Below, piece after piece: positions 1-59,006 of a DNA stretch of 59,006 nucleotides. Source of the DNA: Alphaproteobacteria bacterium UBA828. GTDB taxonomy: Bacteria; Pseudomonadota; Alphaproteobacteria; UBA828. The notes under the pieces are model-generated. The model had not been told where the DNA came from. It saw nothing but the letters and a program-made list of their open reading frames with translations, and ran no database searches. The stretch covers positions 1 through 59,006 of the forward strand of contig DBHM01000027.1 of NCBI GenBank assembly GCA_002296185.1. Direction: 5' to 3'. A program made the translations under genes and the position numbers. How positions within the stretch are numbered: position 1 is the first letter of the stretch; each line of letters opens with the position of its first letter.

Positions 1-1
1 T

Positions 2-910
2 GCAGATGTAGATGGTTCACACATCCGTACACTTCTTTTGACTTTTTTCTATCGTAATATGGAAAACTTAGTGAAAAGTGGACATCTCTATATTGCTCAG
101 CCACCTTTGTACAGAATTAAAAGAGGTAATGAAGAATTATATTTAAAGGATGATTTGGCTCTAGAAGACCACCTTATTTCTGAGGGATTAAAAGATAGCG
201 TAATTGAGTTAGCTTCAGGGGAGCAGCAAGCTGGAGATGATTTGAGGGAAACGGTAGAAAATGCAAGAAGTATTTCTAATCTAGTCAAAGCCCTTACAAG
301 GCGAGTGGATCAGCGGATTGTTGAGCAGGCAGCAATTGCCGGTGCATTAAGGGAAGAAATATTGAACAATAATGCACAGCCCGCTGCAGAATATATAGCT
401 ACGCGACTTAATGAAATTTCCCCCTCGCTTGAAAGAGTATGGCGTGGTGAGGCAGTCACCCTTGAAAATGGCCCTGGCTTCAAGTTTGAGCGGACTATGC
501 GTGGAGTTACAGAAATACACACTATTGATCAGGTGCTTATTAGAACTCCAGAGGCTCGAAGGCTAGATGAAATGAGTGCACATTTGCAGGAGGTTTATGC
601 AAGATTTGTAACTTTGAGAAGGAAGGAAACAGAAGTAATAATTAGATCTCCTTCTGAGCTTTTAGACGTGGTTTACTCTGCTGGGAGGAAAGGCCTGTCT
701 GTGCAGCGATATAAAGGGCTTGGCGAGATGAACCCCGATCAATTATGGGAGACAACACTGGATCCGGATGTCAGGACACTAATGCGTGTTGAGGTCAAGG
801 ATGCATCAGCGGCAAATAAACTTTTCGCAGAACTAATGGGAGAGTTGGTTGAACCAAGACGAGATTTTATTCAACAGAACGCTTTGCAGGTAGCAAATCT
901 GGATGTTTAA
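2..910 (+). CDS. gyrB: DNA gyrase subunit B, C-terminal part (5' truncated by window edge)
   Basis: Frame is open from base 2: [18 protein letters not shown] (TOPRIM DxD motif), [10 protein letters not shown], and C-terminal [18 protein letters not shown]...RRDFI; carries the long proteobacterial insertion. Confidence 0.98.
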
Positions 911-988
911 ATGTTATCAGTAAATGCCTAAGTCGGAAAATGACATTTGATTTATTATTAAAAATTTTTTTATGATAGTTTAAGTAAA

Positions 989-2314
989 TTATTTGTCCCA
1001 ATTATCAATAAGATGAATAAATGAGCCCATAATATTGCCAATACGACTACCGCTATTTCCTATATTGTTCCCTTTTGCATCAGAAATTGTAAATAGACTC
1101 TCAGAGTAATTTAGGTTCTGTATAGTGGCGTAGTGAAATTCATGTCCTTTATATATAGAGCCTAATTTTCCAAGGGGACTAGAGGCTGCCAGCTTGGCAT
1201 TGCGATATCCAAGTGTAAGTTTTTTTTCTTTTAGGCTGGTGTGAATAGGAAAAAGGTTAGCCATATCATAGGTATTTCCCGAATAATCCATAATAGATTT
1301 TCCCATAACCATGTAGCCTCCACACTCTCCATAAATAATTTTGTCATTTTCTGCAGCCTCACGAAGTCCACTTAAGAATTTGTGACTCTCAGAAAGTTGT
1401 TTGGCATGAAGTTCAGGATAGCCTCCAGGTAAATATATGGCACCAGTATTTACGTCTGGGGTTTCATCTGCGAGCGGGGAAAATAATGTCAAGTGAGATC
1501 CAGCGTTATGCCAGCTATCGAGAAGGTCAGGGTAGGTAAAAGTAAAGGCGTCATCAGAAGCTATAGCAATATTTGTACTTAATGGGGGTATAATTGGTTT
1601 TTCCAAAAAGGGACCCTCATCTGTTTTTACTTCACTTATAATCTTTAATATTTTTTCTATATCAACATACGAAATAATTATGTCAGCAATTCGGTTAATG
1701 GTATTCTCAAGGTCATCATACTCTCCAGCTTGGATTAGTCCCAAGTATCGAGACGGAAGATGAATTTCAGCACTTTCAGGAATAACCCCGAGAACGGCAA
1801 TCTCTGATTTATCTAAAGATTCTTTGAGTATAATCTCATGGCGCTTACTATTTACCCTATTAAGTATAACACCGCCAAGAACTACGTCAGACCTATATTT
1901 TGCAAATCCTTCAGCAAGGGCTGATACTGAAGAACCCATTCCCGAACAGTCTATAACTAGCAATACTGGCAAACCAAGCTTTGTCGAAATGTCTGCAGTT
2001 GAGGAACTGCCATTGATCGCACCGTCAAATAGACCCATTACGCCTTCAGTCAACAAAATGTCCACATTATTTACACTGCGATTAATAATATAATTCACGG
2101 TATTGGGATGCATAGCCCAAAGATCTATATTATGACATTGGTTTTTTGCTGCGGTGCTTAGAAATGCTGGATCAATATAATCAGGGCCTACTTTAGCTAC
2201 ACCAACATTTTTGCCGGCTCTTTGCCATGCCCTTGCTAGACCTAAGGTTATAACAGTTTTTCCACTTCCAGATCTAGGGGCGGAAATTACTATACCTTTA
2301 GCGTAACTAGAGAT
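989..2314 (-). CDS. cobB: Cobyrinate/hydrogenobyrinate a,c-diamide synthase
   Basis: The frame continues upstream of the track start (2113) to give GIVISAPRSGSGKT (P-loop) and KVGPDYIDP; also EGVMGLFDG, HLPSRYLGL and the glutaminase motifs GECGG and HEFHY. No ATG/GTG/TTG precedes the P-loop, so the start is placed at ATC 2314 (see findings). Confidence 0.93.
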   Translation of the reverse strand: MSSYAKGIVISAPRSGSGKTVITLGLARAWQRAGKNVGVAKVGPDYIDPAFLSTAAKNQCHNIDLWAMHPNTVNYIINRSVNNVDILLTEGVMGLFDGAINGSSSTADISTKLGLPVLLVIDCSGMGSSVSALAEGFAKYRSDVVLGGVILNRVNSKRHEIILKESLDKSEIAVLGVIPESAEIHLPSRYLGLIQAGEYDDLENTINRIADIIISYVDIEKILKIISEVKTDEGPFLEKPIIPPLSTNIAIASDDAFTFTYPDLLDSWHNAGSHLTLFSPLADETPDVNTGAIYLPGGYPELHAKQLSESHKFLSGLREAAENDKIIYGECGGYMVMGKSIMDYSGNTYDMANLFPIHTSLKEKKLTLGYRNAKLAASSPLGKLGSIYKGHEFHYATIQNLNYSESLFTISDAKGNNIGNSGSRIGNIMGSFIHLIDNWDK

Positions 2315-2951
2315 GTTTTCTCACTTCCTCAGCAATTTCTACGGGTTCTTGGCCGCGACTAAAGTGCCGAACATATTCATCTTCAGGGCTAATAAGATAG
2401 ATGTATACTGAATGATCCATAATATAATCATCATCTATAGAAGAGTCTTCTGCTTCCGGATTATTTACTCTTCTATAATAGACTCTGTATTCTTTTGCTG
2501 CTGCTTCTATTTGTCTTTGAGTGCCTGTAAGTCCAATGATATCTGGATGGAAAATAGATAAATATGATGCAAGTTGTTCTGGGGTATCACGAGCGGGATC
2601 TATAGTTATAAAGAGAGTAGCAAGCTTACTTTTTTCTACATCCAATATTTCAAGCACTTTACTTATAACAAGAAGTTCTGTGGGGCAAATATCTGGACAC
2701 CAACTATAACCAAAGAATACTAATTTATGTCTATTAGAGAAGTTTTTCTCCGTTACAGTTTTTCCATTATGGTCAATAAGAGAAAATGGTCCCCCAATAT
2801 TCGCTCCGGCCGCACTTGAGGTTAGTTCTAATCTATCACCTATTTTGTTAATATCACCAAATAAAGAACCTTCGAACCACGCGTAAAACATCAATAAGCC
2901 AAGTATAATTGTCCATATTGTGGTTTTCTTTGTAAAGGTTGGGAGCTTCAT
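2307..2951 (-). CDS. SCO1/SenC family copper chaperone/thiol protein
   Basis: N-terminal TM anchor, GGPFSLIDHNG, FFGYSWCPDICP (CxxxC), DPARDT, MDHS (conserved His). Confidence 0.93.
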   Translation of the reverse strand: MKLPTFTKKTTIWTIILGLLMFYAWFEGSLFGDINKIGDRLELTSSAAGANIGGPFSLIDHNGKTVTEKNFSNRHKLVFFGYSWCPDICPTELLVISKVLEILDVEKSKLATLFITIDPARDTPEQLASYLSIFHPDIIGLTGTQRQIEAAAKEYRVYYRRVNNPEAEDSSIDDDYIMDHSVYIYLISPEDEYVRHFSRGQEPVEIAEEVRKHL

Positions 2952-3009
2952 ATAAATTCACCTAGAATTAAAAATAATTTTATTTATCAATAATATTCAA
3001 TATTTAAGC

Positions 3010-3861
3010 TTACGCTATTTTATCAAATTTTTTAGCAAGTTTATGCGCTGCTTCCCGTCTTTTTTCAGGTGATACATCAGGATCAAGAACCTTCCGTAAT
3101 TCAACAACATTACCAATAACTAGGATAGCTGGAGGCTCAATTTCTTCCTTTATAGCTACCTTGGCTAGTTTACCAAGAGGTGCTTCTATTACTTGTTGAT
3201 TAGCTAAAGTGCCGTTAGCTACTATAGCAGAGGGTGTGGAGGCTGAAAGTCCATTTTCAATTAGTTTTTTTGCTACATTTTCTAAATGAGCAAGCGCCAT
3301 ATAAAAAATTAAAGTTGGAGCCCCTGCTGCTATTGCTTTCCAGTCGAGGCTATCAGGTATATTGCCTCCAGCACCATGGCCTGTTAAAAAAGTTACACCA
3401 TGTCCAGTAGTGCGATGTGTTACGGGTATGCCTGAGGCAGCAAGCCCTCCTACACTCGCAGTTATTCCAGGTACTAATCTAAATGGTATATTTTCTGCTG
3501 CTAACGCCAAGGCCTCCTCACCTCCGCGGCCGAACATAAATGGATCTCCACCTTTTAGACGTAAAACACGTTTCCCAGATTTTGAGCATTCAATTAGACG
3601 CTGAATAATGTCACGTTGCTTAAAAGAGGGTTTCCCTCCTCTTTTACCGGCATATTCCAAAACTACTCCTGCTGGCACTAATTGAAGTATATTTTTACTT
3701 ACCAAGGCATCATAAATTACTATATCTGCTTGATGTAAGGATCTATACGCACGGAGAGTTAGTAGCCCTGGGTCACCTGGGCCGGCCCCTACTAGCCATA
3801 CAGAGCCAGTTTCAAAACTGGGGTTATCAATTTCTGATATATCGATGATACTACGTTTCAT
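3010..3861 (-). CDS. cobA: Uroporphyrinogen-III C-methyltransferase (SUMT)
   Basis: VWLVGAGPGDPGLLTL, YDALV, RLKGGDPFMFGRGGEE, PGITA; no dehydrogenase/chelatase domain. Confidence 0.95.
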   Translation of the reverse strand: MKRSIIDISEIDNPSFETGSVWLVGAGPGDPGLLTLRAYRSLHQADIVIYDALVSKNILQLVPAGVVLEYAGKRGGKPSFKQRDIIQRLIECSKSGKRVLRLKGGDPFMFGRGGEEALALAAENIPFRLVPGITASVGGLAASGIPVTHRTTGHGVTFLTGHGAGGNIPDSLDWKAIAAGAPTLIFYMALAHLENVAKKLIENGLSASTPSAIVANGTLANQQVIEAPLGKLAKVAIKEEIEPPAILVIGNVVELRKVLDPDVSPEKRREAAHKLAKKFDKIA

Positions 3862-3872
3862 GATGATCCAAT

Positions 3873-3888
3873 GCTATCCTGAGATAGC
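3873..3888. promoter_or_regulatory. Inverted repeat GCTATC-N4-GATAGC in the cobA/cbiD divergent spacer; possible operator
   Basis: Perfect 6-bp arms read directly from the 52-bp spacer; function not shown. Confidence 0.25.
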
Positions 3889-3913
3889 TCTTTGGGCTAT
3901 ATAAACTTTACTT

Positions 3914-5059
3914 ATGATGATAAACGACCAAGAATCAATATTTGGCCATGGAGAGGGCCTGAGGGGTCCAGATTCTGCGAATTTGCGCAGAGGATGGACA
4001 ACGGGTGCCTGTGCTGCGGCAGCTGCCAAGGCGGCTACAGAGGGCCTATTGGGGGTGATTTTTCCTGATCCAATTACTATAGATCTTCCTAGGGGTATAA
4101 GGCAGCCTTTTAATATTACTGCATTTGAGTTTGGTCACAAGTGGGCTAGGGCAAGTGTAAGAAAAGATGCTGGCGACGATCCGGATGTAACACATGGAGC
4201 TTTAATTGTTTGTGAAGTACGTATTACTGAGCCTGGGTCAGGAATCAGATTTATAGCTGGTTCAGGTGTTGGCACAGTGACACGACCAGGTCTCCCTATT
4301 TCTGTTGGAGAGCCTGCTATAAGTCCAGGACCAAGAAAATACATAAAGGAGGCTATCGAAAGCGTTACTGAAAGGGAAAATAAACCATGCAATTTTGATA
4401 TTATCATATCAGTGCCGGGCGGAGAAAAACTTGCTCAAAAGACTCTAAATGAGAGGCTTGGGATTAAGGGTGGAATTTCAATTCTTGGTACGACGGGAGT
4501 GGTTATTCCATATTCCTGCGGTGCATGGATAGCATCGATACACAGAGGGGTTGATGTCGCTCGTGCTGCAGGGCTAACACACATTGCAGCAGCTACAGGA
4601 AGAACATCAGAAACAGGTGTAAAAGACTTACATCAATTATCTGACCAAGCAATTATAGATATGGGTGATTTTGCAGGTGGATTTTTAAAATATCTTTCAA
4701 AGAATCCGTTGCCTCGGGTAACAATAGCTGGGGGGTTTGCAAAAATAGCTAAGCTAGCAAGAGGGCACTTAGATCTTCACTCTAAAAGAAGTCAGATAGA
4801 TATAGAATACCTAGTTACTAGCCTGTCCACCTTAGGTGCTAGTGATGAAATAATAAATGAAGCTAAAATGTCTAGTAGTGGAGCTGAAATATTATTGATT
4901 GCCCAAAAAGCTAAACTACCCCTAGCAAATCTTGTTGCTGTTGACAGTTGTAAGGTCGTGATTCAAACGCTCTCATCTGGCGATCATGCAAGTGGCATCT
5001 CTGTTGATGTGGTTATTTTTGATAGAAACGGTGTTTTGGTTGGACATGCAAATGGATAA
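3914..5059 (+). CDS. cbiD: Cobalt-precorrin-5B C1-methyltransferase
   Basis: LRRGWTTGACAAAAAKAA, KDAGDDPDVTHG, GVGTVTRPGL, LGIKGGISILGTTG. Confidence 0.96.
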   Translation: MMINDQESIFGHGEGLRGPDSANLRRGWTTGACAAAAAKAATEGLLGVIFPDPITIDLPRGIRQPFNITAFEFGHKWARASVRKDAGDDPDVTHGALIVCEVRITEPGSGIRFIAGSGVGTVTRPGLPISVGEPAISPGPRKYIKEAIESVTERENKPCNFDIIISVPGGEKLAQKTLNERLGIKGGISILGTTGVVIPYSCGAWIASIHRGVDVARAAGLTHIAAATGRTSETGVKDLHQLSDQAIIDMGDFAGGFLKYLSKNPLPRVTIAGGFAKIAKLARGHLDLHSKRSQIDIEYLVTSLSTLGASDEIINEAKMSSSGAEILLIAQKAKLPLANLVAVDSCKVVIQTLSSGDHASGISVDVVIFDRNGVLVGHANG

Positions 5060-5813
5060 GGGGCCTATACTAATTCTCGGTGGAACTCACGAAGCGAGAA
5101 AATTAGCAGAGCATCTGACAAAAGAATTGGGTAATAATTCAGTAATAAGCTCTCTTTCTGGTGCTACAGAAAAACCAAAAAGTTTACCTGGGAAATCACG
5201 CATAGGTGGTTTCGGAGGGGCTGAAAAATTTGGAGAATTTCTGCTAGATAATCGAGTTATAGCAGTAATAGACGCAACTCATCCTTTTGCTGAACGTATA
5301 TCTGTCAACGCTATAACTGCTTGTAGAAAAGTTAATATACCATTGATCAGCCTACAAAGAAAACCATGGCAGAAACATAAAAATGACAATTGGATAGTGG
5401 TGCGTGATTTACCTGCTGCTGTCGATTTAGCGCCGAATTTTGGACTAAGAGTATTCCTGAGTTTAGGACCAAGAGCCATTTCATATTTTTCCAGGCATAC
5501 CGATTTGTGGTTTCTTGTGAGGGTGATTGATGCACCGGAAGAGCCTATAAAACTAAAAAATTATAAACTAGTTTTAGGGCGTGGCCCTTTTAATTTAGAA
5601 GATGAGTTAAATCTATTAAAAAGAAACAATATAGATTTGCTAATTACTCGAAATAGTGGGGGCGAAGCTTCATATGCTAAGATCTTAGCCGCTAGGAAAC
5701 TAAGTCTTCCAGTGGTTATCATCAAACAACCAATAAACATAAATCTTCATGTGGCTAATAGTTTAGATGATACACTTAATTTAATATCATCTCAGTTAGG
5801 CCGAAAAATATGA
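5052..5813 (+). CDS. cobK: Precorrin-6A/cobalt-precorrin-6A reductase
   Basis: ILILGGTHEAR, RIGGFGG, IDATHPFA, RGPF, TRNSGG; start moved to ATG 5052, an 8-nt overlap with the cbiD stop. Confidence 0.94.
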   Translation: MDKGPILILGGTHEARKLAEHLTKELGNNSVISSLSGATEKPKSLPGKSRIGGFGGAEKFGEFLLDNRVIAVIDATHPFAERISVNAITACRKVNIPLISLQRKPWQKHKNDNWIVVRDLPAAVDLAPNFGLRVFLSLGPRAISYFSRHTDLWFLVRVIDAPEEPIKLKNYKLVLGRGPFNLEDELNLLKRNNIDLLITRNSGGEASYAKILAARKLSLPVVIIKQPININLHVANSLDDTLNLISSQLGRKI

Positions 5814-6547
5814 GTATGATCCTTGCTATATAGCAAGCTATCAATTGATTGGTCGCTATTTAATGATTTACTTATAATTATTAGTGCCGTTCGAGTGATT
5901 CCTGCTGATTTCACTTTACCCTTGATGTCTTGGAGAGTGCCATAAATAATTTTTTCGTCAGGCCATGATATACGGTAGCCAATGATGATAGGGCAATCAG
6001 CTCCATAATAAGGGATCAGTGTTTTTACAACTTTTGCGAGGTTATTAATAGAAAGATGAATTGCTAGTGCTGCTCCAGTCGAAGCGAGGTTGCTTAATTC
6101 TTCTCCTGGAGGCATCTTTGAAGCGCGAACAGCTGTCCGGGTTAGTATAATCGTTTGAGTCAAACTGGGTGAAGTTAGCTCTTTTTTCATGGCCGCAGCA
6201 GCTGCGGCAAATGCTGGTACGCCAGGAGTTATATCGTAATCGATATCCAGTTTTTTGAGTCGATAAATTTGTTCATTAACTGCTCCGTATAGGGAAGTAT
6301 CACCTGAGTGGAGTCGCACAATAATATCTCCACTTGCATGATATTTTATAATTACTTCTATTATTTCATCTAAAGTCATCGTGGCTGTATTTATAACAGT
6401 ATGAGCGTTTTTAGCTTGTTTTACTAAGTCTTCAGGTACTAGTGATCCTGCGTACAAAACGACTTGGGCTTTTTTTAAAAGATTGAGCCCTCTCACAGTG
6501 ATTAAGTCTGGTGCTCCGGGCCCGGCGCCAATAAAATGAACTGTCAT
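5792..6547 (-). CDS. cobM: Precorrin-4 C11-methyltransferase
   Basis: VHFIGAGPGAPDLITVRG, YAGSLV, RLHSGDTSLYGA, PGVPAF; 3' end overlaps cobK convergently by 22 nt. Confidence 0.96.
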   Translation of the reverse strand: MTVHFIGAGPGAPDLITVRGLNLLKKAQVVLYAGSLVPEDLVKQAKNAHTVINTATMTLDEIIEVIIKYHASGDIIVRLHSGDTSLYGAVNEQIYRLKKLDIDYDITPGVPAFAAAAAAMKKELTSPSLTQTIILTRTAVRASKMPPGEELSNLASTGAALAIHLSINNLAKVVKTLIPYYGADCPIIIGYRISWPDEKIIYGTLQDIKGKVKSAGITRTALIIISKSLNSDQSIDSLLYSKDHTHIFRPN

Positions 6548-8355
6548 TGACTGCTCACATTTTTTTGATGATATCCACGTGGAGTATAAATGTATGATCT
6601 CCCCGCATTACGCGCATTACGTGTTTCATGGTTACCAATTATTAAAATGGTAAGCATATCTATTAGGTCTTCATTTAGATCTCTAAGTTTGAGCATTTTA
6701 ACATTTTCATTTCTCCGCCCCAAGCAGCGCGCAACAATCACCGGGCATTCTGGTCCTCTATTATTTTTAATAATATGTAGAGCTTTTTTGAGTGGTTGCC
6801 TCCTATTTTTTCCTGCGGGGTTATAGAGTGCAATGACAAACCCAGACTCAATAGCAGCAGAAACTCTTTTTTCAATTATTTTTAAGGGTGTTAAAAGGTC
6901 AGATAATGAAATCGCGCAAAAGTCATGTCCAAGTGGAGCCCCTGCACGAGCAGATGCTGCTTGCATGGCGCTTATGCCTGGTTCGACGACTACATCAACG
7001 AATCTCCATTCAGAGTCTTCAATCTGTTCAAGAAGTTCAAAAACTAGACTTGCCATTCCATAAATACCAGCATCACCAGAGCATATTAGAGCAGTATCTT
7101 CACCTTTTGCGGCTAAGTTTAGAGCCATACTAGCTCTCTTAGTTTCATCTCCGATGGTAAAAGAGTGCTTAAGACAATTGATGTTTAGATGCTCAATAAG
7201 TTCTAAATATCCAACATACCCTACATGGTGTTGGCTTTCATTGAGTGCTTTGAGAACCGCAGGTGTCATCCAGCTTTTCTGACCTGGCCCAAGCCCTACT
7301 ATGGTAAGTCGGCCAATTCTTCGTCCAACCTCTTCTATATTTATACTATTTTTTGACTGCGCTATAGAGCACGTTACACCTTTTGCGCTCTGTTTTGGCG
7401 CAATGAGGGAAGATTCTGATCCCGCTGCACACAGGGCAGCTCCTTCTGCAACCCCGTAACAGCCAACAGCTTCAAATACGGTATTTGAGGGATTTATTAA
7501 TCGTAAACGTTGTTCATTTAATTGATGAACATCAAAAAATATAAGAGGTACCTCAAGGTGCGAAGATAGGTCGCGAATTGCAACTTCATCTGCTTTTAAG
7601 TCTATTGATGTTATACATGCAATCGAGGATGGAGATATTTTATTATCCTTTATCATTTTCTCAGCAAGATTAATTAATTCTTTTGATTTTACTTCTCTTT
7701 CGCAACCTACGCCTATTGCAATTGTTTTTGGTATTAGCACTACATCACCACAAGCATCGGATTTATCACTAAGAGTTATAGAAAGTTTGGCGTCTTCATT
7801 CCATTTATATTGATCTTTTATCCACGAGCAGTCTCCGGATTCAACTTGAAGGCGTACTGGCTTATCGTTTAAAATTGCGTTTGTAACTTCCTTAACCTTA
7901 CTTTTATGGTTGATTTCCCACCCTGGTGGAGGATCATCAAAGGCAGTATCAATTAATGTTTCGCTTGCTGTGGTGTTCACTAGAGACGCTTGTAACTTTA
8001 AAGCAATATCCTTTCCGATTTTATTTCCCCCTCTGTGGCCCCCTAGTATGGGTATAACAAAAGATCCATCAGTCGATATGGCTATTACTGGTGGTTCTTC
8101 TAGCTTATTAGATATAATTGGTGCCAAGGCTCGAATGAGAATACCACTAGAGCATATCCCTATAATTGGTCTTCCTGCCAAAAAAAGTGACTGAAGAAGA
8201 GGTGAGATATTTTCAAAAGCACTGTCTTTATTTCCGGCTATATTTTTAGGTGCGTATATCTCACAAGGGAAGCATGCTGCACTCAAAGTTTTTGCGATAT
8301 TAGCACTATAGGTATTAAGTGTAATGACTGCCGCGAGATTGTTTCGAGTATTCAT
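6544..8355 (-). CDS. cobJ: CbiG (cobalt-precorrin-5A hydrolase)/CobE domains fused to precorrin-3B C17-methyltransferase
   Basis: N-half: GILIRALAP, EPPVIAI, GGHRGGN, TTASE, GVGC, GVAEGAAL (CbiG). C-half: VGLGPG, SGDAGIYGMA, PGISAMQAASARAGAPLGHDFCAISLSDLLTP, ALYNP, YTPRGY (CobJ/CbiH). Confidence 0.92.
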   Translation of the reverse strand: MNTRNNLAAVITLNTYSANIAKTLSAACFPCEIYAPKNIAGNKDSAFENISPLLQSLFLAGRPIIGICSSGILIRALAPIISNKLEEPPVIAISTDGSFVIPILGGHRGGNKIGKDIALKLQASLVNTTASETLIDTAFDDPPPGWEINHKSKVKEVTNAILNDKPVRLQVESGDCSWIKDQYKWNEDAKLSITLSDKSDACGDVVLIPKTIAIGVGCEREVKSKELINLAEKMIKDNKISPSSIACITSIDLKADEVAIRDLSSHLEVPLIFFDVHQLNEQRLRLINPSNTVFEAVGCYGVAEGAALCAAGSESSLIAPKQSAKGVTCSIAQSKNSINIEEVGRRIGRLTIVGLGPGQKSWMTPAVLKALNESQHHVGYVGYLELIEHLNINCLKHSFTIGDETKRASMALNLAAKGEDTALICSGDAGIYGMASLVFELLEQIEDSEWRFVDVVVEPGISAMQAASARAGAPLGHDFCAISLSDLLTPLKIIEKRVSAAIESGFVIALYNPAGKNRRQPLKKALHIIKNNRGPECPVIVARCLGRRNENVKMLKLRDLNEDLIDMLTILIIGNHETRNARNAGRSYIYTPRGYHQKNVSSQ

Positions 8356-9056
8356 TTCCAGGCATCTCCTCTTCGGTGTGCCATAATTATTGAGAAATAT
8401 GGAACTGGAGCGGATATTTCAGAAAGTGGAACTATTCTCTCTTCCTTAAGCCCTGCGCGTTCAATGTATTGTGCATTGTCCATAAGACCTGATTTTTTTA
8501 GTGCTGAAAGTATTTTTTTTATGTGACGTCCAATTTTGACAACAACAACTCCTTCTGCTACCTCCATTTTTTTTATTATTTGTTCTTCGGGTAGTGTCCC
8601 TGGAATAATAACCAAGCAATCATTTTTTGTTACTAGTGGTTTTCCAAGAATTGCTGCACAAGCCATTGGAGAGGATACTCCGGGGACTACAACTACTTTT
8701 TCCGTCTTTATTAATCGTTCAAAAAGATAAATGAAAGAGCCATATAGAAAAGGATCTCCTTCGCAAATTGCCGCAATATCAGAACCGGAATCAAGTAATT
8801 TAGAAATCTTAGTTGTAGCTTCACCATAAACCTCGTCAGAAGGAAACTGAGAGTTTTCGAGCGGCATTTTGATAGCAATTTCTGTGTATTTTTTATCCAA
8901 ATGGGGATCTATAATTTTTCGTGCAAGAGAGTCCCCGTCTAGTGGAGCGGGATAAACTAGAATATCTACAGATTTAAGAATTTTAAGTGCTTTGACGGTT
9001 ATTAGGTCGGAATCCCCGGGTCCAATTCCTAATCCGTATAGGGTTCCCTTAGTCAC
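8352..9056 (-). CDS. cobI: Precorrin-2 C20-methyltransferase
   Basis: GTLYGLGIGPGDSDLITVKA, EGDPFLYGSF, PGVSS, VPYFS. Confidence 0.95.
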   Translation of the reverse strand: MTKGTLYGLGIGPGDSDLITVKALKILKSVDILVYPAPLDGDSLARKIIDPHLDKKYTEIAIKMPLENSQFPSDEVYGEATTKISKLLDSGSDIAAICEGDPFLYGSFIYLFERLIKTEKVVVVPGVSSPMACAAILGKPLVTKNDCLVIIPGTLPEEQIIKKMEVAEGVVVVKIGRHIKKILSALKKSGLMDNAQYIERAGLKEERIVPLSEISAPVPYFSIIMAHRRGDAWK

Positions 9057-10267
9057 GATTTATCTACTTCTAGCTGTGTTATGGGGTTTAGGGGTTTCCA
9101 AGCGACATGAGATCCAATTGGTGTTGCTCGTGAAATTGATATTCTATTCAGCTTTCCTCCATAATTTTCATAGAATTTCTGCAAGGTATATTCACTTTTG
9201 ATAGTAACGGCATTTGCCACTAATCGTCCTCCTGGTTTTAGCCGTTGCCAGCATTCATCAAGAACACCTGGAATGCTAATACCTCCTCCAACAAAAATAG
9301 CATCTGGGTCAGGAAGAGAAATGAAGGAATTAGGAGCTAGACCATGTTCAATTTTTAGTCTTGGTACACCAAGGTTATTTGCATTCTCAGCAATAAGTAC
9401 ACAAACATCTTTGTTTTTCTCCAGGGCTATAGCTTCATTGTTGGAGTTAGCTAAAAGCCATTCAATACTGATAGATCCAGAGCCTGCGCCTATATCCCAG
9501 AGTAATCCGGTAAGCATCGGCTTTAGCGCAGATAATGTAAGAACTCGTATCTCTCTTTTTGTCAATAAGCTGCTATTACGGAATGCCTTATCAGGAAGAC
9601 CTAATCCCCCCGCAAACCTCTTTGCTCGATCCTCAGATTTACACTCAATTGCTATAGTATTTAATTTTTCTAAATGTGTTTCTTTCCAGTTTTGAGCTGT
9701 ACAGGTTATTTTTTTTTCTTTACTTCCACCCAAGTTCTCAAAAACATGAATTATACTTTTCCCATATCCTAAATTTGTTAGTTCTTTTGCTACTTTAATT
9801 GGGGTTTCTCCGTTTTGAGTGAGCGAAATAATACGAGCATTATCAGCAAGTTTACTACGCAATATTTCCAAAGGTCTGCCATGAAGAGATATCAGGTCAA
9901 CCTTATTACTTGGCCAGAGCAAGCGTGAACAAACCATGCTAAAAGCAGATAAGTATGGGGTAACAGACATTTCGGCGCCTGAGAAGTGTTCCGATAAAGT
10001 AACCCCAATGCCAAAATGCATAGGATCTCCTGTAGAGAGTACAACTACAGACATTCCTTTATGAGCCGCTATTTCATTTATAGTTTTAGAGATAGGTGTT
10101 TGCCAAACAATACGTTTAAAATCTTGAGGAAGAGCAGACTCAATTATTTTAAAATGTCTTTCAGCCCCAACTATCACCCGGGCCTCTTTGATTAATTTTA
10201 AAGAGTGGGTGCATAGACTCTCTTCCCCGTTTTCACCAATCCCAATGATATTTAACCAGGCACTCAT
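9053..10267 (-). CDS. cobL: Precorrin-6Y C5,15-methyltransferase (decarboxylating), CbiE-CbiT fusion
   Basis: WLNIIGIGENG, STGDPMHFGIG, SLHGR, GLPD, LTKREIR, WDIGAGSGSI, GGRLVANAVT. Confidence 0.95.
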   Translation of the reverse strand: MSAWLNIIGIGENGEESLCTHSLKLIKEARVIVGAERHFKIIESALPQDFKRIVWQTPISKTINEIAAHKGMSVVVLSTGDPMHFGIGVTLSEHFSGAEMSVTPYLSAFSMVCSRLLWPSNKVDLISLHGRPLEILRSKLADNARIISLTQNGETPIKVAKELTNLGYGKSIIHVFENLGGSKEKKITCTAQNWKETHLEKLNTIAIECKSEDRAKRFAGGLGLPDKAFRNSSLLTKREIRVLTLSALKPMLTGLLWDIGAGSGSISIEWLLANSNNEAIALEKNKDVCVLIAENANNLGVPRLKIEHGLAPNSFISLPDPDAIFVGGGISIPGVLDECWQRLKPGGRLVANAVTIKSEYTLQKFYENYGGKLNRISISRATPIGSHVAWKPLNPITQLEVDKS

Positions 10268-10893
10268 TAGATTCCCCTTGCTAGGGCATTAAGGGCTGCT
10301 ACAGCCATAGCACTTCCTCCCAATCTACCTCTCACTGCAATAAATGGAATACCTCTATTATCATTAATCAGTGCCTCTTTGCTTTCTGAGGCGCCGACAA
10401 AACCTGGCGGTGTTGCGATTACTAGGGCGGGTGTATTGTTTGGTGTGTCAATAATTTCAAGAAGACGAAAGAGAGCTGTAGGAGCATTTCCAATAACTAC
10501 AATAGAATTCTTTAGAAAGGGTTGCCAGAGATCAACTGCCGCCATAGCTCGGGTAATTTTAGTGTTAGTACTAATTTTTCGAGTCCTATCATCATTCAGT
10601 GTGCATAAGATATTATTATTTTTTGGAAGGGCTGAAAGATCTATTCCAGCCGTTACCATATTAACATCTACTATTATTGTTGCTCCTTCGCTGAGTGCTT
10701 GCTGACCTGATGAGACCGCATTTTTTGAAAAATCAATATAATTGTGTAACTCTGTTATTCCGCAGGTATGTATCATACGGCTAGCAATTGGACGCATATT
10801 TTTAGGTAAAATTTCGAGATTTATTTCGCGCTCAATAATATTGAATGAACGCCTAGTAATCTCCTCTGGATCTCTAATATAATTATTATTCAT
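10267..10893 (-). CDS. cobH: Precorrin-8X methylmutase
   Basis: RMIHTCG, VIGNAPTALF, PPGFVGASESKEAL, RGRLGGSAMAVAALNA; ATG 10893 overlaps the cbiX stop by 8 nt (alternative start 10905). Confidence 0.95.
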   Translation of the reverse strand: MNNNYIRDPEEITRRSFNIIEREINLEILPKNMRPIASRMIHTCGITELHNYIDFSKNAVSSGQQALSEGATIIVDVNMVTAGIDLSALPKNNNILCTLNDDRTRKISTNTKITRAMAAVDLWQPFLKNSIVVIGNAPTALFRLLEIIDTPNNTPALVIATPPGFVGASESKEALINDNRGIPFIAVRGRLGGSAMAVAALNALARGI

Positions 10894-11812
10894 TATGCTT
10901 ATCATGATTGTGACTGTGATGGTGTTGCTCTGATTCAGTTCCTATCCCCTCAACATGGTGGTGATGTCCAACTTGAGCGGCCCCATGATCATGCTCATAG
11001 CCTATTATTTGCTCGCGATATTTACAGAGCTGACAATTCATTACATTTTTACCTATTGTGATTTCATCTAACCGGGAAATGAAGCTGTCAACGACTAATG
11101 GATGATCACCAAGATACTTGGCTACAGAAAAATTTATATCTTTGTAGTTTTCCCTTGCCTCATTGACGGCGTCATAAATTCTTTTTACCAAAACACCAGT
11201 GAAGAGAAAGTATGGGAAGACCATTATTCGATTAAATCCAAGTTTTACAACCTTTTCCAAAGCTGGTCGGATTAGTGGATAAGTGACTCCTGTATAAGCT
11301 ACCTCTGCCCAACCAAAATTCATTCCTTCCCAAAGCATACGTGTAACCTTTGATATATTTGAATTTGCGTCTGGATCAGAGGTTCCTCGTCCTACAACAA
11401 GTAGTAATGTATCTTCACGAGAAATAAATTCAGAGCAATTTTGTTCTGCATTTTCAATGCGAGCACGACTTGCTGCAATAAGTTTAGGGTGAATAGCTAG
11501 TTCACGGCCATAAGAAATTTCAAAACCATCATTATCAGCAATAAAATTATTTAATACAGAAGGAATATCATTTTTTGCATGACCTGCAGCAAATAGCATG
11601 CCTGGCAAAGCCTCAACGCGGCTTATACCTGAATTTCTCATTTGAGTTAGTTTTTCACCTATGGTAGGTCGAGCAAACTCAAGAAAACCATGATCTACAA
11701 ACCTATTTGGTAGACGTTTTGTTATAAGTTTTGCAAGATTCTGAAACTCCGAGACAGCTTCAATATCTCGACTACCATGGCCGCAGAGTAGAATGGCTGG
11801 TTCATCTGCCAT
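10886..11812 (-). CDS. cbiX: Long-form CbiX sirohydrochlorin chelatase with C-terminal Cys motif and His-rich tail
   Basis: LLCGHGSRD, FLEFARP, AGHAKND, second lobe VGRGTSDPDAN, MNCQLCKYR, GHHHHVEG...QHHHSHNHDKH; strong AGGAG SD. Confidence 0.92.
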   Translation of the reverse strand: MADEPAILLCGHGSRDIEAVSEFQNLAKLITKRLPNRFVDHGFLEFARPTIGEKLTQMRNSGISRVEALPGMLFAAGHAKNDIPSVLNNFIADNDGFEISYGRELAIHPKLIAASRARIENAEQNCSEFISREDTLLLVVGRGTSDPDANSNISKVTRMLWEGMNFGWAEVAYTGVTYPLIRPALEKVVKLGFNRIMVFPYFLFTGVLVKRIYDAVNEARENYKDINFSVAKYLGDHPLVVDSFISRLDEITIGKNVMNCQLCKYREQIIGYEHDHGAAQVGHHHHVEGIGTESEQHHHSHNHDKHNE

Positions 11813-11858
11813 TGATTTCTCCTAAATCCTGGGAATTGACTGTGATGGATATGAGCAT
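11802..11858 (-). CDS. Putative 18-aa linker ORF MLISITVNSQDLGEINGR overlapping the cbiX start
   Basis: AAGGAG (11870-11865) lies 6 nt before ATG 11858; TGA at 11804-11802 overlaps the cbiX ATG by 11 nt. Not in the ORF track; translation unproven. Confidence 0.3.
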   Translation of the reverse strand: MLISITVNSQDLGEINGR

Positions 11859-11870
11859 CATGCTCTCCTT

Positions 11871-12896
11871 ATGGAAAATTTAATGATATGGTACTTCCCT
11901 GACTGGTCTTTTATGGACTGGGCCACAGGCCCTGGCAATGCCTTGATTCTTATTTTTGCCCTTATTCTTGATGGAATAATAGGCGATCCTCGCTGGTTTC
12001 CTCATCCAGTTCGGGGTATAGGGATAATTATTCAGCTCTTCGACAAAGTTTTGAATCGTAGTATTTTTAGTGAGACCCTTAAAAAGGCATTGGGTCTTTT
12101 GACTGTTATTTTTATTGTTGGAGCAATGTTTGTAGCCGGATGGTTTCTTGGAGGATATGCCAAAAGCATTCCTTATTGTTGGCTCATTGAACTCTTTTTT
12201 ATTACTATTTTGATGGCTCAGCGGAGTATGGTAGATCATGCAACTTTGGTGGTCACGCAAATGCGCCATAATGGTATTTCTGGCGGTAGGGCTGCTGTAG
12301 GCCTCATAGTTGGAAGAGAAGTCTCTAAATTGGATGAAAAAGGTATTTCGCGAGCAACCATTGAGAGTACCGCAGAGAGCTTTACTGATGGAGTTTTTGC
12401 TCCGATATTCTGGTATCTGCTCTTGGGGTTGCCGGGTCTTTTCGCTTATAAATCTATTAGTACCCTCGATAGTATGGTTGGATATAAAACAACAAAATAT
12501 ATGGCTTTTGGTATGGCTGCGGCAAAGACTGATGACTTTGCCAGCTGGATTCCTGCCCGTATCGCAGGGCTGATTATTGCTTTTGCAGCAATATTTATTC
12601 CTGGTGCATCTTTTAGGGGTGCGTTTTCTATTTTCTTCCGGGACTCTAGAAATCATAGTTCTCCCAATGCAGGGTATACCGAAGCTGCAATGGCCGGTGC
12701 TTTGGGTCTGAGACTTCTTGGCCCCAGGAAGTATAGTGGTGTTATTTCTGAAGACACTAGATGGTTGGGTGCGGGGGCTAAGGACGCAAATAAGGATGAC
12801 ATTATCCAAGCTATAAAGATTTTTTCTGTTGCTTGTTTTATCACTGGCGTACTGGTCGCTATATTGGCGGTAATAATTCAGTTTAGTATTTCCTAG
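11871..12896 (+). CDS. cobD: Adenosylcobinamide-phosphate synthase CbiB/CobD
   Basis: LDGIIGDPRWFPHPV, IVGRE, ESTAESFTDGVFAP, YKSISTLDSMVGY, SPNAGYTEAAMAGAL; exact start uncertain because ATG 11871 has no SD. Confidence 0.95.
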   Translation: MENLMIWYFPDWSFMDWATGPGNALILIFALILDGIIGDPRWFPHPVRGIGIIIQLFDKVLNRSIFSETLKKALGLLTVIFIVGAMFVAGWFLGGYAKSIPYCWLIELFFITILMAQRSMVDHATLVVTQMRHNGISGGRAAVGLIVGREVSKLDEKGISRATIESTAESFTDGVFAPIFWYLLLGLPGLFAYKSISTLDSMVGYKTTKYMAFGMAAAKTDDFASWIPARIAGLIIAFAAIFIPGASFRGAFSIFFRDSRNHSSPNAGYTEAAMAGALGLRLLGPRKYSGVISEDTRWLGAGAKDANKDDIIQAIKIFSVACFITGVLVAILAVIIQFSIS

Positions 12897-12911
12897 TGGG
12901 CTAACGTGCAT
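11880..12911 (-). other. 343-codon in-register antisense ORF spanning all of cobD; possible overlapping gene or translated spacer
   Basis: Listed in the ORF track; codon-aligned with cobD, which has no TTA/CTA/TCA after codon 4; ATG 12911 overlaps the cobQ stop by 11 nt. No recognisable protein motif. Confidence 0.35.
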
Positions 12912-14424
12912 GGGCTATCTCTATAATTCTATCAATATCAATTGATCCTTCAATTTTTTTTGCCAGACCATTTAGTGCTTCTTCCACTTCATTGTTCCAG
13001 TTTATCAATATATTATTAGCTCTTTCCTCTTCTCTCAAAGACGCAAGCCAAGCATGCCTGAAGGAGTCATTTTGGAAGATACCATGAATATAAGTTCCAG
13101 AAATATTTCCGCTCAGCGAAATTGCTCCGTCAATTTTTCCTGTACTTAATTTACACAACGGGCGTTCTAAGTCTGGTCCGTCTGTTTGGCCCATATGCAT
13201 TTCATATCCCTGGATCTCCGTATTAGTTTGTATGTGTTTACCGCTTACTTCTAAGAGAGTTTTTTCTTCTGTGATTCTAGTTGAAACATTAAGTAGTCCA
13301 AGACCTTCTTCTGTCCCTGGCGTGCCTTCAACGCCTATCTCGTCGTTAATTATTTTTCCTAGTATTTGAAATCCTCCACAGAGGCCTAGAATGATTCCCC
13401 CGCGACGAGCAAAAGCAATTATATCTGTATCCCAACCTTCCAATCTTAGATCTTTCAAATCAGCTCTTGTTGCTTTTGACCCAGGAATAATTAGTGCATC
13501 TATATTGGTGGGGATAACTTGCCCTGGTTGCAAAAAACTTACTTTAACATCTGGTTCTGCTATTAGAGGATCAATATCATCAAAATTTGAGATACGTGAT
13601 AGGCGAACAACCATTACATGAAGTGGGTCCAAATTATTTTTATTGGGAGGTTTATTGTACTCTTTATTTTTTTTATCTATACTTGATGAATCTTCTTCAG
13701 GCAGTATCGCTGCCTCAGATAGCCAGGGGACAACCCCAAGAAGGGGAGCTTTTATCCTATTTTCTAGTATAGTTTTTGCATCATCAAATAAGGATGTGTC
13801 GCCTCTAAACTTATTAACAATAAGCCCTTTTATCCTCTTTCGTTCAGAATCTGAAAGTAATTCGAAGGTTCCTACTAGACTCGCTATAACCCCCCCTCTT
13901 TCTATGTCGCCCACTAAAACTACGGGTAAATCTGCTGCTTCAGCGAATCCCATATTCGCCAAGTCTCCTTCACGTAGATTTACTTCTGCAGTGCTCCCAG
14001 CTCCCTCAACCAGAACAATATCAGCCTTTGAGCTAATAGAATAAAAACTATCGAGAACATGAGGCAGTAAAGTAGGTTTAAGAGAATGATATTCTCGCGC
14101 CTGTGCATTACATAAAACCCTTCCACGTACGATAACTTGTGAACCAATTTCACTTTGAGGTTTGAGTAAAATTGGATTCATATCTGATATTGGTAGGACC
14201 CCTGCTGCTCGTGCCTGTAACGCCTGTGCTCTACCAATTTCACCCCCTTCACAAATCGCAGCATTATTTGACATGTTTTGGGGTTTGAAGGGATATACAT
14301 TAAGCCCTCTAATTGCTAATGCTCGCGCTAATCCGCTAACTAACAAAGATTTTCCGACATCAGAACCAGTTCCTTGAATCATTACTGAAGGGGTATTACC
14401 CAATTTTGTTGGCAATGATGACAT
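12901..14424 (-). CDS. cobQ: Cobyric acid synthase
   Basis: MIQGTGSDVGKS, FKPQNMSNNA, EIGRAQALQA, VEGAGS, RISNFDD, GLCGGFQILG, GYEMHMG, GTYIHG. Confidence 0.97.
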   Translation of the reverse strand: MSSLPTKLGNTPSVMIQGTGSDVGKSLLVSGLARALAIRGLNVYPFKPQNMSNNAAICEGGEIGRAQALQARAAGVLPISDMNPILLKPQSEIGSQVIVRGRVLCNAQAREYHSLKPTLLPHVLDSFYSISSKADIVLVEGAGSTAEVNLREGDLANMGFAEAADLPVVLVGDIERGGVIASLVGTFELLSDSERKRIKGLIVNKFRGDTSLFDDAKTILENRIKAPLLGVVPWLSEAAILPEEDSSSIDKKNKEYNKPPNKNNLDPLHVMVVRLSRISNFDDIDPLIAEPDVKVSFLQPGQVIPTNIDALIIPGSKATRADLKDLRLEGWDTDIIAFARRGGIILGLCGGFQILGKIINDEIGVEGTPGTEEGLGLLNVSTRITEEKTLLEVSGKHIQTNTEIQGYEMHMGQTDGPDLERPLCKLSTGKIDGAISLSGNISGTYIHGIFQNDSFRHAWLASLREEERANNILINWNNEVEEALNGLAKKIEGSIDIDRIIEIAHAR

Positions 14425-14426
14425 GG

Positions 14427-15053
14427 CTAAAATTCTATGCCTTTTTGTGCCTTTACACCTTGACGGAAAGGGTGTTTCACCTCACTCATTTCTGTGACAA
14501 GATCTGCTATTTCCATAAGTTCGGGTTTTGCGTTTCTGCCTGTTGCGACAATATGCAGTTCCTTTCTTCTAGTTGATAGTATTTCAATGACACTTCTAAT
14601 CGGTAGATAGTCGTACCTGAGTACAATATTAATCTCGTCTAGTATTATCATGTTGTAGCTAGTGTCTTTGATAAGCTCTTGTGCCTTCATCCATGCTGAT
14701 TCAGCGGCGGTAATATCTCTTTGTCTGTCTTGGGTATCCCAGGTAAACCCTTCACCCATTACTGAGATGGTGCAAAATTCGGGGAATTTTTCTAAAACAA
14801 CTCTTTCACCAGTTTCCCATTTACCTTTAACAAATTGAACTATGCCTACTTTCATCCCGTTTCCTATAGCCCTAGAGGCTAATCCAAATGCAGCTGTTGA
14901 CTTTCCTTTACCCTTTCCGGTGTGAACAATAAGCAGACCTTTCTCTATAGTTTTGGTAGCTAAAACCCTGTCTCTGGCAGCTTTTTTCTTAGCCATACGA
15001 TCAGCGTGATGGCGGTTCAACTCAGACTCACTCATTTGATCACGTTTCTTCAA
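14427..15053 (-). CDS. cobO: Cob(I)yrinic acid a,c-diamide adenosyltransferase
   Basis: HTGKGKGKSTAAFG, QFVKG, GEGFTW, LDEIN, TGRNA, KHPF...AQKGIEF; start may be ATG 15035. Confidence 0.96.
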   Translation of the reverse strand: MKKRDQMSESELNRHHADRMAKKKAARDRVLATKTIEKGLLIVHTGKGKGKSTAAFGLASRAIGNGMKVGIVQFVKGKWETGERVVLEKFPEFCTISVMGEGFTWDTQDRQRDITAAESAWMKAQELIKDTSYNMIILDEINIVLRYDYLPIRSVIEILSTRRKELHIVATGRNAKPELMEIADLVTEMSEVKHPFRQGVKAQKGIEF

Positions 15054-15058
15054 TTGTT

Positions 15059-18000
15059 TTATTCCTCTATCTTATAATTTAAGACCTCATCGATTAAAGC
15101 TGCATACTGGTTACTTTGTGGCTTCCAAAGATTTCTATCAACTGCTTCCCTAAATCTTGAGGCTATTTCTTTTAACGCTGATGGATTGGCGTTTAAAATG
15201 AAGTCGTGTACTTCTTGGTTTACTATATACGCATCAAATAATTGTTCAAAATGATGGTTTTCAACGGCATTTGTAGTTGCTGCGAATGCGAATAAATAGT
15301 CAAGCGTTGCTGAAATTTCAAAGGCACCCTTATATCCATGTTTCATGACGCCTCTAATCCATTTTGGATTGGCAGCCCTTCCTCTAACAACTCTACTAAT
15401 TTCTTCACTTAGGGAACGAATCACAGGATTTGCAGGATTACTGTGGTCATTATGATATATGGAGGGTGCTTTACCTTTTTGGGACTTTTGGACAGCTGCG
15501 GATAAACCACCTTCAAATTGGTAATAATCATCACTGTCTAATATATCGTGCTCTCGATTGTCTTGATTTTGAATTATTGCTTGGACTCTACTTAAGCGTT
15601 CTTCAAATAGTTCGTAATCTGGTTCTCCCTGGCAGTCTGCTCCGTAGACCCATCCTCCCCAGGTTATATAGGCATCCGCTAAATCCTCCCTTCTTTTCCA
15701 CCCACTCTCATCAATTAGTGCCTGTAATCCTGCCCCATAGGACCCGGGCATGGAGCCGAAAATTCGTCGGCTTGCTCTAAGGGCTGCTGTATTTTTGTCT
15801 ACTCCCTTTCGTTGCATCAAGTTTGTTTCAAGTTTAACTTGTGCTGCAAAGGGATTTATAAACTCATTCTCGTCTAGTTTGCTAATAGCTCGGGTTGCAG
15901 AGTCAAAAAGAGAAATGAGTCCTGGAAAAGCATCGCGGAAGAAACCTGATATGCGTAAAGTTACATCTACTCGAGGCCGGTCCAACAAGTTTTGAGGAAG
16001 GATTTCAAATCCTGTTACTCTGCCGTTATGATTGTCCCATGTTGGACGTGCGCCAATTAGAGCCATTGCTTGAGCGATATCATCTCCACCAGTTCTCATA
16101 CAAGCAGTTCCCCAAGCGCTAATAGCCATATTTTTTGGCCATTCTCCGTGCTCCTGAGCGTATTGTTCGCAAACCCTTTGGGCAGATTTCCAGCCTAGTA
16201 GCCATGCTGCATTAGTAGGTAGTGAACGAGTATCAACAGAATAAAAATTTCTTCCAGTAGGTAAAACTTCTGGCCTTCCCCTACTCGGTGCGCCAGAAGG
16301 CCCAGGAGGAACAAAACGGCCATCAAGGGCGGTCAAAAGCCCCTCTACTTCCTTAGGTCCGCTTTCATATAAAGCTGGACGTATGCGAGAATTAATTTCC
16401 TTAAGAATAGGAAGTGTTTTTGACCATTTAGCTTTGGGTGGTTGCTCCATCGCGACAAGTTTAGAAGCCAATATCTCGAGCCGCTCCACTGTATCTCCAT
16501 AAGTTCTCCAAGAATTTTCGTTAGCCAGCTCGTAAGGTTTCGGTCCATCCCATATTGCCCCCATATCGCAATCTAAGGGGTCAAAGCCGAGCCCTAAATC
16601 ATTACTTAGTGCTTGAGTTATAGAACAGTCTTTTTCCTCAGATCCTCTTGGTACGCGAGTCAGGGAAACAAGAAAATCTGCAGTTTTTGATTCATCAGGT
16701 GTCTTACCAAATATATGTAGGCCATCACGGATTTGCATTTCTTTAATCTCGCATAAGTATGTATCAACTTTTGATAATGCTGTCTCAGTGCTATCATTCT
16801 CATTAATTCCACAATCCAGGTCTAAGCCTATAGATTGGACGAGACTCAAAATATTCTCTGATAGCGGCTTTAGCCGGCGTTTATCTAGGTGGCTCGCCTC
16901 AAAATATTCATCAATTAGTGTTTCTAATTCACCTAATTCACCATGTGTGTCAGCTCTTGTTAGTGGGGGTGTAAGGTGGTCAATAATGACAGCCTGAGTC
17001 CGTCGTTTCGCTTGGCTACCTTCTCCAGGGTCATTGACAATGAACGGATAAATATTGGGAGTAGGACCGAGTATTGCATCCGGATAACAATCGGCTGATA
17101 GAGCTAATGATTTCCCAGGAAGCCACTCTAGACTCCCGTGTTTTCCAACATGAACTATTGCATCTGCGGAGAAATTTTTTCTAGCCCAGAAATACGCTGC
17201 GAAGTATCCGTGGGGCGGAACAAGTGCTGGATCGTGATAAGTTTTAGTTGGATCAATATTATATCCCCTCGCAGGTTGTATCATGACACAAATTTTTCCG
17301 AAGCATTTAGCTGGTAGAGAAAAATGATCTCCCAATTTGTCTTTTCTAAAAAATGGATCATTAATAGGTCCCCCCCATCTTTTTTCAACAGCGGACCTGA
17401 TTTCTTCTGATAGAGAAGAAAAAAATAATTGATAATCCGTTAAGGTAACCTTTTCTGTATATTTGTGCTTCTCACTTACTTCTTTGTTGTTTGTTACACC
17501 ATTTAGTAAGTGATCCATGAGACCTTTTCCTGTTAGGCAACTAGTGCCTACATCATAACCCTCTTCTCCAAGTATTCTTATGATTCTAGCAGTACTTTCG
17601 GGGGTATCTAATCCAACACCATTTCCAATTCTCCCATTACGGTTTGGATAATTTGCTAATACCATTAATATTTTTTTCTTATATCTTGGAGTTTTTCTTA
17701 AGTGCGCCCATGATTTAGTAAGCTTTGATACAAACTTTATACGTTCTTCATCGGGCTTTAATGATATTAGAGATGTCTGAGTTTGATCGTCACGTTTATC
17801 TTCTGTTTTAAACGCAATTGCACGAGAAAAAATTCTCCCGTCAACCTCTGGAAGTGCGACATGCATAGCTATATCTCTTGCAGTGAGTCCATACGTTTCT
17901 TCCTTCCACATTTCAATTGTTTGACTCGAAAAAGCTACCTGAAGAATGGGAGCGTCAAAATCGTCTAAGGGGGATTTCCTAGTCTTCCCTGGCGATGAAA

Positions 18001-18817
18001 CTGCAAAAGCACAGGAATTGATAATGACTTCTATATCAGTAGTCTCAAATGCGGTTTTAAGAAAAGCTGCTGCAGAAGGATCTCTAAGGCTAGATATAAA
18101 TATAGGGAGTGGGTTAAGATTTAGTTTTTGGAGCTCGTTAATTAGACTTTTAATTGGAGATACATGATCTGCTTGAACTAAAGCTCTATAAAAAAGTATA
18201 GGTATTACAGGTTGATCATTTACCCAGTTATCAAAAATAGTATTTGCAGTATCTATTTGATTATAATTTAGTTCAGGACAATAAAATCCGGCTTTTGGGA
18301 GTAGTTTAGGCTCTTCGTATGTTATTGGTATTCCTATAATATTCGTACTATATCTCAAAAAATTATAGGCATTTTCACTTCCTCCGTGGATTAAGAATTG
18401 CCATAATTTTCTTACAATCTCTTCAGGTAGTGTACTATTCTTTATTAATTGAATGTCAGGTGTGTCATCGCCAGGTAGGAATGCTAAAGCTATATTTTTT
18501 TCTCTACATATTATTGAGAGTCTTTCCACGCCATAGGGCCAATAGCTTGTTCCTCCAAGTATACGAATAACAACCAGTTGTGAATGCTGAATGACTTGGT
18601 CTACCCAGAGATCTATAGACAGGTTGTGAGACAAGTGCATTAGGTTAGCAAGTCTTAAGCTAGGTTTGTTGGCATCCAGCCTTGCGTATGCTTTTGCCAA
18701 AGCGCTTATCTCAGTATCTGCAGCTGAAGCAAAAATAATGTCACCAGGTGTTTGATCAAGGTCTACCGCTTCATTGCTATCTGCAATATTTCCAGGTTTT
18801 GCTGCGAGCAAATGCAC
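15059..18817 (-). CDS. cobN: Cobaltochelatase subunit CobN
   Basis: 1252 aa; MHLLAA start, ALPEVDGRI, NYPNRNGRIGNGVGLDTP, HVGKHGSLEWLPGK, PFIVNDPGEGSQAKRR, LPTGRNFY, DILDSDDYY, NPKWI. Confidence 0.97.
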   Translation of the reverse strand: MHLLAAKPGNIADSNEAVDLDQTPGDIIFASAADTEISALAKAYARLDANKPSLRLANLMHLSHNLSIDLWVDQVIQHSQLVVIRILGGTSYWPYGVERLSIICREKNIALAFLPGDDTPDIQLIKNSTLPEEIVRKLWQFLIHGGSENAYNFLRYSTNIIGIPITYEEPKLLPKAGFYCPELNYNQIDTANTIFDNWVNDQPVIPILFYRALVQADHVSPIKSLINELQKLNLNPLPIFISSLRDPSAAAFLKTAFETTDIEVIINSCAFAVSSPGKTRKSPLDDFDAPILQVAFSSQTIEMWKEETYGLTARDIAMHVALPEVDGRIFSRAIAFKTEDKRDDQTQTSLISLKPDEERIKFVSKLTKSWAHLRKTPRYKKKILMVLANYPNRNGRIGNGVGLDTPESTARIIRILGEEGYDVGTSCLTGKGLMDHLLNGVTNNKEVSEKHKYTEKVTLTDYQLFFSSLSEEIRSAVEKRWGGPINDPFFRKDKLGDHFSLPAKCFGKICVMIQPARGYNIDPTKTYHDPALVPPHGYFAAYFWARKNFSADAIVHVGKHGSLEWLPGKSLALSADCYPDAILGPTPNIYPFIVNDPGEGSQAKRRTQAVIIDHLTPPLTRADTHGELGELETLIDEYFEASHLDKRRLKPLSENILSLVQSIGLDLDCGINENDSTETALSKVDTYLCEIKEMQIRDGLHIFGKTPDESKTADFLVSLTRVPRGSEEKDCSITQALSNDLGLGFDPLDCDMGAIWDGPKPYELANENSWRTYGDTVERLEILASKLVAMEQPPKAKWSKTLPILKEINSRIRPALYESGPKEVEGLLTALDGRFVPPGPSGAPSRGRPEVLPTGRNFYSVDTRSLPTNAAWLLGWKSAQRVCEQYAQEHGEWPKNMAISAWGTACMRTGGDDIAQAMALIGARPTWDNHNGRVTGFEILPQNLLDRPRVDVTLRISGFFRDAFPGLISLFDSATRAISKLDENEFINPFAAQVKLETNLMQRKGVDKNTAALRASRRIFGSMPGSYGAGLQALIDESGWKRREDLADAYITWGGWVYGADCQGEPDYELFEERLSRVQAIIQNQDNREHDILDSDDYYQFEGGLSAAVQKSQKGKAPSIYHNDHSNPANPVIRSLSEEISRVVRGRAANPKWIRGVMKHGYKGAFEISATLDYLFAFAATTNAVENHHFEQLFDAYIVNQEVHDFILNANPSALKEIASRFREAVDRNLWKPQSNQYAALIDEVLNYKIEE

Positions 18818-18820
18818 AAC

Positions 18821-19864
18821 TTAGGCTTCCACTGTTGCAAGAATTTTTTCTATCTCAATTGGACGTTCTGCAATAAATACTAATTGGCTGAATCGTTCTT
18901 CATTAGGCCCCCAATCACGATCATAATGGCGGTCAATTCTTGGCCCTACTGCCTGTAGTACATGGCGACGTGGTTTTCCCTCTATATTAAGAAATCCTTT
19001 GATACGCAAAATATTGTGTTCATTAATTATATCTATTAGTTGATTTTCTAATAACGACGGATCATTAATTACTCCTAGGTTTAGTACAAAACTCTCAAAA
19101 TCTTCGTGCTCATGCTCATCATCATTGTCATGATGAGATTTACGATTTTCAATATCAAGTTCTGAATTTGCCTTTATTCCTGTAATTATAGATGGAGGTA
19201 CCTTGGCATGTTCCGCTATGACTATGGAAACCCCTTTTCTGCTAAAATTTAATAATTTTTCTCTAAGTTTATTCTGCTCTTTTATTTCCAGCTGATCAGC
19301 TTTATTAAGTACTATGAGATCTGCGCAGGCTAATTGATCTTCAAAGACTTCAGAAATTGGACTTTCATGGTCCAGTGAATCATCATCAATTCTTGCGGCC
19401 TCAACAAGCTCTGGGTTATCCGCAAATCGTCCGTCTCTAACGGCCGGTCCGTCGATAACGGCTATAACGCCATCAACAGTTACTCTATGTCGTATTTCTG
19501 GCCAATTAAATGCTTGAACGAGTGGCTTTGGTAAGGCAAGGCCACTCGTTTCTATAACAATATGGTCTGGCAACTCTTCCTGACTCAGAATTTTTTCCAT
19601 TACAGGGAGGAATTCATCAGCAACAGTGCAGCAAATACATCCATTTGCGAGCTCAACTATATCATCGTCGCTACACAGTTCATTCCCACAACCTGATATT
19701 AGTTCACTATCAACCCCTAAGTCTCCAAATTCGTTAATAATAAGGGCAATTTTTTGGCCATTATTCTCTATGAGAAGATTTCTGATAAGGCTAGTTTTAC
19801 CCGAACCTAAGAAACCAGAGATAACAGTAGCAGGGATTTTTTTATTAATTTTATGTAATATCAT
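18821..19864 (-). CDS. cobW: Cobalamin biosynthesis GTPase/metallochaperone
   Basis: SGFLGSGKT, INEFG, NGCICCT (CxCC), ETSG, NKAD, His/acid-rich SHHDNDDEHEHED, LRIKG. Confidence 0.96.
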   Translation of the reverse strand: MILHKINKKIPATVISGFLGSGKTSLIRNLLIENNGQKIALIINEFGDLGVDSELISGCGNELCSDDDIVELANGCICCTVADEFLPVMEKILSQEELPDHIVIETSGLALPKPLVQAFNWPEIRHRVTVDGVIAVIDGPAVRDGRFADNPELVEAARIDDDSLDHESPISEVFEDQLACADLIVLNKADQLEIKEQNKLREKLLNFSRKGVSIVIAEHAKVPPSIITGIKANSELDIENRKSHHDNDDEHEHEDFESFVLNLGVINDPSLLENQLIDIINEHNILRIKGFLNIEGKPRRHVLQAVGPRIDRHYDRDWGPNEERFSQLVFIAERPIEIEKILATVEA

Positions 19865-19879
19865 TTTAATTTATTACCT

Positions 19880-20821
19880 TTAAATTCGATGCCAAGAAGT
19901 TTTGTTATGTCCAAAGTTAAATATTTCCTGGTTTAGTATTTCTGAGATTATTTCTATAGACTGAAAGAGCCTTGGACCGGAGCGATTTATGTGTGCATTA
20001 CCATCAACAGCAAAGCATTCATTTGTTTTTACTGCTCGTAGATTTTTCCATGAATTACATGTAATAGTTTGATGAGACTCTATGTATGATTTTTCCAAAG
20101 AAAAACTACATGGAGCAAAAATAATAACATCAGGATCTTTTTCTAATATTTCATCAAGCGTTATACGCCTTGAGGGTTGACCAGGTCTTGTAAAAATGTT
20201 CTCCCCTCCTGCAATAGCGACTAATTCTGGAACCCAGTTTCCCGCAGCTATCAATGGATCGATCCATTCTATTATTGCCACTCGCTTTGGTTGAATGTCC
20301 ATAGCTTGGGATTTCATAGCAATTTGGACAATTTTTCTTGTAATATTATGTGTGCATAAATCAGCTTTAGATTTTCCTTTTGGACCTAAGATTTCTCCTA
20401 CTTTGCGTATATCTGCCCACACATCTCCAAGCCTAGATGGGTTGAGGGATACGATAGATATCTTTTTATTTAAGAAAGTAGCTAGGGCAGACTGTAAATA
20501 CTCCATACTAATCGAGCATTCTTCACACTGATCTTGTGTAATTATATGAGTGGGATTTAATTTGGAGATCTTTTCTTTGTTTACTTCGAATATACTAATT
20601 GCTGATTCAAAAAGATTTTGCATATCATCATGAATCTCTTTGCTAGATTTTTCTGGGAAAATTCTTGTATTTGTACAAATAGGTACTTCATTTGCTGCTG
20701 CAGGATAGTCACATTCGTGTGATCTTCCCACTATATTTTTGATATAGCCTAGCTCAGCAACTATTTCGGTAGCGCTGGGAAGTAAGGATATTATTCTTAA
20801 GCTAGATTCTTTTTTGTTCAT
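19880..20821 (-). CDS. BtuF-like class III binding-fold protein (cobalamin-binding family), no signal peptide
   Basis: RIISLLPSATEIV, GRSHECDYP, TQDQCEEC, EWIDPLIAAGNWVPELVAIAGG, PDVIIFAPC, NRSGPRL; the domain starts at residue ~8. Confidence 0.8.
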   Translation of the reverse strand: MNKKESSLRIISLLPSATEIVAELGYIKNIVGRSHECDYPAAANEVPICTNTRIFPEKSSKEIHDDMQNLFESAISIFEVNKEKISKLNPTHIITQDQCEECSISMEYLQSALATFLNKKISIVSLNPSRLGDVWADIRKVGEILGPKGKSKADLCTHNITRKIVQIAMKSQAMDIQPKRVAIIEWIDPLIAAGNWVPELVAIAGGENIFTRPGQPSRRITLDEILEKDPDVIIFAPCSFSLEKSYIESHQTITCNSWKNLRAVKTNECFAVDGNAHINRSGPRLFQSIEIISEILNQEIFNFGHNKTSWHRI

Positions 20822-21369
20822 TTATTTTTCTTTATGTTAATTGGTATGCCGGCAGTAACGAGATAAACTTCGTCCGCCACCTTAGCAATTAGTTGGTTAA
20901 GGTTCCCGGAATAATCACGGAAAGTTCGTGCAAGGGGATTATCTGGCACTATTCCTTGCCCAACTTCATTGCTAACAAAGATAATTGTACCTTCTATCTG
21001 ACTCATTAATTTGGCCAAATTTTCACTTTCATCAATAACAGAATAGTTTGCCATCATAAGGTTGCTGATCCATATAGTTAGACAATCTACAAGTATGATA
21101 TTTTTTGATGTTGAGTTTTGCTTTATTGATGAAATTAGATTTAGAGGAGACTCTAATGTATTCCAAAAAGGGCCTCTTCTCTTTCTATGTTCATTAATAC
21201 GGGCAGCCATCTCTGGATCTTTTGCTTCTGCAGTAGCAATATATATATGCGGTCCTTCGTGTCTTTCTGCTAGGGATTCAGCGTACGTACTCTTCCCTGA
21301 GCGACTGCCGCCCAAAATTAATATACATTTGCGCGTTGTTTGGGAGCGCAATCCGCTATTTGTTTTCAT
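20818..21369 (-). CDS. cobU: Bifunctional adenosylcobinamide kinase/adenosylcobinamide-phosphate guanylyltransferase (CobU/CobP)
   Basis: ILGGSRSGKS, YIATA, EHRKRR, LVDCLTIW, SNEVGQGIVP, RDYSGNLNQ. Confidence 0.96.
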   Translation of the reverse strand: MKTNSGLRSQTTRKCILILGGSRSGKSTYAESLAERHEGPHIYIATAEAKDPEMAARINEHRKRRGPFWNTLESPLNLISSIKQNSTSKNIILVDCLTIWISNLMMANYSVIDESENLAKLMSQIEGTIIFVSNEVGQGIVPDNPLARTFRDYSGNLNQLIAKVADEVYLVTAGIPINIKKNK

Positions 21370-21384
21370 CCTCCCTCCGAGGAT
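21368..21384 (-). promoter_or_regulatory. SD-containing hairpin (P13-like) at the cobU start
   Basis: ATCCTC-GGAGG-GAGGAT: 6-bp stem with GGAGG in the loop; the 3' arm includes the AT of the cobU ATG. Confidence 0.7.
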
Positions 21385-21398
21385 ATTTCTAGCTTGAC

Positions 21399-21621
21399 GT
21401 CCAGGAGGTCTCCTGGCTTGGTGTCATTAACGCTGTCGGCCTTCCCGCGTACTTTGTCTCTAGGGGACAGTTCTGCAGTGACATATTTTGCCAGCCATAA
21501 ATGTGGCATTGGGCATTTAGACAGCGTCTAATTCCTTACAGTTGCGGGGGCAGCACCGGACTAGCAATATTGCATCACCGGCTTCCCTGTCTAGACGTCA
21601 GGGACCAAGAGTAGCCTAGAC
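21399..21621 (-). ncRNA. Cobalamin (AdoCbl) riboswitch upstream of cobU
   Basis: Minus strand shows TGGT...AGGGAAGCCGGTG...TCCGGTGCTGCCCCCGCAACTGT, then CACTG...GGGAAGG and the B12 box AGCCAGGAGACCT; P1 = GUCUAGG (21621-15)/CCUGGAC (21405-399). Confidence 0.95.
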
Positions 21622-21661
21622 TGAGCATAGAAGCGAGTCGAATGATTAAAAGTATAAATTT

Positions 21662-22297
21662 TTATTGAGGAAATCGGTTTATCATGAAGTTAATACAGCT
21701 GATGCGCCACGAACTACCCTTACCAGGGCCATCAACATGTTCTAGACAACTGAGCGAACAATTATCCACCATTATCGCTAGGGCTTTTTCTGGGCATAGG
21801 CCTAGGGCATGGGCAATTGCAGCGCGTATTGACCCTCCATGAGCGACAGAAATTATATCCTTGCCTTGATGTTCCGAGGTAAGTCTGTCTATGGCTGGCC
21901 CTACCCGATTTATTACGTTAACAAAGCTCTCACCTCCTGGAGGAGATTGGTTGGCAGGAGCAACCCAGAATTTGTGAAAGTTATCACCAGCCTGTTTATG
22001 TAATTCATCCCAGGATAGGCCTTGCCATTCACCAAAATTTTGCTCGATAAAATCTTGTTCTATATGATAGTTCGGATAGATAGTAGCTTCTTCATTTATA
22101 GCATCTGCGGTCTGTCTTGTGCGTTTGAGCGGGGTTATAATCCAGGCTGCTTCTAGAGGGAGGGCAAGTGATAGCGCTTTAAAAAGATGACTTTCCGAAA
22201 CGTTTGCTGGAAGATCTCTTTGTCCGTAAAGCTTCCCTTCAGCTATTGTAACAGGTGCATGGCGGATCCACCACCAACGGGTAATATTCGTTTCCAT
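21662..22297 (-). CDS. Histidine phosphatase family, probable alpha-ribazole/adenosylcobalamin-5'-phosphate phosphatase (enteric CobC-like)
   Basis: IRHAP (RHG-like), TPLKRTRQTA, EQNFGEWQG, PPGGESF, VAHGGSIRA; adjacent to cobS. Confidence 0.8.
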   Translation of the reverse strand: METNITRWWWIRHAPVTIAEGKLYGQRDLPANVSESHLFKALSLALPLEAAWIITPLKRTRQTADAINEEATIYPNYHIEQDFIEQNFGEWQGLSWDELHKQAGDNFHKFWVAPANQSPPGGESFVNVINRVGPAIDRLTSEHQGKDIISVAHGGSIRAAIAHALGLCPEKALAIMVDNCSLSCLEHVDGPGKGSSWRISCINFMINRFPQ

Positions 22298-22321
22298 AAG
22301 TAATACTCTTCCAAAATTTAT

Positions 22322-23260
22322 TCAACTTAGGGCCGCTAGGGCTAGTAAGAAAAAAAGCTCTGAAATTTGTTGTGTGGCTCCAAGAACATCACCCGTTTGA
22401 CCAGAAATCTGTCTTTGTGCAATTGATGCAACAAGCAAAGTTCCCGCTGCTGCAGCTATTAGGGCTACTAATCCTGTCCAGTTAAGTAAAATTAAAGATA
22501 TTATAATGGCAATTATAATGCCGGTAATTACGTGGTTTCTGGGTGGTCTTCCTGCTGCAGCTGAGAGTCCATCGACTCTAGCCGGAGTCATCCAGCACAT
22601 AAGGGCAGGCATAGCCGCTCTTGACGCCGCGGCGGCTGCAATAAGAGCACACATTGTTTCGCCAACTGTGTCGAAATCAGAAATAGCTCCGACCTTAATT
22701 GCAATAACTAATAAAAGGGCTAGGACTCCGTATGCGCCAATACGACTATCTCGCATGAGTGCAAGCTTGTCCTTTTTTGATCGACCCCCGCCAAAGCCAT
22801 CAGCTGTATCAGCTAGCCCATCTTCATGAAGTGCGCCTGTAAGCAAAGCTGATATAGCTACAGCGATTAGAGCAGCGACAAGATCAGGAAGGCCTAATCC
22901 GCTTGCCAGCCCAAAAGCAATACCAGCTATTAGGCCTATTATGATGCCTATAAGGGGAAAGGCGCGGACGGCTCTTCCAATAGGATATTTTTTTTCAGTT
23001 TTATTTTCTTTGTCTAATGATTCATCCCCAGAATCCGAAGGGGATATTTTATCTATCAAATCCAATTCTGTATCTATTAAATCTTCAGAATCGTTAGATT
23101 CAAAGGGACTTGTGCGTCCTTGCCAAGGCCACGGCATACGCGTAAGAAGACTCACGCTAGCCTGCAAATCCTTGGCCCAAAGACCCAGGTGCTTGCTCAC
23201 TAACGACAGTCCGTGTCTATTATTTAGTCCATCATCATTCATAGGAGGCCTTACTTCCAC
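22322..23260 (-). CDS. cobS: Adenosylcobinamide-GDP ribazoletransferase (cobalamin synthase, CobS/CobV)
   Basis: LLTRMP, FPLIG, LTGALHEDGLADTADGFGGG, MRDSRIGAYG, GQTGDVLGA; acidic insertion near the N-terminus; start may be ATG 23242. Confidence 0.95.
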   Translation of the reverse strand: MEVRPPMNDDGLNNRHGLSLVSKHLGLWAKDLQASVSLLTRMPWPWQGRTSPFESNDSEDLIDTELDLIDKISPSDSGDESLDKENKTEKKYPIGRAVRAFPLIGIIIGLIAGIAFGLASGLGLPDLVAALIAVAISALLTGALHEDGLADTADGFGGGRSKKDKLALMRDSRIGAYGVLALLLVIAIKVGAISDFDTVGETMCALIAAAAASRAAMPALMCWMTPARVDGLSAAAGRPPRNHVITGIIIAIIISLILLNWTGLVALIAAAAGTLLVASIAQRQISGQTGDVLGATQQISELFFLLALAALS

Positions 23261-23346
23261 TTTCCTCCAGAGCCCTGTAATATTGTTTATACTTTACAAA
23301 TTTGGATGCGCCAAGAGTAGCTCGCAACCTTTGAAAGGTTATTACT

Positions 23347-24375
23347 TTGTTAGATTCACCGTTACCAGAGAAATTTTGTCAAATACAAGACCTTGTGGCA
23401 TCTATGCCGGCTATGGATAAAAAGTCAGCATTAAAAGCGAAAGAGCGTGAGTTACTTCTAACGAAACCTCCAGGATCTTTAGGAAAACTGGAGGAAATCG
23501 TTGAGTGGTTGGTGTCTTGGCAAGGTAGGTATCCTGGAAAGCTAGAAAATATAAAGATAGCAATATTTGCTGGTAATCATGGTGTGGCAGATAGAGGTGT
23601 TTCAGCGTATCCAGCTGAGGTAACAGCCCAAATGGTGGAAAACTTTAATAAAGGAGGTGCTGCAATAAATCAGTTGGCAAATATGATAGGCGCTGAACTA
23701 GAGGTTATACCCTTAGACTTAGATACACCTGTCAATGATTTTACAAAAGCACCTGCCATGGATGAAAAAGAGTTTCTGAGTGCTTTTTGCAAAGGCATGG
23801 GTGTAGTTGACATTTGTACCGACTTATTATGTTTAGGCGAAATGGGTATTGCAAATACTACAGCAGCCTCAGCCTTGTCAGCAAGCCTCTTTGGTGGAGA
23901 TCCTAATGATTGGATTGGCACAGGGACAGGTCTGGACAATGAAGGTTTAAAGAGAAAAAGAGAAGTTGTGTCTATAGGTATTAAAAAGCACCGAATTATT
24001 AAAAATAATCCTATTGAATTGATGAGCTGTTTTAGTGGCAGGGAATTTGCCGCAATATTAGGCGCCGTTGTTGCGGCAAGATTTTGTAAAGTACCAACTA
24101 TATTAGATGGTTTCACATGTACCGCAGCAGCATCTCCAATTCATTTAATTTCTGCTGGTGGCCTTGACCATTGTCAGATAGCACATTTATCCCAAGAGCC
24201 AGGTCATAAAAAATTACTACATGCATTAGGTCGCGATGCTTTGATTGATTTTGAAATGAGACTTGGCGAGGGAACAGGAGCAGCACTCTCTGCAAATCTA
24301 ATCCGCGCAGCACTCCAGATACACTCGGGGATGGCAACTTTTTCCAGTGCAGGTATTAGTGGCCCCAAGGATTAG
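23347..24375 (+). CDS. cobT: Nicotinate-nucleotide-dimethylbenzimidazole phosphoribosyltransferase
   Basis: LTKPPGSLGKLE, FAGNHGV, GVSAYP, GEMGIANTT, GTGTG, ILDGF, MRLGEGTGAA. Confidence 0.96.
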   Translation: MLDSPLPEKFCQIQDLVASMPAMDKKSALKAKERELLLTKPPGSLGKLEEIVEWLVSWQGRYPGKLENIKIAIFAGNHGVADRGVSAYPAEVTAQMVENFNKGGAAINQLANMIGAELEVIPLDLDTPVNDFTKAPAMDEKEFLSAFCKGMGVVDICTDLLCLGEMGIANTTAASALSASLFGGDPNDWIGTGTGLDNEGLKRKREVVSIGIKKHRIIKNNPIELMSCFSGREFAAILGAVVAARFCKVPTILDGFTCTAAASPIHLISAGGLDHCQIAHLSQEPGHKKLLHALGRDALIDFEMRLGEGTGAALSANLIRAALQIHSGMATFSSAGISGPKD

Positions 24376-24399
24376 GCAGCTTGAGAGTTTGAAATTGTT

Positions 24400-25251
24400 C
24401 TATTCGCCAATCTGATGAATTAACCCACGTATTCGTGCTGAGCGAAAGAACCAAAGAAACACGACAATACCGACTAAAAGATATACTCCATCTAGAATTA
24501 GGGCGCGCCAGAGTAGTTCGGTTTTAAAGTTATTATCTATTAGAATAGATCTCATTCCTTCAAAGATATAAGTAGACGGAATTAATTGAGCAATAGGCTC
24601 AATCCAGTCAGGTAAAATTGAAAGTGGATAATAAATACAACTAATTGGCGCTAAGGCGAAAATAGCTAACCAGGCTAAGCTCTCTGCGCCCAAGCCAAAT
24701 CGGATCAGCAATCCGGAAATCATCAATCCAATAGCCCAACCCATTGCAATTAAACAAAAGAAGAAAGCAATTATTGGTAACCCTAAGTCGAATATATTGA
24801 ATTGATATAATAATAATGCAAAGCAAATAGCTCCAGTAATCCCAATACTGGTTTTGAGCAAACTTATAACCATAAGTGAAAAGATGAATTCCCATGGCCT
24901 TAGAGGGCTTGTAAATAAGTGCCCAAGGTTTCGGGAGTACATTTCTTCTAAAAAAGCAAGGGTGAGACCTATTTGTCCTCTAAAAAGTATATCCCATAAG
25001 AGAACACCTGCTATAAGAACGCCCCCAGCCTGAGCAATCCAACTACTTTCATTGACAAGGAAAGAAGTAATAAGTCCCCAGAGAACCATTTGGATTGTTG
25101 GCCAATATATAAGTTCAAGGATACGGGGCCAAGAACTTCGCAAAAGGTAGATTTGTCTTAGTACTAGAGCCCAAATCCGAAGCCCAGAGCCATTAAATAT
25201 AGACTTTGAATTTGTTACCAGAGAGAAACCGCGATGGCTATATGATGTCAT
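24400..25251 (-). CDS. ABC-2 type exporter permease
   Basis: Multiple TM helices, EEMYSRNLGHLFTSPL, YYPLSILPDW, PSTYIFEGMR; start moved to ATG 25251, just after the ATPase stop. Confidence 0.88.
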   Translation of the reverse strand: MTSYSHRGFSLVTNSKSIFNGSGLRIWALVLRQIYLLRSSWPRILELIYWPTIQMVLWGLITSFLVNESSWIAQAGGVLIAGVLLWDILFRGQIGLTLAFLEEMYSRNLGHLFTSPLRPWEFIFSLMVISLLKTSIGITGAICFALLLYQFNIFDLGLPIIAFFFCLIAMGWAIGLMISGLLIRFGLGAESLAWLAIFALAPISCIYYPLSILPDWIEPIAQLIPSTYIFEGMRSILIDNNFKTELLWRALILDGVYLLVGIVVFLWFFRSARIRGLIHQIGE

Positions 25252-25255
25252 ATAA

Positions 25256-25999
25256 TCAAACCAACTTGTTTTTATTATGGCGCGCAATATCAAGAAATAC
25301 TTCTTCTAGATTTTCTCGACCATATTCTTGTATAAGAGTTTTCGGGGTATCTATAGCAACTACGCGGCCAGATCTAAGAACTATTACATTATCGGCCAAA
25401 CGTTCCACCTCTGCCATATTATGTGAAGCTAACAAAATTGTAGCATTATTATTTGCTCTCCATCTTTCAATATATTCTCTTACCCAGTCAGCGGTATCGG
25501 GATCTAAGGAAGCTGTTGGTTCATCGAGAAGTAGTAGCGATGGGTTGTTAATGAGGGCTTTAGCAAGTGCCACTCTTGTTCGCTGGCCAGCAGATAATTT
25601 TCCAACAGAGCGTTTTAATAAATTACCTATTTCTAAACTTTCTGATAGTTCCTCTATACGATTTTTAGGTCTAAGGATTCCATATAGCATAGCGTAGACG
25701 TATAGATTTTCTCTAACTGATAATCGATGTGGTAAATCAAGATATGGGGATGAAAAATTCATTTTAGAGAGAAGCTGAGAACGTTTTTTTTCAAAATCTT
25801 TACCAAAAATTTCTATATTACCAGATGTTGGAACTACAAGACCCAGGAGCATAGCCATTGTGGTAGTCTTTCCAGCGCCATTACCGCCAAGAAGTGCAAC
25901 AATACCGTTTGGAGCAATAGAGAAATTTATAGAATCTACGGCTGTAACTTCTCCAAATCTTTTCGTTAGGTTGTGGGCTTTAATTATAGATTCAGTCAT
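25256..25999 (-). CDS. ABC transporter ATP-binding protein
   Basis: Walker A GGNGAGKT, signature LSAGQ, Walker B LLLLDEPT, H-loop SHN. Confidence 0.95.
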   Translation of the reverse strand: MTESIIKAHNLTKRFGEVTAVDSINFSIAPNGIVALLGGNGAGKTTTMAMLLGLVVPTSGNIEIFGKDFEKKRSQLLSKMNFSSPYLDLPHRLSVRENLYVYAMLYGILRPKNRIEELSESLEIGNLLKRSVGKLSAGQRTRVALAKALINNPSLLLLDEPTASLDPDTADWVREYIERWRANNNATILLASHNMAEVERLADNVIVLRSGRVVAIDTPKTLIQEYGRENLEEVFLDIARHNKNKLV

Positions 26000-26067
26000 A
26001 ATTGAATTATTATTCTTTGATTTGTATATTTTAAAAAAATTAATCTTTTTACTATACAGTATAGGTT

Positions 26068-27393
26068 GTGCAGATGATCAAATATGATCAGAAAATATGG
26101 CAGAGAGATAAAGCAAGCAACCTTTTGCCAACTAAGACAACATTAGTGCGCTCTCGAACCTTGGTAATGATTCGTTGGATAGCAGTAATTGGTCAGCTTG
26201 TCAGCCTGTTAACTGTATATTATGCGTTAGATTTCGATTTTCCTATCCTATACTGTTTGTTAACAGTAGGTCTGTCAGCGACTTTAAATATATTTATTTT
26301 TTTTAGAGGTGGCCAAAATCCTAATCTGAGTGAAAATGAGGCCGGTTTTTATCTTTCATTCGATATAATCCAGTTGGGGTTACTGATTGGATTAACAGGG
26401 GGGCTTCAAAATCCATTTGCAATTTTATTTTTAGTCCCAGTAATGATCTCAGCTACTAATTTACCAATTAGATCTACAATTATATTATCTCTTCTGGTTA
26501 TTCTTTCTGTCTCGATGCTCTCAATTTTTCATCGGCCATTACCTTGGGGCAATGAAATATTACTTTTATCAAATTTATATTTAGTCGCTATTTGGGTTGC
26601 ATTGGTCATATCTACAGTTGTTATAGCTGCTTATGCAGCGAGAATATCGGTAGAGGGGAGTAATATGGCCAAGGCTCTTCAAGCTAGTCAAATGGCTTTA
26701 GCTCGTGAACAGCGTTTGTCCGCTATTGGTGCATTGGCAGCAGCAGCAGCACATCAGCTTGGCACGCCTCTTGGTACTATCGCAGTCGCCTCTAAGGAGC
26801 TTGTGCGTGATCTTCCCATTGAAAGTCATGCTAATAAGGATGCCCAATTAATTCGTGATGAAGTTGTTAGGTGCCGCGAGATTCTTAATCAATTATCTGT
26901 TTCAGAAACAGAAGAAGATACGATTTATAGCCGCATTCAAGCTACTGATCTTATAGAGGCAGCAGCAAGTCCACATCTTAGGCAGGGTAAAAATTTTATT
27001 ATCCATGATAAAACTGCAGATAATAAATTAAAACTCCTAATCCCGCGTAGAGCGGAAATCATGCATAGTTTAGGAAATATTCTTGAGAATGCCCTCTATT
27101 TTGCCAAAACTAGTGTAACAGCAGAAATAGAATGGCAAGAAAAAAAATTGATAATAGAAATACTTGACGATGGTCCAGGTTTCTCTCCTAATGTTTTAAT
27201 GCGATTAGGTGAGCCTTATATTTCTACTCGAGGTCAGGATAACGGACATGGGCTGGGATTATTTATAGCAAAAAATCTTATTGAAAGAACTGGCGGTGAC
27301 ATAGATTTTAAAAATAATCCTTTGGTTGGGGCAAAAGTAAGAGTACTATGGCCTGTTAATGTTATTGAGTCACTCACTGCAACAAGTGTTTAG
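26068..27393 (+). CDS. regB: Redox-sensing histidine kinase RegB/PrrB/ActS
   Basis: LVMIRWIAVIGQ, quinone-binding GGLQNPF, H-box AAHQLGTPL, redox Cys in RCREIL, N-box ENA, DDGPGF, GHGLGL. Confidence 0.92.
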   Translation: MQMIKYDQKIWQRDKASNLLPTKTTLVRSRTLVMIRWIAVIGQLVSLLTVYYALDFDFPILYCLLTVGLSATLNIFIFFRGGQNPNLSENEAGFYLSFDIIQLGLLIGLTGGLQNPFAILFLVPVMISATNLPIRSTIILSLLVILSVSMLSIFHRPLPWGNEILLLSNLYLVAIWVALVISTVVIAAYAARISVEGSNMAKALQASQMALAREQRLSAIGALAAAAAHQLGTPLGTIAVASKELVRDLPIESHANKDAQLIRDEVVRCREILNQLSVSETEEDTIYSRIQATDLIEAAASPHLRQGKNFIIHDKTADNKLKLLIPRRAEIMHSLGNILENALYFAKTSVTAEIEWQEKKLIIEILDDGPGFSPNVLMRLGEPYISTRGQDNGHGLGLFIAKNLIERTGGDIDFKNNPLVGAKVRVLWPVNVIESLTATSV

Positions 27394-27403
27394 GAATTAG
27401 AGT

Positions 27404-27982
27404 ATGTTATCTAGCGCAGCTGATTCAGAAAAAATTTATGATAATCAAGATAAGGATGAATCTAAGACACTGCTACTAGTTGATGATGATCAATCATTTC
27501 GACACCGGCTTTCAGTTGCTTTGGAAAGGCGCGGTTATTTAGTTACTTCATCCCCGGGTGTTAAAGATGCTTCTAATGTTGCTAAAGAGTTAAAACCAAA
27601 ATTTGCTGTGGTTGATCTTCGAATGCCCGACGGTAACGGATTAGACGTAGTGAGGGCAGTCCGTGATTCCAATCCATATGCTAGAATTATAGTTCTAACA
27701 GGCTATGGTAATATAGCTACAGCTGTAGCGGCCGTTAAGAATGGTGCTATTGACTACTTGGCAAAGCCTGCAGATGCCGACGAAATAGATGCAGCCCTCA
27801 ATATGGGTGAAAGAGTTTTACCTCCACCACCCGAAAATCCTATGTCTGCAGATAGGGTAAAATGGGAACATATACAGAGAGTTTTTGAGCAGTGCGACCG
27901 GAATGTATCTGAGACAGCAAGGCGGTTGGGAATGCACCGTAGAACATTGCAACGAATATTAGCTAAATATTCTCCGAATTAA
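27404..27982 (+). CDS. regA: Response regulator RegA/PrrA/ActR
   Basis: LLVDDD, VVDLR, GYGNIATAVAAVK, PPPPENPMSADRVKWEHIQRVFEQCDRNVSETARRLGMHRRTLQRIL. Confidence 0.97.
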   Translation: MLSSAADSEKIYDNQDKDESKTLLLVDDDQSFRHRLSVALERRGYLVTSSPGVKDASNVAKELKPKFAVVDLRMPDGNGLDVVRAVRDSNPYARIIVLTGYGNIATAVAAVKNGAIDYLAKPADADEIDAALNMGERVLPPPPENPMSADRVKWEHIQRVFEQCDRNVSETARRLGMHRRTLQRILAKYSPN

Positions 27983-28017
27983 TCTCTATTTAGAGAAGAT
28001 AATTGTATGTTTTAAAA

Positions 28018-28638
28018 CTAAAAAGTTTTTTTGGAGATTGTTTCCTCGTCCATATATGATTGTCGAAGATATTGAGAAATAATATGCATTATAGAATGGT
28101 GTATATCTTCAATTATTCCATAATTATTTCCAAAAACATGTATATTGATATCAGCTATTGACGCCGAGCGTCCGCCATCAAACCCGGTGAGTGAAATTGT
28201 ATTAAGTTTGTTCTGCGAAGCCCATTGAGTGGCTCTAACAATATTTTCAGAGTCCCCTGAGGCACTAATAGTAATTAATGTATCTCCAGGTTGTGCAGAA
28301 GTAGAGAGCTGATATGAGAAACAATCTTCATAGGATATATCATTTGATATCGCAGTAATTATTTCTAAGTTAGAACTTAGACTTATTACTTTAGGTTTGA
28401 TGTGTGTATCCGTTTGTATGCATTTCGCAAAGTCACATAGGAGGTGATTTGCAATAGCTGCGGAGCCACCATTCCCGCAGACATAAAGCCACTTTCCTTC
28501 GTTAAAGCAGGATTCTATAGTATTTGCGGCTGTGGAGATTGCCTCTCGATCAAGTAAGGCGGCTGCCTCTGAGAGATTCTTAAAATATTCATCACAAAAT
28601 CTATCTACTGAAACAAATTTCTTGTCAGGAAAGGTCAT
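28018..28638 (-). CDS. gmhA: SIS-domain phosphoheptose (sedoheptulose-7-P) isomerase-like protein
   Basis: CGNGGSAAIANH, AISND, ISASGDSENI, LTGFDGG, EDIH...H. Confidence 0.8.
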   Translation of the reverse strand: MTFPDKKFVSVDRFCDEYFKNLSEAAALLDREAISTAANTIESCFNEGKWLYVCGNGGSAAIANHLLCDFAKCIQTDTHIKPKVISLSSNLEIITAISNDISYEDCFSYQLSTSAQPGDTLITISASGDSENIVRATQWASQNKLNTISLTGFDGGRSASIADINIHVFGNNYGIIEDIHHSIMHIISQYLRQSYMDEETISKKTF

Positions 28639-28733
28639 TTACTCATTCCATACATTTTTAGTTAATAAATAATAGAACTTTCTTAAATATATATTATTTT
28701 TTAGAGATATTGCCAGTTAATGAGCATTATTAA

Positions 28734-29360
28734 TCATGTAAGGGCCGATTCAACGTCATGTGGTGCTACTTTTACATGGACAGAAAAATTGGAGTCCGCA
28801 ATAGATAGTGCTGCTTTTAAGTGTTTTTTTCCATTTCCTGAAGAAACTAGCCATCCTTGATTTAGCCCGGCCCTTTTACCTGCTTGGAGATCAACTATTG
28901 AATCTCCAACAATAATACTTTGTGTAAGGTCTAGTTTTAGATCTTTGGCTGCTGTGAGGAGCATACCTGGGTTAGGCTTCCTATAGTTTGTAGGTTCATT
29001 TGGATGGTCTGGACAAGCATAAATTGCATCGAAATGTGCTCCTAAAGATTCACATTCAAGCATTATTTTATCATTTACTTTAGAAAAGGCATTCCAATCA
29101 AAATATCCCCGTGATATTCCGGATTGGTTAGTTATCATTATAACTTTGATACCGTTGTTATTGGCTTTATAAATTAATTCGATTATACCATTAATTATTT
29201 TTACCTTACTTGGATCATCAAGATAACTAATCAATTGTATTATAGTTCCATCGCGATCAAGAAATAGTCCACGGTTTTTTAATTTTAATCCTTCTGGTCT
29301 ATTTCTTATTTCTCTCCATATCCCATCATATATATTGGGGTGTTTTAAGGTTTTATTCAT
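28734..29360 (-). CDS. gmhB: HAD-IIIA D,D-heptose-1,7-bisphosphate phosphatase-like protein
   Basis: FLDRDGT, TNQSGI, RKPNPGML, VGDSIVD; lacks the CxC zinc pair. Confidence 0.82.
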   Translation of the reverse strand: MNKTLKHPNIYDGIWREIRNRPEGLKLKNRGLFLDRDGTIIQLISYLDDPSKVKIINGIIELIYKANNNGIKVIMITNQSGISRGYFDWNAFSKVNDKIMLECESLGAHFDAIYACPDHPNEPTNYRKPNPGMLLTAAKDLKLDLTQSIIVGDSIVDLQAGKRAGLNQGWLVSSGNGKKHLKAALSIADSNFSVHVKVAPHDVESALT

Positions 29361-30313
29361 TAAATACGTACTCTACCCAGGCTATATTCGGATTTAAACC
29401 AATCATATAACCTATTTATACCGTCTCTTAAATTAATCTTAGGTTTCCACCCCAGTTCAGAGATTTTTTCTGAGTTTATAAGTTTGCGTGGTGTGCCATC
29501 TGGCATAGACTTATCGAAAAATATTTCTCCTTTGTATTCAACAATATCAGAGATAATTTTAGCTAAATGATTAATTGTTATATCTTTTCCACTTCCAATA
29601 TTTATTGGTTGGTAGTCTGAATAATTCTTTAGAGCATAAACCATTCCTTCAGCTGCGTCGTCTGAATGGAGGAACTCTCTTCGTGGTTTTCCCGAGCCCC
29701 AAAGAATTACTCGTTGAGCATTCTTTTCTTTAGCCTTATGAAATTTCATTATAAGTGCAGGTATAACGTGGCTATTCTCCTCGTTAAAAAGGTCTCCTGG
29801 TCCATAGAGGTTAGTCGGCATTACAGAAATGAAATCATTTCCATATTCTTTTCTGTACGCATCGCACAACATTACTCCAGAGATTTTAGCAATCGCATAC
29901 CATTGGTTTGTTGCTTCAAGTGGACCGCCAAGCATATCAGGTTCAGAAATAGGTTGTGCAGCATATTTAGGGTATATACATGATGAACCAAGCATCATTA
30001 GTTTTTCAACTTTATTGAGTTTTGCTGAATTAATAATGTTTGATTCTATCATTAAATTATCATATAGGAACTGAGCGGGTTGATTGTCATTGGCTTTTAT
30101 TCCTCCCACCTTTGCTGCCGAAATTATTATTGCGTGAGGTTTGTTATTTAAAACCCAAGATTCAACTTCCTCCTGTCTCCTGAGGTCAAGTTTTTCCTTT
30201 GGACATGTAATAATTTCACAATTTTCATTAGAGAGGACACGTGATAATGCCTGTCCCACCATTCCGTTATGTCCGGCAAGCCATATTCGTTTTCCTGATA
30301 AAGAATATACCAC
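29360..30313 (-). CDS. fcl: GDP-L-fucose synthase (GDP-4-keto-6-deoxymannose epimerase/reductase)
   Basis: AGHNGMVG, AAKVGGI, LGSSCIYPK, YAIAK, MPTNLYGP, SHVIPALI, WGSGKPRREFLH, DGTPRK. Confidence 0.95.
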   Translation of the reverse strand: MVYSLSGKRIWLAGHNGMVGQALSRVLSNENCEIITCPKEKLDLRRQEEVESWVLNNKPHAIIISAAKVGGIKANDNQPAQFLYDNLMIESNIINSAKLNKVEKLMMLGSSCIYPKYAAQPISEPDMLGGPLEATNQWYAIAKISGVMLCDAYRKEYGNDFISVMPTNLYGPGDLFNEENSHVIPALIMKFHKAKEKNAQRVILWGSGKPRREFLHSDDAAEGMVYALKNYSDYQPINIGSGKDITINHLAKIISDIVEYKGEIFFDKSMPDGTPRKLINSEKISELGWKPKINLRDGINRLYDWFKSEYSLGRVRI

Positions 30314-30333
30314 GAGAAAAAAATCCTATCCTA

Positions 30334-31404
30334 TTATTCTTGTAAAATACGTTTTTCCTTATCAATGAGTTTTATATCAGCATTGACCATTTCTTGAACA
30401 AGATCTTTAAACGGTGTGCTGTGCACCCAACCTAAGATTTCTTTAGCTTTGCTTGGGTCACCAAGAAGAATATCAACTTCTGAAGGCCGAAAATAACGAG
30501 CATCAACTTCAATTAATTTAGATCCTGTTTGAGAATCTCTACCTATCTCTTCTACCCCATTACCTTCCCAAACAATTGTTCTACCAATTTGGGAAAAGGC
30601 AAGTTCAACAAATTCGCGCACAGAATGAGTTTCCCCTGTTGCCAGGACGTAGTCGTCTGGAACATCCTGTTGCAGTATTTTCCACATACCTTCTACATAG
30701 TCACGCGCATGCCCCCAATCACGCTTGGCATCAAGATTTCCTAGATACAGTTTCTCTTGTAAACCTCTATCAATTGCTGCAACAGCTCGAGTGATTTTTC
30801 TAGTTACAAAGGTTTCTCCCCTTATTGGACTTTCATGGTTAAAAAGAATCCCATTAGATGCATGATACCCATATGCTTCTCTATAATTTATTGTTATCCA
30901 GTAAGCATATAGCTTTGCTGTGGCATATGGGCTGCGAGGAGAAAAAGGCGTATTTTCATTTTGAGGTATTTCTTTAGTATTCCCATAAAGCTCAGAAGTT
31001 GAAGCTTGATAAAAGCGACAAGAATTCCCGAGTCTTAGTATTCTTATTGCTTCTAGCAGCCTGAGTGTTCCTAATGAATCTGAGTTAGCTGTATATTCAG
31101 GAGTTTCAAAGCTTACTTGAACATGACTCTGGGCAGCAAGATTATATATCTCATTGGGTTGAATGTCTTGGAGAAGTCTAATCAGATTAGTAGCATCAGT
31201 CATATCCCCGTAGTGCATATGAAAATTAACACCATCTATATGAGGATCACGGTAAAGATGGTCAACTCTTGCTGTATTGAAGGAAGAAGACCGTCTTTTA
31301 ATGCCATGAACAGTATAGCCTTTTCTTAAAAGGAGTTCGGCTAGGAGTGCGCCATCCTGCCCGGTGACTCCAGTTATTAATGCTATTTTATTTTTATTGC
31401 TCAA
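30334..31404 (-). CDS. gmd: GDP-mannose 4,6-dehydratase
   Basis: [61 protein letters not shown]. Confidence 0.97.
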
Positions 31405-31740
31405 TTAGTTTTCCTCACTCATTCCATGCAAATTACTAAAAATTGTTTAAGAAAAAAATCACATGAATATGAGTAAACTATAACAATAGTTATGAGGCAA
31501 ACAATCTAAATTCTATATCGAGATATTATTTGAAAATAAGGTAGTAGGTAAATTAATTGATAAGGTTTAAGTTGGGTAAATGTTCAATACGGGCTATGCT
31601 AGAAAACCTGAGGGATAAGTCAGATTTATTGGTCAAAATTACAGAATTAATTAGCGGACGACCTAGCAGAATTTGTTCATGTGGGGCACAATCAAATGAA
31701 TAGATGGTATTTCTTTATCCTTAGAGGTTAGAGTTGGTAT

Positions 31741-33330
31741 ATGAGAAATTTTCAATTACCTGGGCGCTCCCCAGTTTTTGGGTGCCATGGAGCTGTAGCT
31801 ACTTCACACCCTCTAGCAACCCAGGTCGCTGCAGATATTTTGAAGTCCGGTGGAAATGCCATTGACGCAGCTGTGGCTTCTGCCGCTACACTAAGTGTTG
31901 TTGAGCCTCAATCAACAGGCATAGGCGGCGATTGCTTTGCTCTTTGCGCTATAAATGGGAAGGTGCCGCCTGTGGCTATAAATGGTTCAGGATATGCTCC
32001 TGCAGCCGCGAAACCGGAGTGGTTTAGTGAAAATAATATTACTAATATAGACTCTGACAGTCCTCATGCGGTTACTGTTCCGGGCGCGGTAAGAACATGG
32101 GAAAAGCTTATCTCAGATTATGGCACTAGATCTTTAGGAGAGCTTCTAAAGCCAGCAATTAACTATGCTCGTGACGGATATGTAGTTTCTCCCAGAGTCT
32201 CAGTAGACTGGAAAAACAATCAGGAAAAGCTCTCTGGCTGTGATAACGCATCAAGAATTTTTCTTAAAGAAGGAGCTCCTCCAGATGCAGGGACAATTCA
32301 TAAGCAGCCTGAATTGGCTGACACACTTGAATTAATATCTAGAGAAGGTGCTGATATTTTATATGAAGGGTGTTTAGCTGAGGAGCTTGTTACATACTTA
32401 CGTTCACTAGGTAGCTTAATGACAGTTGATGATTTTTCCTCTTTTACACCAAAGTATGTTAATCCGATTTACACTAACTATCGTGGATATGATGTATATG
32501 AATGTCCCCCTAATGGGCAAGGTGTAATTGCGTTATTAATGTTGAAAATTCTGTCAGGTTATGACGCAAAAGAATTAGATCCTTTGGGAGTTGATAGATT
32601 TCACCTTGAGGCAGAGATAGCTAAACTAGCATACAGAGATCGATCAATATTTTTAGCTGACCCTGACAAGGTGGAAGTACCTTTAGAATATTTACTTTCA
32701 GATTCTCATGCGGAGGAACTGCGATCAAAAATTAGCATGAGGAAGGCAATATCTAATTTATCTATAACAGATAAATTTAATCATCGTGATACTGTATATT
32801 TAGCTACAGTGGATAGTAGGGGAAATTTTGTTTCATTTATAAATTCACTCTTTCATCCTTTTGGGTCAGGCCTTTGTTCGCCTAAATCTGGAATCATATT
32901 TCAAAATCGTGGATCTAGTTTTTCGTTAGACAAAAATCATATGAATTGTATAGCGGGACACAAAAGGCCGATGCATACTATAATTCCAGGTATTCTCAGT
33001 AAGAATAATTCAGCTATTATGGCGTTTGGTGTAATGGGTGGGCATTATCAAGCTTGTGGCCATATGCATATTTTATCTAATCTCATAGATTATGATATGG
33101 ATATTCAAGAGGCCTTAGACTTTCCCAGGGGATTTTCTTTTGAAGATAGCTATGATTTGGAATCTACAATTCCACATTCTGTTGCATCAGGTCTACAAGA
33201 TAGGGGGCACAAAATAAATTGGGTAGAGGAAGGTATAGGTGGTGGCCAAATAGTTAGTATGGATTTGGCTAGTGGTGTAATATCTGGCGCTTCAGAGCCC
33301 CGCAAGGATGGCGTAGCGCTGGCTTGGTAG
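31741..33330 (+). CDS. Gamma-glutamyltransferase-family Ntn hydrolase, YwrD/HpxW-like, no signal peptide
   Basis: ATSHPLA, GGNAIDAA, TGIGGD, PPNGQG, autoprocessing site RD|TVYL, GSG...QNRG, RPMHTIIPG (not the RPLSSM of classic GGT), GVMGG. Confidence 0.88.
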   Translation: MRNFQLPGRSPVFGCHGAVATSHPLATQVAADILKSGGNAIDAAVASAATLSVVEPQSTGIGGDCFALCAINGKVPPVAINGSGYAPAAAKPEWFSENNITNIDSDSPHAVTVPGAVRTWEKLISDYGTRSLGELLKPAINYARDGYVVSPRVSVDWKNNQEKLSGCDNASRIFLKEGAPPDAGTIHKQPELADTLELISREGADILYEGCLAEELVTYLRSLGSLMTVDDFSSFTPKYVNPIYTNYRGYDVYECPPNGQGVIALLMLKILSGYDAKELDPLGVDRFHLEAEIAKLAYRDRSIFLADPDKVEVPLEYLLSDSHAEELRSKISMRKAISNLSITDKFNHRDTVYLATVDSRGNFVSFINSLFHPFGSGLCSPKSGIIFQNRGSSFSLDKNHMNCIAGHKRPMHTIIPGILSKNNSAIMAFGVMGGHYQACGHMHILSNLIDYDMDIQEALDFPRGFSFEDSYDLESTIPHSVASGLQDRGHKINWVEEGIGGGQIVSMDLASGVISGASEPRKDGVALAW

Positions 33331-33364
33331 GGAGGGTTAAAAAAGGAAAAATTTTATATCTTCG

Positions 33365-34339
33365 TTATACATTCGAAGAACGTTGTTTTAGCAGTCCATA
33401 AACAATATTAATTGTAGGTGTCGGTACTCCAACAAGTTTTCCAATTTCTGCTACTGACCCTAAAATAGGGTCAGTTTCCATAGGTCTGCCAAGTTCAAGG
33501 TCTTGCAACATAGATGTTTTATGTTGTCCTACTGATTTTGCTCCTTCTATGCGTGTATCAACATCTATATTAAATTTAGCGCCTAAACGTTCTCCAATTG
33601 CCTGCCCTTCTAGCATCATTGTTCTAGCTAGAGCCCTAGTTTCATGGTTGACACATATCTCTTCAAGAGTTGCTCCAGTAAGAGCACTAATGGGATTAAA
33701 TGCTAAGTTACCCCATAATTTCATCCAGATATCCGAGCGAATATCTGATCTTATTGGAGATTTAAATCCTGCACTTATTAATAATTTGCTTAGTTTAATA
33801 ATACGGTCGGATTTACTGCCGTTTGGTTCTCCAATGGGTAGACGTTTTTGACTGATATGAGGTTGCATTTCAATTATTCCGGGAGATATAATCTGGGCAG
33901 CTGGGTAAACAACTGTTCCTATAACTCTCTCAGGCGTAATTTTGTTCCATTGAAGATTATCTGGATCAACACTCCTTATTTTGTAATTTTCCCACCTTCC
34001 CGCTAACTTATAGAAATACCACCAAGGTAAGCCATTCTGTGCATTAATAACTGATGTTTCTTGACCTATTAACGGATTAATTAGCTCGTAAGGGGATGCA
34101 GATGAATGTGCTTTTAGAGTTATAAACACGTAGTCGTGAACACCTGCCTCCTTTGGATCATTAATACAACGCGGTCTAGCAACTATTTCTTCACCTTCAG
34201 TTTTTATAGTTACACCATTATCTTGCATAACTTTAAGATGCTTTCCGCGAGCAATAAGTGTTACGTCAGCCCCTGCCAATGAAAGTTCTGCCCCTATATA
34301 AGCCCCTATTGCACCGGCGCCAAATATACATATACGCAT
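33365..34339 (-). CDS. Ketopantoate-reductase-family protein, probable oxalyl-CoA reductase (PanE2-like)
   Basis: FGAGAIG, TLKAH, AQNGLPWWYFY, KLWGNLAFNPISAL, KTSMLQD..GRPME; 1-nt overlap with the upstream CoA ligase. Confidence 0.8.
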   Translation of the reverse strand: MRICIFGAGAIGAYIGAELSLAGADVTLIARGKHLKVMQDNGVTIKTEGEEIVARPRCINDPKEAGVHDYVFITLKAHSSASPYELINPLIGQETSVINAQNGLPWWYFYKLAGRWENYKIRSVDPDNLQWNKITPERVIGTVVYPAAQIISPGIIEMQPHISQKRLPIGEPNGSKSDRIIKLSKLLISAGFKSPIRSDIRSDIWMKLWGNLAFNPISALTGATLEEICVNHETRALARTMMLEGQAIGERLGAKFNIDVDTRIEGAKSVGQHKTSMLQDLELGRPMETDPILGSVAEIGKLVGVPTPTINIVYGLLKQRSSNV

Positions 34340-35850
34340 TATCCTAAACCTAATTTTTTTGCGAGACCTGATCTCTGGAGTTTTCCAGTAGGACCCTTTG
34401 GTATCTCTTCTAAAAAAACAATCTGTCTCGGAATTTTAAAATTAGAAAGTTTTTTTTCTAAAAAATTTTGAAGATCTTTTTCACTGACTGTTTCTCCATC
34501 GCATAAAACAACTGCAGCCGCAACATCTTCTCCTAGCTTGTCGTGGGGAACAGCAAATACCAAAGACTGGTGAACGCTCGGATGCTCAGAGAGAACATCA
34601 TCAACTTCATTCGGGGATATTTTTTCTCCACCACGATTTATAATCTCTTTGAGTCTTCCGGTAAGCTTAAGGTAGCCGCTTTGATCTAATATTCCTTGAT
34701 CTCCAGTTCGAAACCAGCCATTAACGTATGCATAGGTATTTGCTTCTTGATTATTTTCGTAACCAGATGTTACATTTTCACCACGTATTACAACCTCTCC
34801 TTCTTTACCGCTCGGTAAGATATTTCCATCATTATCAATTATTGCAATTTCAGGACCAGCTGCTAGACCTACATGACCGGGAAGCCGCTTAGTTGGAGGC
34901 AGTGGATTGCTTGCCATTTGGTGAGCTGCTTCAGTCATGCCATAAGACTCGATAACAGGGCAGTCAAATTTATTTTCTAAATCAATCATAACTGAAGAAG
35001 GTAAGGGCGCTGATGAGGAACGTATAAAACGAAGTCTATTCTTTTTAATTATATTATTATTACGTGGTGCACGTGCTAAAATTGCTTGGTGCATTGTCGG
35101 CACCCCAGTATACCATGTGGGTTTTTCAGAATCTAACCAGGAAAAAAATTTAAGCGCATTAAACCCTGGAGAGCAGGAGATGCTGGCCCCAGCATTTAGT
35201 GAAGATAGTACGGCTGCAACAAGACCGTGTATATGAAATAATGGCATAATATTTAGGCATATATCTTTTTCACTCAGTGCCAACCATGAAGAAATATTAT
35301 TTGCTGAATAAGCCAGATTTTTCTGTGATAGTGGAACTATCTTAGGTTTTGATGTTGTACCTGATGTATGCAAAACAAGTGCTTCATCTTCTTCATGTAA
35401 TCCATTTGTATTGTAGTATGTGTCTGAACTGGAACCTTCAAGTTCGAAGCTGCCTGCGGGATTTTGTGGCTGTGAAATAAGATATATGACCTTAATCCCA
35501 AGATCTTTTGCAATTTTTATTGCAGGAGAATTGTCACCATAATCCACAATTACTGCCCTAGCATTTAAGTCTTTAAGATAGTATTCAAATTCTTCTGGGC
35601 GATATGCCGGATTTAGAGGGGCCGCTGATGCCATAGAAGATACTGTGATAAATGCAGTAGCCATTTCGGGCCCATTATTAGCTATAATTGCAACTCTATC
35701 ATTTCTTCTGATCCCGAATTCTTGAAGTTTTAAAATGGACTTCTCAACCAAAGTCCTGAGTTCTAGATAATTAAGATAATTTCTGTCAGGAGCTTTAATT
35801 GCTGGGTCATAATCTTTGCCATAGCTAAGTAATTTAGAAATTGTATTCAT
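34339..35850 (-). CDS. Acyl-CoA synthetase, probable oxalate-CoA ligase (Oxs/AAE3/Pcs60-like)
   Basis: APLNPAY, LHTSGTTSKPK, MPLFHIHGL, PGFNALKFF, TWYTGVPTMHQ, RFIRSSS, YGMTEAAHQMASNPLPP, INRGGEKI. Confidence 0.85.
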   Translation of the reverse strand: MNTISKLLSYGKDYDPAIKAPDRNYLNYLELRTLVEKSILKLQEFGIRRNDRVAIIANNGPEMATAFITVSSMASAAPLNPAYRPEEFEYYLKDLNARAVIVDYGDNSPAIKIAKDLGIKVIYLISQPQNPAGSFELEGSSSDTYYNTNGLHEEDEALVLHTSGTTSKPKIVPLSQKNLAYSANNISSWLALSEKDICLNIMPLFHIHGLVAAVLSSLNAGASISCSPGFNALKFFSWLDSEKPTWYTGVPTMHQAILARAPRNNNIIKKNRLRFIRSSSAPLPSSVMIDLENKFDCPVIESYGMTEAAHQMASNPLPPTKRLPGHVGLAAGPEIAIIDNDGNILPSGKEGEVVIRGENVTSGYENNQEANTYAYVNGWFRTGDQGILDQSGYLKLTGRLKEIINRGGEKISPNEVDDVLSEHPSVHQSLVFAVPHDKLGEDVAAAVVLCDGETVSEKDLQNFLEKKLSNFKIPRQIVFLEEIPKGPTGKLQRSGLAKKLGLG

Positions 35851-36159
35851 TTTTAACTACTTTTTTCTTCAGTATTGATTTGTAATATCATCTAGAATCA
35901 TACAATTATAATGTTTCTGCTTTAATTTTCATAATCCATAGAGCATTAAAAATTTAAATTCTTAAATAAGTCTTATAGATCATTGTTTATTGGACATTCA
36001 ACTAATGGTATTTTGGCAGGGATTCATCCATCGGGCAAACTGATAGAGTGGGTATTTCGTAAATATAGATTTTAGTCTTTAAATTATTGTTTTATTTTTT
36101 TATTTATAATTAAGTTTTTTTATTTAATTAAAGGTTTTAACAGAGTCTTAGGAGATATT

Positions 36160-36882
36160 ATGAGCAAAGTTGCTTTAGTTACAGGGGGTACGCGCGGTAT
36201 TGGTGAAGGTATTGCAGTTAATCTTAAGGAAAGGGGATATAAGGTAGCTGTAAATTACAATAACGATGACTCGGTTGCTAAATCCTTCCATAATAACACA
36301 GGTATTCCTGTTTATAAATGGGATGTAAGCGATTGGGAGTCCTCTGAGAAGGGTATAAGCTCCCTAATAAATGATATGGGCTCAATTGATATATTAGTTA
36401 ACAATGCTGGAACTGCATCTGATTCAAAGTTTGAAAACATGACTCTTGACCAGTGGAGAAAAGTACAAAGAGTAAACTTAGATTCTGTATTTATTACATC
36501 AAAGTTAATTTATCCTTATATGATAGAAAAAAAATGGGGGCGCATAATTAATATTGGATCCATGAATGGGCAGGCTGGACAGTTAAATCAGGTCAATTAT
36601 GTTGCTGCAAAAGCTGGAATGCATGGATTTACAAAGGCTCTAGCATTAGAGGCTGCGAAATATGGAATAACAGTTAATACAATAGCCCCAGGATACGTCG
36701 ATACTTATCTTATGAGTCAGATGCCAGATAGAATAATGGAAAAAATTATAGGCGCATCACCGGTTCGAAGATTGGGGTTAGAAAAAGAGGTTGCTCATGC
36801 TGTAATATTTTTAATTGATGAATCTGCTGCATGGATGACGGGTTCAACTATCTCTATGAATGGTGGGACTCATATGTATTAG
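36160..36882 (+). CDS. phbB: Acetoacetyl-CoA reductase-like SDR
   Basis: VTGGTRGIG, NNAG, NLDSVF, NYVAAK (YxxxK), IAPGY, GSTISMNGG. Confidence 0.8.
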   Translation: MSKVALVTGGTRGIGEGIAVNLKERGYKVAVNYNNDDSVAKSFHNNTGIPVYKWDVSDWESSEKGISSLINDMGSIDILVNNAGTASDSKFENMTLDQWRKVQRVNLDSVFITSKLIYPYMIEKKWGRIINIGSMNGQAGQLNQVNYVAAKAGMHGFTKALALEAAKYGITVNTIAPGYVDTYLMSQMPDRIMEKIIGASPVRRLGLEKEVAHAVIFLIDESAAWMTGSTISMNGGTHMY

Positions 36883-36903
36883 TCTCATTTGTATTAAATG
36901 AGA
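36883..36903. terminator. Hairpin between convergent phbB and metW
   Basis: TCTCATTT-GTATT-AAATGAGA, a perfect 8-bp stem; no strong U-tract. Confidence 0.4.
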
Positions 36904-36944
36904 TGGTTAAAACTTAGTACAAATATAATTACTAATGGGTTAAA

Positions 36945-37577
36945 CTATTTATCCCGGGTCAATAAAAATATTGCTTGCTCTCCGAAAAGATTAGCATGGC
37001 CATTTGTGCCTGAAAATCGAGTGGCGCGACCCTTAGAGTCAAGTTTGATTCCTTTTTCAATTATGTGACCATCTTCTTGACAAAGAAAAATAAAATCTCG
37101 GATAGTGCAGGGGTGAATATTCTCAGTATTCCACCATCTATTATCATTTTTTTCAGCAATAGGTATCCGTCCACGAAAGAGCAGATGAAAGCGATTTTTC
37201 CAATAGCCAGCATTAGGTATTGATACTACTGCGTATCGTCCTATTCGTAGTAATTCATTGAGCATTTCCCGAGGTTTAGATATCACCGGTAGCATTTGCC
37301 CAAGGATTACGTAGTCAAATGTATCGTCTGGATAGTCATATAGATCAGTATTTGCATCACCTTGAATAACCGAAAGCCCTCGGGCAACAGATGCATTTAC
37401 TCCTTTCTGGCTTATTTCAATGCCTCTACCGTCGACATTTCTTTTTTCTTCCAAAAGTTCTAATAAACTTCCATCACCACAGCCAATATCTAGGACTCTG
37501 GATCCAGGTTCTACAATTCCTGCGATTAGATAAAAGTCAGCCCGTTTTGAGCGAACATTGTTTATTTTTTTAGACAT
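36945..37577 (-). CDS. metW: Methionine biosynthesis protein MetW
   Basis: [32 protein letters not shown]-like [15 protein letters not shown] 37577 overlaps the metX stop by 8 nt. Confidence 0.93.
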
Positions 37578-38763
37578 TTTGCTCGAGCCCCTTATGCCTG
37601 GCAGCTCCATTGAGAAAGCCTGAGAGAATATGAAAAAGGTCAGGTTCATCTAGTAAAAATGCATCATGTCCTTTATCACTTTCTATTTCAACAAAGCTTA
37701 CATTCGCAGCAACAGTATTTAAGGCTCTAACAATCTCCTTACTTTCAGCGGTAGGGTAGAGCCAGTCACTTGTGAAACTAACAAGACAAAATCGTGCGTT
37801 TGAATTACGAAAAGCTTCCGCTAGTGCACCACCGTATTCTTGGGCCAGGTCGAAGTAATCCATAGCCCGAGTAATATAGAGATATGAATTTGCATCGAAT
37901 CTGTTCACGAAACTTTCACCTTGATGACGAAGGTAACTTTCAACTTGAAAGTCAGCATCAAATGCGTATGAAAGATCTGCTCGATCTTGAAGATCACGAC
38001 CAAATTTTTTGTGTAATGCAGTTTCAGATAGATATGTAATATGAGCTGCCATTCTGGCAACAGCTAGTCCGCGTTCTGGAGACACTTCTTTTTCAATAAA
38101 TCTTCCATTATGCCACTCAGGATCTGCCATTATAGCTTGTCGCCCCACTTCATGGAATGCAATATTTTGTGCTGAGTGTCGTGCAGCTGCAGCTATTGGT
38201 ATTGCACTAAATACCTTTTCTGGAAAATCAGCTGACCATTGCAAGACCTGCATTCCACCCATAGATCCACCTATTACACAAAATAATTCTTCTATCCCAA
38301 GTTTTTCAATAAGTAGAGATTGGGCTGAGACCATGTCTTTGATAGTGATGATTGGAAAGTCAGTGCCGTAGGGCTTGTTAGTCGCTGGGTTAATTGACCC
38401 TGGTCCTGTAGTGCCCATACATCCCCCAAGGACATTTGGGCAAATAATGTAGTAGCGTTCGGTATCTAATACTTTCCCTGGCCCAAGCATTAGTTCCCAC
38501 CAGCCAGGCCTACCTGTTTGAGGATGTGGCCCCAGAACATGCTGATCTCCAGTAAGGGCGTGGCAAACTAATATTGCATTATTTTTTTCCGAATTTAATT
38601 TACCCCAAGTCCTATAAGCTATAGAGATATTATCGAGGTGTTCTCCTGACGATAGTTTTAGTGGAAATTTATCAGCTACAACCATACTTTGATCGACCGG
38701 GGAAGCTGGTGTTCCCCCAGGCGAGGTTTTTTTAATAGAGTTAGCCTTTAAATCTTCTGTCAT
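37570..38763 (-). CDS. metX: Homoserine O-acyltransferase
   Basis: CHALTGD, GWW, NVLGGC, GGSMGGM (nucleophile Ser), RFDANSY, SDWLY, GHDAFL. Confidence 0.96.
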
Positions 38764-38944
38764 GCTACTTTTTTATCCTATAACCTAAAATTACTATCGT
38801 GAAGAGACTAAAATATTCCCTAAACTGTAAGGAATTGGCAAACAATACTATAATGTCAATGTTTTCTTTGATTTTGTTGTTCACATACCTTACCAAATAA
38901 CTCTATAAAGCACTTTGATCGGTTCATAACATATATTTGTAATA

Positions 38945-39841
38945 ATGATAAATAAGCCTAACTCGACCAAAAACTTAGACCAGCTTCGTCAAGATATTAA
39001 TGAAATTGATGACGAAATTCATTCTCTATTGATAAGAAGGTCTTCTATTGCGGTTGAAGTTGGGAAAGTTAAAAGACGCTCAAAACAGTTAAAAAGCTTT
39101 ATTAGACCTGCTCGAGAAGCTGAGGTTATGAGGCGCTTATTATCCAACCATAATGGTTTTTATCCAAAAGGACTCATTGTTAGTATCTGGAGGCAAATAA
39201 TCTCATCTACATTAAGTTTAGAGTCTGAATTTACAATATCAGTCTTTTCTGGGGATGATACTAGGTCTGGAGCGGCATATGAGAACCTTGCCAGAAGATA
39301 CTTTGGAGAAGATTCACCTCTTCGTCATACAAAAACAGAAAGTGGAGTACTCAGAGCAGTTAGAGACGGTAAATCATCAGTAGGGATTTTACCCATACCA
39401 GAAGATGAAAGATTTGATAATTCCGATATACCTTGGTGGGCAACGCTTGCATCAAGTGGTGAATTTCGTCCCAGGGTAATTGCAAGGATACCCTGGCTCA
39501 TGGATAAACATGGCGTTAGTAAGGGGCTTGAGGGGCTTGCTATTGCATGTTCAGAGCCAGAAGATAGTGGCGATGATATGACATTTCTTGTAATGAAATT
39601 TAAGAGCCCAGTTAGCGCAGATAAAATTACAAAATCTATGGGTATTGCAGGTTTATCGACTGCTGGTGTAATTGCTTCTAGCTCGAAAATAAATCAAGGG
39701 GAACCAGATTGGAAGCTTATTGAAGTAAAAGGTTTTATATCTGAGGAAGATTCTCGATTAGCCAAATTTTCTTCTTACATTGGTGATGCCCTGGAAATAT
39801 ATTTTGTGCTAGGATCTTATGCTCGACCAGATAGAAATTAA
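38945..39841 (+). CDS. Chorismate mutase (AroQ domain with degenerate PDT-like C-terminus, alphaproteobacterial type)
   Basis: LDQLRQDINEIDDEI..LL.RR, RPAREAEV, WRQIIS; upstream of hisC-tyrC. Confidence 0.85.
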   Translation: MINKPNSTKNLDQLRQDINEIDDEIHSLLIRRSSIAVEVGKVKRRSKQLKSFIRPAREAEVMRRLLSNHNGFYPKGLIVSIWRQIISSTLSLESEFTISVFSGDDTRSGAAYENLARRYFGEDSPLRHTKTESGVLRAVRDGKSSVGILPIPEDERFDNSDIPWWATLASSGEFRPRVIARIPWLMDKHGVSKGLEGLAIACSEPEDSGDDMTFLVMKFKSPVSADKITKSMGIAGLSTAGVIASSSKINQGEPDWKLIEVKGFISEEDSRLAKFSSYIGDALEIYFVLGSYARPDRN

Positions 39842-39918
39842 ATTTTTGATATCGTAAAGACCCAAAATAGCGAATAGCTTCTAATGTTAACTAGATTAAA
39901 CAAATTGTGAGGTAGGCC

Positions 39919-41016
39919 ATGCTCAAATACCCAGAGCCCAGGCCGAGAATCCTGGAGATTGACCCCTATGTTGGCGGAAGCGCTGAGATAGCCGGTAAAA
40001 AAAATGTTATTAAGCTTTCCTCAAACGAGGCTGCTCTAGGCCCTAGTGGAGAGGCAATAAGAGCATATAAAGCTCATTCCGAAAGGATTTCAAGGTACCC
40101 GGATGGTGGGGCCAGTGAGCTGAAATTAGCTCTGTGTGGCATACATAATATTGATCCTAATAGAATAGTCTGTGGTGCAGGTTCAGACGAGTTATTGCAG
40201 TTGTTATGTAGAGCATACGCTGGCCCAGGAGACGAGGTATTATTTACTGAACACGGTTTCTTGGTTTATAAATTAGCAGCTTTAGCTTCAGGAGCGTCAC
40301 CAATCGCAGTTCCTGAGACTAACTTATGTGCTAATGTTGATCAGATTTTAAATGCAGTATCTAAAGATACACGTATTATTTTTATTGCTAATCCTAATAA
40401 TCCTACAGGTAGTTATCTATCACGGTCAGAGATTCATCGCCTTTGGAGTAATCTGCCAAGTAATATCATTTTGGTAATTGATGCTGCATATGCCGAGTAT
40501 GCAGGATTACAAGACTATAATTGTGGAATAGACTTAGTGGATTCTAGTGAGAATGTAGTTATGACGCGAACATTCTCTAAGTTATATGGTCTAGCTTCTT
40601 TGAGAGTTGGTTGGTGCTATGCTCCAGGAAGTATAGTAGATGTTCTAAATCGTGTAAGGGGACCTTTTAATGTTACCGGTGCAGCAATAGAAGCTGCCAC
40701 AGCTGCTTTGTCGGATAGAGATCACATTAACAAGTCGCTTGCGCTCAATGATAAATGGCTTAATAGTTTTCCAGATCAGCTTTCTGGGACAAAAATTAAA
40801 TGTTTACCTAGTGCAGGTAATTTTATACTCATGCAATTTCCCAGTATTAAAGGACAAAGCGCAACTGATGCTGAAAAGTTTTTAATTAAAAATGGTATAA
40901 TTGTTCGTAACGTTGAATCATACGGACTTCCTGATTGTCTGAGAATTACTATGGGTTTAGATCATGAAATGGAGACTGTTATTTTAAAACTTAATGAATT
41001 TGCGAGGATCCCTTGA
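39919..41016 (+). CDS. hisC: Histidinol-phosphate aminotransferase
   Basis: KLSSNE, YPD, GAGSDE, ANPNNPTG, DAAYAEY, RTFSKLYGLASLRVGW. Confidence 0.95.
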   Translation: MLKYPEPRPRILEIDPYVGGSAEIAGKKNVIKLSSNEAALGPSGEAIRAYKAHSERISRYPDGGASELKLALCGIHNIDPNRIVCGAGSDELLQLLCRAYAGPGDEVLFTEHGFLVYKLAALASGASPIAVPETNLCANVDQILNAVSKDTRIIFIANPNNPTGSYLSRSEIHRLWSNLPSNIILVIDAAYAEYAGLQDYNCGIDLVDSSENVVMTRTFSKLYGLASLRVGWCYAPGSIVDVLNRVRGPFNVTGAAIEAATAALSDRDHINKSLALNDKWLNSFPDQLSGTKIKCLPSAGNFILMQFPSIKGQSATDAEKFLIKNGIIVRNVESYGLPDCLRITMGLDHEMETVILKLNEFARIP

Positions 41017-41900
41017 AGAAAAAACCACATTTTGATTGTGTAGCACTTATTGGGATTGGGTTGATTAACTCATCATTAGCACGAGTCATTAGACGCGATA
41101 GCCTAGCTGAAAAAATTATTGGCTGCTCTCGCAGTGATGCAACCCTAGAGAAAGCGAAGAAATTAAATCTATGCCATTCATATACAACAGATGTTAGTTT
41201 TGCTGTTGAGGGTGCTGATTTAATTGTTCTTGGGGTTCCTGTTGGAGCAAATAAGCAACTTGCGAAAATAATGGGGCCTGCTTTGAAGCAGGGAGCAATA
41301 GTTACTGATGTTGGCTCTGTAAAGCGCTGCGTTATTGAGGATGTGAAACCTCACCTACCTGAAAGTGTTCATCTTATTCCTGCCCATCCTGTAGCTGGTA
41401 CGGAGCATTCAGGTCCTGAAGCTGGCTTTGAAGGTCTGTTTGAGAATCGTTGGTGTATTTTGACACCAGAAGAAACGGCGGACCCTGACGCTGTAGAAGC
41501 CGTCAAGAATTTATGGTTACAAGCTGGTATGCAAGTTGATTCTATGGACGCTTATTATCATGATCAGATTCTTGCTATTACCTCTCATTTACCTCACTTG
41601 ATAGCATATAATATTGTTGGAACAGCTTATGACCTTGAGGTTGTTAATGAGAGTGAAGTGATAAAGTATGCCGCTGGAGGTTTTCGTGATTTCACACGTA
41701 TCGCTGCGTCTGACCCAGTAATGTGGCGTGATGTATTCCTGAATAATCGAGAAGCAGTTCTGGAGATGCTTGGGCGGTTTTCAGAGGACTTATCTGTATT
41801 GCAAAGAGCAATTCGCTGGGGTGATGGTGATACCTTAGAGGAACTATTCTCTAAAACAAGAGATATTAGAAAAGGTATAATACAAGCTAAACAAGTGTAG
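41013..41900 (+). CDS. tyrC: Cyclohexadienyl/prephenate dehydrogenase
   Basis: IGIGLINSS, TDVGSVK, AHPVAGTEHSGP, HDQILAITSHLPH, AAGGFRDFTRIAASDPVMWRD. Confidence 0.93.
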   Translation: MKKKPHFDCVALIGIGLINSSLARVIRRDSLAEKIIGCSRSDATLEKAKKLNLCHSYTTDVSFAVEGADLIVLGVPVGANKQLAKIMGPALKQGAIVTDVGSVKRCVIEDVKPHLPESVHLIPAHPVAGTEHSGPEAGFEGLFENRWCILTPEETADPDAVEAVKNLWLQAGMQVDSMDAYYHDQILAITSHLPHLIAYNIVGTAYDLEVVNESEVIKYAAGGFRDFTRIAASDPVMWRDVFLNNREAVLEMLGRFSEDLSVLQRAIRWGDGDTLEELFSKTRDIRKGIIQAKQV

Positions 41901-41922
41901 CTATAAAATGTTAGGTGTTAGA

Positions 41923-42957
41923 CTAGAAAGTTATAGGGTCTACACTAGTTACATTCATAGGCCCAACGGATAAAATGCCATCTTGTATGGTCAGCGGGAT
42001 CGCATTTAGTTGCCTTGATCCATCAGACTTTTCCTCAGCAAGCATGTTAAAAGCCACTTTTGCTATGAATGCATCTCCTAAAGGAATTGCATTACTCATA
42101 ATTAATGCATCTATCATATCACCATACCCTGTTACATCAGCGGCAATTGCAGCTAATGGGCGCTCATGTTCATCGAGTGTCATAGTTCCGCTAGCCTCTA
42201 GCTCTAGCGGTCCCCATCTTCCACGAAGAGAATTGATATCTAAAAACCCTCCAGAATCACGCCATCTTTTCATAGTATTATTAGGCTCGTCATCACTTAT
42301 AGTCCCAAATAGACTGGTAGAAATATCAAGGTGATCTATATATTCTCCCATATCCTCGCCAAATCCATCTGGCAATACAATTTTTTCTAAATTAAGGGTA
42401 GTATTCACTAGAGGGGCATTTAGTTCTTGAGATTTATGAGATCCCAAAACCTGAATTTTTAGCTGTAAATAAGAGACTAGTGTAGGCTCTTTACTTATAG
42501 GGCTTTCTAAAGAGATATCAAAAAGTTGGGTATGAATATCTCTCAAATATTTCCCATCTCTAGTTATCTCTACTCGGCCGGAAGCCAATTTTATTAAATA
42601 GGTTTCTATTAACCCATTATTAGTAGTTTTAGCCCAAGTCTCTTTATCAGGGGTTATATTTATTCTTCTAAAATTCCAGGGCTCTAAAGAAATATGAAAA
42701 CGCTTTGTAGCTATAATTAGATCAGAATCAGAAATCTCTATTTCAGGTTTTTCTATTTGGATATCTAAATTCAGAGGAAATCCACGAGTAGAAATATCCT
42801 CAAAAACTATCTTATTACCCAAAGTATTTTGTATAGAGGCCCACTCATTGATTCTTTTGGTAATTTCAGATGCTGCTATATACCAGTATGTAGTATACCC
42901 AAATATTACAGTGGAAAAAACTATAAGAGTAATAGTTACAACGGATAGAAAAGCCAT
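41923..42957 (-). CDS. DUF2125-like membrane-anchored protein
   Basis: N-terminal TM with YWY, GFPL, WRDSGG, WGPL, GTMTLD...P, PLTIQDG..SVGP; usual position beside tyrC. Confidence 0.8.
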   Translation of the reverse strand: MAFLSVVTITLIVFSTVIFGYTTYWYIAASEITKRINEWASIQNTLGNKIVFEDISTRGFPLNLDIQIEKPEIEISDSDLIIATKRFHISLEPWNFRRINITPDKETWAKTTNNGLIETYLIKLASGRVEITRDGKYLRDIHTQLFDISLESPISKEPTLVSYLQLKIQVLGSHKSQELNAPLVNTTLNLEKIVLPDGFGEDMGEYIDHLDISTSLFGTISDDEPNNTMKRWRDSGGFLDINSLRGRWGPLELEASGTMTLDEHERPLAAIAADVTGYGDMIDALIMSNAIPLGDAFIAKVAFNMLAEEKSDGSRQLNAIPLTIQDGILSVGPMNVTSVDPITF

Positions 42958-43020
42958 ATAAGTAGCCTTTATAAAAAATTACATAGTTATATGATTAGTA
43001 TTAAATAATAAAGCTAACTT

Positions 43021-43035
43021 CCGATTTAAAATCGG
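43021..43035. promoter_or_regulatory. Palindrome CCGATTT-A-AAATCGG in a divergent promoter region
   Basis: Perfect 7-bp arms, extendable by ACTT/AAGT with a 2-nt bulge. Confidence 0.3.
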
Positions 43036-43116
43036 GCAAGTGTTGAGTATAATTTTCTATTTATTAGTTCTATAGGCAGTAAACATATCAAATAATTGAA
43101 CCCTTGAGAGTTAGCT

Positions 43117-43659
43117 ATGAATAATTTTAATAGTGATATTTGGATATTTGCTTATGGTTCCTTAATTTGGCGACCCGGATTCAAGTATATAGAATCACAA
43201 AAGGCTTTTCTTGGAGGCTATAATAGATCTCTTTGTGTCTACTCTTACAAGTATCGTGGTACACGTGAATGCCCCGGATTAGTTCTTGGCTTGGATAGGG
43301 GGGGCTCTTGCGAGGGTGTTGCTTATCTGGTTGATCATTCTTTAGCTGAGAGGACATTGCAAGCGGTTGATAAAAGAGAAATTGTTTACGATGTGTATAT
43401 TAGATCTAGAGTCGAGGTAGAAATTTTAACAGGACCTAATTGTGGGAATAGAGTGCAGGCTTTTACATATATTGCTAACCCAGCCAGTGAACAATATATT
43501 TCTAGTATGAGTTCAATGGATAAAATAAAATATATAAAACAAGGGCATGGAGATTCTGGATCATCACTAGAATATTTGATTAATACTGTTGATTATTTAA
43601 AAAAACTAGGAATAAAAGACTGTGCATTGACAAAACTTCTTGATGAGGTGAGGGGGTAG
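43117..43659 (+). CDS. chaC: ChaC family gamma-glutamylcyclotransferase
   Basis: WIFAYGSLIWRPGF, YRGTRECPGLVLGLDRGGSC, RE, GDSGSSLEYL. Confidence 0.92.
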   Translation: MNNFNSDIWIFAYGSLIWRPGFKYIESQKAFLGGYNRSLCVYSYKYRGTRECPGLVLGLDRGGSCEGVAYLVDHSLAERTLQAVDKREIVYDVYIRSRVEVEILTGPNCGNRVQAFTYIANPASEQYISSMSSMDKIKYIKQGHGDSGSSLEYLINTVDYLKKLGIKDCALTKLLDEVRG

Positions 43660-43672
43660 AATCGCATAGTTT

Positions 43673-44425
43673 TTAATTTTTTTGTTCTACTTCCGTTAAT
43701 AAGTCACTCATAGCCTCTTCCATTGTATTTTCTAGTCTAAACATAAATTTTTCTCTATTTAATCCAGGTTCAATTGCAGGTAAGAATTGGAGTATTATTT
43801 TTCCAGGGTATTTTCGAAATGACCTTGGTGGCCAGTGCATACCTGAATTATGTATTACTGGAACTACTGAAACATCTAAGTTTGAATATATTCCAGCAAC
43901 ACCCGATTGGTATCGAATTTTAGTTCCGGGCATAACTCTTGTGCCTTCAGGAAAAATTATTAACGACCGATTATCATTGATGGATTTTTTTGCCTGTTTG
44001 ATAAGGTATCGCAAGGCTCTTGCGTGGCCGAGTCGGTCAATACTGATCATTCCCATTTTTTTTGTGAACTGGCCGTATCCTGGAATGAATCCTAATTCTT
44101 TTTTTATTACATAAACAGGGTTATCTAGTAAAAGTAAGAAAACTGTAGTTTCCCATTCAGACTGATGTTTAGAAGCAATTATAGCCGGTTCAAGGGGTAT
44201 GTTTTCTCTCCCCCTTACTTCAAATGTAATACCTGCGACTAGATGGAGGATAATATGATTTCCTTTAGCCCAAGTTATCACTAGCCATTTAAATAACGAT
44301 TTAGGAAGCAAAAATATAGTAGCAATCATTACGCAGCCTATAATAATTGCCCAAACGTAAAATCCAATTGTACATAGCAGCGAACGTGAGAAGTTAAGTT
44401 TTTTATGTCTACTTTTTAAAGGCAT
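43673..44425 (-). CDS. plsC: 1-acyl-sn-glycerol-3-phosphate acyltransferase
   Basis: SKHQSEWET, KKEL, IDR, IFPEGTR, NSG..WP. Confidence 0.9.
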   Translation of the reverse strand: MPLKSRHKKLNFSRSLLCTIGFYVWAIIIGCVMIATIFLLPKSLFKWLVITWAKGNHIILHLVAGITFEVRGRENIPLEPAIIASKHQSEWETTVFLLLLDNPVYVIKKELGFIPGYGQFTKKMGMISIDRLGHARALRYLIKQAKKSINDNRSLIIFPEGTRVMPGTKIRYQSGVAGIYSNLDVSVVPVIHNSGMHWPPRSFRKYPGKIILQFLPAIEPGLNREKFMFRLENTMEEAMSDLLTEVEQKN

Positions 44426-45036
44426 TACGTAGTTGGCTTAATCATGATTAACAGAAATTTAGCATATTCGCTTGCAATCAGTTTAGATGTTCCTTGATGA
44501 TACCACCAATCTCTAACTTTCACGTGTTGAGGAAATATGGGATTAGCTACAAGGGTAGCGTTTGGGAGTGATCTGCGGAATTCCATCATACTCCTTGGCA
44601 TATGATAACTGGCTGTTACAACACGTAAGCTAGTAAAATTATGAGCATTGAACCATGAAGCGGTTTCTTTTGCATTTTCAGCAGTGTTAGATGCATCATA
44701 TCCGATTTTTATACAGCATTTTAATTCAGAAATTATTTGTGCAGATGAATTAAATAGGTCAATTGGTTGTAATCCTTTTGTTACTCCACTTACGAATAGT
44801 TTCTTACCTAGTCCATCATTAAGTAATTGTAAGCCTGCTTCTAGTCTTCCAGAGCCACCAGTAAGCACTACAATAGCATCAGTATGACTATCACGATCGA
44901 ACTTCGTATTTGAAGTTTGATTAGCAAACCAGATAAGTCCAATAGACCATGCAAAAAGTGCAGCAACTAGTAGCCCACTAGTAATTGCCCCTAGAAGCGG
45001 GAGGTGTTTGAGATTAAAAAAACCAATTATTTTCAC
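44425..45036 (-). CDS. YdcF/ElyC (DUF218) family protein
   Basis: DAIVVLTGGSGR, LFVSGV, NTAENA, VVTASYHMPRS, SEYAK. Confidence 0.9.
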   Translation of the reverse strand: MKIIGFFNLKHLPLLGAITSGLLVAALFAWSIGLIWFANQTSNTKFDRDSHTDAIVVLTGGSGRLEAGLQLLNDGLGKKLFVSGVTKGLQPIDLFNSSAQIISELKCCIKIGYDASNTAENAKETASWFNAHNFTSLRVVTASYHMPRSMMEFRRSLPNATLVANPIFPQHVKVRDWWYHQGTSKLIASEYAKFLLIMIKPTT

Positions 45037-45285
45037 AAGCTTATCCTGTTGTGTTCATTAACAGATAATTGTTACCTTTTTATCATGGGCACAGTTAGAA
45101 AGAGCTGTTAGTTTGTTGTATAAATCTTATTGTATATGAGTCATACAGTTTTTTATACTCCATAACAGATTTGAAAGAGAAAGAGGAAATATCTTATCCA
45201 AAATTTGCAAAAAATATCTGCTAAAGGCTAAATTGAAAAATTACCCTATCTCCCATTATTTTTTTATATGCTCTACGGTTTGAAT

Positions 45286-45960
45286 ATGATTGTTATATGC
45301 CCTTCATGCGACGCGCGATATCTGGTTGACCCTCTTTCACTAGGTTCTGAGGGTAGGAAAGTGCGCTGTGCAAAATGTAATTTTACTTGGCATAAAAACC
45401 CCCCTCCGGAATTACCAAACAAATCAGAGACTGAAACTGATCTTGTCCCCTCAAGTCAGAATCCAATACCTTTATCACCTGGTGCTAATTTGCCAGTAAT
45501 AGTTTCTCAAAGGGAGCGTAGCAAAATTTTTGTTTGGGCGGTAATTGTTCTTTCATTTATGATTGTTGTTGGGGGCATTCTTGCGGGGCGTCATCCAATA
45601 GTAGATTCGTGGCCTGAAGCAAATAAATTCTACTCTGCTATAGGAATGGGCATTTCTTTTGCGGGCCCTTCGACCCTTTCATTTAAGAATGTATCGCGTT
45701 TACAAATTACTCAAGAAGGAATTCCGGTCTTAGAAGTTAGGGGCGAGGTCTGGAGTAATAAAAAAACAGAGATAAGAATTCCACCTATTCGTGTAGCGGT
45801 AATTGATTCTGGTGGTAGGGAGCTGCATCATTGGATAGTGATTGCTACATCAAGAGTTGTTGATGCATCTAAGGGTATAGAATTTATGACTCGGCTTTCA
45901 AACCCTCCTAGTGCTGCCGCCAGTCTTGTCCTTACTTTTGTAGATAAGAAAGATTCTTAG
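45286..45960 (+). CDS. MJ0042-type zinc-ribbon membrane protein (DUF3426-like)
   Basis: ICPSCDARY...GRKVRCAKC.FTW, Pro-rich linker, one TM, periplasmic beta domain. Confidence 0.85.
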   Translation: MIVICPSCDARYLVDPLSLGSEGRKVRCAKCNFTWHKNPPPELPNKSETETDLVPSSQNPIPLSPGANLPVIVSQRERSKIFVWAVIVLSFMIVVGGILAGRHPIVDSWPEANKFYSAIGMGISFAGPSTLSFKNVSRLQITQEGIPVLEVRGEVWSNKKTEIRIPPIRVAVIDSGGRELHHWIVIATSRVVDASKGIEFMTRLSNPPSAAASLVLTFVDKKDS

Positions 45961-45972
45961 TGTAATTTTACA

Positions 45973-45996
45973 CCTCTAACTGAAACTATTTAGAGG
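45973..45996. terminator. Hairpin between the convergent zinc-ribbon gene and lysA
   Basis: CCTCTAA-N10-TTAGAGG, flanked by TGTAA-TT-TTACA and CTTAA-N5-TTAAG. Confidence 0.3.
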
Positions 45997-46020
45997 CTTA
46001 AATAAATTAAGTCATTGGTC

Positions 46021-47307
46021 TTATTCTGTAAGCCACTCAGCTATGTTTTCATCTGCCACAAAGGCTTCAATAGAAGAATTTTTTCTAATAATTGACCATT
46101 TCTTCTTTTTTACTAAAACCTCGCTTGCTGGAATACGACTATTATAATGAGAGGACATGGAAGCTCCATATGCTCCGGTGTTAAGTATAGCTAACAAATT
46201 ACCAGGAGCTAACGGGGGCAAATCTCTATCATGTGCCAGGAAGTCACCGCTCTCACAAATTGGCCCAACAACATCTACGGTCTCCTTGTCCGGGGACTCT
46301 TTGGTCTGTATTACGGGTTTAATTTCGTGCCAGGCATCATATAAGGCTGGTCTCATAAAATCGTTCATGGCGCAGTCAACGATAGCAAAATTTCTTGCCT
46401 CTGTTCTTTTGACATAGATAACTCTTGTTAAGAGGATGCCTGCAGGAGCAGTTATCCATCGGCCAGGTTCAAGAATAATTCGGCATCCTGCTGCACTAGC
46501 TGCTTTACTCACTATAGACGCATAATGTAATAATGAAGGCTCATCCTCTGAAGAGTATCGAATGCCTAAACCGCCACCAAAATCTATATTTTCAATCTGA
46601 TGGCCTTTTGATTTTAAATTGCAGGCTAGCTGAGAAATTTTTGAGAAAGCCATCTCAAAGGGTTCTAAATCAGTAAGCTGGGACCCGATATGTGTTGCTA
46701 ATCCAGTTGCTTTTACTCCTTTCAAACTTTCAATTTTTTTATAAAGATGTATAGCTTTTTCATACGGTACACCAAATTTGTCTCCACTTCGCCCGGTAGC
46801 TATCTTGTTGTGGGTATTTGCATCAACATCGGGGTTAACTCTAACGGCTACAGGCGCCGTGGTTCCGCGATTGAGAGCAACACTATTTAACTGTTCAAGT
46901 TCTGGTTCGGACTCTATATTTATCTGAAAAATATTTGCATCTAGGGCTGCTCCCATTTCATCTTCAGTTTTACCCACACCTGCAAATACAATTTTTTCAG
47001 GAGAGACCCCCGCTTGTAATGCCCGATATAGTTCACCTCCTGAGACTACATCTGCACCAGCGCCGTGCTGAGCTAGTGTGCGTATGACAGAAATATTTCC
47101 ATTTGCTTTGACTGAGTAACAAATTAGTCCATTGGGGTTAGTTTTTGCTATTGCTTTATATCTTTCAATAAGTGCCTCAGATGAATAGACGTATAATGGT
47201 GTTCCTACTTCTCGAGCTAGTTCGGGAAGAGAGACTTGTTCAGCGTACATTAGTTTATCATCTGATCCTTCCATACTATTATAGTTGAATTGGTCTCTTA
47301 TATTCAT
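46021..47307 (-). CDS. lysA: Diaminopimelate decarboxylase
   Basis: GTPLYVYS, YSVKANGN (PLP Lys), DVVSGGEL, RVNPDV, HIGSQ, GGGLG, EPGR, GPICESGD, GAYG. Confidence 0.97.
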   Translation of the reverse strand: MNIRDQFNYNSMEGSDDKLMYAEQVSLPELAREVGTPLYVYSSEALIERYKAIAKTNPNGLICYSVKANGNISVIRTLAQHGAGADVVSGGELYRALQAGVSPEKIVFAGVGKTEDEMGAALDANIFQINIESEPELEQLNSVALNRGTTAPVAVRVNPDVDANTHNKIATGRSGDKFGVPYEKAIHLYKKIESLKGVKATGLATHIGSQLTDLEPFEMAFSKISQLACNLKSKGHQIENIDFGGGLGIRYSSEDEPSLLHYASIVSKAASAAGCRIILEPGRWITAPAGILLTRVIYVKRTEARNFAIVDCAMNDFMRPALYDAWHEIKPVIQTKESPDKETVDVVGPICESGDFLAHDRDLPPLAPGNLLAILNTGAYGASMSSHYNSRIPASEVLVKKKKWSIIRKNSSIEAFVADENIAEWLTE

Positions 47308-47346
47308 AATTAAATATCCATAATCATTTAAATATAGGGGCTAGTG

Positions 47347-47481
47347 CTAGATAATTATGCTGCTGCGCATAGCAGTTTCAGGTATTTTAAGAGGTCCTTT
47401 TTTTCCGCACCCTCCTGCTAGAGCAATTACGAGACCTAATACAGCAACTAAAGTCAAAATAAGACTAAGTTTGCGTATCAT
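47347..47481 (-). CDS. 44-aa lipoprotein, LptM/YifL family
   Basis: Below the ORF-track cutoff: MIRKLSLILTLVAVLGLVIALAGG-CGKKGPLKIP..., with lipobox and the CGxKGPL family motif; ATGA overlap with the argH stop; argH-lipoprotein-lysA order. Confidence 0.85.
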   Translation of the reverse strand: MIRKLSLILTLVAVLGLVIALAGGCGKKGPLKIPETAMRSSIII

Positions 47482-48959
47482 AGAAACCTCTTTTTAGCTT
47501 GCCTAAGTTGAAGTTTTACCTGTTTCACGGAAGTGCCCCCATAACTAGTTTTAGTATTTATGGCAATTTCAGGTTTAAGAATATCATGTGCTGCTTTGGT
47601 TATCTTTGGTTGTATACTTTGTAAATCTGACAATGACAAATCCCATAATCTTGAATCTTTAGAGTCTGCCATTTTTACTATTTTCCCAACCGACTCATGG
47701 GCATTGCGGAATGGTATATTTAATTCCCTCACCAACCAATCAGCTAATTCAGTTGCGGTAGAGTGTCCTTCTTTTGTTGCCTCTGCCATAGCCTCTTTAT
47801 TTATTGTCATATCGTTTATCATTCCTCCGGCTGCTCGGAGGCAAATCGATAAAGTTTTAAAGGAATCAAATATAGGCTCTTTGTCTTCTTGCATGTCCTT
47901 TGCGTAAGCTAAAGAGAGTCCCTTCATTGTATTTAATAGTCCAACAAAATTTCCTGTAACTCTCCCATTTTTTCCTCTAATAAGCTCAGCTGCATCAGGA
48001 TTTCTCTTTTGGGGCATTATTGAGCTACCAGTTGAAAAGCTATCAGATAATCTGATAAACCCAAATTGATTACTTGACCATATGACTAGCTCTTCTCCAA
48101 GTCTGGAGAGGTGGGATGAGCAAAGAGCTACTGCAGCCAGCGCTTCAAGGGCAAAATCCCTGTCTGAAACAGAGTCAAGGGAATTTCGTGTTGGACGATC
48201 AAACCCTAAACTTTCTGATGTCATCTTTCTGTCTATAGGAAATGATGTTCCAGCAAGGGCCGCTGAACCCAAAGGGCATTCATTCAATCTTTTTCTGGCG
48301 TCATTGAATCGGCCACGATCACGTCCAAACATTTCCACATAACTCAAAAGATGGTGTCCAAGCGTTACCGGCTGGGCTCCCTGTAAGTGTGTGAATCCTG
48401 GAATAGGAGTGTCTGAGTGTTGCTCTGCTCTTTTAATCAAGGCGCTCTGTAAAGCTTGTAATTCTCGATCGGATTGATCAATTGCTTTCCTGATCCAAAT
48501 TTTGAAATCTGTAGCAACCTGGTCATTTCTTGATCTTGCAGTATGGAGTCTACCGGCGGCATCACCTATTAATAAAAATAATCGGTTTTCAATATTCATG
48601 TGGATATCTTCCAGGGTATGATTAGGAGTCAGTTCGCCGTCCTCGATCTCACGCTGAATTTGATTAAGTCCTTTGATTATCTTTTTTTTATCTGAATTAT
48701 TTAGTATGCCCTGGTTATAAAGCATCTCAGCATGAGCTTTGCTGCACTCGATATCCTCTTCATATAAAACCCAATCCACATCTACAGAAGAGTTAATATC
48801 CTCCATAATGCTGCTTGGTCCTTTACTAAAACGGCCACCCCATAGGGGGTTAGATCCAGTATCTTTTAACTCAGATTGAGTAGAGGATTTAGCCAGTTTT
48901 TTTGGTCTTTTTTTGTACGTTCTTTTAGTTTGCTTTTTATGTTTCTTATTATCTTCCAT
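47478..48959 (-). CDS. argH: Argininosuccinate lyase with basic N-terminal extension
   Basis: LWGGRF, LEDIHMNIE, LHTARSRNDQVATD, PGFTHLQ, GSSIMPQKRNPD, KDMQEDKEP. Confidence 0.97.
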   Translation of the reverse strand: MEDNKKHKKQTKRTYKKRPKKLAKSSTQSELKDTGSNPLWGGRFSKGPSSIMEDINSSVDVDWVLYEEDIECSKAHAEMLYNQGILNNSDKKKIIKGLNQIQREIEDGELTPNHTLEDIHMNIENRLFLLIGDAAGRLHTARSRNDQVATDFKIWIRKAIDQSDRELQALQSALIKRAEQHSDTPIPGFTHLQGAQPVTLGHHLLSYVEMFGRDRGRFNDARKRLNECPLGSAALAGTSFPIDRKMTSESLGFDRPTRNSLDSVSDRDFALEALAAVALCSSHLSRLGEELVIWSSNQFGFIRLSDSFSTGSSIMPQKRNPDAAELIRGKNGRVTGNFVGLLNTMKGLSLAYAKDMQEDKEPIFDSFKTLSICLRAAGGMINDMTINKEAMAEATKEGHSTATELADWLVRELNIPFRNAHESVGKIVKMADSKDSRLWDLSLSDLQSIQPKITKAAHDILKPEIAINTKTSYGGTSVKQVKLQLRQAKKRFL

Positions 48960-49346
48960 AATCTATTACCGCCATTAGATAGGTGGGCTTTGTATAATTG
49001 TAACAGATTCATGCCTTAGAGCATATTGACGAGATTACCAATATAAAAATAAATAAATTTTTAATTTATTATTATTGATCCTGCTTTATTATCAAGCCTA
49101 TTACGAGGAATCGTTATTTATTGGGATTCTAAACAATTGAAGCACAAGAGGTAAAGAAAATCATTTTCTTAAAAAATTCTACGTCACACTAGGTTTTTGC
49201 AGTTTTTTGGTATTTACAGCATCTATTTTTACTTACTTACAGTCCTTAAGGCACGGTATTCATAATGGATAAAGTTATCTGCGATAGTATAATTCAAGAT
49301 ACTGGTGTAAATAGGTTTTAGTAAGTAAATAAGGATAAGAGATTAA

Positions 49347-49889
49347 ATGTATAAAATTATTTTACCTATCCCTAGACGTATACTCGGTTTCTTGCTGGTT
49401 ACACTAGCAATATTTATATTCCTTTCTACTGATTCGTTTTCTCATGATAAAATTCATGGTTCCTTAGTTCTAATCCACCCTTTGATTAAAATCGTTCCAG
49501 GTTCACCTAATGCGGCATTGTATATTGAGATTGCAAATGAGGGTAAGCTCCAGGATAGATTGATTGGCGCAGAATGTGACTGTGCTAGAAAAATGGCCCT
49601 TCATTCTCAAATAATTGAGGATGGAATCGCAAAAATGAGACATATAGATTCTATAATTATTCCACCTGAGACTAGTATTGAGTTACTTCCTGGTGGTTAT
49701 CATATCATGATAATGGGCTTAAGGGGCACATACGAGAATAATGATACTATTCCAGTGAAATTCACTTTCGAAAATCAAGGTATTATATCTATGCAGGCTC
49801 TAGTTGAGTATGTAGTGACGGATCAAAACAGAAGTTCTCTTATCGGCGATGAGAAGATAATTACAAAAGAAAATCATATACACCATTAG
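49347..49889 (+). CDS. Periplasmic copper chaperone PCu(A)C
   Basis: Signal/TM N-terminus, DRLIGA, intact H-x10-M-x21-H-x-M motif, PGGYHIM, His-rich tail HIHH. Confidence 0.9.
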
Positions 49890-50758
49890 CGAGTAGGAAT
49901 TGGTTTTTCTCCGGAATAGTCATAGAAGCCCTTTCCTGTTTTTCTGCCCAACCAACCAGCCTCAACGTATTTAGCCAACAATGGACAGGGCCTATATTTA
50001 CTGTCTGCAAGCCCTTCATAGAGTACATGCATTATTGCATGACATGTGTCTAAGCCAATAAAATCAGCAAGCTGGAGGGGCCCCATGGGATGGTGTGCTC
50101 CGAGTTTCATGGAGGTATCTATTGCTTCGACATTTCCTACTCCTTCGTAGAGTGCATAGATAGCTTCATTAATCATGGGAAGTAGGATACGGTTCACAAT
50201 AAATGCAGGGAAGTCCTCAGCCATTGCAGGGGTTTTGCCCATACGTATTGTTACATCACGTATTGTCTCATATGTTTCTGTATCAGTTGCAATCCCTCTA
50301 ACAAGTTCTACTAACTCCATCAGTGGAACAGGATTCATGAAATGCATACCCATGAATTTGTTAGGGCGATCTGTGCTTGCTGCAAGCCTGGTAACAGAAA
50401 TAGAAGATGTATTTGTACAGAGAATAGCTTCAGGCCTTAACAAACCGTGTAGGCTATTAAAGATTTCTTTCTTAAGTGGCTCGTTCTCAGCTGCGGCTTC
50501 AATAACAAGATCACAATGTTTTAGATCATTGACTCCATTACCACTTTTAATCTTTTCAATTGCATTTGATTTTGTATCTTCAGAGAGCAGCCCTTTTTGG
50601 ACTTGTCGATCCAAATTACGTTCGATTGAAGAAAATGCATTTCTAATTTTCTCTTCGTTTACGTCAATGATTGTTACGTCGAAATCGTTTATGGCTGCGA
50701 CGTGGGCGATACCATTACCCATTTGTCCAGCACCAATAATACCAATAGTTTTTATCAT
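49886..50758 (-). CDS. hbd: 3-hydroxybutyryl-CoA dehydrogenase
   Basis: [51 protein letters not shown]. Confidence 0.95.
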
Positions 50759-50767
50759 TTTATTGCC

Positions 50768-51721
50768 TCAAGTTTTTGAAAGGCCACGTTTATCAAGTTC
50801 TTCTGCTAGTTCTGGGAGTACTTTAAACAAGTCTGCGACAAGACCATAATCTGCAACCTGAAAAATTGGTGCTTCTTCGTCCTTATTTATAGCAGCTATA
50901 AATTTACTATCTTTCATACCAGCAAGGTGCTGTATTGCTCCAGAAATCCCCACAGCTAAATACAGAGTAGGAGCAACTACCTTTCCCGTCTGTCCAACCT
51001 GATAGTCATTAGGTACGAACCCAGAGTCTACTGCAGCACGGGAAGCTCCTATTGCAGCACCCAGTCGATCTGCAACAGCTTCGACTAATACAAAGTTTTC
51101 TCCTGATTGCATGCCGCGCCCGCCAGATACTATTATATCAGCGCTGGTAAGCTCTGGTCTTTCAGAGGCACTCACTTCAAGTTTTTTAAATACTGATAAT
51201 CCCGTATCTTCATTCCCTTTAACCTCTTCAGTAGGGGCAGTTTGATCTCCCACTATTGCTGCTTCAAAAGCTGTAGCACGCACAGTAATCACCTTTATTT
51301 TATCAGTACTTTTAACTGTTGTGATGACATTTCCAGCGTAAGTAGGTCGCGAAAATGTTTCTTGATCGATTATACTGCTAATGTCAGATAACTGTGCCAC
51401 GTCAAGCAGTGCTGCGACGCGTGGCATTACATTTTTACCAAAAGTAGTAGCCGTAGCCATGATATGACTATATGAGTCGCCTAGTGACACAAGAATAGGG
51501 GCAACGTTCTCAGCTAAACCATGCTCATAAGCGCTATTATTAGCGTATAGAACCTTGGTTACTCCTTGGATTTCAGAGGCTGTTTTTACAACTGGGCCTG
51601 CATCATTTCCAGCAACTAAAATATGGACGTCTTCCGATATTAGTAATGCTGCTGTCACTGAATGCATCGTGGCACGTTTAAGTTCTGAGTTATCATGTTC
51701 GGCTAAAATAAGAACAGTCAT
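50768..51721 (-). CDS. etfA: Electron transfer flavoprotein alpha subunit
   Basis: [44 protein letters not shown]. Confidence 0.97.
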
Positions 51722-52470
51722 TAGATCACCTTAGCTTCGTTTTGTAGTTTGTCTAAAAGCTCAGTTACGGATTCTACTATTACTCCAGACTCTCTTTTTG
51801 GTGGCTCCTCCACTTTAAGAGTAATTAATCTTGGCTCAACATCTACAGATAATTCGTCTGGAGATTTAATATCGATAGCTTTTTTCTTAGCCTTCATAAT
51901 ATTTGGTAGTGATGCATATCGGGGTTCATTGAGTCTTAGGTCAGTTGTTATTACGGCGGGTAGTTTTACAGAAATTGTTTCTAATCCACCATCTACTTCA
52001 CGTGTAACCTCAGCATTTCCATCTGATAACACAATATTTGATGCGAAGGTTGCTTGTGACCAATTTAATAAAGCCGCCAGCATTTGTCCTGTTTGGTTGC
52101 TGTCATCATCGATTGCTTGTTTACCTAGGATTACGACTTCTGGTTGTTCTATATCCACTATAGCTTTTAAAAGTTTTGCGATAGCAAGTGGTTGTAGTTC
52201 TATATCCGTTTTTATGTGAATGCCTCTATCAGCTCCCATAGCCAATGCTGTTCTGAGAGTTTCCTGAACTTGGTCTGGTCCAGCGGACACTGCTATGACA
52301 TCTTCTGCTAGGCCAGATTCTTTCATTCTCACAGCTTCTTCTACGGCAATTTCACAGAAAGGGTTCATTGCCATTTTAACATTGGCCATGTCCACATCAG
52401 TATTATCTGACTTGACGCGAATTTTTACATTGTAATCAATAGTTCGCTTTACGGCGACTAGCAGTTTCAT
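51721..52470 (-). CDS. etfB: Electron transfer flavoprotein beta subunit
   Basis: [49 protein letters not shown]. Confidence 0.97.
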
Positions 52471-52636
52471 CTACAGCCTGCTCCCTTAGTTATTTATATC
52501 CATATAATTGTAATGCTATTCAGCGGTATTTTCCAAAAATAAATATAAACATACATATTATTTTTTAAAACCTTATCAAGTCCTAAGGAAGAGTAGGATA
52601 TTCTCGGCTAAGTATTAAGTCAACGGGAAGCGGCTA

Positions 52637-53194
52637 TCATCTATTTGCACCAGGTTTCCAAAGGACATCATTGCTTCCGCCATCATTTAAATATCGTGCA
52701 AGAACAAAAAGGTGATCTGATAAACGGTTTAGGTAAGATATTACAAGTGGATTAACCTTTTCAGATATAGCTAATTCAGTACAAAGTCTTTCAGCTCTTC
52801 GTACAACCGTTCTAGCGTGGTGAAGGTGTGCTGCGGCGTTGCTCCCTCCTGGTAAAACAAAGGAATTTAGTGGCTCTAGCGATGAATTAATATCATCGAT
52901 TTCTGATTCTAATCTTTCAACTTGAGTGCTTGTTACCCTTAGGGCGCTATCTTCCTCGCCTATTGGCCTGCAAAGATCTGCACCAATATCAAATAGATCG
53001 TTCTGAATCGCATCAAGTCTTTTATCTGAGGGCTTCGGGCAGTGAAGGCGGGCAATGCCAATAATAGAGTTTGCCTCATCAACAGTTCCATAAGCATTAA
53101 CTCTTATGCTATGTTTTTGGACCCTTTCGCCGCTTCCAAGAGATGTTTCCCCCTTGTCGCCACCTTTAGTGTAAATCTTAGTTAATTTTACCAT
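52637..53194 (-). CDS. pduO: PduO-type cob(I)alamin adenosyltransferase
   Basis: KIYTKGGDKGET, YGTVDEANS, QNDLFD, FVLPGG, RTVVRRAER, YLNRLSD. Confidence 0.95.
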   Translation of the reverse strand: MVKLTKIYTKGGDKGETSLGSGERVQKHSIRVNAYGTVDEANSIIGIARLHCPKPSDKRLDAIQNDLFDIGADLCRPIGEEDSALRVTSTQVERLESEIDDINSSLEPLNSFVLPGGSNAAAHLHHARTVVRRAERLCTELAISEKVNPLVISYLNRLSDHLFVLARYLNDGGSNDVLWKPGANR

Positions 53195-53209
53195 CAGCTC
53201 TATGCTCCT

Positions 53210-53404
53210 TTATTCTTTAACGAGGAAAACTAGAATTGCTAGGAGTGCAACAGCCAATAGCTGAAGCCCGACGCGCCATCTCATTAATATATTTGATCGA
53301 TTTGTTTTACCGTCGCCTTTGTAAAAAGAACCTAGCCCGAGAAATAGGACAACAACTACAGCCCCCATCGCAACGTATACTAATATTTCAAGAACATCGC
53401 TCAT
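53210..53404 (-). CDS. Twin-transmembrane-helix small protein (HIG1-like)
   Basis: Two TM segments and SNILMRWRVGLQ motif; usual position upstream of pduO. Confidence 0.85.
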   Translation of the reverse strand: MSDVLEILVYVAMGAVVVVLFLGLGSFYKGDGKTNRSNILMRWRVGLQLLAVALLAILVFLVKE

Positions 53405-53575
53405 TTATAATTATACCTGAGATAAAGTACGCAAATATATGCGAGTGATATGATTACGGTTGATAATAAATACAATCATTTTAAGACCTTTATAATAGCC
53501 AAGCTATTAATGCAATTATCTTTTGGGCCTAAGGTTTCTGCTATAGATTCTTCATCTAGATTTATTAAAAAACAA

Positions 53576-54454
53576 TCATTCTGCAGTTCTATCTAATAAA
53601 TCAAGTAATCTCTCATCGTTTCCATCGAGTAAGGCCTCTATTAATTGATATGAAGGTATTCCTGAGGATCTTAGGGAACTGATAGTTGCGCTTTTATTTC
53701 TTTTGGACAGGCGTTCACCGTCATTATCAAATATAAGTTTGTGATGCTCATACTCAGGCTCTGAAAAACCTAATAGCTTTTGTAATATTCGATGAATTCC
53801 GGTTGAAGGCTCAAGGTCATCACCTCGGGTGACTAAGTTGATATTTTGCAAGTGATCATCAACTGTAACAGCAAGATGATAGCTTGTTGGCGTATCTTTG
53901 CGGGCTATAATAATATCGCCAAATAACTCTGGCTTGACAGCTTGGAGTCCTTTTTTTCTATCGTACCAGGTAATTTTTCCGAGACGATTTAGTGATTCTT
54001 TGACATCTAATCTTAGGGAATAATTTTTACCTACAGATATTTTGTCAACAATTTCTGATCTATCTAGATTACGGCAAGTACCAGGATATACCGTGATTCT
54101 TGACTTATGTGGTGCATTATTTATTGCATTTATATCTGAACGGCTACAGAAACAGGGATATATTAGCCCTTGATTCTTGAGTTTTTTTACAGCCAAAGCA
54201 TAATCATCCAAATGTTCTGATTGTCTCCTGATGGTTGTATCTGATGAGATTCCCAGCCATTCAAGGTCTACCAAAATACTTGTTTCAAATTTAGATTTAC
54301 AGCGAGAAGAGTCTATATCTTCAATCCTAAGAAGAAAATTACCTCCTCTTGATTTGTCAGCTCGTTTGTATGCAAATAAAGCCGAATAAGCATTGCCTAG
54401 ATGCATTTCACCAGTGGGACTTGGGGCAAACCTAGTAGTGAATCCAAAATTCAT
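53576..54454 (-). CDS. gluQ: tRNA glutamyl-Q(34) synthetase GluQRS
   Basis: RFAPSPTGEMHLGN, LRIEDID, YPCFCSR, YHLAVTVDD, RGDDL, RLSKR; no anticodon-binding domain. Confidence 0.93.
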   Translation of the reverse strand: MNFGFTTRFAPSPTGEMHLGNAYSALFAYKRADKSRGGNFLLRIEDIDSSRCKSKFETSILVDLEWLGISSDTTIRRQSEHLDDYALAVKKLKNQGLIYPCFCSRSDINAINNAPHKSRITVYPGTCRNLDRSEIVDKISVGKNYSLRLDVKESLNRLGKITWYDRKKGLQAVKPELFGDIIIARKDTPTSYHLAVTVDDHLQNINLVTRGDDLEPSTGIHRILQKLLGFSEPEYEHHKLIFDNDGERLSKRNKSATISSLRSSGIPSYQLIEALLDGNDERLLDLLDRTAE

Positions 54455-54472
54455 AATTAATCAGTATTTAAT

Positions 54473-55723
54473 CTAAGTAACTTTTTTTTTGTTAAGAAAA
54501 TTAATTTTTTCATCTTCGTATGAGAGCCAATCACGGAGCACTTCGTCTGTATGCTGACCCAAAGTTGGTGCGGCAGATGGATAGTCAACGGGGGTTTTTG
54601 AGAACTTAATAGGGTTTCCTGGATGATCTACATATTCCCCAGAAGCATGTGGAATAGATACTTTCATATCACGGGATAAAATTTGTGGGTCAGAAAAGAC
54701 TCGATCTAATTTATTTATTGGACCGCAGGGTACTCCGGCAACATCGAGCTCAGAAATCCATTCATCCATAGTTTTGCTAAGTGTTAAATTTTGTATTTGC
54801 TCATTAACAAACTCACGATTTTCAATTCTAGATCTATGGGTTGCAAATCGGGGGTCTTTGATTAAATCAGGATTTCCTGCAATATTTAAGAATTTTTCTA
54901 GCTGTCCATTGTTTCCTATTCCGAGAATCATGTGCCCGTCTTTTGTGGGGAATACTCCATAGGGAACAATATTTATATGTTCGTTTCCAAACCTTTCAGG
55001 TGCTTGACCCCCAACTAAATAATTCATCGCTTGCGTAGATAACCAACTAGCTTGCGTGTCTAAAAGTGCCAAATCAATATGTTGACCCTCACCTGTCAAT
55101 TGTCGCCAGTTAAGTGCAGCTAAGATGGCAGTTATTGCATACATACCAGTCATTAAATCTGAAACTGCAACTCCAACTTTTTGAGGTCCTGCACCTGGCT
55201 GACCATCAGGTACACCTGTTATACTCATTAGTCCGCCAGCACCCTGAATGATTAGATCATATCCAGCTCTTTCTGAATAAGGGCCTGTTTGGCCAAAACC
55301 CGTAATAGAACAGTATATCAGGCGTTTGTTATAATGTGCTAAGCTCTCATAATCGAGGTTATATTTTTTTAGACCACCGACTTTATAGTTTTCAATTAAA
55401 ATATCTGCCTTGGTTGCAAGCTCACGAGCTATTTCTTGGCCCTCTATTTTTGATAGATCAATTGTTATAGACCGCTTTGCCCTGTTTGTGGACATAAAAT
55501 AAGCTGCGTCACCAGTTTCATTTCCTTCACTATCTTTTATAAATGGGGGGCCCCAACTACGAGTATCATCACCGGTATTTGGACGTTCAACCTTTACGAC
55601 ATCCGCTCCAAAATCAGCTAAAAGCTGACCACACCATGGACCAGCAAGCACTCGGCTCATATCAAGAACACGTAGGTTTTTTAGTGGTCCTGTACGCTCG
55701 TTATTTGTAGTGCTTGAGTTCAT
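54473..55723 (-). CDS. Family III CoA-transferase (CaiB/BaiF)
   Basis: VLDMSRVLAGPW, GDDTRSWGPPF, NRAKRS, SITGFGQTGP, GVAVSD (catalytic Asp), APTLGQHT. Confidence 0.93.
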   Translation of the reverse strand: MNSSTTNNERTGPLKNLRVLDMSRVLAGPWCGQLLADFGADVVKVERPNTGDDTRSWGPPFIKDSEGNETGDAAYFMSTNRAKRSITIDLSKIEGQEIARELATKADILIENYKVGGLKKYNLDYESLAHYNKRLIYCSITGFGQTGPYSERAGYDLIIQGAGGLMSITGVPDGQPGAGPQKVGVAVSDLMTGMYAITAILAALNWRQLTGEGQHIDLALLDTQASWLSTQAMNYLVGGQAPERFGNEHINIVPYGVFPTKDGHMILGIGNNGQLEKFLNIAGNPDLIKDPRFATHRSRIENREFVNEQIQNLTLSKTMDEWISELDVAGVPCGPINKLDRVFSDPQILSRDMKVSIPHASGEYVDHPGNPIKFSKTPVDYPSAAPTLGQHTDEVLRDWLSYEDEKINFLNKKKVT

Positions 55724-55780
55724 TTATGCGCCCTTTTTAACTGAATTGAATAAAAAATATAAAGACTAATGAAGATTTTA

Positions 55781-56356
55781 TTAAATGCGCTCTGATAGCC
55801 ATATTGCTACTTTTGTACCGGATTTAATTGCTTTTGATAATACTTTATAGGCCGGAGCTAACTCAGCTTCATGTTCCAGACCGGTATCTTTATGGTGAGC
55901 TTCCTCTTCTGCAAACTTTTCTATAGTTTTGCGTAGTTCTGATTCATCTTCACCAAGTTGTTTTGCTTGATTGTAATAATGTTCTTCAATGACTTCTTCC
56001 ACCGCTACCGTACATGCCATAGCAGCGCGCTTTCCCATCATCGCTGTAACTGCTCCAAGTGCAAATCCTGCAACATGCCAAAATGGTGTTAAGACTGTAG
56101 GCCTAACTCTTCTCTCAACAAGGAGTTGATCAAAAGTATCTAAATGATGTTGCTCATGTGCTTCCATTTCTCTGATTGTATCCCCAACAGATGAGTTGCC
56201 TAAAACTGCAAGCTGACCTTGGTATATCCTTTTAGCACCATACTCTCCAGCATGGTCAACTCGGATAATTCGGGCAATTAATTGTTCCTTTGTAAGGTCC
56301 CCATGTAACCAATTTTCGGCAGTTTTTTTTGTTTGATCACTACACTCTTCATTCAT
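55781..56356 (-). CDS. coq7: Demethoxyubiquinone hydroxylase (di-iron)
   Basis: IRVDHAGEYGA, E..HL, AMACTVAVEEVIEEHY, EEAHH. Confidence 0.95.
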   Translation of the reverse strand: MNEECSDQTKKTAENWLHGDLTKEQLIARIIRVDHAGEYGAKRIYQGQLAVLGNSSVGDTIREMEAHEQHHLDTFDQLLVERRVRPTVLTPFWHVAGFALGAVTAMMGKRAAMACTVAVEEVIEEHYYNQAKQLGEDESELRKTIEKFAEEEAHHKDTGLEHEAELAPAYKVLSKAIKSGTKVAIWLSERI

Positions 56357-56874
56357 TACAAAATCTCTCTATTTTTTCTTATTCTAAATATAAAAATTGA
56401 ACTTACAAATGCATAAATCGCAAGCATTGCAGAGACAATAACATTCCATCCGGCAAGAGAAACACCAAGTAAAGACCATAAAACTACATCGCAGTAAATC
56501 AATGTGCGTGAGTCTATTTGTTTTTTTAGATTCTCTATAGAAGCGGCAATCTCAATATCTTTTTGGCAAGAACTTTCAAACCATTGTTCTTCCACTCCCA
56601 GGTGATAAAAACCATATCCAGTTGTTATGAGTAGAGCAATTCCAGATATAAATACTATATAGGCATAAAATTTCTTATTAACAATAATTGCTATCAAACA
56701 CATTCCTAACACTGCGAAATAGGGATAGCGCTGAATGATACAAATATCACAGGCTTCAATTCCGGCTAAATGTTGCATCAAGTAGACTGTTAAGAGTATA
56801 GCTCCTGCGCATAAGGCGAGAACTAGCGCACTCTTCTTGCAAAGCCATTTTCCCAAAATAGCAATTTTTCTCAT
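56356..56874 (-). CDS. dsbB: DsbB-family disulfide bond formation protein
   Basis: ACDICIIQRY (CxxC), HLGVE..W, second Cys pair (SC...YC), GVSLAGWN; start at ATG 56874 (TAATG overlap). Confidence 0.87.
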   Translation of the reverse strand: MRKIAILGKWLCKKSALVLALCAGAILLTVYLMQHLAGIEACDICIIQRYPYFAVLGMCLIAIIVNKKFYAYIVFISGIALLITTGYGFYHLGVEEQWFESSCQKDIEIAASIENLKKQIDSRTLIYCDVVLWSLLGVSLAGWNVIVSAMLAIYAFVSSIFIFRIRKNREIL

Positions 56875-57449
56875 TATAAAAGTCCTAAAATAAAAAATGT
56901 TGCTACAACAGTTACTAGTACGAGGGTGAGAAATAATCCAAAATTTTGCCCAAGTAATTTCTTTATTGATGGTCCAAAATACCAAAGCAGGGCAGCTACT
57001 AAAAAAAACCGTAACCCTCTACCCGCCATAGAGGCAATAAAAAATATCCATGGGTCCAGGTGTAGTGCTCCACTGGCTATTGTAACCAGCTTATAGGGTA
57101 GGGGGGTTACTCCGCCTGCTGCTACTATCCAACCTCCCCAATCATTATAGTATTCTTCGAAGAGTAATAGCTTGTCTTGGTATCCATAGAAATCAACTAG
57201 TGGTTGACCAAACACACCAAAAAGATAGTACCCGAGCAAATAGCCTACAAATCCCCCGGCAACTGAGGATACAGAGCAAATAGCCGCTACCATCCATGCT
57301 TTATTTCTAGATGCTAGTATAATTGGAATCAGGAGAACATCTGGTGGAATGGGAAATACCGAGCTTTCCACGAAGGCCACTGCTGATAAAATCCACAAAG
57401 CAGATTTTTTATTAGATTGCTTAATAGTCCATTCGTAGAGTTGTCTCAT
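56874..57449 (-). CDS. DedA/YqaA family membrane protein
   Basis: AFVESSVFPIPPD, SVAGG..GY, TPLPYKL.TIASG, RGLRFF. Confidence 0.92.
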   Translation of the reverse strand: MRQLYEWTIKQSNKKSALWILSAVAFVESSVFPIPPDVLLIPIILASRNKAWMVAAICSVSSVAGGFVGYLLGYYLFGVFGQPLVDFYGYQDKLLLFEEYYNDWGGWIVAAGGVTPLPYKLVTIASGALHLDPWIFFIASMAGRGLRFFLVAALLWYFGPSIKKLLGQNFGLFLTLVLVTVVATFFILGLL

Positions 57450-57580
57450 GCATGATAATCCATATTTTAGATATTAGCTGTCAATAAATTAATAGATTAG
57501 TAAGAAATTTTTGTTTATTCACAAACCTTTTACGTTTAAGCATGTCTTGCTAATGTAGTTAAGTGATTCACAGAATAAGT

Positions 57581-57667
57581 GCCCCTGTGGCGGAATTGGT
57601 AGACGCGGCAGACTCAAAATCTGCTCCGGGTAACTGGGTGGGGGTTCGAGTCCCTCCAGGGGCACCA
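57581..57667 (+). tRNA. tRNA-Leu (anticodon CAA)
   Basis: Acceptor GCCCCTG/CAGGGGC, D-loop TTGGTAGAC, anticodon arm GCAGA-CTCAAAA-TCTGC, long variable arm, GGTTCGAGTCC, encoded CCA. Confidence 0.98.
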
Positions 57668-57748
57668 TGAGTTGAGAGGATAAGTTATTCATCTATGTTT
57701 TGTGTTTCTTTAAAATCACTATCTAGAAAAGATAATAAATTATAAAAA

Positions 57749-58663
57749 ATGAGATTTAGATTTCAATCAAGTGCTTGGAAACCATCTGAGCCAAATATTC
57801 TTCGCGGAATATTGCTGATGTGCGTGACAGCAATTATTATGTTTCCGCTTCTAAACGCGACTGTAAAATTTCTAGTTACAGATTTTAACGTATGGCAAAT
57901 AGTCTGGGTGAGATCAATAGCTCATTTTGGAGTTATGGCAATATTTTTTATGCCAAAAATGGGTCCTATTGGTTTATTTCGCACCGCTCATCCAATATAC
58001 CAGGGACTTAGGTCTGTATTTCAATTATTGGCAATGCTCCTTTATTTTTCAGCTCTTGAGAAAATATCATTACCTACAGTAACAGCTATAGGTTTTACTG
58101 CACCTCTAATGGTTGTCGCTTTTTCGGTGCCTATACTTGGCGAGCATGTTGGTTTTAGAAGGTGGGGAGCAGTAATAATTGGTTTTATTGGTGCCCTAAT
58201 AATTATACGGCCTGGATCAGACCTGACTGATTGGGCTGTCTTTTACGTTCTTGCAGGTGCTTTTTGCTATGCAGTTTATCAAGCTTTAACTCGAAAAGTC
58301 TCTGAGAAAGATGCGCCTGGTATAACAGCTATTTATACTGTTTTATTAGCGCTTATAGTTTCTAGTATTTTTGCACCTTTTGATCTTAATATGCCAATGA
58401 ATTTAGAGCATTGGCTTGCATTTATTGGTTTGGGGCTATTTGGGGCTATAGGACATTTTTTTCTTATTAAGGCTTATAGCTTAGCTGAAGCATCTATAAT
58501 TTCTCCATTCGATTATGGCCAGCTGATCGGAGCAGCAATTATAGGTTATATGGTTTGGGGTGATTTTCCAGACTTATGGACTTGGATTGGTGCTGGTATT
58601 TTAATTTTGAGTGGTATTTATATTACTCGATATGAAGGTATAAATAAAAAAGATCTAAAATAA
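57749..58663 (+). CDS. DMT/EamA family transporter
   Basis: About 10 TM helices with internal duplication; ILGEHVGFRRW..V..GF.G, ASIISPFDY. Confidence 0.92.
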   Translation: MRFRFQSSAWKPSEPNILRGILLMCVTAIIMFPLLNATVKFLVTDFNVWQIVWVRSIAHFGVMAIFFMPKMGPIGLFRTAHPIYQGLRSVFQLLAMLLYFSALEKISLPTVTAIGFTAPLMVVAFSVPILGEHVGFRRWGAVIIGFIGALIIIRPGSDLTDWAVFYVLAGAFCYAVYQALTRKVSEKDAPGITAIYTVLLALIVSSIFAPFDLNMPMNLEHWLAFIGLGLFGAIGHFFLIKAYSLAEASIISPFDYGQLIGAAIIGYMVWGDFPDLWTWIGAGILILSGIYITRYEGINKKDLK

Positions 58664-58747
58664 TTAATATAAAGTGCAAATTAAGGACTAGTTATTTTAC
58701 CAAAAAAACAGCATTATTTTATAATCGAAAAATATAGAGATTTAATT

Positions 58748-59006
58748 TTGATAAATTACTATAAAAAAAATATTGCTGTATTTTTTATATTTATGGCAAT
58801 GATGATGGGAGTGAACATGAGTTCAGCAGAAGCTAATTCGGTGACAGCCGAGAATACTTTGGTTATGGAGTTAAAAAACGGGAGTGTCACAATAGAAATG
58901 CTTCCTGAAATCGCCCCTAATCATGTTATGAGAATTAAGGAATTAGTTAAAGATAAGTTTTATGACGGGCTATTATTTCATCGAGTAATAGATGGATTTA
59001 TGGCTC
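58748..59006 (+). CDS. Cyclophilin-type peptidyl-prolyl isomerase, secreted, 3' truncated
   Basis: Not in the track (no stop). TTG 58748 gives MINYYKKNIAVFFIFMAMMMGVNMSSAEA (signal peptide), then APNHV.RIKEL...FYDGLLFHRVIDGFMA. Confidence 0.9.
   Translation, partial: MINYYKKNIAVFFIFMAMMMGVNMSSAEANSVTAENTLVMELKNGSVTIEMLPEIAPNHVMRIKELVKDKFYDGLLFHRVIDGFMA

Follow-up and report, generated by a model that had tools for sequence, protein, structure and literature searches.

An alphaproteobacterial cobalamin biosynthesis locus in which a CbiX-type chelatase occupies the position of CobG

How is the corrin ring contracted, and when does cobalt enter it, in a bacterium that encodes both the early chelatase CbiX and the late cobaltochelatase subunit CobN, together with neither CobG, CobZ nor CobF? 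The question is raised by a 59,006-nt stretch of DNA (hereafter, the window) from Alphaproteobacteria bacterium UBA828 (assembly GCA_002296185.1, contig DBHM01000027.1, forward strand). The source genome is a 1.6-Mb MAG that is 77% complete, so that absences from this genome alone are weak evidence. The window contains a full de novo B12 locus at positions 989-24375, from cobB (989) to cobT, the DMB phosphoribosyltransferase gene (24375), extending beyond the range 3010-19864 given in the original prediction. The pathway is complete and follows a widespread alphaproteobacterial CbiX-type design that includes CbiXL, a complete CbiG fused to CobJ, CbiD, CobN, and CobW; profile matches confirmed cbiX, cbiD, the CbiG domain, cobN, and cobW, all named in that prediction, where it had placed them. 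The features are as follows:

989..2320 (-), cobB/cbiA, a,c-diamide synthase (NF002204, 375 bits)
2307..2951 (-), SCO1/SenC-type membrane-anchored thioredoxin-fold protein with a CPDIC motif (PF02630, 160 bits)
3010..3861 (-), cobA, uroporphyrinogen-III C-methyltransferase without the CysG N-terminal domain (NF004790, 291 bits; TIGR01469, 286 bits)
3914..5059 (+), cbiD, C1 methyltransferase (NF000849, 441 bits, cut-off 348; PF01888)
4986..5813 (+), cobK/cbiJ, precorrin-6A reductase (NF005968, 275.5 bits, cut-off 231)
5792..6547 (-), cobM/cbiF, C11 methyltransferase (TIGR01465, 312.5 bits)
6544..8355 (-), CbiG-CobJ fusion: CbiG_N 54-132 (PF11760), CbiG_C 212-332 (PF01890), CobJ/CbiH C17 methyltransferase 348-598 (PF00590); TIGR01466, 274 bits; NF004466, 173 bits over 9-335; PDB matches 3NUT (precorrin-3 methylase), 3EEQ (CbiG homolog), 2W6K (CobE)
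8352..9056 (-), cobI/cbiL, C20 methyltransferase (TIGR01467, 205.6 bits, cut-off 163)
9053..10267 (-), cobL, cbiE + cbiT fusion (TIGR02467, 153 bits; TIGR02469, 110 bits)
10267..10905 (-), cobH/cbiC, methylmutase (NF006136, 257 bits)
10886..11812 (-), CbiXL, long-form two-lobe CbiX (PF01903, 177 bits in two stretches)
11871..12896 (+), cbiB/cobD, adenosylcobinamide-phosphate synthase (TIGR00380, 229 bits)
12901..14424 (-), cobQ, cobyric acid synthase (NF001989, 601 bits)
14427..15053 (-), cobO, corrinoid adenosyltransferase (NF004637, 274 bits)
15059..18817 (-), cobN, large subunit of the late (class I) cobaltochelatase (TIGR02257, 1603 bits, cut-off 822)
18821..19864 (-), cobW, cobalt metallochaperone GTPase (TIGR02475, 480 bits, cut-off 332)
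19880..20821 (-), BtuF-like periplasmic-binding-protein homologue (PF01497, 59 bits; weak BtuF and IsdE matches)
20818..21369 (-), cobU/cobP, cobinamide kinase/guanylyltransferase (NF004469, 213 bits)
21386..21635 (-), cobalamin riboswitch (RF00174, 64.8 bits, gathering score 31.5)
21662..22297 (-), cobC-like alpha-ribazole phosphatase family protein, below cut-off (TIGR03162, 118 bits, cut-off 163)
22322..23260 (-), cobS/cobV, cobalamin synthase (TIGR00317, 136 bits, cut-off 110)
23347..24375 (+), cobT/cobU, DMB phosphoribosyltransferase (PF02277, 346 bits)

The ring operon is tightly coupled, with cbiX at its head and a 20-nt overlap between cbiX and cobH, and the riboswitch leads the operon cobU-btuF-cobW-cobN-cobO-cobQ. 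This design is common to hundreds of alphaproteobacteria, and the pattern is real and already known. The order cbiX-cobH-cobL-cobI-cbiG/cobJ-cobM recurs across the class, and mixed sets, originally noted for other marine alphaproteobacteria, proved common in marine and other members alike. In a study of roseobacters, cobG marks the aerobic and cbiX the anaerobic route, as alternative key genes (bioRxiv 10.1101/2021.01.15.426902); there, cbiX replaces cobG in aerobic marine alphaproteobacteria, the same marker logic as in the window. Published work also records that cbiX does not exclude cobNST: in mixed chelatase sets, both occur in one genome, as in the source genome (Shelton et al. 2019). 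Both papers describe an annotation-based pattern and do not address the retention of CobNST or the intermediates.

No match to CobG or CobF was detected in the contigs of the source genome (77% complete MAG). Among 31 genomes searched as relatives (18 from the same family, most at least 90% complete and some closed), CobG exceeded the cut-off in just one, which supports its absence. The count is low also among the 47 or 48 genomes encoding the CbiX family of the window (hereafter, carriers): CobG was found in 1 of 47, a CobZ/TcuA-class match over the cut-off in 4 of 47, and CobF in 3 of 48, all three without CobG and two with CobF adjoining cobB or cobQ. The claimed lack of cobG, cobZ, and cobF was thus borne out in the source genome and in nearly all related genomes; a search of the 77% complete MAG for cobG or cobZ together with cobF outside the locus, which the original prediction had named as incompatible with it, returned nothing beyond a sub-threshold TcuA-like match. 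With CobG, CobZ, and CobF missing from nearly all carriers, cobalt-dependent ring contraction is the only known chemistry remaining.

The TcuA-like match is a flavoprotein of 495 aa encoded on contig C29 that consists of FAD-binding domains only and scored 260.9 bits against a CobZ_N-term cut-off of 372.55. Its gene is flanked by a carbonic anhydrase-like gene on one side and an aldehyde dehydrogenase gene on the other, neither a TcuB-like part nor cob neighbours were found for it on C29, and 31 of the 47 carriers lack a match to the protein at E at most 1e-40. We rejected it as a CobZ because it falls below the cut-off, lacks the TcuB-like part, and is not linked to cob genes. The CobZ route of Rhodobacter capsulatus is an alphaproteobacterial late-insertion pathway that shares with the window the absence of CobG, but CobZ of R. 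capsulatus is a flavoprotein with Fe-S and heme, whereas its sole relative in the source genome is sub-threshold and without the second part. These results bear on a scheme with two parallel entries chosen by conditions, in which CbiXL would serve an early route (scarce O2/plentiful cobalt) and an as yet unrecognised oxygenase encoded elsewhere would feed a metal-free late route with CobNST as its last step. Facultative organisms are said in a review-type statement often to hold both routes (PMC9227772), and the 77% completeness of the assembly and the very presence of a TcuA-family protein would accommodate such a scheme. We nevertheless consider it quite improbable given the lack of CobG and CobZ in closed or nearly complete relatives and in cultured carriers, the distribution, missing partner, and genomic context of the TcuA-like gene, and the 23-kb locus itself, in which no unassigned enzyme genes were found besides the SCO1 and BtuF-like genes.

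Judging by its lobes, His pair, Fe-S motif, and tail, the window CbiX is a predicted cobaltochelatase of the B. megaterium type. It comprises two tandem CbiX lobes, evident both in the two PF01903 stretches and in the AlphaFold2 model (pLDDT 85.7), which shows two alpha/beta lobes. His12 and His78 of the N-terminal lobe are invariant in 81 family members; the C-terminal lobe has Arg and Thr in their place. Near the C-terminus, the Fe-S motif MxCxxC is present as MNCQLCKYREQ (Met258, Cys260, and Cys263 invariant in the 81 members), followed by a His-rich tail with an HHHH run at 283-286; Cys10, Cys260, Cys263, and His283-286 show little or no variation in this set, and the Fe-S/His tail as a whole is conserved to the same degree as the catalytic lobes. 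To our knowledge, B. megaterium has no CobN, CobW, or CobST. Its CbiXL, a characterised cobaltochelatase, has two lobes, His14 and His79, an MxCxxC Fe-S motif, and a His-rich tail (PMC7689651), so that every reported hallmark is common to both proteins; in both organisms, CbiX lies inside a corrin operon accompanied by CbiG and CbiD. The two systems differ in that B. megaterium has SirC and a CbiH with its own Fe-S extension, whereas the source genome has no SirC and encodes CobNST and CobW. In B. megaterium, the Fe-S and His tail is reported not to be needed for chelation (PMC7689651); its conservation in the CbiX family of the window hints at a further role of the tail and counts against early cobalt insertion. 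The best structural match of the CbiXL model is B. subtilis SirB (target-normalised TM-score 0.85), the only solved relative at hand, which is 25% identical to CbiXL. The alphaproteobacterial siroheme-type CbiX (structure 4CCS) was not matched by sequence and took 45th place in the fold comparison. Both the hallmarks shared with B. megaterium and the distance from the siroheme type count for early cobalt insertion.

This distance also weighs on the possibility that CbiX is a siroheme ferrochelatase or cobalt store riding in the cob cluster of an assembly that simply lacks cobG. Class II chelatases are poorly metal-specific (PMC7689651), one alphaproteobacterial CbiX is a proven siroheme enzyme, and the genome is incomplete. 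Against this, the 77% complete source genome yielded no siroheme-dependent reductase (CysI/NirA-like), not even a sulfite- or nitrite-reductase relative, and no CysG-N/SirC-type precorrin-2 dehydrogenase (TIGR01470), for which a search had originally been proposed. Ten related genomes without CysI/NirA-like and CysG-N proteins still have cbiX in the cob cluster, which argues, together with the source genome, that CbiX does not serve siroheme synthesis. Carriers with a siroheme-dependent reductase homologue mostly also have a CysG-N gene, located at most ~3 kb from the sulfite-reductase-like gene in the genomes with both positions listed. With cbiX in the ring operon and no siroheme-dependent enzyme found in the genome, the class II chelatase appears dedicated to B12, and given also that CobG is missing from 46 of the 47 carriers, the siroheme or storage function is highly improbable.

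Our preferred reading, to which we give slightly less than an even chance, is that CbiX inserts cobalt early, allowing O2-independent ring contraction. CobA would supply sirohydrochlorin or precorrin-2, into which CbiXL of the B. megaterium type would place Co(II) at an early stage; the bound cobalt would then make possible C17 methylation and O2-independent ring contraction by the CobJ (CbiH-like) domain. CobM would methylate C11, after which the fused complete CbiG would open the lactone and remove the two-carbon fragment, followed by methylation of C1 by CbiD. CobK, CobL, CobH, and CobB would finish the corrin, and the products of the riboswitch-controlled operon (CobW, CobN, CobO, CobQ, CobU), with CbiB, CobS/V, and CobT, would complete the cofactor. 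The carriers include Magnetospirillum, Phaeospirillum, and Telmatospirillum MAGs; members of these genera inhabit O2-poor or anoxic settings, which counts for an O2-independent route. Conversely, the lack of a precorrin-2 dehydrogenase that would make sirohydrochlorin counts against early insertion, and this absence recurs, with no TIGR01470 match in 22 of 48 carriers.

Comparison with CobG-type clusters, namely L115 from the Azospirillaceae genome G029 (CobG 350 bits) and L118 on plasmid p1 of Azospirillum argentinense Az39 (CobG 282 bits), revealed how little separates the two designs. Both share with the window cobH, cobI, cobJ, cobK, cobL, CbiG-derived domains, the gene order around cobH-cobI-cobJ, and a true CbiD, assigned to the same NCBIfam equivalog at 498 and 497 bits, respectively, and 53-55% identical to that of the window; L118 additionally shares cobW-cobN, cobM, cobA, and cobB. 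That CobG-bearing sister clusters also carry CbiD and CbiG domains is new and does not agree with the original view that CbiG and CbiD define the early-insertion route. CbiD, occurring alongside CobG, is no evidence for cobalt-bound intermediates, CobF is not obligatory in a late-insertion route, and CbiX is the only early-route marker in the window. Where L115 and L118 have a true CobG, the window has CbiXL, and the slot is the same: cbiX-cobH-(cobL)-cobI-cobJ in the window versus cobG-cobH-cobI-cobJ in L115-L119. What sets the two designs apart is this exchange in a single slot and nothing else; their common ring enzymes are closely related, with similar identities and short separating branches (0.05-0.2 in a CobH+I+J+L tree). 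For CobI, CobJ, and CobH, NCBIfam scores favour the "precorrin" (metal-free) models, and this preference, together with the closeness to CobG-type relatives, argues against an early cobalt route, as does CobF in three CobG-less carriers. The CbiG-CobJ fusion counts for the cobalt route: the window has the complete CbiG (N and C domains) fused to CobJ, whereas the CobG-type fusions checked with Pfam contain CbiG_N only, as in L115; L118 has an unfused CobJ, with CbiG_C present as a distinct CobE.

The late chelatase is retained in full. CobN and CobW are encoded in the window, and the CobS and CobT chelatase subunits, for which a search had been suggested, were both found on contig C22 of the source genome; both also exceed the cut-off in a Caulobacter control and therefore neither is specific to B12. 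CobN and CobS are each present in 47 of the 48 carriers, and complete CobN copies from carriers score 1486-1669 bits versus 1567 in the CobG-type genome G029. Such conservation fits a core rather than a side role and lends no support to the earlier suggestion that CobN persists in order to salvage or re-metallate metal-free corrins. With cobW and cobN also in the riboswitch-led operon, it argues against a purely early-insertion route, which would not need CobN. Under early insertion by CbiX, CobN, CobS, CobT, and CobW might conceivably act as a second, ATP-driven chelatase on a metal-free fraction of the intermediates.

Because cbiX occupies the slot of CobG, the data also point to CbiX itself as the candidate for an unrecognised CobG substitute. 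CobG reportedly works with a 4Fe-4S centre and a mononuclear iron, and this can be counted in favour of a route, somewhat unlikely in our estimate, in which CbiXL replaces CobG and intermediates remain metal-free until CobNST. The tetrapyrrole-binding chelatase fold would bind precorrin-3A or a closely related compound, and the His pair and Fe-S centre would supply the redox step priming contraction by CobJ, directly or via a transient metal; the metal-free intermediates would lead to hydrogenobyrinic acid a,c-diamide, with CobW and CobNST as the only productive cobalt inserter. The exact positional swap with cobG, the near mutual exclusion of the two genes, the retention of CobN and CobS and the high conservation of CobN, the slightly diverged ring enzymes (CbiD included) shared with CobG-type clusters, CobF in three carriers, the missing precorrin-2 dehydrogenase, and the conserved Cys and His residues and tail of CbiXL all agree with this route. 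However, we know of no class II chelatase with redox activity towards its substrate, the nearest relative of CbiXL to have been characterised is simply a cobaltochelatase, the catalytic His pair is the very one used for chelation, the Fe-S tail has no confident position in the AlphaFold2 model, and the complete CbiG-CobJ fusion fits the cobalt route better. Metal-free corrinoids have been isolated from a Chromatium strain (PMC7693184), and if that culture was anoxic, metal-free contraction without O2 exists in nature. The bolder proposal that CbiXL is not (only) a cobalt inserter but the missing O2-independent ring-contraction partner in place of CobG, with intermediates staying metal-free or becoming so again and CobW/CobNST performing the one productive insertion, we regard as unlikely; if true, it would add a third way of contracting the corrin ring and would make sense of older findings of metal-free corrinoids in phototrophic bacteria.

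Two minor observations concern the cobA-cobB end of the locus. A SCO1/SenC-type gene lies between cobA and cobB also in L009, L010, L011, L017, L019, L022, L052, and L064, and at the corresponding position in L031, where cobA has no match. The cobB frame is open to 2320; its first canonical start, an ATG at 2113, is downstream of the P-loop motif ISAPRSGSGKT, which lies within the open frame.

The window contains a single uninterrupted B12 locus (989-24375), and ORF listing together with family scans placed every gene named in the original prediction where it had been called. The gene order is listed below.

Layout of the B12 locus, in window order (strand in parentheses)
Segment 1: cobB (-), SCO1/SenC gene (-), cobA (-)
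Segment 2: cbiD (+), cobK (+)
Segment 3: cobM (-), complete CbiG-CobJ fusion (-), cobI (-), cobL (-), cobH (-), two-domain CbiX (-)
Segment 4: cbiB (+)
Segment 5: cobQ (-), cobO (-), cobN (-), cobW (-), BtuF-like gene (-), cobU (-)
21386-21635, minus strand: cobalamin riboswitch (64.8 bits)
Segment 6, after the riboswitch: cobC-like phosphatase (-), cobS/V (-), cobT (+)

Adjacent minus-strand genes of the locus overlap by 1-20 nt or are separated by gaps of 2-15 nt and thus form two tightly coupled operons, riboswitch-cobU-btuF-cobW-cobN-cobO-cobQ and cbiX-cobH-cobL-cobI-cbiG/cobJ-cobM. A promoter and terminator scan of 800-13200 yielded counts no higher than in shuffled sequence.

The locus is an ordinary member of a very common cluster type that has been noted before in the literature and is not a new kind of system: Shelton et al. 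2019 recorded mixed chelatase sets, with cbiX and cobNST together in one genome, cobG and cbiX have been mapped as alternative key genes over the roseobacter phylogeny (bioRxiv 10.1101/2021.01.15.426902), and specialist reviews, PMC7689651 among them, describe two distinct routes without treating the mixed set. What is new here is the comparison with CobG-type sister clusters, which narrows the question to a single gene swap. Five clusters with a true CobG were compared.

CobG-type clusters compared
L115: Azospirillaceae genome G029, CobG 350 bits
L116: Azotobacter
L117: Caballeronia
L118: Azospirillum argentinense plasmid p1, CobG 282 bits
L119: cyanobacterium Kovacikia

All five share the order cobG-cobH-cobI-cobJ, with cobG in the exact slot occupied by cbiX in the window. 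L115 and L118 also encode a CbiD, which falls under the same NCBIfam equivalog as the window's CbiD (498 and 497 bits, respectively; 53-55% identity), and no CobF was seen at these two loci. CbiG-derived domains occur as well: CobJ is fused to CbiG_N in L115, L116, and L117 (detected with Pfam) and in L119 (detected with BLAST), and CbiG_C is a separate CobE in L117 and L118. Thus, neither CbiD nor CbiG, both originally taken as markers of the early route, is diagnostic of early cobalt insertion. The complete CbiG fused to CobJ in the window is a smaller difference from the CobG-type clusters; the one consistent difference between the two designs is CbiX versus CobG.

The identity of the window's CobH, CobI, CobL, CobK, CobM, and CbiD to their CobG-type counterparts is within the range for distant CbiX-type clusters (those with CbiX in the CobG slot and CobN retained), and that of CobJ and CbiG is at or just under the low end of this range. 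A tree of concatenated CobH, CobI, CobJ, and CobL included only three CobG-type clusters and shows that the designs are close, but not how many swaps took place or in which direction. These three clusters make up a single clade (support 99), CobG-type and CbiX-type clusters are parted by short branches (0.05-0.2), and the branch leading to the window is long (1.08 substitutions per site).

Scanning one genome per species identified 582 stretches encoding relatives of the window's CbiX. The best 80 of these are almost all from alphaproteobacteria, including marine and soil Rhodospirillales, Dongia, Devosia, Labrenzia/Roseibium, Aurantimonas, Jiella, Sneathiella, Kiloniellaceae, Magnetospirillum, Phaeospirillum, and Telmatospirillum. 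The order cbiX-cobH-cobL-cobI-cbiG/cobJ-cobM is repeated in nearly all loci long enough to judge, often with cobW-cobN-cobO-cobQ-cbiB before it and cobK-cbiD-cobA-(SCO1)-cobB after it.

Gene tallies in genomes with a CbiX of the window's family (carriers)
CobG over cut-off: 1 of 47 (this is also the sole genome whose cbiX lies outside the cob cluster)
CobZ/TcuA-class over cut-off: 4 of 47; 31 lack any match
CobF over cut-off: 3 of 48
CobN (E <=1e-100): 47 of 48
CobS (E <=1e-50): 47 of 48
CysG-N: 26 of 48

CobG was likewise found in 1 of 31 genomes searched as relatives (18 same-family, most at least 90% complete, several closed). Taken with the carrier tallies, this search indicates that the lack of CobG, CobZ, and CobF characterizes the design and does not reflect an assembly gap. 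The recurrent gene order, with CobN in 47 of 48 carriers and CobG in 1 of 47, bears out the original statement that mixed sets occur in other marine alphaproteobacteria. True CobF (291-340 bits) is encoded in three CbiX-type genomes that have neither CobG nor CobZ, namely, L106 (Devosia insulae), L107, and L105, and adjoins cobB or cobQ in two of these. The Azospirillaceae isolate G029 combines the CobG-type cluster L115 with a member of the CbiXL (long-form, two-lobe CbiX) family (L069 9956-11050, 57% identical), whose gene is outside the cob cluster and adjoins a gene for a DUF4198 protein, a family that includes periplasmic Co/Ni-uptake components.

Contig C12 of a 1.6-Mb assembly (30 contigs, rated 77% complete) begins with the window. 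A whole-genome search with the CobG model gave zero matches, sulfite- and nitrite-reductase relatives included; such relatives match in 11 of 14 control genomes. CobF was not found in this 77% complete genome, nor was a CysG-N/SirC-type precorrin-2 dehydrogenase, an enzyme of the early route. The CobZ_N-term model produced a single match (260 bits against a cut-off of 372.55), a 495-aa flavoprotein that NCBIfam identifies as TcuA (NF006130, 566 bits) and that contains FAD-binding domains only. Its gene (C29:179044-180504; L001 1483-2970) is flanked by a carbonic anhydrase-like gene and an aldehyde dehydrogenase. Being under the cut-off, with no TcuB-like second part and no cob context, this protein was rejected as CobZ; it has no match (E <=1e-40) in 31 of the 47 carriers, and about a dozen other carrier genomes give matches of similar subthreshold score (241-286 bits). 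The lack of cobG, cobZ, and cobF originally noted for the cluster extends to the recovered genome, and parallel routes, one of them via an unseen oxygenase, appear improbable. CobS (580 bits) and CobT (815 bits) are encoded side by side on contig C22 of the same genome. Both also exceed the curated cut-offs in the control Caulobacter vibrioides, where CobN had no match at E <=1e-100; therefore, neither is a specific marker of alphaproteobacterial B12 synthesis, and their value as evidence that the late chelatase works is weakened.

The CbiX of the window is the long form and shares with the cobaltochelatase CbiXL of Bacillus megaterium the N-terminal His pair, the MxCxxC motif, which holds a 4Fe-4S center in the latter, and the His-rich end (PMC7689651). 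Across 81 family members, there is no variation at Cys10, His12, His78, Met258, Cys260, or Cys263 and little or none in the HHHH run at 283-286, and the tail (251-295), which is reportedly not needed for chelation in B. megaterium (PMC7689651), is conserved to the same degree as both chelatase lobes. CbiX is also the best conserved protein of the ring operon (55-67% identity versus 33-63% for the others). In the AlphaFold2 model, both lobes are confident (mean pLDDT 85.7), and residues 254-308 have pLDDT <60, so that the placement of Cys260 and Cys263 relative to Cys10 and the active site is unreadable. The closest solved structure by sequence is Bacillus subtilis SirB; the siroheme-type CbiX of Paracoccus showed no sequence match to the window's CbiX and ranked 45 by fold. 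Among CysG-N-positive genomes with both positions listed, CysG-N lies within about 3 kb of a sulfite-reductase-like gene, and ten carriers lack both of these genes, yet keep cbiX, which ties CbiX to B12 rather than to siroheme. Given these tallies and the distance from siroheme-type CbiX, a siroheme enzyme was rejected as its main role, and it is very unlikely that CbiX is a passenger with a siroheme or storage function.

The parallel-route and passenger readings are less likely than the two that remain. The CbiX homology, its position within the operon, the absence of a known oxygenase from the genes found, the complete CbiG fused to CobJ, and the fact that several carriers live at low oxygen lead us to favor, tentatively, early cobalt insertion by CbiX, which would be followed by O2-independent ring contraction. 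Several observations fit this poorly and would be better accommodated if CbiXL took the place of CobG and the pathway supplied CobNST with a metal-free corrin: CobN and CobW are kept almost without exception, strongly conserved, and riboswitch-controlled; precorrin-2 dehydrogenase was not found in the window's genome; the remaining enzymes are all close relatives of their CobG-design counterparts; and three carriers without CobG encode CobF, which is odd if the intermediates carry cobalt. The strong constraint on the CbiX tail also speaks for such a substitution, which we consider somewhat less probable than early insertion. The classic source of metal-free corrinoids is Allochromatium/Chromatium. 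Hydrogenobalamin has been reported from a Chromatium strain (PMC7693184), which shows that a phototroph makes such compounds. The hybrid pathway as originally interpreted is partly upheld: the mixed gene set is real, and the use of CbiD and CbiG as markers of early insertion is not supported.

B12, which few microbes make, is limiting for marine productivity, and gene-based surveys class producers as "aerobic" or "anaerobic" by markers such as cobG, cbiX, cbiD, and cobN. The locus and its hundreds of relatives show that these markers sort uncleanly: CbiD and CbiG domains occur alongside CobG, and CbiX occurs alongside CobNST, with two otherwise near-identical clusters set apart by the swap of CbiX for CobG. 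If CbiX solely inserts cobalt, one has to explain why a costly ATP-driven chelatase and its chaperone are kept almost universally; if it does more, there is new ring-contraction chemistry to be found. Why CbiX and CobNST travel together is of general interest, and cultured carriers (Roseibium, Labrenzia, Dongia, Aurantimonas, and Devosia) make the question directly testable. The window adds one further example, from a small, low-GC marine genome (GC about 39%), in which the B12 locus, at about 23 kb, takes up >1% of the recovered sequence.

A BtuF-like periplasmic-binding-protein homolog (19880-20821, minus strand), located between cobU and cobW in the riboswitch-controlled operon, is also present in the close relatives L009, L011, and L017. 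Between cobA and cobB lies a gene for a membrane-anchored SCO1/SenC copper-chaperone-type protein with a CPDIC motif (2307-2951, minus strand); SCO1/SenC has no known role in B12 synthesis. No fewer than nine related loci, marine and other, have it in the same slot (L009, L010, L011, L017, L019, L022, L031, which has no cobA match, L052, and L064). The cobB frame (minus strand) is open up to 2320, with the first ATG/GTG/TTG at 2113, and the ATP-binding P-loop (ISAPRSGSGKT) is encoded upstream of that start, within 2113-2320. Translation of cobB probably begins at a non-canonical codon (ATC or ATA) that overlaps the stop of SCO1; if not, CobB is truncated at its N terminus.

Follow-up and report, generated by a model that had tools for sequence, protein, structure and literature searches.

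How does a transcript that meets an inverted gene reach the operon genes on its far side? The question is raised by a cobalamin biosynthesis cluster in the 59,006-nucleotide stretch of alphaproteobacterial DNA analysed here (the window), in which related, co-directional minus-strand cob genes are split by one gene on the plus strand. A cobalamin riboswitch at 21386..21635 (-) (Rfam RF00174, 64.8 bits, E 9e-14), the only riboswitch within the window, heads the minus-strand run cobU-btuF-cobW-cobN-cobO-cobQ. The last of these, cobQ (cobyric acid synthase; 12901..14424, -), was assigned from Pfam GATase_3 and CbiA matches, and the inverted gene that follows, cobD/cbiB (adenosylcobinamide-phosphate synthase; 11871..12896, +), from PF03186 (CobD_Cbib, E 5.7e-92). 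The two genes converge, with only 4 nt between their stops. Beyond cobD, cbiX (cobaltochelatase-type; 10886..11812, -; Pfam CbiX, E 1.2e-52) heads the ring-synthesis run cbiX-cobH-cobL-cobI-cbiG/cobJ-cobM, all on the minus strand. The gene order and the single riboswitch of the original prediction are thus borne out by Pfam and Rfam, and the same order recurs at more than 20 loci of Alphaproteobacteria. Everywhere else in the window's operon, neighbouring genes overlap by 1 to 20 nt or lie at most 15 nt apart. The cluster contains another inverted block, cbiD-cobK, between cobM and cobA.

The arrangement resembles the Staphylococcus aureus noncontiguous operon menE-menC-MW1733-ytkD-MW1731 (PMC6358700, Saenz-Lahoya et al. 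2019, a reference given in PMC7457138), in which co-directional genes are likewise split by one opposite-strand gene. With the inverted gene inside an operon of this type, the operon transcript must run antisense through it, and how transcription survives such a long untranslated stretch is a recognised puzzle. A noncontiguous-operon atlas (PMC11034616, Discussion) states that transcription must persist across the untranslated antisense region and explains its tolerance by uncoupled 'runaway' transcription in Gram-positives, an answer that leaves out the Proteobacteria, where Rho polices untranslated RNA. In contrast to the S. aureus case, the antisense stretch of the alphaproteobacterial locus is, as far as its sequence tells, an ORF kept open and bounded by apparently coupled junctions. 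The locus offers a concrete, testable answer, in that its antisense strand would be kept translatable and coupled at both ends, and a stop-free antisense strand of cobD may be how interrupted operons escape premature termination.

The antisense ORF spans 343 codons (11880..12911, -) in exact codon register with cobD, and annotation pipelines never call it. Its stop, TAA at 11880..11882, is codon 4 (TTA) of the 341-residue cobD in the window's ORF list (11871..12896). Public gene calls place the cobD start at M5, the ATG at 11883, giving 337 residues (P0122); on that start the TAA is the triplet immediately before the gene and lies outside it, and a related lineage (L098) has the same layout, with the antisense stop adjoining an in-frame cobD ATG. 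Among its 32 Leu and 24 Ser codons, cobD uses TTA once, at codon 4, and CTA and TCA never. The same three codons make up 2.8-10.3% of codons in the other 56 window ORFs (mean 6.6%), and they supply 48% of the window's Leu codons and 26% of its Ser codons. Register stops number 0 in 337 codons against 21 expected, and the probability of finding none after codon 4 under the window's synonymous usage is 1.3e-12, a value that does not change when usage is taken from plus-strand or from minus-strand genes only. The claim that cobD avoids these codons after codon 4, leaving a 343-codon in-register antisense ORF, therefore holds more strongly than first put (P ~1e-12), and the side counts offered with it were sound (8 such codons in the first 48 of cobT; 22 in cbiD, for which about 20 had been given). 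Depletion is limited to the register antisense frame, with 0.3 stops per 100 codons, and the other four alternative frames are ordinary. At the 39% GC of the host genome, 343 open codons exceed the compositional expectation; with TTA, CTA and TCA at 6.6% of window codons, composition does not account for a shadow ORF of this kind.

Base composition, history or chance might nevertheless have produced the pattern with no current selection, as a relic of a high-GC ancestor or as the codon usage of a foreign donor, an explanation that we consider very improbable. In its favour, the register frames of high-GC relatives are open almost by default, and cobD has a somewhat raised GC3 (0.36 vs 0.27), while its A3 (0.18) is below that of every other gene of the window. 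This general shortage of A-ending codons is real, yet insufficient: on cobD's own third-base composition the probability of zero stops is still 2.4e-10, and Ala, Gly, Val, Thr and Glu use their A-ending codons normally. Strand or replication bias is ruled out by plus-strand genes, in which the TTA/CTA/TCA share is the same as elsewhere in the window, and by the cbiD-cobK block, in which no avoidance was found (22 of 381 and 28 of 275 codons). As for a foreign origin of cobD, which had been named as a way in which the original prediction could fail, in each of the eight cluster genes compared the window and lineages L002 and L004 stand equally far from one another, and a cobD-specific transfer is therefore rejected.

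The open frame also recurs. Among lineages with the same cobQ(-)/cobD(+)/cbiX(-) order, we counted 1 register stop against 25.2 expected in L098 (GC 38%), 0 against 23.1 in L104 (GC 38%) and 0 against 10.4 in L027 (GC 51%), and the high-GC lineages L016, L100, L095, L101, L028 and L002 together have 0 against a summed expectation of 19.8. Pooling a clade of 16 related lineages gives 17 observed against 122.9 expected, for a clade delimited partly after the motif at the cobQ end had been seen and for lineages that are not fully independent. The cobD genes of other inverted types have 30 register stops against 27.6 expected, those in other arrangements 212 against 215.7, and low-GC cobD genes elsewhere carry 8-28 TTA, CTA or TCA codons each. 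In L098, cobD GC3 (0.27) matches that of its neighbours (0.25); L104 (0.31 vs 0.21) has an offset resembling the window's. Synonymous sites between the window and L098 or L104 are saturated, and the three codons are still absent. Between L098 and L104, 18 of 34 conserved Leu/Ser sites have switched codon, which is normal turnover, and yet none of the 68 codons at these sites is TTA, CTA or TCA, against roughly 37-55% in neighbouring genes. Saturation and turnover rule out a relic of a high-GC ancestor, and continued codon exchange that never lands on these three codons points to ongoing selection. Single-protein scans of genome and metagenome contigs found no close relatives; the Tara contigs L090-L094 are near-identical and offer no useful variation.

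Openness is not universal. The ORF has decayed in L004 and L102, which keep the gene order but carry 12 scattered register stops and 5 register stops, respectively, with the antisense start codon lost in L102, and it is absent from L010 and L018 despite a similar gene order. It is therefore not obligatory. The original prediction had staked itself on close orthologs of the same order lacking scattered antisense stops, which stands for L098, L104 and L027 and fails for L004 and L102, and the ORF is thus dispensable in some lineages.

The start of the ORF, and in many relatives its end as well, bears the marks of coupling to the neighbouring cistron. Its ATG (12909..12911, -) lies 11 nt upstream of the cobQ stop (12901-12903), so that the ORF overlaps the end of cobQ by 11 nt as originally described, in the manner of a coupled-cistron start, and it is the second codon past an upstream in-frame stop, TAG at 12915-12917. 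The start signals are harboured by the C-terminal cobQ codons (..I-E-I-A-H-A-R-stop). At this position 14 lineages keep an ATG, GTG or TTG even though the corresponding cobQ residue may be H, D, N, R or V; the NTG arises at a single site near the end of cobQ, as CAT|G, GAT|G, AAT|G, CGT|G or GTT|G. High-GC members rarely use T-ending codons (CGT makes up 5-12% of their Arg codons), and the joint probability of the conserved NTG, as a product of synonymous-codon frequencies, is about 1e-9. Across the junctions of 15 or more loci, most relatives have a GGAG 7-8 nt upstream of the NTG, formed by cobQ Leu-Glu codons; low-GC lineages with an intact ORF have GAG, and the two decayed ones GAA. The window itself has a weak Shine-Dalgarno-like AGAGA, placed by eye at approximately 12918..12922 (-).

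At the other end, 9 of 17 loci have a register frame that terminates in a TGA overlapping the first codon of cbiX (ATGA, GTGA or TTGA), and the phase of this frame relative to the cbiX start is common to 11 of the 17. An NTGA overlap of stop and start is the classic junction of coupled cistrons. In high-GC relatives a single uninterrupted ORF extends from the cobQ end as far as the TGA at the start of cbiX. The long ORF of the window ends 67 nt short of cbiX, and directly past its stop lies a Shine-Dalgarno motif, AAGGAG (11865..11870, -), seen in the sequence and in the intergenic alignment. It is followed in the same frame by a mini-ORF of 19 codons (MMLISITVNSQDLGEINGR; 11802..11861, -), whose TGA (11802-11804) falls 8 nt inside cbiX and which contains the AGGAG Shine-Dalgarno of cbiX (11819..11823, -), 6 nt before the cbiX ATG. 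The mini-ORF ATG is kept in most aligned relatives, and in several high-GC relatives the long ORF reads on through this stretch. The coordinate 11802 at which the original prediction began its feature is the end of this mini-ORF.

An ORF with these properties might simply be a gene. A true overlapping protein-coding gene with a function of its own, for instance one encoding a basic disordered protein, would explain why ORF integrity has held over deep divergence, why the start codon, with GGAG ahead of it, has been kept and why the junctions overlap in operon style, and published examples of long antisense genes exist (PMC8850804, PMC7103648). The protein itself, however, shows no constraint. 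Between the window and the related lineage L001, 16 of 18 substitutions alter the antisense residue, many of them radically (W/R, R/C and G/S among them); between deep lineages, antisense identity is at the level of random synonymous recoding; and conserved residues share their codons no more often than those of neighbouring genes do, so that synonymous sites carry no extra conservation. We thus found no purifying selection on the antisense amino-acid sequence. The length of the ORF differs across lineages, between 343 and more than 470 codons, and its N-terminus is not conserved. No homologue was found among 5.8 billion predicted proteins and no Pfam family is matched, and the product is a compositional outlier (GRAVY -0.90, Cys 4.7%, net charge about +36). 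An AlphaFold model gave a mean pLDDT of 31.6, which is weak evidence because it is a single-sequence model and uninformative beyond its low confidence. We therefore regard an overlapping protein gene, which the original prediction had kept as its alternative, as unlikely: antisense residues change freely and nothing resembles the product.

We favour instead, with a probability of about 0.6, the reading that the minus strand of cobD is a translated 'bridge' cistron, in which openness and junctions would be selected and the amino-acid sequence would not. What the sequences show is the avoidance of stop codons, its recurrence, the conserved start and stop junctions and the absence of constraint on the protein; transcription and translation of the antisense stretch, and relief from polarity as its benefit, we infer. 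The minus-strand transcript from the cobalamin riboswitch would run from cobQ straight into the antisense strand of cobD; the two stops are 4 nt apart and no terminator was found there. Ribosomes ending cobQ would re-initiate at the overlapping ATG, cover the 343 codons across the inverted gene, halt at its edge, restart on the mini-ORF from its own AAGGAG and finish 8 nt inside cbiX. The RNA at stake is rich in C and poor in G (C/G 1.40 vs 0.74-0.98 for true cistrons) and so, if uncovered, would offer Rho a good substrate; continuous ribosome cover would protect it from Rho termination, degradation or R-loops. According to the abstract of PMC5021804, coupled ribosomes block Rho loading, and the bridge cistron probably shields the read-through transcript from Rho in this way. 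The genes from cbiX to cobM would thereby stay on one riboswitch-controlled message. The core of the original prediction, selection for an antisense frame that ribosomes can use, draws support from L098, L104 and L027, from the conserved start and from the NTGA junctions of many relatives.

On the minus strand between cobQ and cbiX we found no terminator-like site and no promoter above chance, and near cbiX no riboswitch, either in the window or in 15 relatives. The presence or absence of a cbiX riboswitch or promoter failed to separate lineages with the ORF from those without it. Other cob units of the window also have no riboswitch, and the argument that cbiX needs read-through for its regulation is therefore weak.

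The same geometry could serve cobD itself. Antisense translation might mainly tune cobD, by modulating sense-antisense pairing, cleavage by RNase III or collisions between polymerases, in an excludon-like manner and not for cbiX supply. With such close convergence and no terminator found, overlapping cobD and cobQ transcripts are unavoidable, and noncontiguous operons and excludons act through such overlaps (PMC11034616, PMC7154746). Against this, both the NTGA overlap with the cbiX start and a mini-ORF that runs into cbiX speak for coupling to the genes downstream, and mutual exclusion would have no obvious logic for CobD, which, to judge from the known pathway, works in the same pathway as the products of its neighbours. 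A primary role in tuning cobD seems to us unlikely. The bridge cistron faces objections of its own: the Shine-Dalgarno-like AGAGA in the window is weak, 343 useless codons would be costly to translate for a streamlined marine cell, and the second inverted block, cbiD-cobK, shows no avoidance.

Whether such ORFs form a class of their own, of product-unconstrained antisense cistrons kept stop-free and translationally coupled for the sole purpose of letting ribosomes accompany RNA polymerase across an inverted gene, is in our judgement about an even bet. If they do, bridge ORFs would permit noncontiguous operons in bacteria with Rho-enforced transcription-translation coupling, and they would exemplify selection for translation in its own right, the polypeptide of more than 340 residues being disposable. 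In the tnaC, mgtA and corA leaders, translation of an ORF whose product is irrelevant, or almost so, decides Rho termination. Those are short 5' leaders with regulatory stalling, whereas the bridge is internal, 343 codons long and without any sign of sensing. Long ORFs antisense within annotated genes are known as shadow ORFs, also from the high-GC P. aeruginosa. The antisense ORF of cobD is like P. aeruginosa olg1 and olg2 (PMC8850804), Escherichia coli pop (PMC7103648) and P. fluorescens cosA (PMC2396522) in this respect. For olg1 and olg2, purifying selection on the protein is reported (PMC8850804, title); the cobD antisense ORF differs in lying at 39% GC, in its statistically extreme and recurrent openness and in its unconstrained amino-acid sequence. 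For the debate over antisense ORFs, the locus suggests that a long, conserved and probably translated ORF need not encode a functional protein.

A further parallel is with Rho-dependent polarity in polycistronic mRNAs and with the classical coupled cistrons of the ATGA type (PMC5021804, PMC12360218), which start within the end of the upstream cistron and have a stop overlapping the downstream start. Bridge and coupled cistrons share a presumed benefit, a lead ribosome behind RNA polymerase that keeps Rho off; unlike the usual coupled cistron, the bridge is no ordinary gene but the reverse complement of a different one, apparently selected only for translatability. In a literature search of incomplete coverage, no account turned up of an antisense ORF that stays open to keep an operon continuous. 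The case also indicates that synonymous codon choice, here a cobD without TTA, CTA and TCA, can be set by the needs of the opposite strand. The divergent spacer between cobD and cbiX holds one further element, the invariant motif ATTGAC (11835..11840, +), a possible -35 box for cobD; GTCAA, on the opposite strand, is invariant across 9 aligned lineages.

We find that cobD (11871..12896, plus strand; Pfam CobD_Cbib, E 5.7e-92) is the sole plus-strand gene within a long minus-strand cobalamin run. In the window, whose GC content is 39%, this run is headed by a cobalamin riboswitch (21386..21635, minus strand) followed by cobU, a btuF-like gene, cobW, cobN, cobO and cobQ, and continues beyond cobD on the minus strand with cbiX, cobH, cobL, cobI, a cbiG-cobJ fusion and cobM; at each junction, neighbouring genes either overlap by 1 to 20 nt or lie no more than 15 nt apart. 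The cobD and cobQ stops are 4 nt apart, as originally predicted, and the cobD and cbiX starts 58 nt apart. The source population belongs to Tara Oceans marine metagenomes, with near-identical contigs in several assemblies, and the closest named CobD relatives come from Rhodospirillaceae and Rhodospirillales MAGs (~50% identity).

The antisense strand of cobD is open for 343 codons (11880..12911, minus strand), coinciding exactly with the cobD codons, which confirms the original observation. In this register TTA, CTA and TCA codons of cobD are read as stops; cobD has one, at codon 4, compared with 2.8-10.3% of codons in the other 56 ORFs of the window. In public gene calls cobD begins at M5 (ATG 11883), which leaves the lone register TAA just outside the gene. 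Given the background usage (TTA plus CTA, 48% of Leu; TCA, 26% of Ser), 21 register stops are expected, and the probability of none is 1.3e-12 from window synonymous usage, the same from plus-strand genes alone, and 2.4e-10 from cobD's own third-base composition. The avoidance is specific to this frame: stop densities are ordinary in all four alternatives, two antisense and two sense. In cobD, GCA, GGA, GTA, ATA and GAA are at normal usage, and TTG makes up 38% of Leu codons versus 11% in the background. In other bacteria, cobD genes with GC3 below 0.45 carry 8-28 register stops. The second inverted block, cbiD-cobK (3914..5813, plus strand), which lies between minus-strand cobM and cobA within 3010..6547, serves as an internal control: its densities are normal (22/381 and 28/275 codons) and its antisense strand is closed in register. 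There, the convergent genes cobK and cobM overlap by 22 nt, and 52 nt separate the divergent cobA and cbiD. The original prediction's side counts were correct, with 8 such codons in the first 48 of cobT and 22 in cbiD, put at "about 20". Codon usage inherited from a foreign donor, which would mimic avoidance, does not fit: over eight cluster genes the window, L002 (GC 67%) and L004 (GC 39%), two of the loci compared from other genomes, are about equidistant, and cobD does not stand out among these genes.

Loci with the tight order cbiX(-), cobD(+), cobQ(-) are common across Alphaproteobacteria, and we computed the expected register stops of each locus from its own neighbouring genes. Avoidance recurs in L098 (GC 38%; 1 observed, at codon 7, 25.2 expected; P 3e-10), L104 (GC 38%; 0 and 23.1; P 1e-10), the Sneathiella MAG locus L027 (GC 51%; 0 and 10.4; P 3e-5) and the high-GC loci L016, L100, L095, L101, L028 and L002 (0 observed, 19.8 expected in sum). 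An ORF listing recovers the antisense ORFs of L098 (5019..6059, 346 aa) and L027 (4893..6002, 369 aa). Scattered register stops despite the same order, named beforehand as counting against selection, do occur in the partly decayed L004 (12 observed, 23 expected) and L102 (GC 43%; 5 and 23.1) but not in L098, L104 or L027 (0-1). The open ORF is lost in L004 and L102, and it is absent in L010 and L018. Sixteen lineages of the window-type layout, window excluded, total 17 register stops against 122.9 expected, all 17 in L004 and L102; because this group was drawn up in part with the cobQ-end motif already in view, and because its members are related, a pooled P is not to be taken literally. Six loci with other inverted layouts have 30 (27.6 expected), and 42 with other cobD arrangements have 212 (215.7). 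In Thalassospira (L017, L023, L025), where cobD follows cbiX(-) without adjoining cobQ, register stops sum to 9 versus 16.5 expected. A cleaner test is the sister pair L098/L104 (63% CobD identity): the codon has changed at 18 of 34 conserved Leu/Ser sites, much as in neighbouring genes, and 0 of 68 codons are TTA, CTA or TCA, compared with roughly 37-55% in those genes. Judged from these codons, purifying selection against antisense stops is ongoing.

Both ends of the frame are also conserved. Its start codon occupies one fixed position at the end of cobQ and is made up of the second and third bases of a cobQ codon and the G that opens the next: CAT then G in the window, L004 and L027; GAT then G in L002; AAT then G in L028; GTT then G in L095; and CGT then G in L011, L014, L016, L046, L098, L099, L100, L101 and L104. 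NTG is kept though the cobQ residue differs (H, D, N, R, V), and CGT accounts for only 5-12% of Arg codons in high-GC members (product of codon frequencies, ~1e-9). L102 has lost the start (CGT then A). Most lineages have GGAG 7-8 nt upstream of the start, its Glu codon being GAG in the three low-GC lineages whose ORF is intact and GAA in the two decayed ones; the Shine-Dalgarno-like sequence of the window ORF is weak. At the other end, the frame stops in a TGA overlapping the cbiX start (ATGA, GTGA or TTGA) in 9/17 loci, and 11/17 have this phase in common. In L002 an unbroken ORF (5935..7218) spans the whole distance between the cobQ end and the cbiX NTGA, and stop scans of L095, L100, L101, L031 and L046 found no register stop over cobD and its 5' spacer before the NTGA at their cbiX. 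In the window, the long-ORF stop (11880, minus strand) is followed by AAGGAG (11870..11865, minus strand) and a same-frame 19-codon mini-ORF (restart ATG 11861/11858, minus strand), whose TGA lies 8 nt inside cbiX.

The cobD-cbiX spacer (11813..11870) is densely conserved among lineages sharing only ~55% protein identity. Its motifs are ATTGAC (11835..11840, plus strand) and, immediately before the cobD ATG, CATGCTC; cobD has no Shine-Dalgarno sequence. ATTGAC/CATGCTC may be a promoter giving a cobD mRNA with almost no leader, or else the site of a regulator.

The alternative first proposed, a true overlapping protein gene, is disfavoured by the substitutions. Between the window and L001 (98% identical), 18 cobD substitutions comprise 11 synonymous and 7 non-synonymous changes in the sense frame, and 16 alter the antisense residue, often radically. 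Among deep lineages, antisense identity matches random synonymous recoding of CobD (window-L098, 26.5% versus 29.7 ± 2.0; window-L002, 23.2% versus 22.7%), and at conserved residues other than Leu and Ser, cobD codons are no more often identical than those of neighbouring genes. The product matches no Pfam family and none of 5.8 billion predicted proteins, exceeds each of 45 window proteins in hydrophilicity (GRAVY -0.90), and has 4.7% Cys and 54 K+R versus 18 D+E; its model has a mean pLDDT of 31.6, weak evidence from a single-sequence prediction. Collectively, these results indicate that the openness and junctions of the frame are selected and its amino-acid sequence is not. In the window-L001 comparison, synonymous changes number 11 per 341 codons in cobD and 13 per 201 in cobQ, and non-synonymous changes 7 and 1, small numbers which hint that cobD has a lower dS and a higher dN/dS.

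The original interpretation is borne out in part: recurrent stop avoidance and conserved start and stop junctions give good support, at the sequence level, to selection that keeps the antisense frame open and coupled, and the proposed purpose is plausible. The antisense RNA of cobD is C-rich and G-poor (C/G 1.40 versus 0.74-0.98 in real cistrons), a composition preferred by Rho. On the minus strand from cobQ to cbiX we found no terminator-like site and only chance-level promoter-like matches, and no riboswitch near cbiX in the window or in 15 relatives. Ribosome coupling is described as preventing Rho loading (PMC5021804), and Rho with NusG as terminating untranslated antisense RNAs (PMC11551753). 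Because of these observations, we propose a ribosome relay from cobQ through the bridge ORF (and the mini-ORF) to cbiX, which would keep the read-through transcript translated. Against it count the loss of the ORF in L004 and L102, its absence in L010 and L018, the weak Shine-Dalgarno-like sequence in the window, the high cost of a 343-residue by-product, and a cbiD-cobK block that does without an open register frame. An atlas of S. aureus noncontiguous operons poses the same read-through problem, and the answer it gives is runaway transcription in Gram-positives (PMC11034616). The literature searched yielded no description of a bridge ORF of this kind.

Other features of the cluster deserve mention. 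The cbiG-cobJ fusion (6544..8355, minus strand) joins CbiG_N/CbiG_C to a cobJ-like tetrapyrrole methylase in one 603-aa protein and is kept in relatives. In cobB/cbiA (989..2330, minus strand), the first canonical start (ATG 2113) falls after the P-loop, and the upstream in-frame stretch, ENISSYAKGIVISAPRSGSGKTV..., lacks ATG, GTG and TTG as far back as the preceding stop, suggesting that the start codon is non-canonical or that the sequence contains an error. In L093, a Tara variant, GGA has become TGA at cobQ codon 153 (window-equivalent 13968), so that cobQ is called there as two genes; the variant is a pseudogene allele or else an error of assembly. Finally, third-position skews across the window (plus-strand genes have G3 > C3 and T3 > A3, and minus-strand genes the opposite) suggest that replication uses the plus strand as its leading strand, in which case the long cob operon would be transcribed head-on to replication.

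Follow-up and report, generated by a model that had tools for sequence, protein, structure and literature searches.

P0001, the 313-residue product of a gene embedded in a riboswitch-headed cob operon, is predicted here to be a cytoplasmic corrinoid-binding and processing protein (estimated probability, about 0.55). It represents a family of BtuF-like proteins that carry four invariant cysteines and lack a leader peptide. This best reading is supported by the fold, the missing leader, a conserved signature, the layout of the operon, repeated vitamin B12 (cobalamin) contexts and gene fusions. The ligand would be a corrinoid, with the cysteines touching cobalt or holding an Fe-S cluster, and the chemistry would be redox or decyanation. 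Few intracellular steps in the handling of B12 and its precursors have been worked out for bacteria and archaea, including which protein accepts the corrinoid from the importer or the cobalt chelatase and which one reduces cobalt before adenosylation. Humans have dedicated B12 chaperones, MMACHC and MMADHC. The present family, widespread, highly conserved and apparently unstudied, is a concrete candidate for intracellular B12 handling.

The window (the whole stretch of DNA analysed, 59,006 nt) carries the operon on its minus strand, listed here in the direction of transcription:

21386..21635, minus strand: cobalamin riboswitch aptamer at the operon head (RF00174, 64.8 bits against a gathering threshold of 31.5, full model 1-189)
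20818..21369, minus strand: cobU/cobP, cobinamide kinase / guanylyltransferase (Pfam CobU, E 1e-61)
19880..20821, minus strand: leaderless four-cysteine BtuF-like gene, P0001 (313 aa; Pfam Peripla_BP_2)
18821..19864, minus strand: cobW, G3E GTPase (Pfam cobW, E 1e-54, and CobW_C)
15059..18817, minus strand: cobN, late cobaltochelatase large subunit (Pfam CobN-Mg_chel, 1238 bits)
14427..15053, minus strand: cobO, corrinoid adenosyltransferase (Pfam CobA_CobO_BtuR, E 3e-68)
12901..14424, minus strand: cobQ, cobyric acid synthase (Pfam GATase_3 and CbiA)

Riboswitch and cobU are spaced by 16 nt, the cobU stop and the P0001 start share 4 nt (ATGA), and 15 nt separate P0001 from cobW; a search of the minus strand up to cobQ for terminator-like sites found none. 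The operon coupling described in the sequence-only reading is therefore real, from the riboswitch through the overlap to the four downstream cob genes. Its remark that no transporter accompanies the gene also held, as no FecCD permease over the cut-off was found in the source genome (assembly of 1.6 Mb, 77% complete), where P0001 is the only Peripla_BP_2 gene detected at that level of completeness. The CobW kind of G3E GTPase has been reported to supply cobalt to CobN. The CobT chelatase subunit is encoded elsewhere in the source genome, so P0001 does not replace it, and P0001 as a stand-in for the CobS/CobT subunits was ruled out.

A TAA codon lies in frame immediately 5′ of the P0001 ATG; the N-terminus is thus not extendable and a signal peptide is impossible. 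Within the protein the first strand begins at residue 9, after 8 residues, and the N-terminal region has no h-region (top 15-residue hydropathy, 1.45). The earlier placement of the binding fold from about residue 8, without leader or lipobox, was borne out, and no export signal turned up upstream. The Sec/Tat signal or lipobox by which BtuF is exported is missing from P0001 and likewise from its family: at most 8 residues precede profile position 1 in 117 of 121 close homologues, and at most 17 lie ahead of the first strand in 142 of 150 diverse representatives (exactly one in 53 of them). A cytoplasmic location for P0001 is supported by this comparative evidence.

The other attribute of BtuF, a cognate FecCD-type permease with its ATPase, was likewise not found in the P0001 genome (77% complete) or in three carrier genomes of family f9, which are 92-98% complete and contain no FecCD permease over the cut-off. 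These three are small (1.4-1.6 Mb) and have no CobN, with 3-7 B12-binding-domain matches each. The BtuC-docking glutamates of BtuF, mapped by hand via Vibrio motifs, fall at positions 83 and 223, which are Glu in 39/149 (26%) and 49/149 (33%) of representatives, respectively. Docking to a permease has probably been lost in P0001. One locus described below (L117) does have a FecCD permease and a BtuD-like ATPase.

Pfam Peripla_BP_2 (PF01497) spans residues 10-273 of P0001 (E 5e-16) and is its sole Pfam family; the flavin reductase domain of CobR is thus absent, and a reductase role for P0001 could be conceived purely by analogy. An AlphaFold (AF2) model (pLDDT 90.7, pTM 0.88; helix at 147-172) was compared with solved structures, among which there is none of a close relative. 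The closest folds are those of tetrapyrrole binders, namely PhuT, ShuT, IsdE, HutB and BtuF (Foldseek E 1e-12 to 1e-17; VIA Z 20-24), with siderophore binders at VIA Z 15-20 and metal-ion binders of the TroA/ZnuA type (Lmb, AztC, FpvC) at no more than 11.2. A sequence comparison with the PDB puts Vibrio cholerae BtuF first (E 1e-15).

P0001 shares with BtuF (E. coli 1n2z/1n4a/5m29; Vibrio cholerae 5ysc) the class III two-lobe fold with a backbone helix, at VIA Z 22.0 for the Vibrio and 20.7 for the E. coli protein (Foldseek E 1e-12 to 1e-15). The Vibrio protein also has in common with it the N-terminal strand/helix motif, DYPP and NRPxPR, and both BtuF and the four-cysteine family occur in B12-riboswitch operons. 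Unlike BtuF, P0001 has no signal peptide and needs no cognate permease, and it exceeds the BtuF chains of known structure by some 60 residues; against the NCBIfam BtuF equivalog NF002894 it scores 36.7 bits, far under the cut-off of 234. Hand mapping places the four invariant cysteines and a histidine of the family where BtuF has aromatics, and Q96 of P0001 at the place of a stacking Trp that contacts B12. An Anabaena 'BtuF', alr4031, belongs to a btuFCD cluster (PMC10878165) and is not counted here as a member of the four-cysteine family. The heme binders ShuT, PhuT, HutB, IsdE and RhuT are also among the top structural neighbours (Z 20.9-23.4), and the IsdE model is the best, yet sub-threshold, NCBIfam match of P0001; in contrast to P0001, these heme binders are exported transporter parts without the cysteine signature.

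A word-based homologue search gave more than 7,700 matches, nearly all 300-320 aa long, from cyanobacteria, alpha- and gammaproteobacteria, Acidobacteriota, Binatota, Chloroflexota, Planctomycetota and others; clusters of look-alikes in the atlas, archaea included, come mainly from Nitrososphaerota, Nitrospirota and Verrucomicrobiota. In an exhaustive profile search, the family comprised 2,006 clusters (50% identity) at E <= 1e-30, among 19,379 Peripla_BP_2-like proteins. Mean column identity across phyla is 56%, which is very high for the Peripla_BP_2/BtuF fold. The family signature, in leaderless proteins of about 300-320 aa, consists of SHECD, TQxxCxxC, EWxxP, (N/H)WxPE, PCG and DG-x4-NRxGPR; P0001 has every signature residue, each of which is retained in 138-148 of 149 representatives. 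The cysteine motifs reported earlier for P0001 (HECD, QCEEC, here as part of QDQCEEC, and APC) are present as described and coincide with three of these elements:

20708..20719, minus strand: H35-E36-C37-D38 ('SHECD'), after strand 2 of the modelled N-lobe; H35 in 141/149, C37 in 143/149
20516..20536, minus strand: Q96-D-Q-C99-E-E-C102 ('TQxxCxxC'), after N-lobe strand 92-96; Q96 in 146/149, C99 in 140/149, C102 in 138/149
20108..20116, minus strand: A236-P237-C238 ('PCG'), in the C-lobe; C238 in 144/149

The four cysteines (C37, C99, C102 and C238) and H35 are thus retained in 138-144 of 149 representatives, and they persist in fused and eukaryotic forms. The fifth cysteine of P0001, C49, is L, V or I beyond its closest relatives. 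By the secondary structure of the model, the invariant residues come after C-terminal strand ends in both lobes. In the two-lobe fold of BtuF and the heme binders, loops in this position line the ligand cleft, and in P0001 the four cysteines and the histidine would, on the model, line it too. NCBI names members of the family 'cobalamin-binding protein' or 'ABC transporter substrate-binding protein', labels that are no proof of a transporter component here. Literature searches on cytoplasmic BtuF-like proteins, on DUF5522 and on candidates for remodelling in algae turned up no study of the four-cysteine family.

Gene contexts were collected from 80 loci in many phyla, out of matches in at least 594 species, and from 29 further loci of alphaproteobacterial carriers; the family gene is present in 45 of 401 evenly sampled alphaproteobacterial genomes. 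The order cobU-X-cobW-cobN-cobO-cobQ occurs in 3/80 loci, all from alphaproteobacterial metagenome-assembled genomes (L004, L037 and L038). Among the 29, the cob operon recurs in L098, which comes from the same family as the window, and in L123 the gene adjoins cbiB and a cobQ-like gene. The riboswitch scan described below added two different contexts, both of B12 uptake. In L117 (genome G392) a riboswitch and a TonB-dependent receptor gene are followed by the four-cysteine gene and then by a BtuD-like ABC ATPase of the heme/corrinoid type; alongside lie genes for a FecCD permease and for a second, distinct binding protein, which bears a hydrophobic leader. In L122 (G287) the order is riboswitch, TonB receptor, DUF6580 protein and four-cysteine protein.

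Some details of these two loci may be recorded. The ATPase of L117 is the first of a tandem pair (3260-4874, minus strand) after the leaderless gene; the second is of a general type, with ECF and PhnT-like ATPases as best matches, and the FecCD permease is encoded upstream of the riboswitch. In L122, the DUF6580 protein (6246-6743, minus strand; 165 aa), set between the riboswitch-controlled TonB receptor and the leaderless gene in a locus without BtuCD, is a candidate small inner-membrane B12 carrier; sought as a relative of BtuM, it had no match by phmmer against the PDB and none in NCBIfam.

RF00174 was scanned over 44 carrier genomes and the coordinates compared with those of the family gene. 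The gene lies within 4 kb downstream of a riboswitch in 3/44 carriers, against 0.035 expected by chance (P ~6e-6). In a quick maximum-likelihood tree (IQ-TREE), the cob-linked genes (window, L004, L037, L038 and L098, with L123) form one clade (SH-aLRT 97) beside cyanobacterial sequences, and L117 and L122 are placed elsewhere, apart from it. Links to B12 have therefore arisen independently at least three times, in the cob-operon clade and in two riboswitch-btuB uptake operons.

Most members stand alone, with no B12 gene or riboswitch nearby, among them those of cyanobacteria, acidobacteria and most alphaproteobacteria; it is thus a minority of lineages that ties the family to B12. No cobalamin riboswitch was found in 7 loci of other phyla; a TPP riboswitch lies about 2.7 kb upstream in one of them only (L015). 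Clustering of flanking ORFs over the 80 and 29 loci revealed no neighbour common across phyla. Neighbours are lineage-specific (histidine kinase, PutA, glycosyltransferase, mechanosensitive channel, carboxyltransferase, glutathione peroxidase), and a heme or siderophore gene context was seen in none of the loci examined. In one carrier of 1.6 Mb, a glutamine riboswitch (L114:4708-4758, minus strand) lies just downstream of the BtuF-like gene, ahead of a gene for a circularly permuted ATP-grasp protein; it is probably unrelated to the BtuF-like gene.

Presence of the family gene does not follow that of CobN. At E <= 1e-100, CobN was found in 19/45 alphaproteobacterial carriers and 107/356 non-carriers (P = 0.12), leaving 26/45 carriers without it, and dependence on CobN was rejected on these counts. 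The sequence-only reading had allowed for a protein serving CobN or CobO; with so many carriers lacking CobN and most members lacking a cob neighbour, such service is unsupported as a family property. Linkage of homologues to cob genes is seen in the cob-operon clade and not in the majority. The cobalamin riboswitch itself occurs in 43/44 carrier genomes versus 49/80 non-carriers (P ~3e-6), a contrast in which relatives are not independent and genome size is a confounder, small host-associated genomes being without both the family gene and the riboswitch.

Longer homologues join the four-cysteine domain to other domains, always with all four cysteines retained. In Hyphomicrobiaceae-type bacteria it follows PF01902 (DUF71, a PP-loop ATPase); in proteins of chytrid fungi and a green alga it precedes DUF5522 (CCGxxCRHCP), with or without PF01902; in a further fusion it precedes a CN-hydrolase, and one more gene model joins it to a TonB receptor. 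For one subgroup of DUF71, known from bacteria and archaea, a role in B12 salvage has been predicted because its genes cluster with btuCDF and cbiB (de Crecy-Lagard et al. 2012, PMC3541065). These DUF71-B12 PP-loop ATPases are a separate protein family, to which the PF01902 domains fused to four-cysteine members may or may not belong. When PF01902 and DUF5522 partners were sought in the source genome none was found; since the DUF5522 search matched no control genome either, its blank there says little. No mention of DUF5522 was found in the literature.

Five of the fused proteins (P0130, P0131, P0133, P0134 and P0135; eukaryotic and unplaced, 670-770 aa), from Botryococcus and chytrids among others, combine the four-cysteine domain with DUF5522 and a DUF71-like PP-loop ATPase. 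Green algal and chytrid lineages of this kind use B12 and are not known to make it, so the fusion protein may be a eukaryotic enzyme of B12 salvage or remodelling.

Some observations speak against a corrinoid. Four cysteines, a histidine and an aspartate placed after strands of both lobes also fit a metal-ion or Fe-S site, and heme binders are structurally as close as BtuF. Binding of a free metal ion (Co2+, Zn2+ or similar) in the manner of TroA/ZnuA would let P0001 buffer cobalt in the cytoplasm or assist CobW and CobN, in keeping with its place directly upstream of cobW-cobN and with the positions in the model, after strands of both lobes, of the invariant H35/C37, C99/C102, C238 and D273, which presumably match the places of the metal ligands in TroA-type binders. 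NCBIfam TroA_like does match P0001, but at 19.3 bits, under the 30-bit cut-off, and over residues 174-237 only. A free-metal role had been among the earlier suggestions and now appears improbable, since the fold is much nearer to heme and B12 binders (Z 20-24, and 15-24 with siderophore binders included) than to metal-ion binders (<= 11.2); moreover, most carriers lack CobN, and the family's other contexts belong to B12 uptake, with a permease of the FecCD (chelate) type in place of metal-ion transporters. Somewhat less improbable, though still unlikely, is that the protein serves a different ligand in the cytoplasm, for instance heme, some other tetrapyrrole or an unrelated compound on which a thiol or Fe-S enzyme acts; its B12 contexts would be lineage-specific additions or a matter of regulation only. 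The solitary setting of most members beside unrelated genes would then be natural, as would the rank of ShuT, PhuT and IsdE among the structural matches, and the fusions to DUF5522, PP-loop ATPase and CN-hydrolase in eukaryotes and bacteria could reflect chemistry other than that of B12. Against it are at least three independent B12 links, far beyond chance, the cobalamin riboswitches in nearly all carriers and the lack of any heme or siderophore context in the loci examined.

Export by a route that needs no classical signal, to act outside the cytoplasm as the binding protein of a BtuCD-type importer, would agree with the NCBI names and with L117, where the gene sits between btuB and a btuD-like ATPase, a frequent place for btuF. 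We consider it very improbable: a leader is missing in almost every member, there are carriers without a detected FecCD permease, L117 encodes a separate leader-bearing binding protein, the hand-mapped docking positions are Glu in only a quarter to a third of representatives, and the periplasm would tend to oxidise a site of four cysteines. The cytoplasmic corrinoid-binding and processing protein favoured here retains two parts of the earlier proposal of a corrinoid chaperone or store, namely the location, from the leaderless state of the family, and the connection with B12, from synthesis and uptake operons behind riboswitches.

In the mechanism that we envisage for this corrinoid protein, the ligand would sit between the lobes, in a cleft formed with the near-invariant His-x-Cys, the Q-x-x-C-x-x-C turn, the C-lobe cysteine and a BtuF-like NRxGPR. 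The cysteines and histidine might provide an axial thiolate (as in BtuM and MMADHC), a redox dithiol (the CxxC) or ligands of an Fe-S cluster. Within the cob operon, P0001 would take up the product of CobN/CobST, a cobalt-corrinoid whose metal comes from CobW, and hand it to the adenosyltransferase CobO, perhaps after thiol- or cluster-mediated reduction; relatives in uptake operons would do the same service for imported B12. The four-cysteine protein would thus be an intracellular acceptor, escort or processor of corrinoids. The simplest common denominator of synthesis and uptake would be a step in which a cobalt-corrinoid is accepted and readied for adenosylation. Cysteine chemistry on cobalt, with B12 held inside the cell or at its boundary, has precedents in BtuM, which ligates B12 through Cys and decyanates it (PMC6072759), and in human MMACHC/MMADHC, with a Co-S bond (PMC12501144). 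These are functional analogies only, with no sequence or fold kinship to the four-cysteine family.

More tentatively, and as a possibility that we regard as doubtful, the whole family could be the missing prokaryotic factor of intracellular B12 trafficking and processing, with fused forms in chytrids and green algae, whose Cys4(+His) cleft would take corrinoids from BtuCD, DUF6580-type carriers or CobNST, reduce or decyanate them and pass them to adenosyltransferase. If true, this would supply a reductase or escort step that is unassigned in many organisms.

Beyond cobQ, the window contains further genes of the pathway. The next, on the plus strand at 11871-12896, is a real cbiB/cobD gene (Pfam CobD_Cbib, E 6e-92; 50-55% identity in related loci), and a 343-aa ORF on the opposite strand (11880-12911), which overlaps it nearly in full and matches no family, is a shadow ORF. 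The minus-strand region 5792-11812 includes, as family calls confirm, a CbiX-like chelatase of two domains (10886-11812) and a CbiG-CobJ fusion (6544-8355), mixed with the late chelatase CobN in the same window.

Follow-up and report, generated by a model that had tools for sequence, protein, structure and literature searches.

A candidate oxalate assimilation module with a linked Ntn hydrolase in a marine alphaproteobacterium

A 59,006-nucleotide stretch of DNA from Alphaproteobacteria bacterium UBA828 (contig DBHM01000027.1; hereafter, the window) carries three adjacent genes that encode an oxalate-CoA ligase (Oxs), a PanE2-type reductase, and a cytoplasmic hydrolase of the gamma-glutamyltransferase (GGT) superfamily. 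The oxs-panE2 pair very probably converts oxalate to glyoxylate. There is about an even chance that the three genes together form an oxalate assimilation module in which the amidase is coupled to the pair and may act on oxamate or a different oxalyl amide. If the hydrolase does split oxalyl amides, both nitrogen and C2 carbon would be recovered. The source assembly, from a marine alphaproteobacterium, comprises 1.6 Mb and is 77% complete. A preliminary description of this DNA proposed a compact route from oxamate and oxalate; the oxalate-to-glyoxylate pair stands and the linkage of the hydrolase proves to be conserved, whereas the hydrolase is not an HpxW orthologue and a purine origin of the oxamate is not supported.

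Organization of the locus

All three reading frames are intact and lie exactly where they had been placed (Table 1). Two further details of the arrangement hold on rereading: the ligase stop codon and the PanE start codon share one base (TAATG, within ...GGA TAA TG CGT... on the minus strand), and a short spacer lies between the hydrolase gene and panE2, whose stop codons face each other. Since the hydrolase gene is convergent with oxs-panE2, it is not co-transcribed with the pair here; a consensus scan of the spacer revealed no terminator-like hairpin. In the divergent region upstream of oxs, the best sigma-70-like match (ATGAAA-16-TATAAT) agrees at 10 of 12 positions and is a consensus match only, and no Rfam element was detected there. 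The short-chain dehydrogenase (SDR) on the far side of this region has counterparts (64-81% identical) that adjoin oxs at only five loci; it is possibly a lineage-specific accessory or merely conserved synteny.

Table 1. Features of the locus (positions in the window).
Feature	Positions	Strand	Remarks
GGT-like hydrolase gene; cytoplasmic GGT-superfamily Ntn amidohydrolase, YwrD/BhGGT-2NLZ/HpxW class	31741-33330	+	529 aa, intact ORF; PF01019 479 bits
AT-rich spacer between convergent stop codons, hydrolase / panE2	33331-33364		34 nt, sequence read
PanE-family reductase gene; PanE2-type oxalyl-CoA reductase (CoA-acylating glyoxylate dehydrogenase)	33365-34339	-	324 aa, intact ORF; GAGAIG at residues 7-12
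Acyl-CoA ligase gene; Oxs, AAE3-type oxalate-CoA ligase (AMP-forming)	34339-35850	-	503 aa, intact ORF; coupled translationally to panE2 via TAATG
Divergent intergenic region upstream of oxs	35851-36159		best sigma-70-like match at 35932-35905 (-)
SDR, acetoacetyl-CoA-reductase-like	36160-36882	+	divergent from oxs; TIGR01829 288.6 bits, under cut-off 302

The oxs-panE2 pair

The closest PDB matches of the ligase are all oxalate-CoA ligases (5IE0, 397 bits; 6QJZ, 390; yeast Pcs60, 356), and the 397 bits scored against the plant oxalate-CoA ligase leave a twofold gap to other ligase classes, the next being malonyl-CoA synthetase at 200 bits. In the alignment, Ser280, His310, and Lys490 of the ligase correspond to Ser289, His319, and Lys500 of AtAAE3, and the equivalents of AtAAE3 His216 and Met314 are likewise conserved. 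Ser289 and His319 have been described as specific to oxalyl-CoA synthetases (PMC8905533). The top NCBIfam match of the protein is a FadD7-family model, under its cut-off.

The reductase scores 446 bits against NF005089 (cut-off 223), a family that NCBIfam names 2-dehydropantoate 2-reductase. Aligned over its full length with PanE2 of Methylorubrum (Methylobacterium) extorquens (WP_015822665; reading frame taken from the supplement of PMC12686821), it shows 47% identity (E 3e-105); that enzyme has been employed as an oxalyl-CoA reductase (PMC12686821). M. extorquens PanE2 nests within the family of the window reductase in the tree. In 55 of the 87 rows of this family oxs adjoins panE, and the adjacency spans the Alpha-, Beta-, and Gammaproteobacteria, Gemmatimonadota, Latescibacterota, and Chloroflexota. 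The retained oxalate-binding residues and score gap of the ligase, together with the identity, tree position, and widely conserved operon of the reductase, uphold both assignments made in the preliminary description.

In the proposed scheme, Oxs would convert oxalate, ATP, and CoA to oxalyl-CoA, and the PanE2-type reductase would use NAD(P)H to reduce this intermediate to glyoxylate. Outside the locus, the genome encodes malate synthase G, which could then condense glyoxylate with acetyl-CoA. We infer that flux runs from oxalate to glyoxylate because the ligase is AMP-forming and because no oxc or frc orthologue is present, either in the window, as had already been noticed, or in the whole assembly. 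The score of a CaiB-type CoA-transferase at 54473-55723 is far under the frc cut-off.

The hydrolase

The hydrolase exceeds the cut-off of the curated gamma-glutamyltransferase model TIGR00066 (398.5 bits versus 357.85). Its ATG at 31741 is the first start downstream of an upstream stop, with the GGT domain following from residue ~12 (TIGR00066 matches from residue 18, and PF01019 covers residues 32-524), which leaves no room for a signal peptide, in agreement with the original reading. The motifs first reported are also present, namely D350-T351-V-Y, with Thr351 as the nucleophile, and R409-P-M-H412-T413; they are accompanied by Q388-N-R390-G-S-S-F and the oxyanion pair G433-G434. The counterparts in E. 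coli GGT read Q-T391-T-H and RPLSS. Where E. coli GGT has R114, Q430, D433, S462, and S463, the protein has S, R, S, H, and T; it has no lid loop. In this alignment the hydrolase lacks the gamma-glutamyl-binding residues, namely those that contact the alpha-carboxylate and alpha-amino groups. Its best PDB match is 2NLZ from B. halodurans (386 bits); HpxW (5HFT, 126+96 bits) is second best for the small-subunit part. The class also includes the signal-less B. subtilis YwrD, to which the literature assigns no physiological role (PMC8062742), and relatives of the 2NLZ type have been called gamma-glutamyl hydrolases.

Linkage of this hydrolase type to oxs-panE2 is real but facultative. The linkage, which the preliminary description had marked for checking, is conserved in ~24 genomes from at least seven alphaproteobacterial families, with differing flanking genes and three different arrangements; in the genome contig collection the two adjoin at 15 loci. 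In a survey of 401 alphaproteobacterial species, hydrolase and oxs lie within 6 kb of each other in 10 of 53 co-occurring genomes (~19%; seven families), against roughly 0.2 by chance, and their co-occurrence has an odds ratio of 7.4, a value not adjusted for phylogeny or genome size. Oxs is missing from about half of the genomes that encode the hydrolase family. In Mesorhizobium sp. WSM4313, the genes for a substrate-binding protein, an ABC ATPase, two permeases, the hydrolase, Oxs, and PanE2 follow one another co-directionally (with gaps of 22 and 50 nt) in an apparent operon; further out lie genes for Pot-type importers, a DAO-family oxidase, and a PuuR-like regulator. Adjacency to oxs-panE2 is also seen in a Dehalococcoidia metagenome-assembled genome, there for a second GGT-like lineage that is distantly related (34% identity). 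Where basal-clade hydrolases are unlinked, all four genomes checked carry Oxs elsewhere; none of the four checked with derived-clade hydrolases in other contexts carries it. One complete genome from the same family as the window has the hydrolase gene and oxs-panE2 244 kb apart, with an IS256-type transposase abutting the former. Homologues of ~50% identity lie beside a peptide-type ABC importer in Methylobacterium and, in Rhodospirillales, near a TTT transporter, a split TPP decarboxylase, an aldehyde dehydrogenase, and an AstE/AspA deacylase.

This recurrent linkage suggests that the hydrolase feeds the operon, a functional coupling to which we give roughly even weight. The protein, a self-processing cytoplasmic Ntn enzyme, would then cleave an oxalyl amide to oxalate and ammonia or an amine. 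The substrate is the most conjectural part of the scheme; the simplest candidate, by the precedent of HpxW, is oxamate, an assignment that is possible but on balance doubtful.

Alternative explanations

For the oxs-panE2 pair, mis-assignment is very improbable. In this case the reductase would be the housekeeping ketopantoate reductase, as its NCBIfam name implies and as might befit the only PanE-family match in the 77%-complete assembly, and the ligase, given its FadD7-family top match, would activate a fatty or other organic acid. The oxalate-specific residues and twofold score gap of the ligase argue otherwise, as do the placement of the reductase within the characterized PanE2 family and the retention of the oxs-panE operon across phyla. 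It is just as improbable that the reductase works oxidatively, forming oxalyl-CoA from glyoxylate, CoA, and NADP+, so that the locus serves to remove glyoxylate. The reaction can run both ways, and a preprint on Cupriavidus necator proposes such a role for ApbA2, encoded beside frc-oxc; here, however, the reductase gene is coupled in translation to that of an AMP-forming ligase, which would make oxalyl-CoA irreversibly, malate synthase G offers an outlet for glyoxylate, and no oxc or frc that could use oxalyl-CoA is found, though in a genome only 77% complete.

For the hydrolase, the strongest competitor, less probable than coupling to oxs-panE2 though well worth weighing, casts the protein as a YwrD/BhGGT-type enzyme that hydrolyses gamma-glutamyl or glutaryl amides in general in the cytoplasm, positioned by inherited synteny and genome compaction. 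The TIGR00066 score, the kinship with 2NLZ, the convergent orientation, the absence of Oxs from half of the genomes with this family, the loss of linkage even in the window's own family, and the Mesorhizobium neighborhood, which recalls gamma-glutamyl-amine catabolism, would all fit. Yet none of the residues for binding the alpha-amino and alpha-carboxylate groups is retained, adjacency recurs among differing flanks and in three arrangements, an independent GGT-like lineage is likewise linked in Chloroflexota, and Oxs tracks basal rather than derived clades in the eight genomes checked. An HpxW-type oxamate amidohydrolase serving the cell's own purine or allantoin catabolism, as in Klebsiella, is unlikely. 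The earlier label "HpxW-like" is apt only for the active-site signature of the cytoplasmic class: a Thr nucleophile, QNRG...HT...MGG, and small residues at E. coli positions 432 and 433 are common to both groups. Orthology is ruled out by an identity of ~31%, by the separate, fully supported clade that HpxW orthologues form behind a long branch, with the window protein nearer 2NLZ, and by the absence here of the hpxW neighbors (AS amidase, AtzH-like, GNAT, and RpiR proteins; hpxXYZ). Moreover, neither oxs nor panE occurs at any of 80 HpxW loci examined, and no alignment column unites the linked hydrolases with HpxW against other clades. The suggestion that oxamate arises from purine breakdown is not supported either. 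The genome encodes ureidoglycolate lyase (the glyoxylate route); an AllD-type dehydrogenase, the AllG subunit of oxamate carbamoyltransferase, and hpxXYZ are absent from the 77%-complete genome, which thus encodes no known oxamate source. Of 15 other genomes that have Oxs together with this hydrolase type (linked in 11 of the 15, unlinked in four), 11 lack AllG.

Comparison with known systems

Oxalate assimilation through Oxs and PanE2 is known from M. extorquens AM1 (Schneider et al. 2012, J Bacteriol 194:3144, as relayed in PMC8411744 and PMC12686821). The same two enzyme families and the same predicted chemistry, oxalate to oxalyl-CoA to glyoxylate, recur in the window. In contrast to M. 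extorquens, oxs and panE2 are translationally coupled here, and the genome shows no oxc/frc branch, so that the route would be purely assimilatory and end at malate synthase; the attached GGT-family hydrolase also lies outside the M. extorquens scheme as described.

The ApbA2 enzyme of C. necator, 51% identical to PanE2, was picked by BLAST as the probable CoA-acylating glyoxylate dehydrogenase, and a deletion strain was put to a growth test on oxalate (Claassens et al., bioRxiv 10.1101/2020.05.08.083683). Both reductases belong to the PanE2 family, with a proposed interconversion of glyoxylate and oxalyl-CoA. The gene for ApbA2 has frc-oxc close by, and the enzyme can function in glyoxylate oxidation, whereas the window reductase has an ATP-dependent ligase as its partner and neither frc nor oxc.

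The B. halodurans protein 2NLZ, deposited as a "cephalosporin acylase," belongs to the same signal-less class without a lid loop. It falls outside the alphaproteobacterial clade (branch length ~1.0) and has His-Asn at positions 432/433, unlike the small residues of the linked group. We know of no oxalate context for it. Finally, K. pneumoniae HpxW is an oxamate amidohydrolase (PDB 5HFT; Hicks and Ealick 2016) that, like the window protein, is a cytoplasmic GGT-superfamily Ntn hydrolase with QNRG-small-small-F, HT, and MGG..Q motifs and without equivalents of Arg114, Asp433, and Ser462/463. HpxW is encoded beside AS amidase, AtzH-like, and GNAT proteins under an RpiR regulator, whereas the window hydrolase, of a separate clade, is encoded beside oxs-panE2.

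Organization of the locus

The three genes of interest encode a GGT-like Ntn amidohydrolase (529 aa), a PanE-family reductase (324 aa), and an oxalate-CoA ligase-like protein (503 aa). They lie among unrelated housekeeping genes in the window, whose G+C content is about 39% and which covers the opening 59 kb of contig C12 in a 1.6-Mb assembly of 30 contigs (77% complete). RegB/RegA and MetX/MetW are encoded nearby, as are GDP-fucose and heptose functions; these genes and the nearest relatives assign the window to marine Alphaproteobacteria. Every feature that the preliminary description listed for the three open reading frames (extent, overlap, convergent gap, and motifs) was recovered. The ligase gene (oxs) and the reductase gene (panE2) overlap by 1 nt in the sequence TAATG, in which the stop codon of oxs runs into the start codon of panE2. 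The hydrolase gene and panE2 are convergent, with 34 nt between their stop codons. No terminator hairpin was found in this 34-nt gap, no Rfam match to a regulatory RNA was found in the spacers of the locus, and promoter-like matches in the spacers are at background level. The hydrolase reading frame begins at the earliest possible start codon and its GGT domain starts within about 12 residues, leaving no room for a signal peptide. Its D350-T351-V-Y and R409-P-M-H-T413 motifs are both confirmed.

Coordinates of the features discussed in the text. L numbers denote fetched comparison loci, G000 the window's own genome, and G057 a genome of the same family; reading frames in fetched loci were called with our own script, which gives spurious antisense frames in high-GC loci.
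Feature	Sequence	Coordinates	Strand	Basis
Hydrolase	window	31741-33330	+	ORF call
Reductase (panE2)	window	33365-34339	-	ORF call
Ligase (oxs)	window	34339-35850	-	ORF call
SDR resembling acetoacetyl-CoA reductase	window	36160-36882	+	just below TIGR01829 cut-off
CaiB/BaiF-type family III CoA-transferase	window	54473-55723	-	frc model, 167+76 bits (cut-off 504)
AllA ureidoglycolate lyase	G000, contig C13	2588-3034		
RidA/YjgF	L002	6993-7379		
RidA/YjgF	L082	3368-3754		
RidA/YjgF	L084	1665-2051		
AptA-type aminotransferase	L009	3043-4470		
AptA-type aminotransferase	L011	3041-4420		
AptA-type aminotransferase	L050	2871-4322		
AptA-type aminotransferase	L025	907-2292		
AptA-type aminotransferase	L242	13220-14608		
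AptA-type aminotransferase	L247	3876-5207		
GGT-like gene of another lineage	L039 (Dehalococcoidia MAG)	2672-4342		
IS256/Mutator-family transposase	L251 (G057)	6952-8205		

The predicted oxalate-CoA ligase and its partner reductase

The ligase matches both PF00501 and PF13193 (the ANL adenylate-forming fold), and its closest structures are all oxalate-CoA ligases: Arabidopsis AAE3 (5IE0, 397 bits), Lathyrus OCS (6QJZ, 390 bits), and yeast Pcs60 (8AFF, 356 bits). Malonyl-CoA synthetase, the class that follows, reaches 200 bits. Ser289 and His319 of AtAAE3 are specific to oxalyl-CoA synthetases (PMC8905533). A phmmer alignment places Ser280, His310, and Lys490 of the window ligase at Ser289, His319, and the catalytic Lys500 of AtAAE3, and the other pocket positions are identical or conservatively replaced (Val215-His216 by Ile-His, Cys288 by Ser, and Ala313-Met314 by Gly-Met). 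Given the score gap to other classes and the retained oxalate pocket, the ligase is accepted from its sequence as a predicted oxalate-CoA ligase of the Oxs/AAE3 type (EC 6.2.1.8), as first proposed.

The reductase matches PF02558 and PF08546 (the two-domain PanE/ApbA fold), scores 446 bits against NCBIfam NF005089 (twice the cut-off), and is the sole PanE-family match in the assembly. It is 47% identical over 320 residues (E 3e-105) to Methylobacterium extorquens PanE2 (WP_015822665), whose sequence was obtained by translating the codon-optimized panE2 reading frame in the supplement of PMC12686821. According to one preprint, Cupriavidus necator ApbA2 (51% identical to PanE2) is the probable CoA-acylating glyoxylate dehydrogenase, and a strain lacking it was tried on oxalate (bioRxiv 10.1101/2020.05.08.083683). 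When the 87 closest homologues in species-representative genomes were placed in a tree (a quick search with SH-aLRT as the only support measure), PanE2 nested within the family of the window reductase, among betaproteobacterial members that themselves adjoin oxs. Adjacent oxs genes accompany 55 of the 87 family members, and the loci concerned span Alpha-, Beta-, and Gammaproteobacteria, Gemmatimonadota, Latescibacterota, and Dehalococcoidia; the oxs-panE2 unit is therefore a widely conserved operon of a kind already known. Identity, shared tree family, and coupling to oxs all agree with the earlier PanE2 assignment, and the window protein groups with PanE2 as a predicted oxalyl-CoA reductase, or CoA-acylating glyoxylate dehydrogenase (EC 1.2.1.17).

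An intracellular GGT homologue lacking the gamma-glutamyl site

The hydrolase is a full-length GGT-superfamily protein (PF01019) that exceeds the curated GGT cut-off (TIGR00066), so annotation pipelines will name it a gamma-glutamyltransferase. Its active site argues otherwise. Thr351, the nucleophile, and the Gly-Gly oxyanion pair remain in place, while Arg114, Gln430, and Asp433 of E. coli GGT are replaced by Ser83, Arg390, and Ser393, the Ser462/Ser463 pair is replaced by His412/Thr413, and the lid loop (E. coli Tyr444) is deleted. Without a signal peptide, the gamma-glutamyl-binding residues, or the lid loop, the protein is rejected as a canonical gamma-glutamyltransferase (EC 2.3.2.2 / 3.4.19.13). 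The best solved relative is Bacillus halodurans 2NLZ (386 bits, residues 7-529), compared with 239-263 bits for classical GGTs and 126+96 bits for Klebsiella pneumoniae HpxW, the oxamate amidohydrolase of PDB entry 5HFT (PMC12360370). In the hydrolase tree (likewise a quick search with SH-aLRT support only), the alphaproteobacterial clade holding the window hydrolase has 2NLZ as its sister (support 97). These features place the hydrolase, as a signal-less protein without a lid loop, in the predicted intracellular YwrD/BhGGT (2NLZ) class, the likeness to Bacillus subtilis YwrD being one of description. YwrD has no assigned role according to a 2021 review (PMC8062742).

Linkage of the hydrolase gene to oxs-panE2

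The three-gene linkage pointed out in the preliminary description recurs in several families but is facultative. Searches by PanE or by hydrolase found 15 distinct genomes in which the hydrolase gene adjoins oxs-panE2. In an evenly drawn sample of 401 alphaproteobacterial species genomes, the hydrolase family (threshold at least 440 bits) is present in 109, Oxs in 86, and both in 53. The two genes lie no more than 6 kb apart in 10 of these 53 genomes, representing 7 families, against about 0.2 cases expected if the genes were placed at random in 4-Mb genomes. Little weight is given to the raw co-occurrence odds ratio (7.4), which genome size and phylogeny confound. Linked hydrolases form the basal grade of the hydrolase tree; all four unlinked members of this grade that were checked have Oxs elsewhere in the genome, and Oxs was found in none of the four genomes checked from the two derived clades. 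Obligate coupling is argued against by the other catabolic contexts of the derived clades, by the absence of Oxs from about half of the sampled genomes that have the hydrolase family, and by G057, a complete genome from the same family as the window, in which the hydrolase gene and oxs-panE2 are 244 kb apart. An IS256/Mutator-family transposase gene stands directly upstream of the G057 hydrolase orthologue (59% identity), and genes for sarcosine oxidase and a class II aldolase lie downstream.

The arrangement of the genes also varies. The window and its relatives share a direct convergent arrangement with Pelagibacterales-type MAGs and one Hyphomicrobiales MAG; at some other convergent loci a RidA gene or other genes intervene. 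In Mesorhizobium sp. WSM4313 the hydrolase gene is co-directional with oxs-panE2, and genes for an SBP_bac_8 binding protein, an ABC ATPase, two permeases, the hydrolase, Oxs, and PanE2 follow one another in that order. Being on a single strand with gaps of 22 and 50 nt, this string looks like one operon. Upstream of it (locus L241) are a PuuR-like HTH_3+cupin regulator, a second Pot-type ABC system, and a DAO-family oxidase whose top match, L-pipecolate oxidase, is below cut-off; this layout recalls amine or opine catabolism. In a Dehalococcoidia (Chloroflexota) MAG, a GGT-like gene of another lineage (34% identity; NNRLFGF and KRTIHT motifs) is divergent from oxs-panE2, an apparently independent association.

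Homologues from the derived clades, about 50% identical to the hydrolase, stand in two other conserved clusters. In Rhodospirillales MAGs (loci L090-L150) they accompany TctCBA (a TTT transporter), a split TPP decarboxylase, an aldehyde dehydrogenase, an AstE/AspA deacylase, and a PLP enzyme, and in Methylobacterium (loci L111-L160) the gene stands at the end of a DppABCDF-like peptide ABC importer. Both clusters look like uncharacterized amide catabolic units.

Candidate substrates

Oxamate is the most economical guess for the hydrolase substrate, since oxamate hydrolysis is known from one class member, the neighboring ligase would use the product, and the acyl-binding pocket no longer has its gamma-glutamyl contacts. 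The purine origin of oxamate suggested in the preliminary description is not borne out. AllD/Ldh_2, AllG (the oxamate carbamoyltransferase subunit), and the Klebsiella hpxXYZ proteins were not found in the 77%-complete genome, and the ureidoglycolate lyase AllA, which is present, yields glyoxylate directly; an endogenous purine route to oxamate is accordingly rejected. AllG is also present in only 4 of the 15 other genomes that hold both this hydrolase type and Oxs. Escherichia coli K-12 excretes oxamate and is unable to use it. The importer genes of WSM4313 point to an external substrate. The 378-aa binding protein encoded there is only distantly PotD-like, which is compatible with oxamate and does not favor it over an N-oxalyl amine.

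Recurrent neighbors were considered as a further clue and set aside, as none is general and none names a substrate. RidA/YjgF genes directly follow the hydrolase gene, separating it from panE2, in three related Rhizobiaceae-labelled MAGs. An AptA-type omega-aminotransferase (NF052567, 678 bits; about 60% identity from one lineage to another) divergently adjoins or lies within about 2.5 kb of oxs-panE2 at some six loci from several lineages. This enzyme might aminate glyoxylate to glycine; no orthologue was found in the window's genome, where identities reach at most 33%. An MFS transporter neighbor occurs at one locus. The SDR gene of the window is divergent from oxs and keeps this position only in the five nearest related loci (64-81% identity).

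Proposed direction and fate of oxalate carbon

The absence of oxalyl-CoA decarboxylase (oxc) and formyl-CoA transferase (frc) genes that had been noted for the window extends to the whole 77%-complete assembly, in which the top oxc match scores 127 bits (cut-off 739) and no frc above cut-off was found, only several CaiB-type paralogues. One of these approximately seven genome paralogues is the 416-aa CoA-transferase of the window, rejected as an frc orthologue because it scores far below the cut-off. Oxs would convert oxalate to oxalyl-CoA, the PanE2-type reductase would convert oxalyl-CoA to glyoxylate, and malate synthase G, which is encoded in the assembly, would condense glyoxylate into malate. 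With an AMP-forming ligase upstream, no oxc or frc found, and malate synthase G present, the sensible direction of flux is from oxalate through oxalyl-CoA and glyoxylate to malate, although the missing 23% of the genome leaves some doubt. From its AllA gene, the organism probably also degrades ureides to glyoxylate and urea, and this glyoxylate would enter the same pool.

Marine and soil oxalate turnover is usually surveyed by oxc and frc markers. The route from Oxs and PanE2 to malate synthase would be independent of both and purely assimilatory; its operon is conserved over several phyla, and surveys based on these markers would miss it.

Comparison with HpxW and other known systems

The hydrolase and HpxW have in common a cytoplasmic GGT fold and a Thr nucleophile, and an NGSG, QNRG, HT, and MGG..Q pattern is common to both, to 2NLZ, and to Thermoplasma acidophilum 2I3O. 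Through this shared pattern, the preliminary description was right at the level of signature in calling the protein HpxW-like, a non-classical GGT of a subtype that includes HpxW; it is not an HpxW orthologue. The corresponding motifs differ in detail (QNRGSSF, RPMHT, and GVMGG in the hydrolase; QNRGAAF, KQPFHT, and GSMGG in HpxW). Against 80 true HpxW orthologues, fetched with the 5HFT small-subunit sequence, the window hydrolase is 30-35% identical, and neither oxs nor panE occurs within 8 kb of any of the 80 loci. The neighbors of Klebsiella hpxW are also different (an AS amidase, an AtzH-like protein, a GNAT protein, and an RpiR regulator), and their counterparts were not found in the window's 77%-complete genome. 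In the hydrolase tree, HpxW orthologues form their own clade (support 100) behind a branch of 1.07, and the window hydrolase falls outside it, with 2NLZ and alphaproteobacterial proteins. Low identity, separate clade, and unlike neighborhoods argue that the hydrolase is not a member of the HpxW family by descent. An active-site signature joining the linked group to HpxW was also sought and rejected, as no alignment column is kept in both yet different in both other-context clades. Small residues are preferred at the E. coli 432/433 positions in the linked group and HpxW, which is treated as a weak hint.

A tentative reading, which we hold to be possible but rather unlikely, is that a distinct alphaproteobacterial clade of YwrD-type homologues acts as an amidohydrolase on oxalyl amides (oxamate) and evolved independently of HpxW. 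Its combination with Oxs and PanE2 would give a putative three-step route that recovers both nitrogen and C2 carbon from oxamate-like compounds of external origin. In some lineages a dedicated Pot-type ABC importer would serve this route, which is found in marine lineages, one of them a MAG labelled Pelagibacterales, and in rhizobia. If true, it would add a new point at which small organic-nitrogen amides enter central metabolism. A full-text literature search returned no paper naming both oxamate and oxalyl-CoA synthetase or ligase, and YwrD is without an assigned role; that a YwrD-type hydrolase repeatedly accompanies the oxalate module thus appears to be undescribed.

Apart from HpxW, we know of no intracellular GGT homologue with an assigned role, and pipelines call this large class gamma-glutamyltransferase although it lacks the gamma-glutamyl site. 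A reproducible genomic link to oxalate activation provides a concrete, testable hypothesis for this mis-annotated class, and Mesorhizobium sp. WSM4313 is culturable. The proposed chemistry is itself unsurprising, and its value lies in a testable role for part of the class. The Oxs-PanE2 pair of the window, for its part, adds a new member to a system already known.
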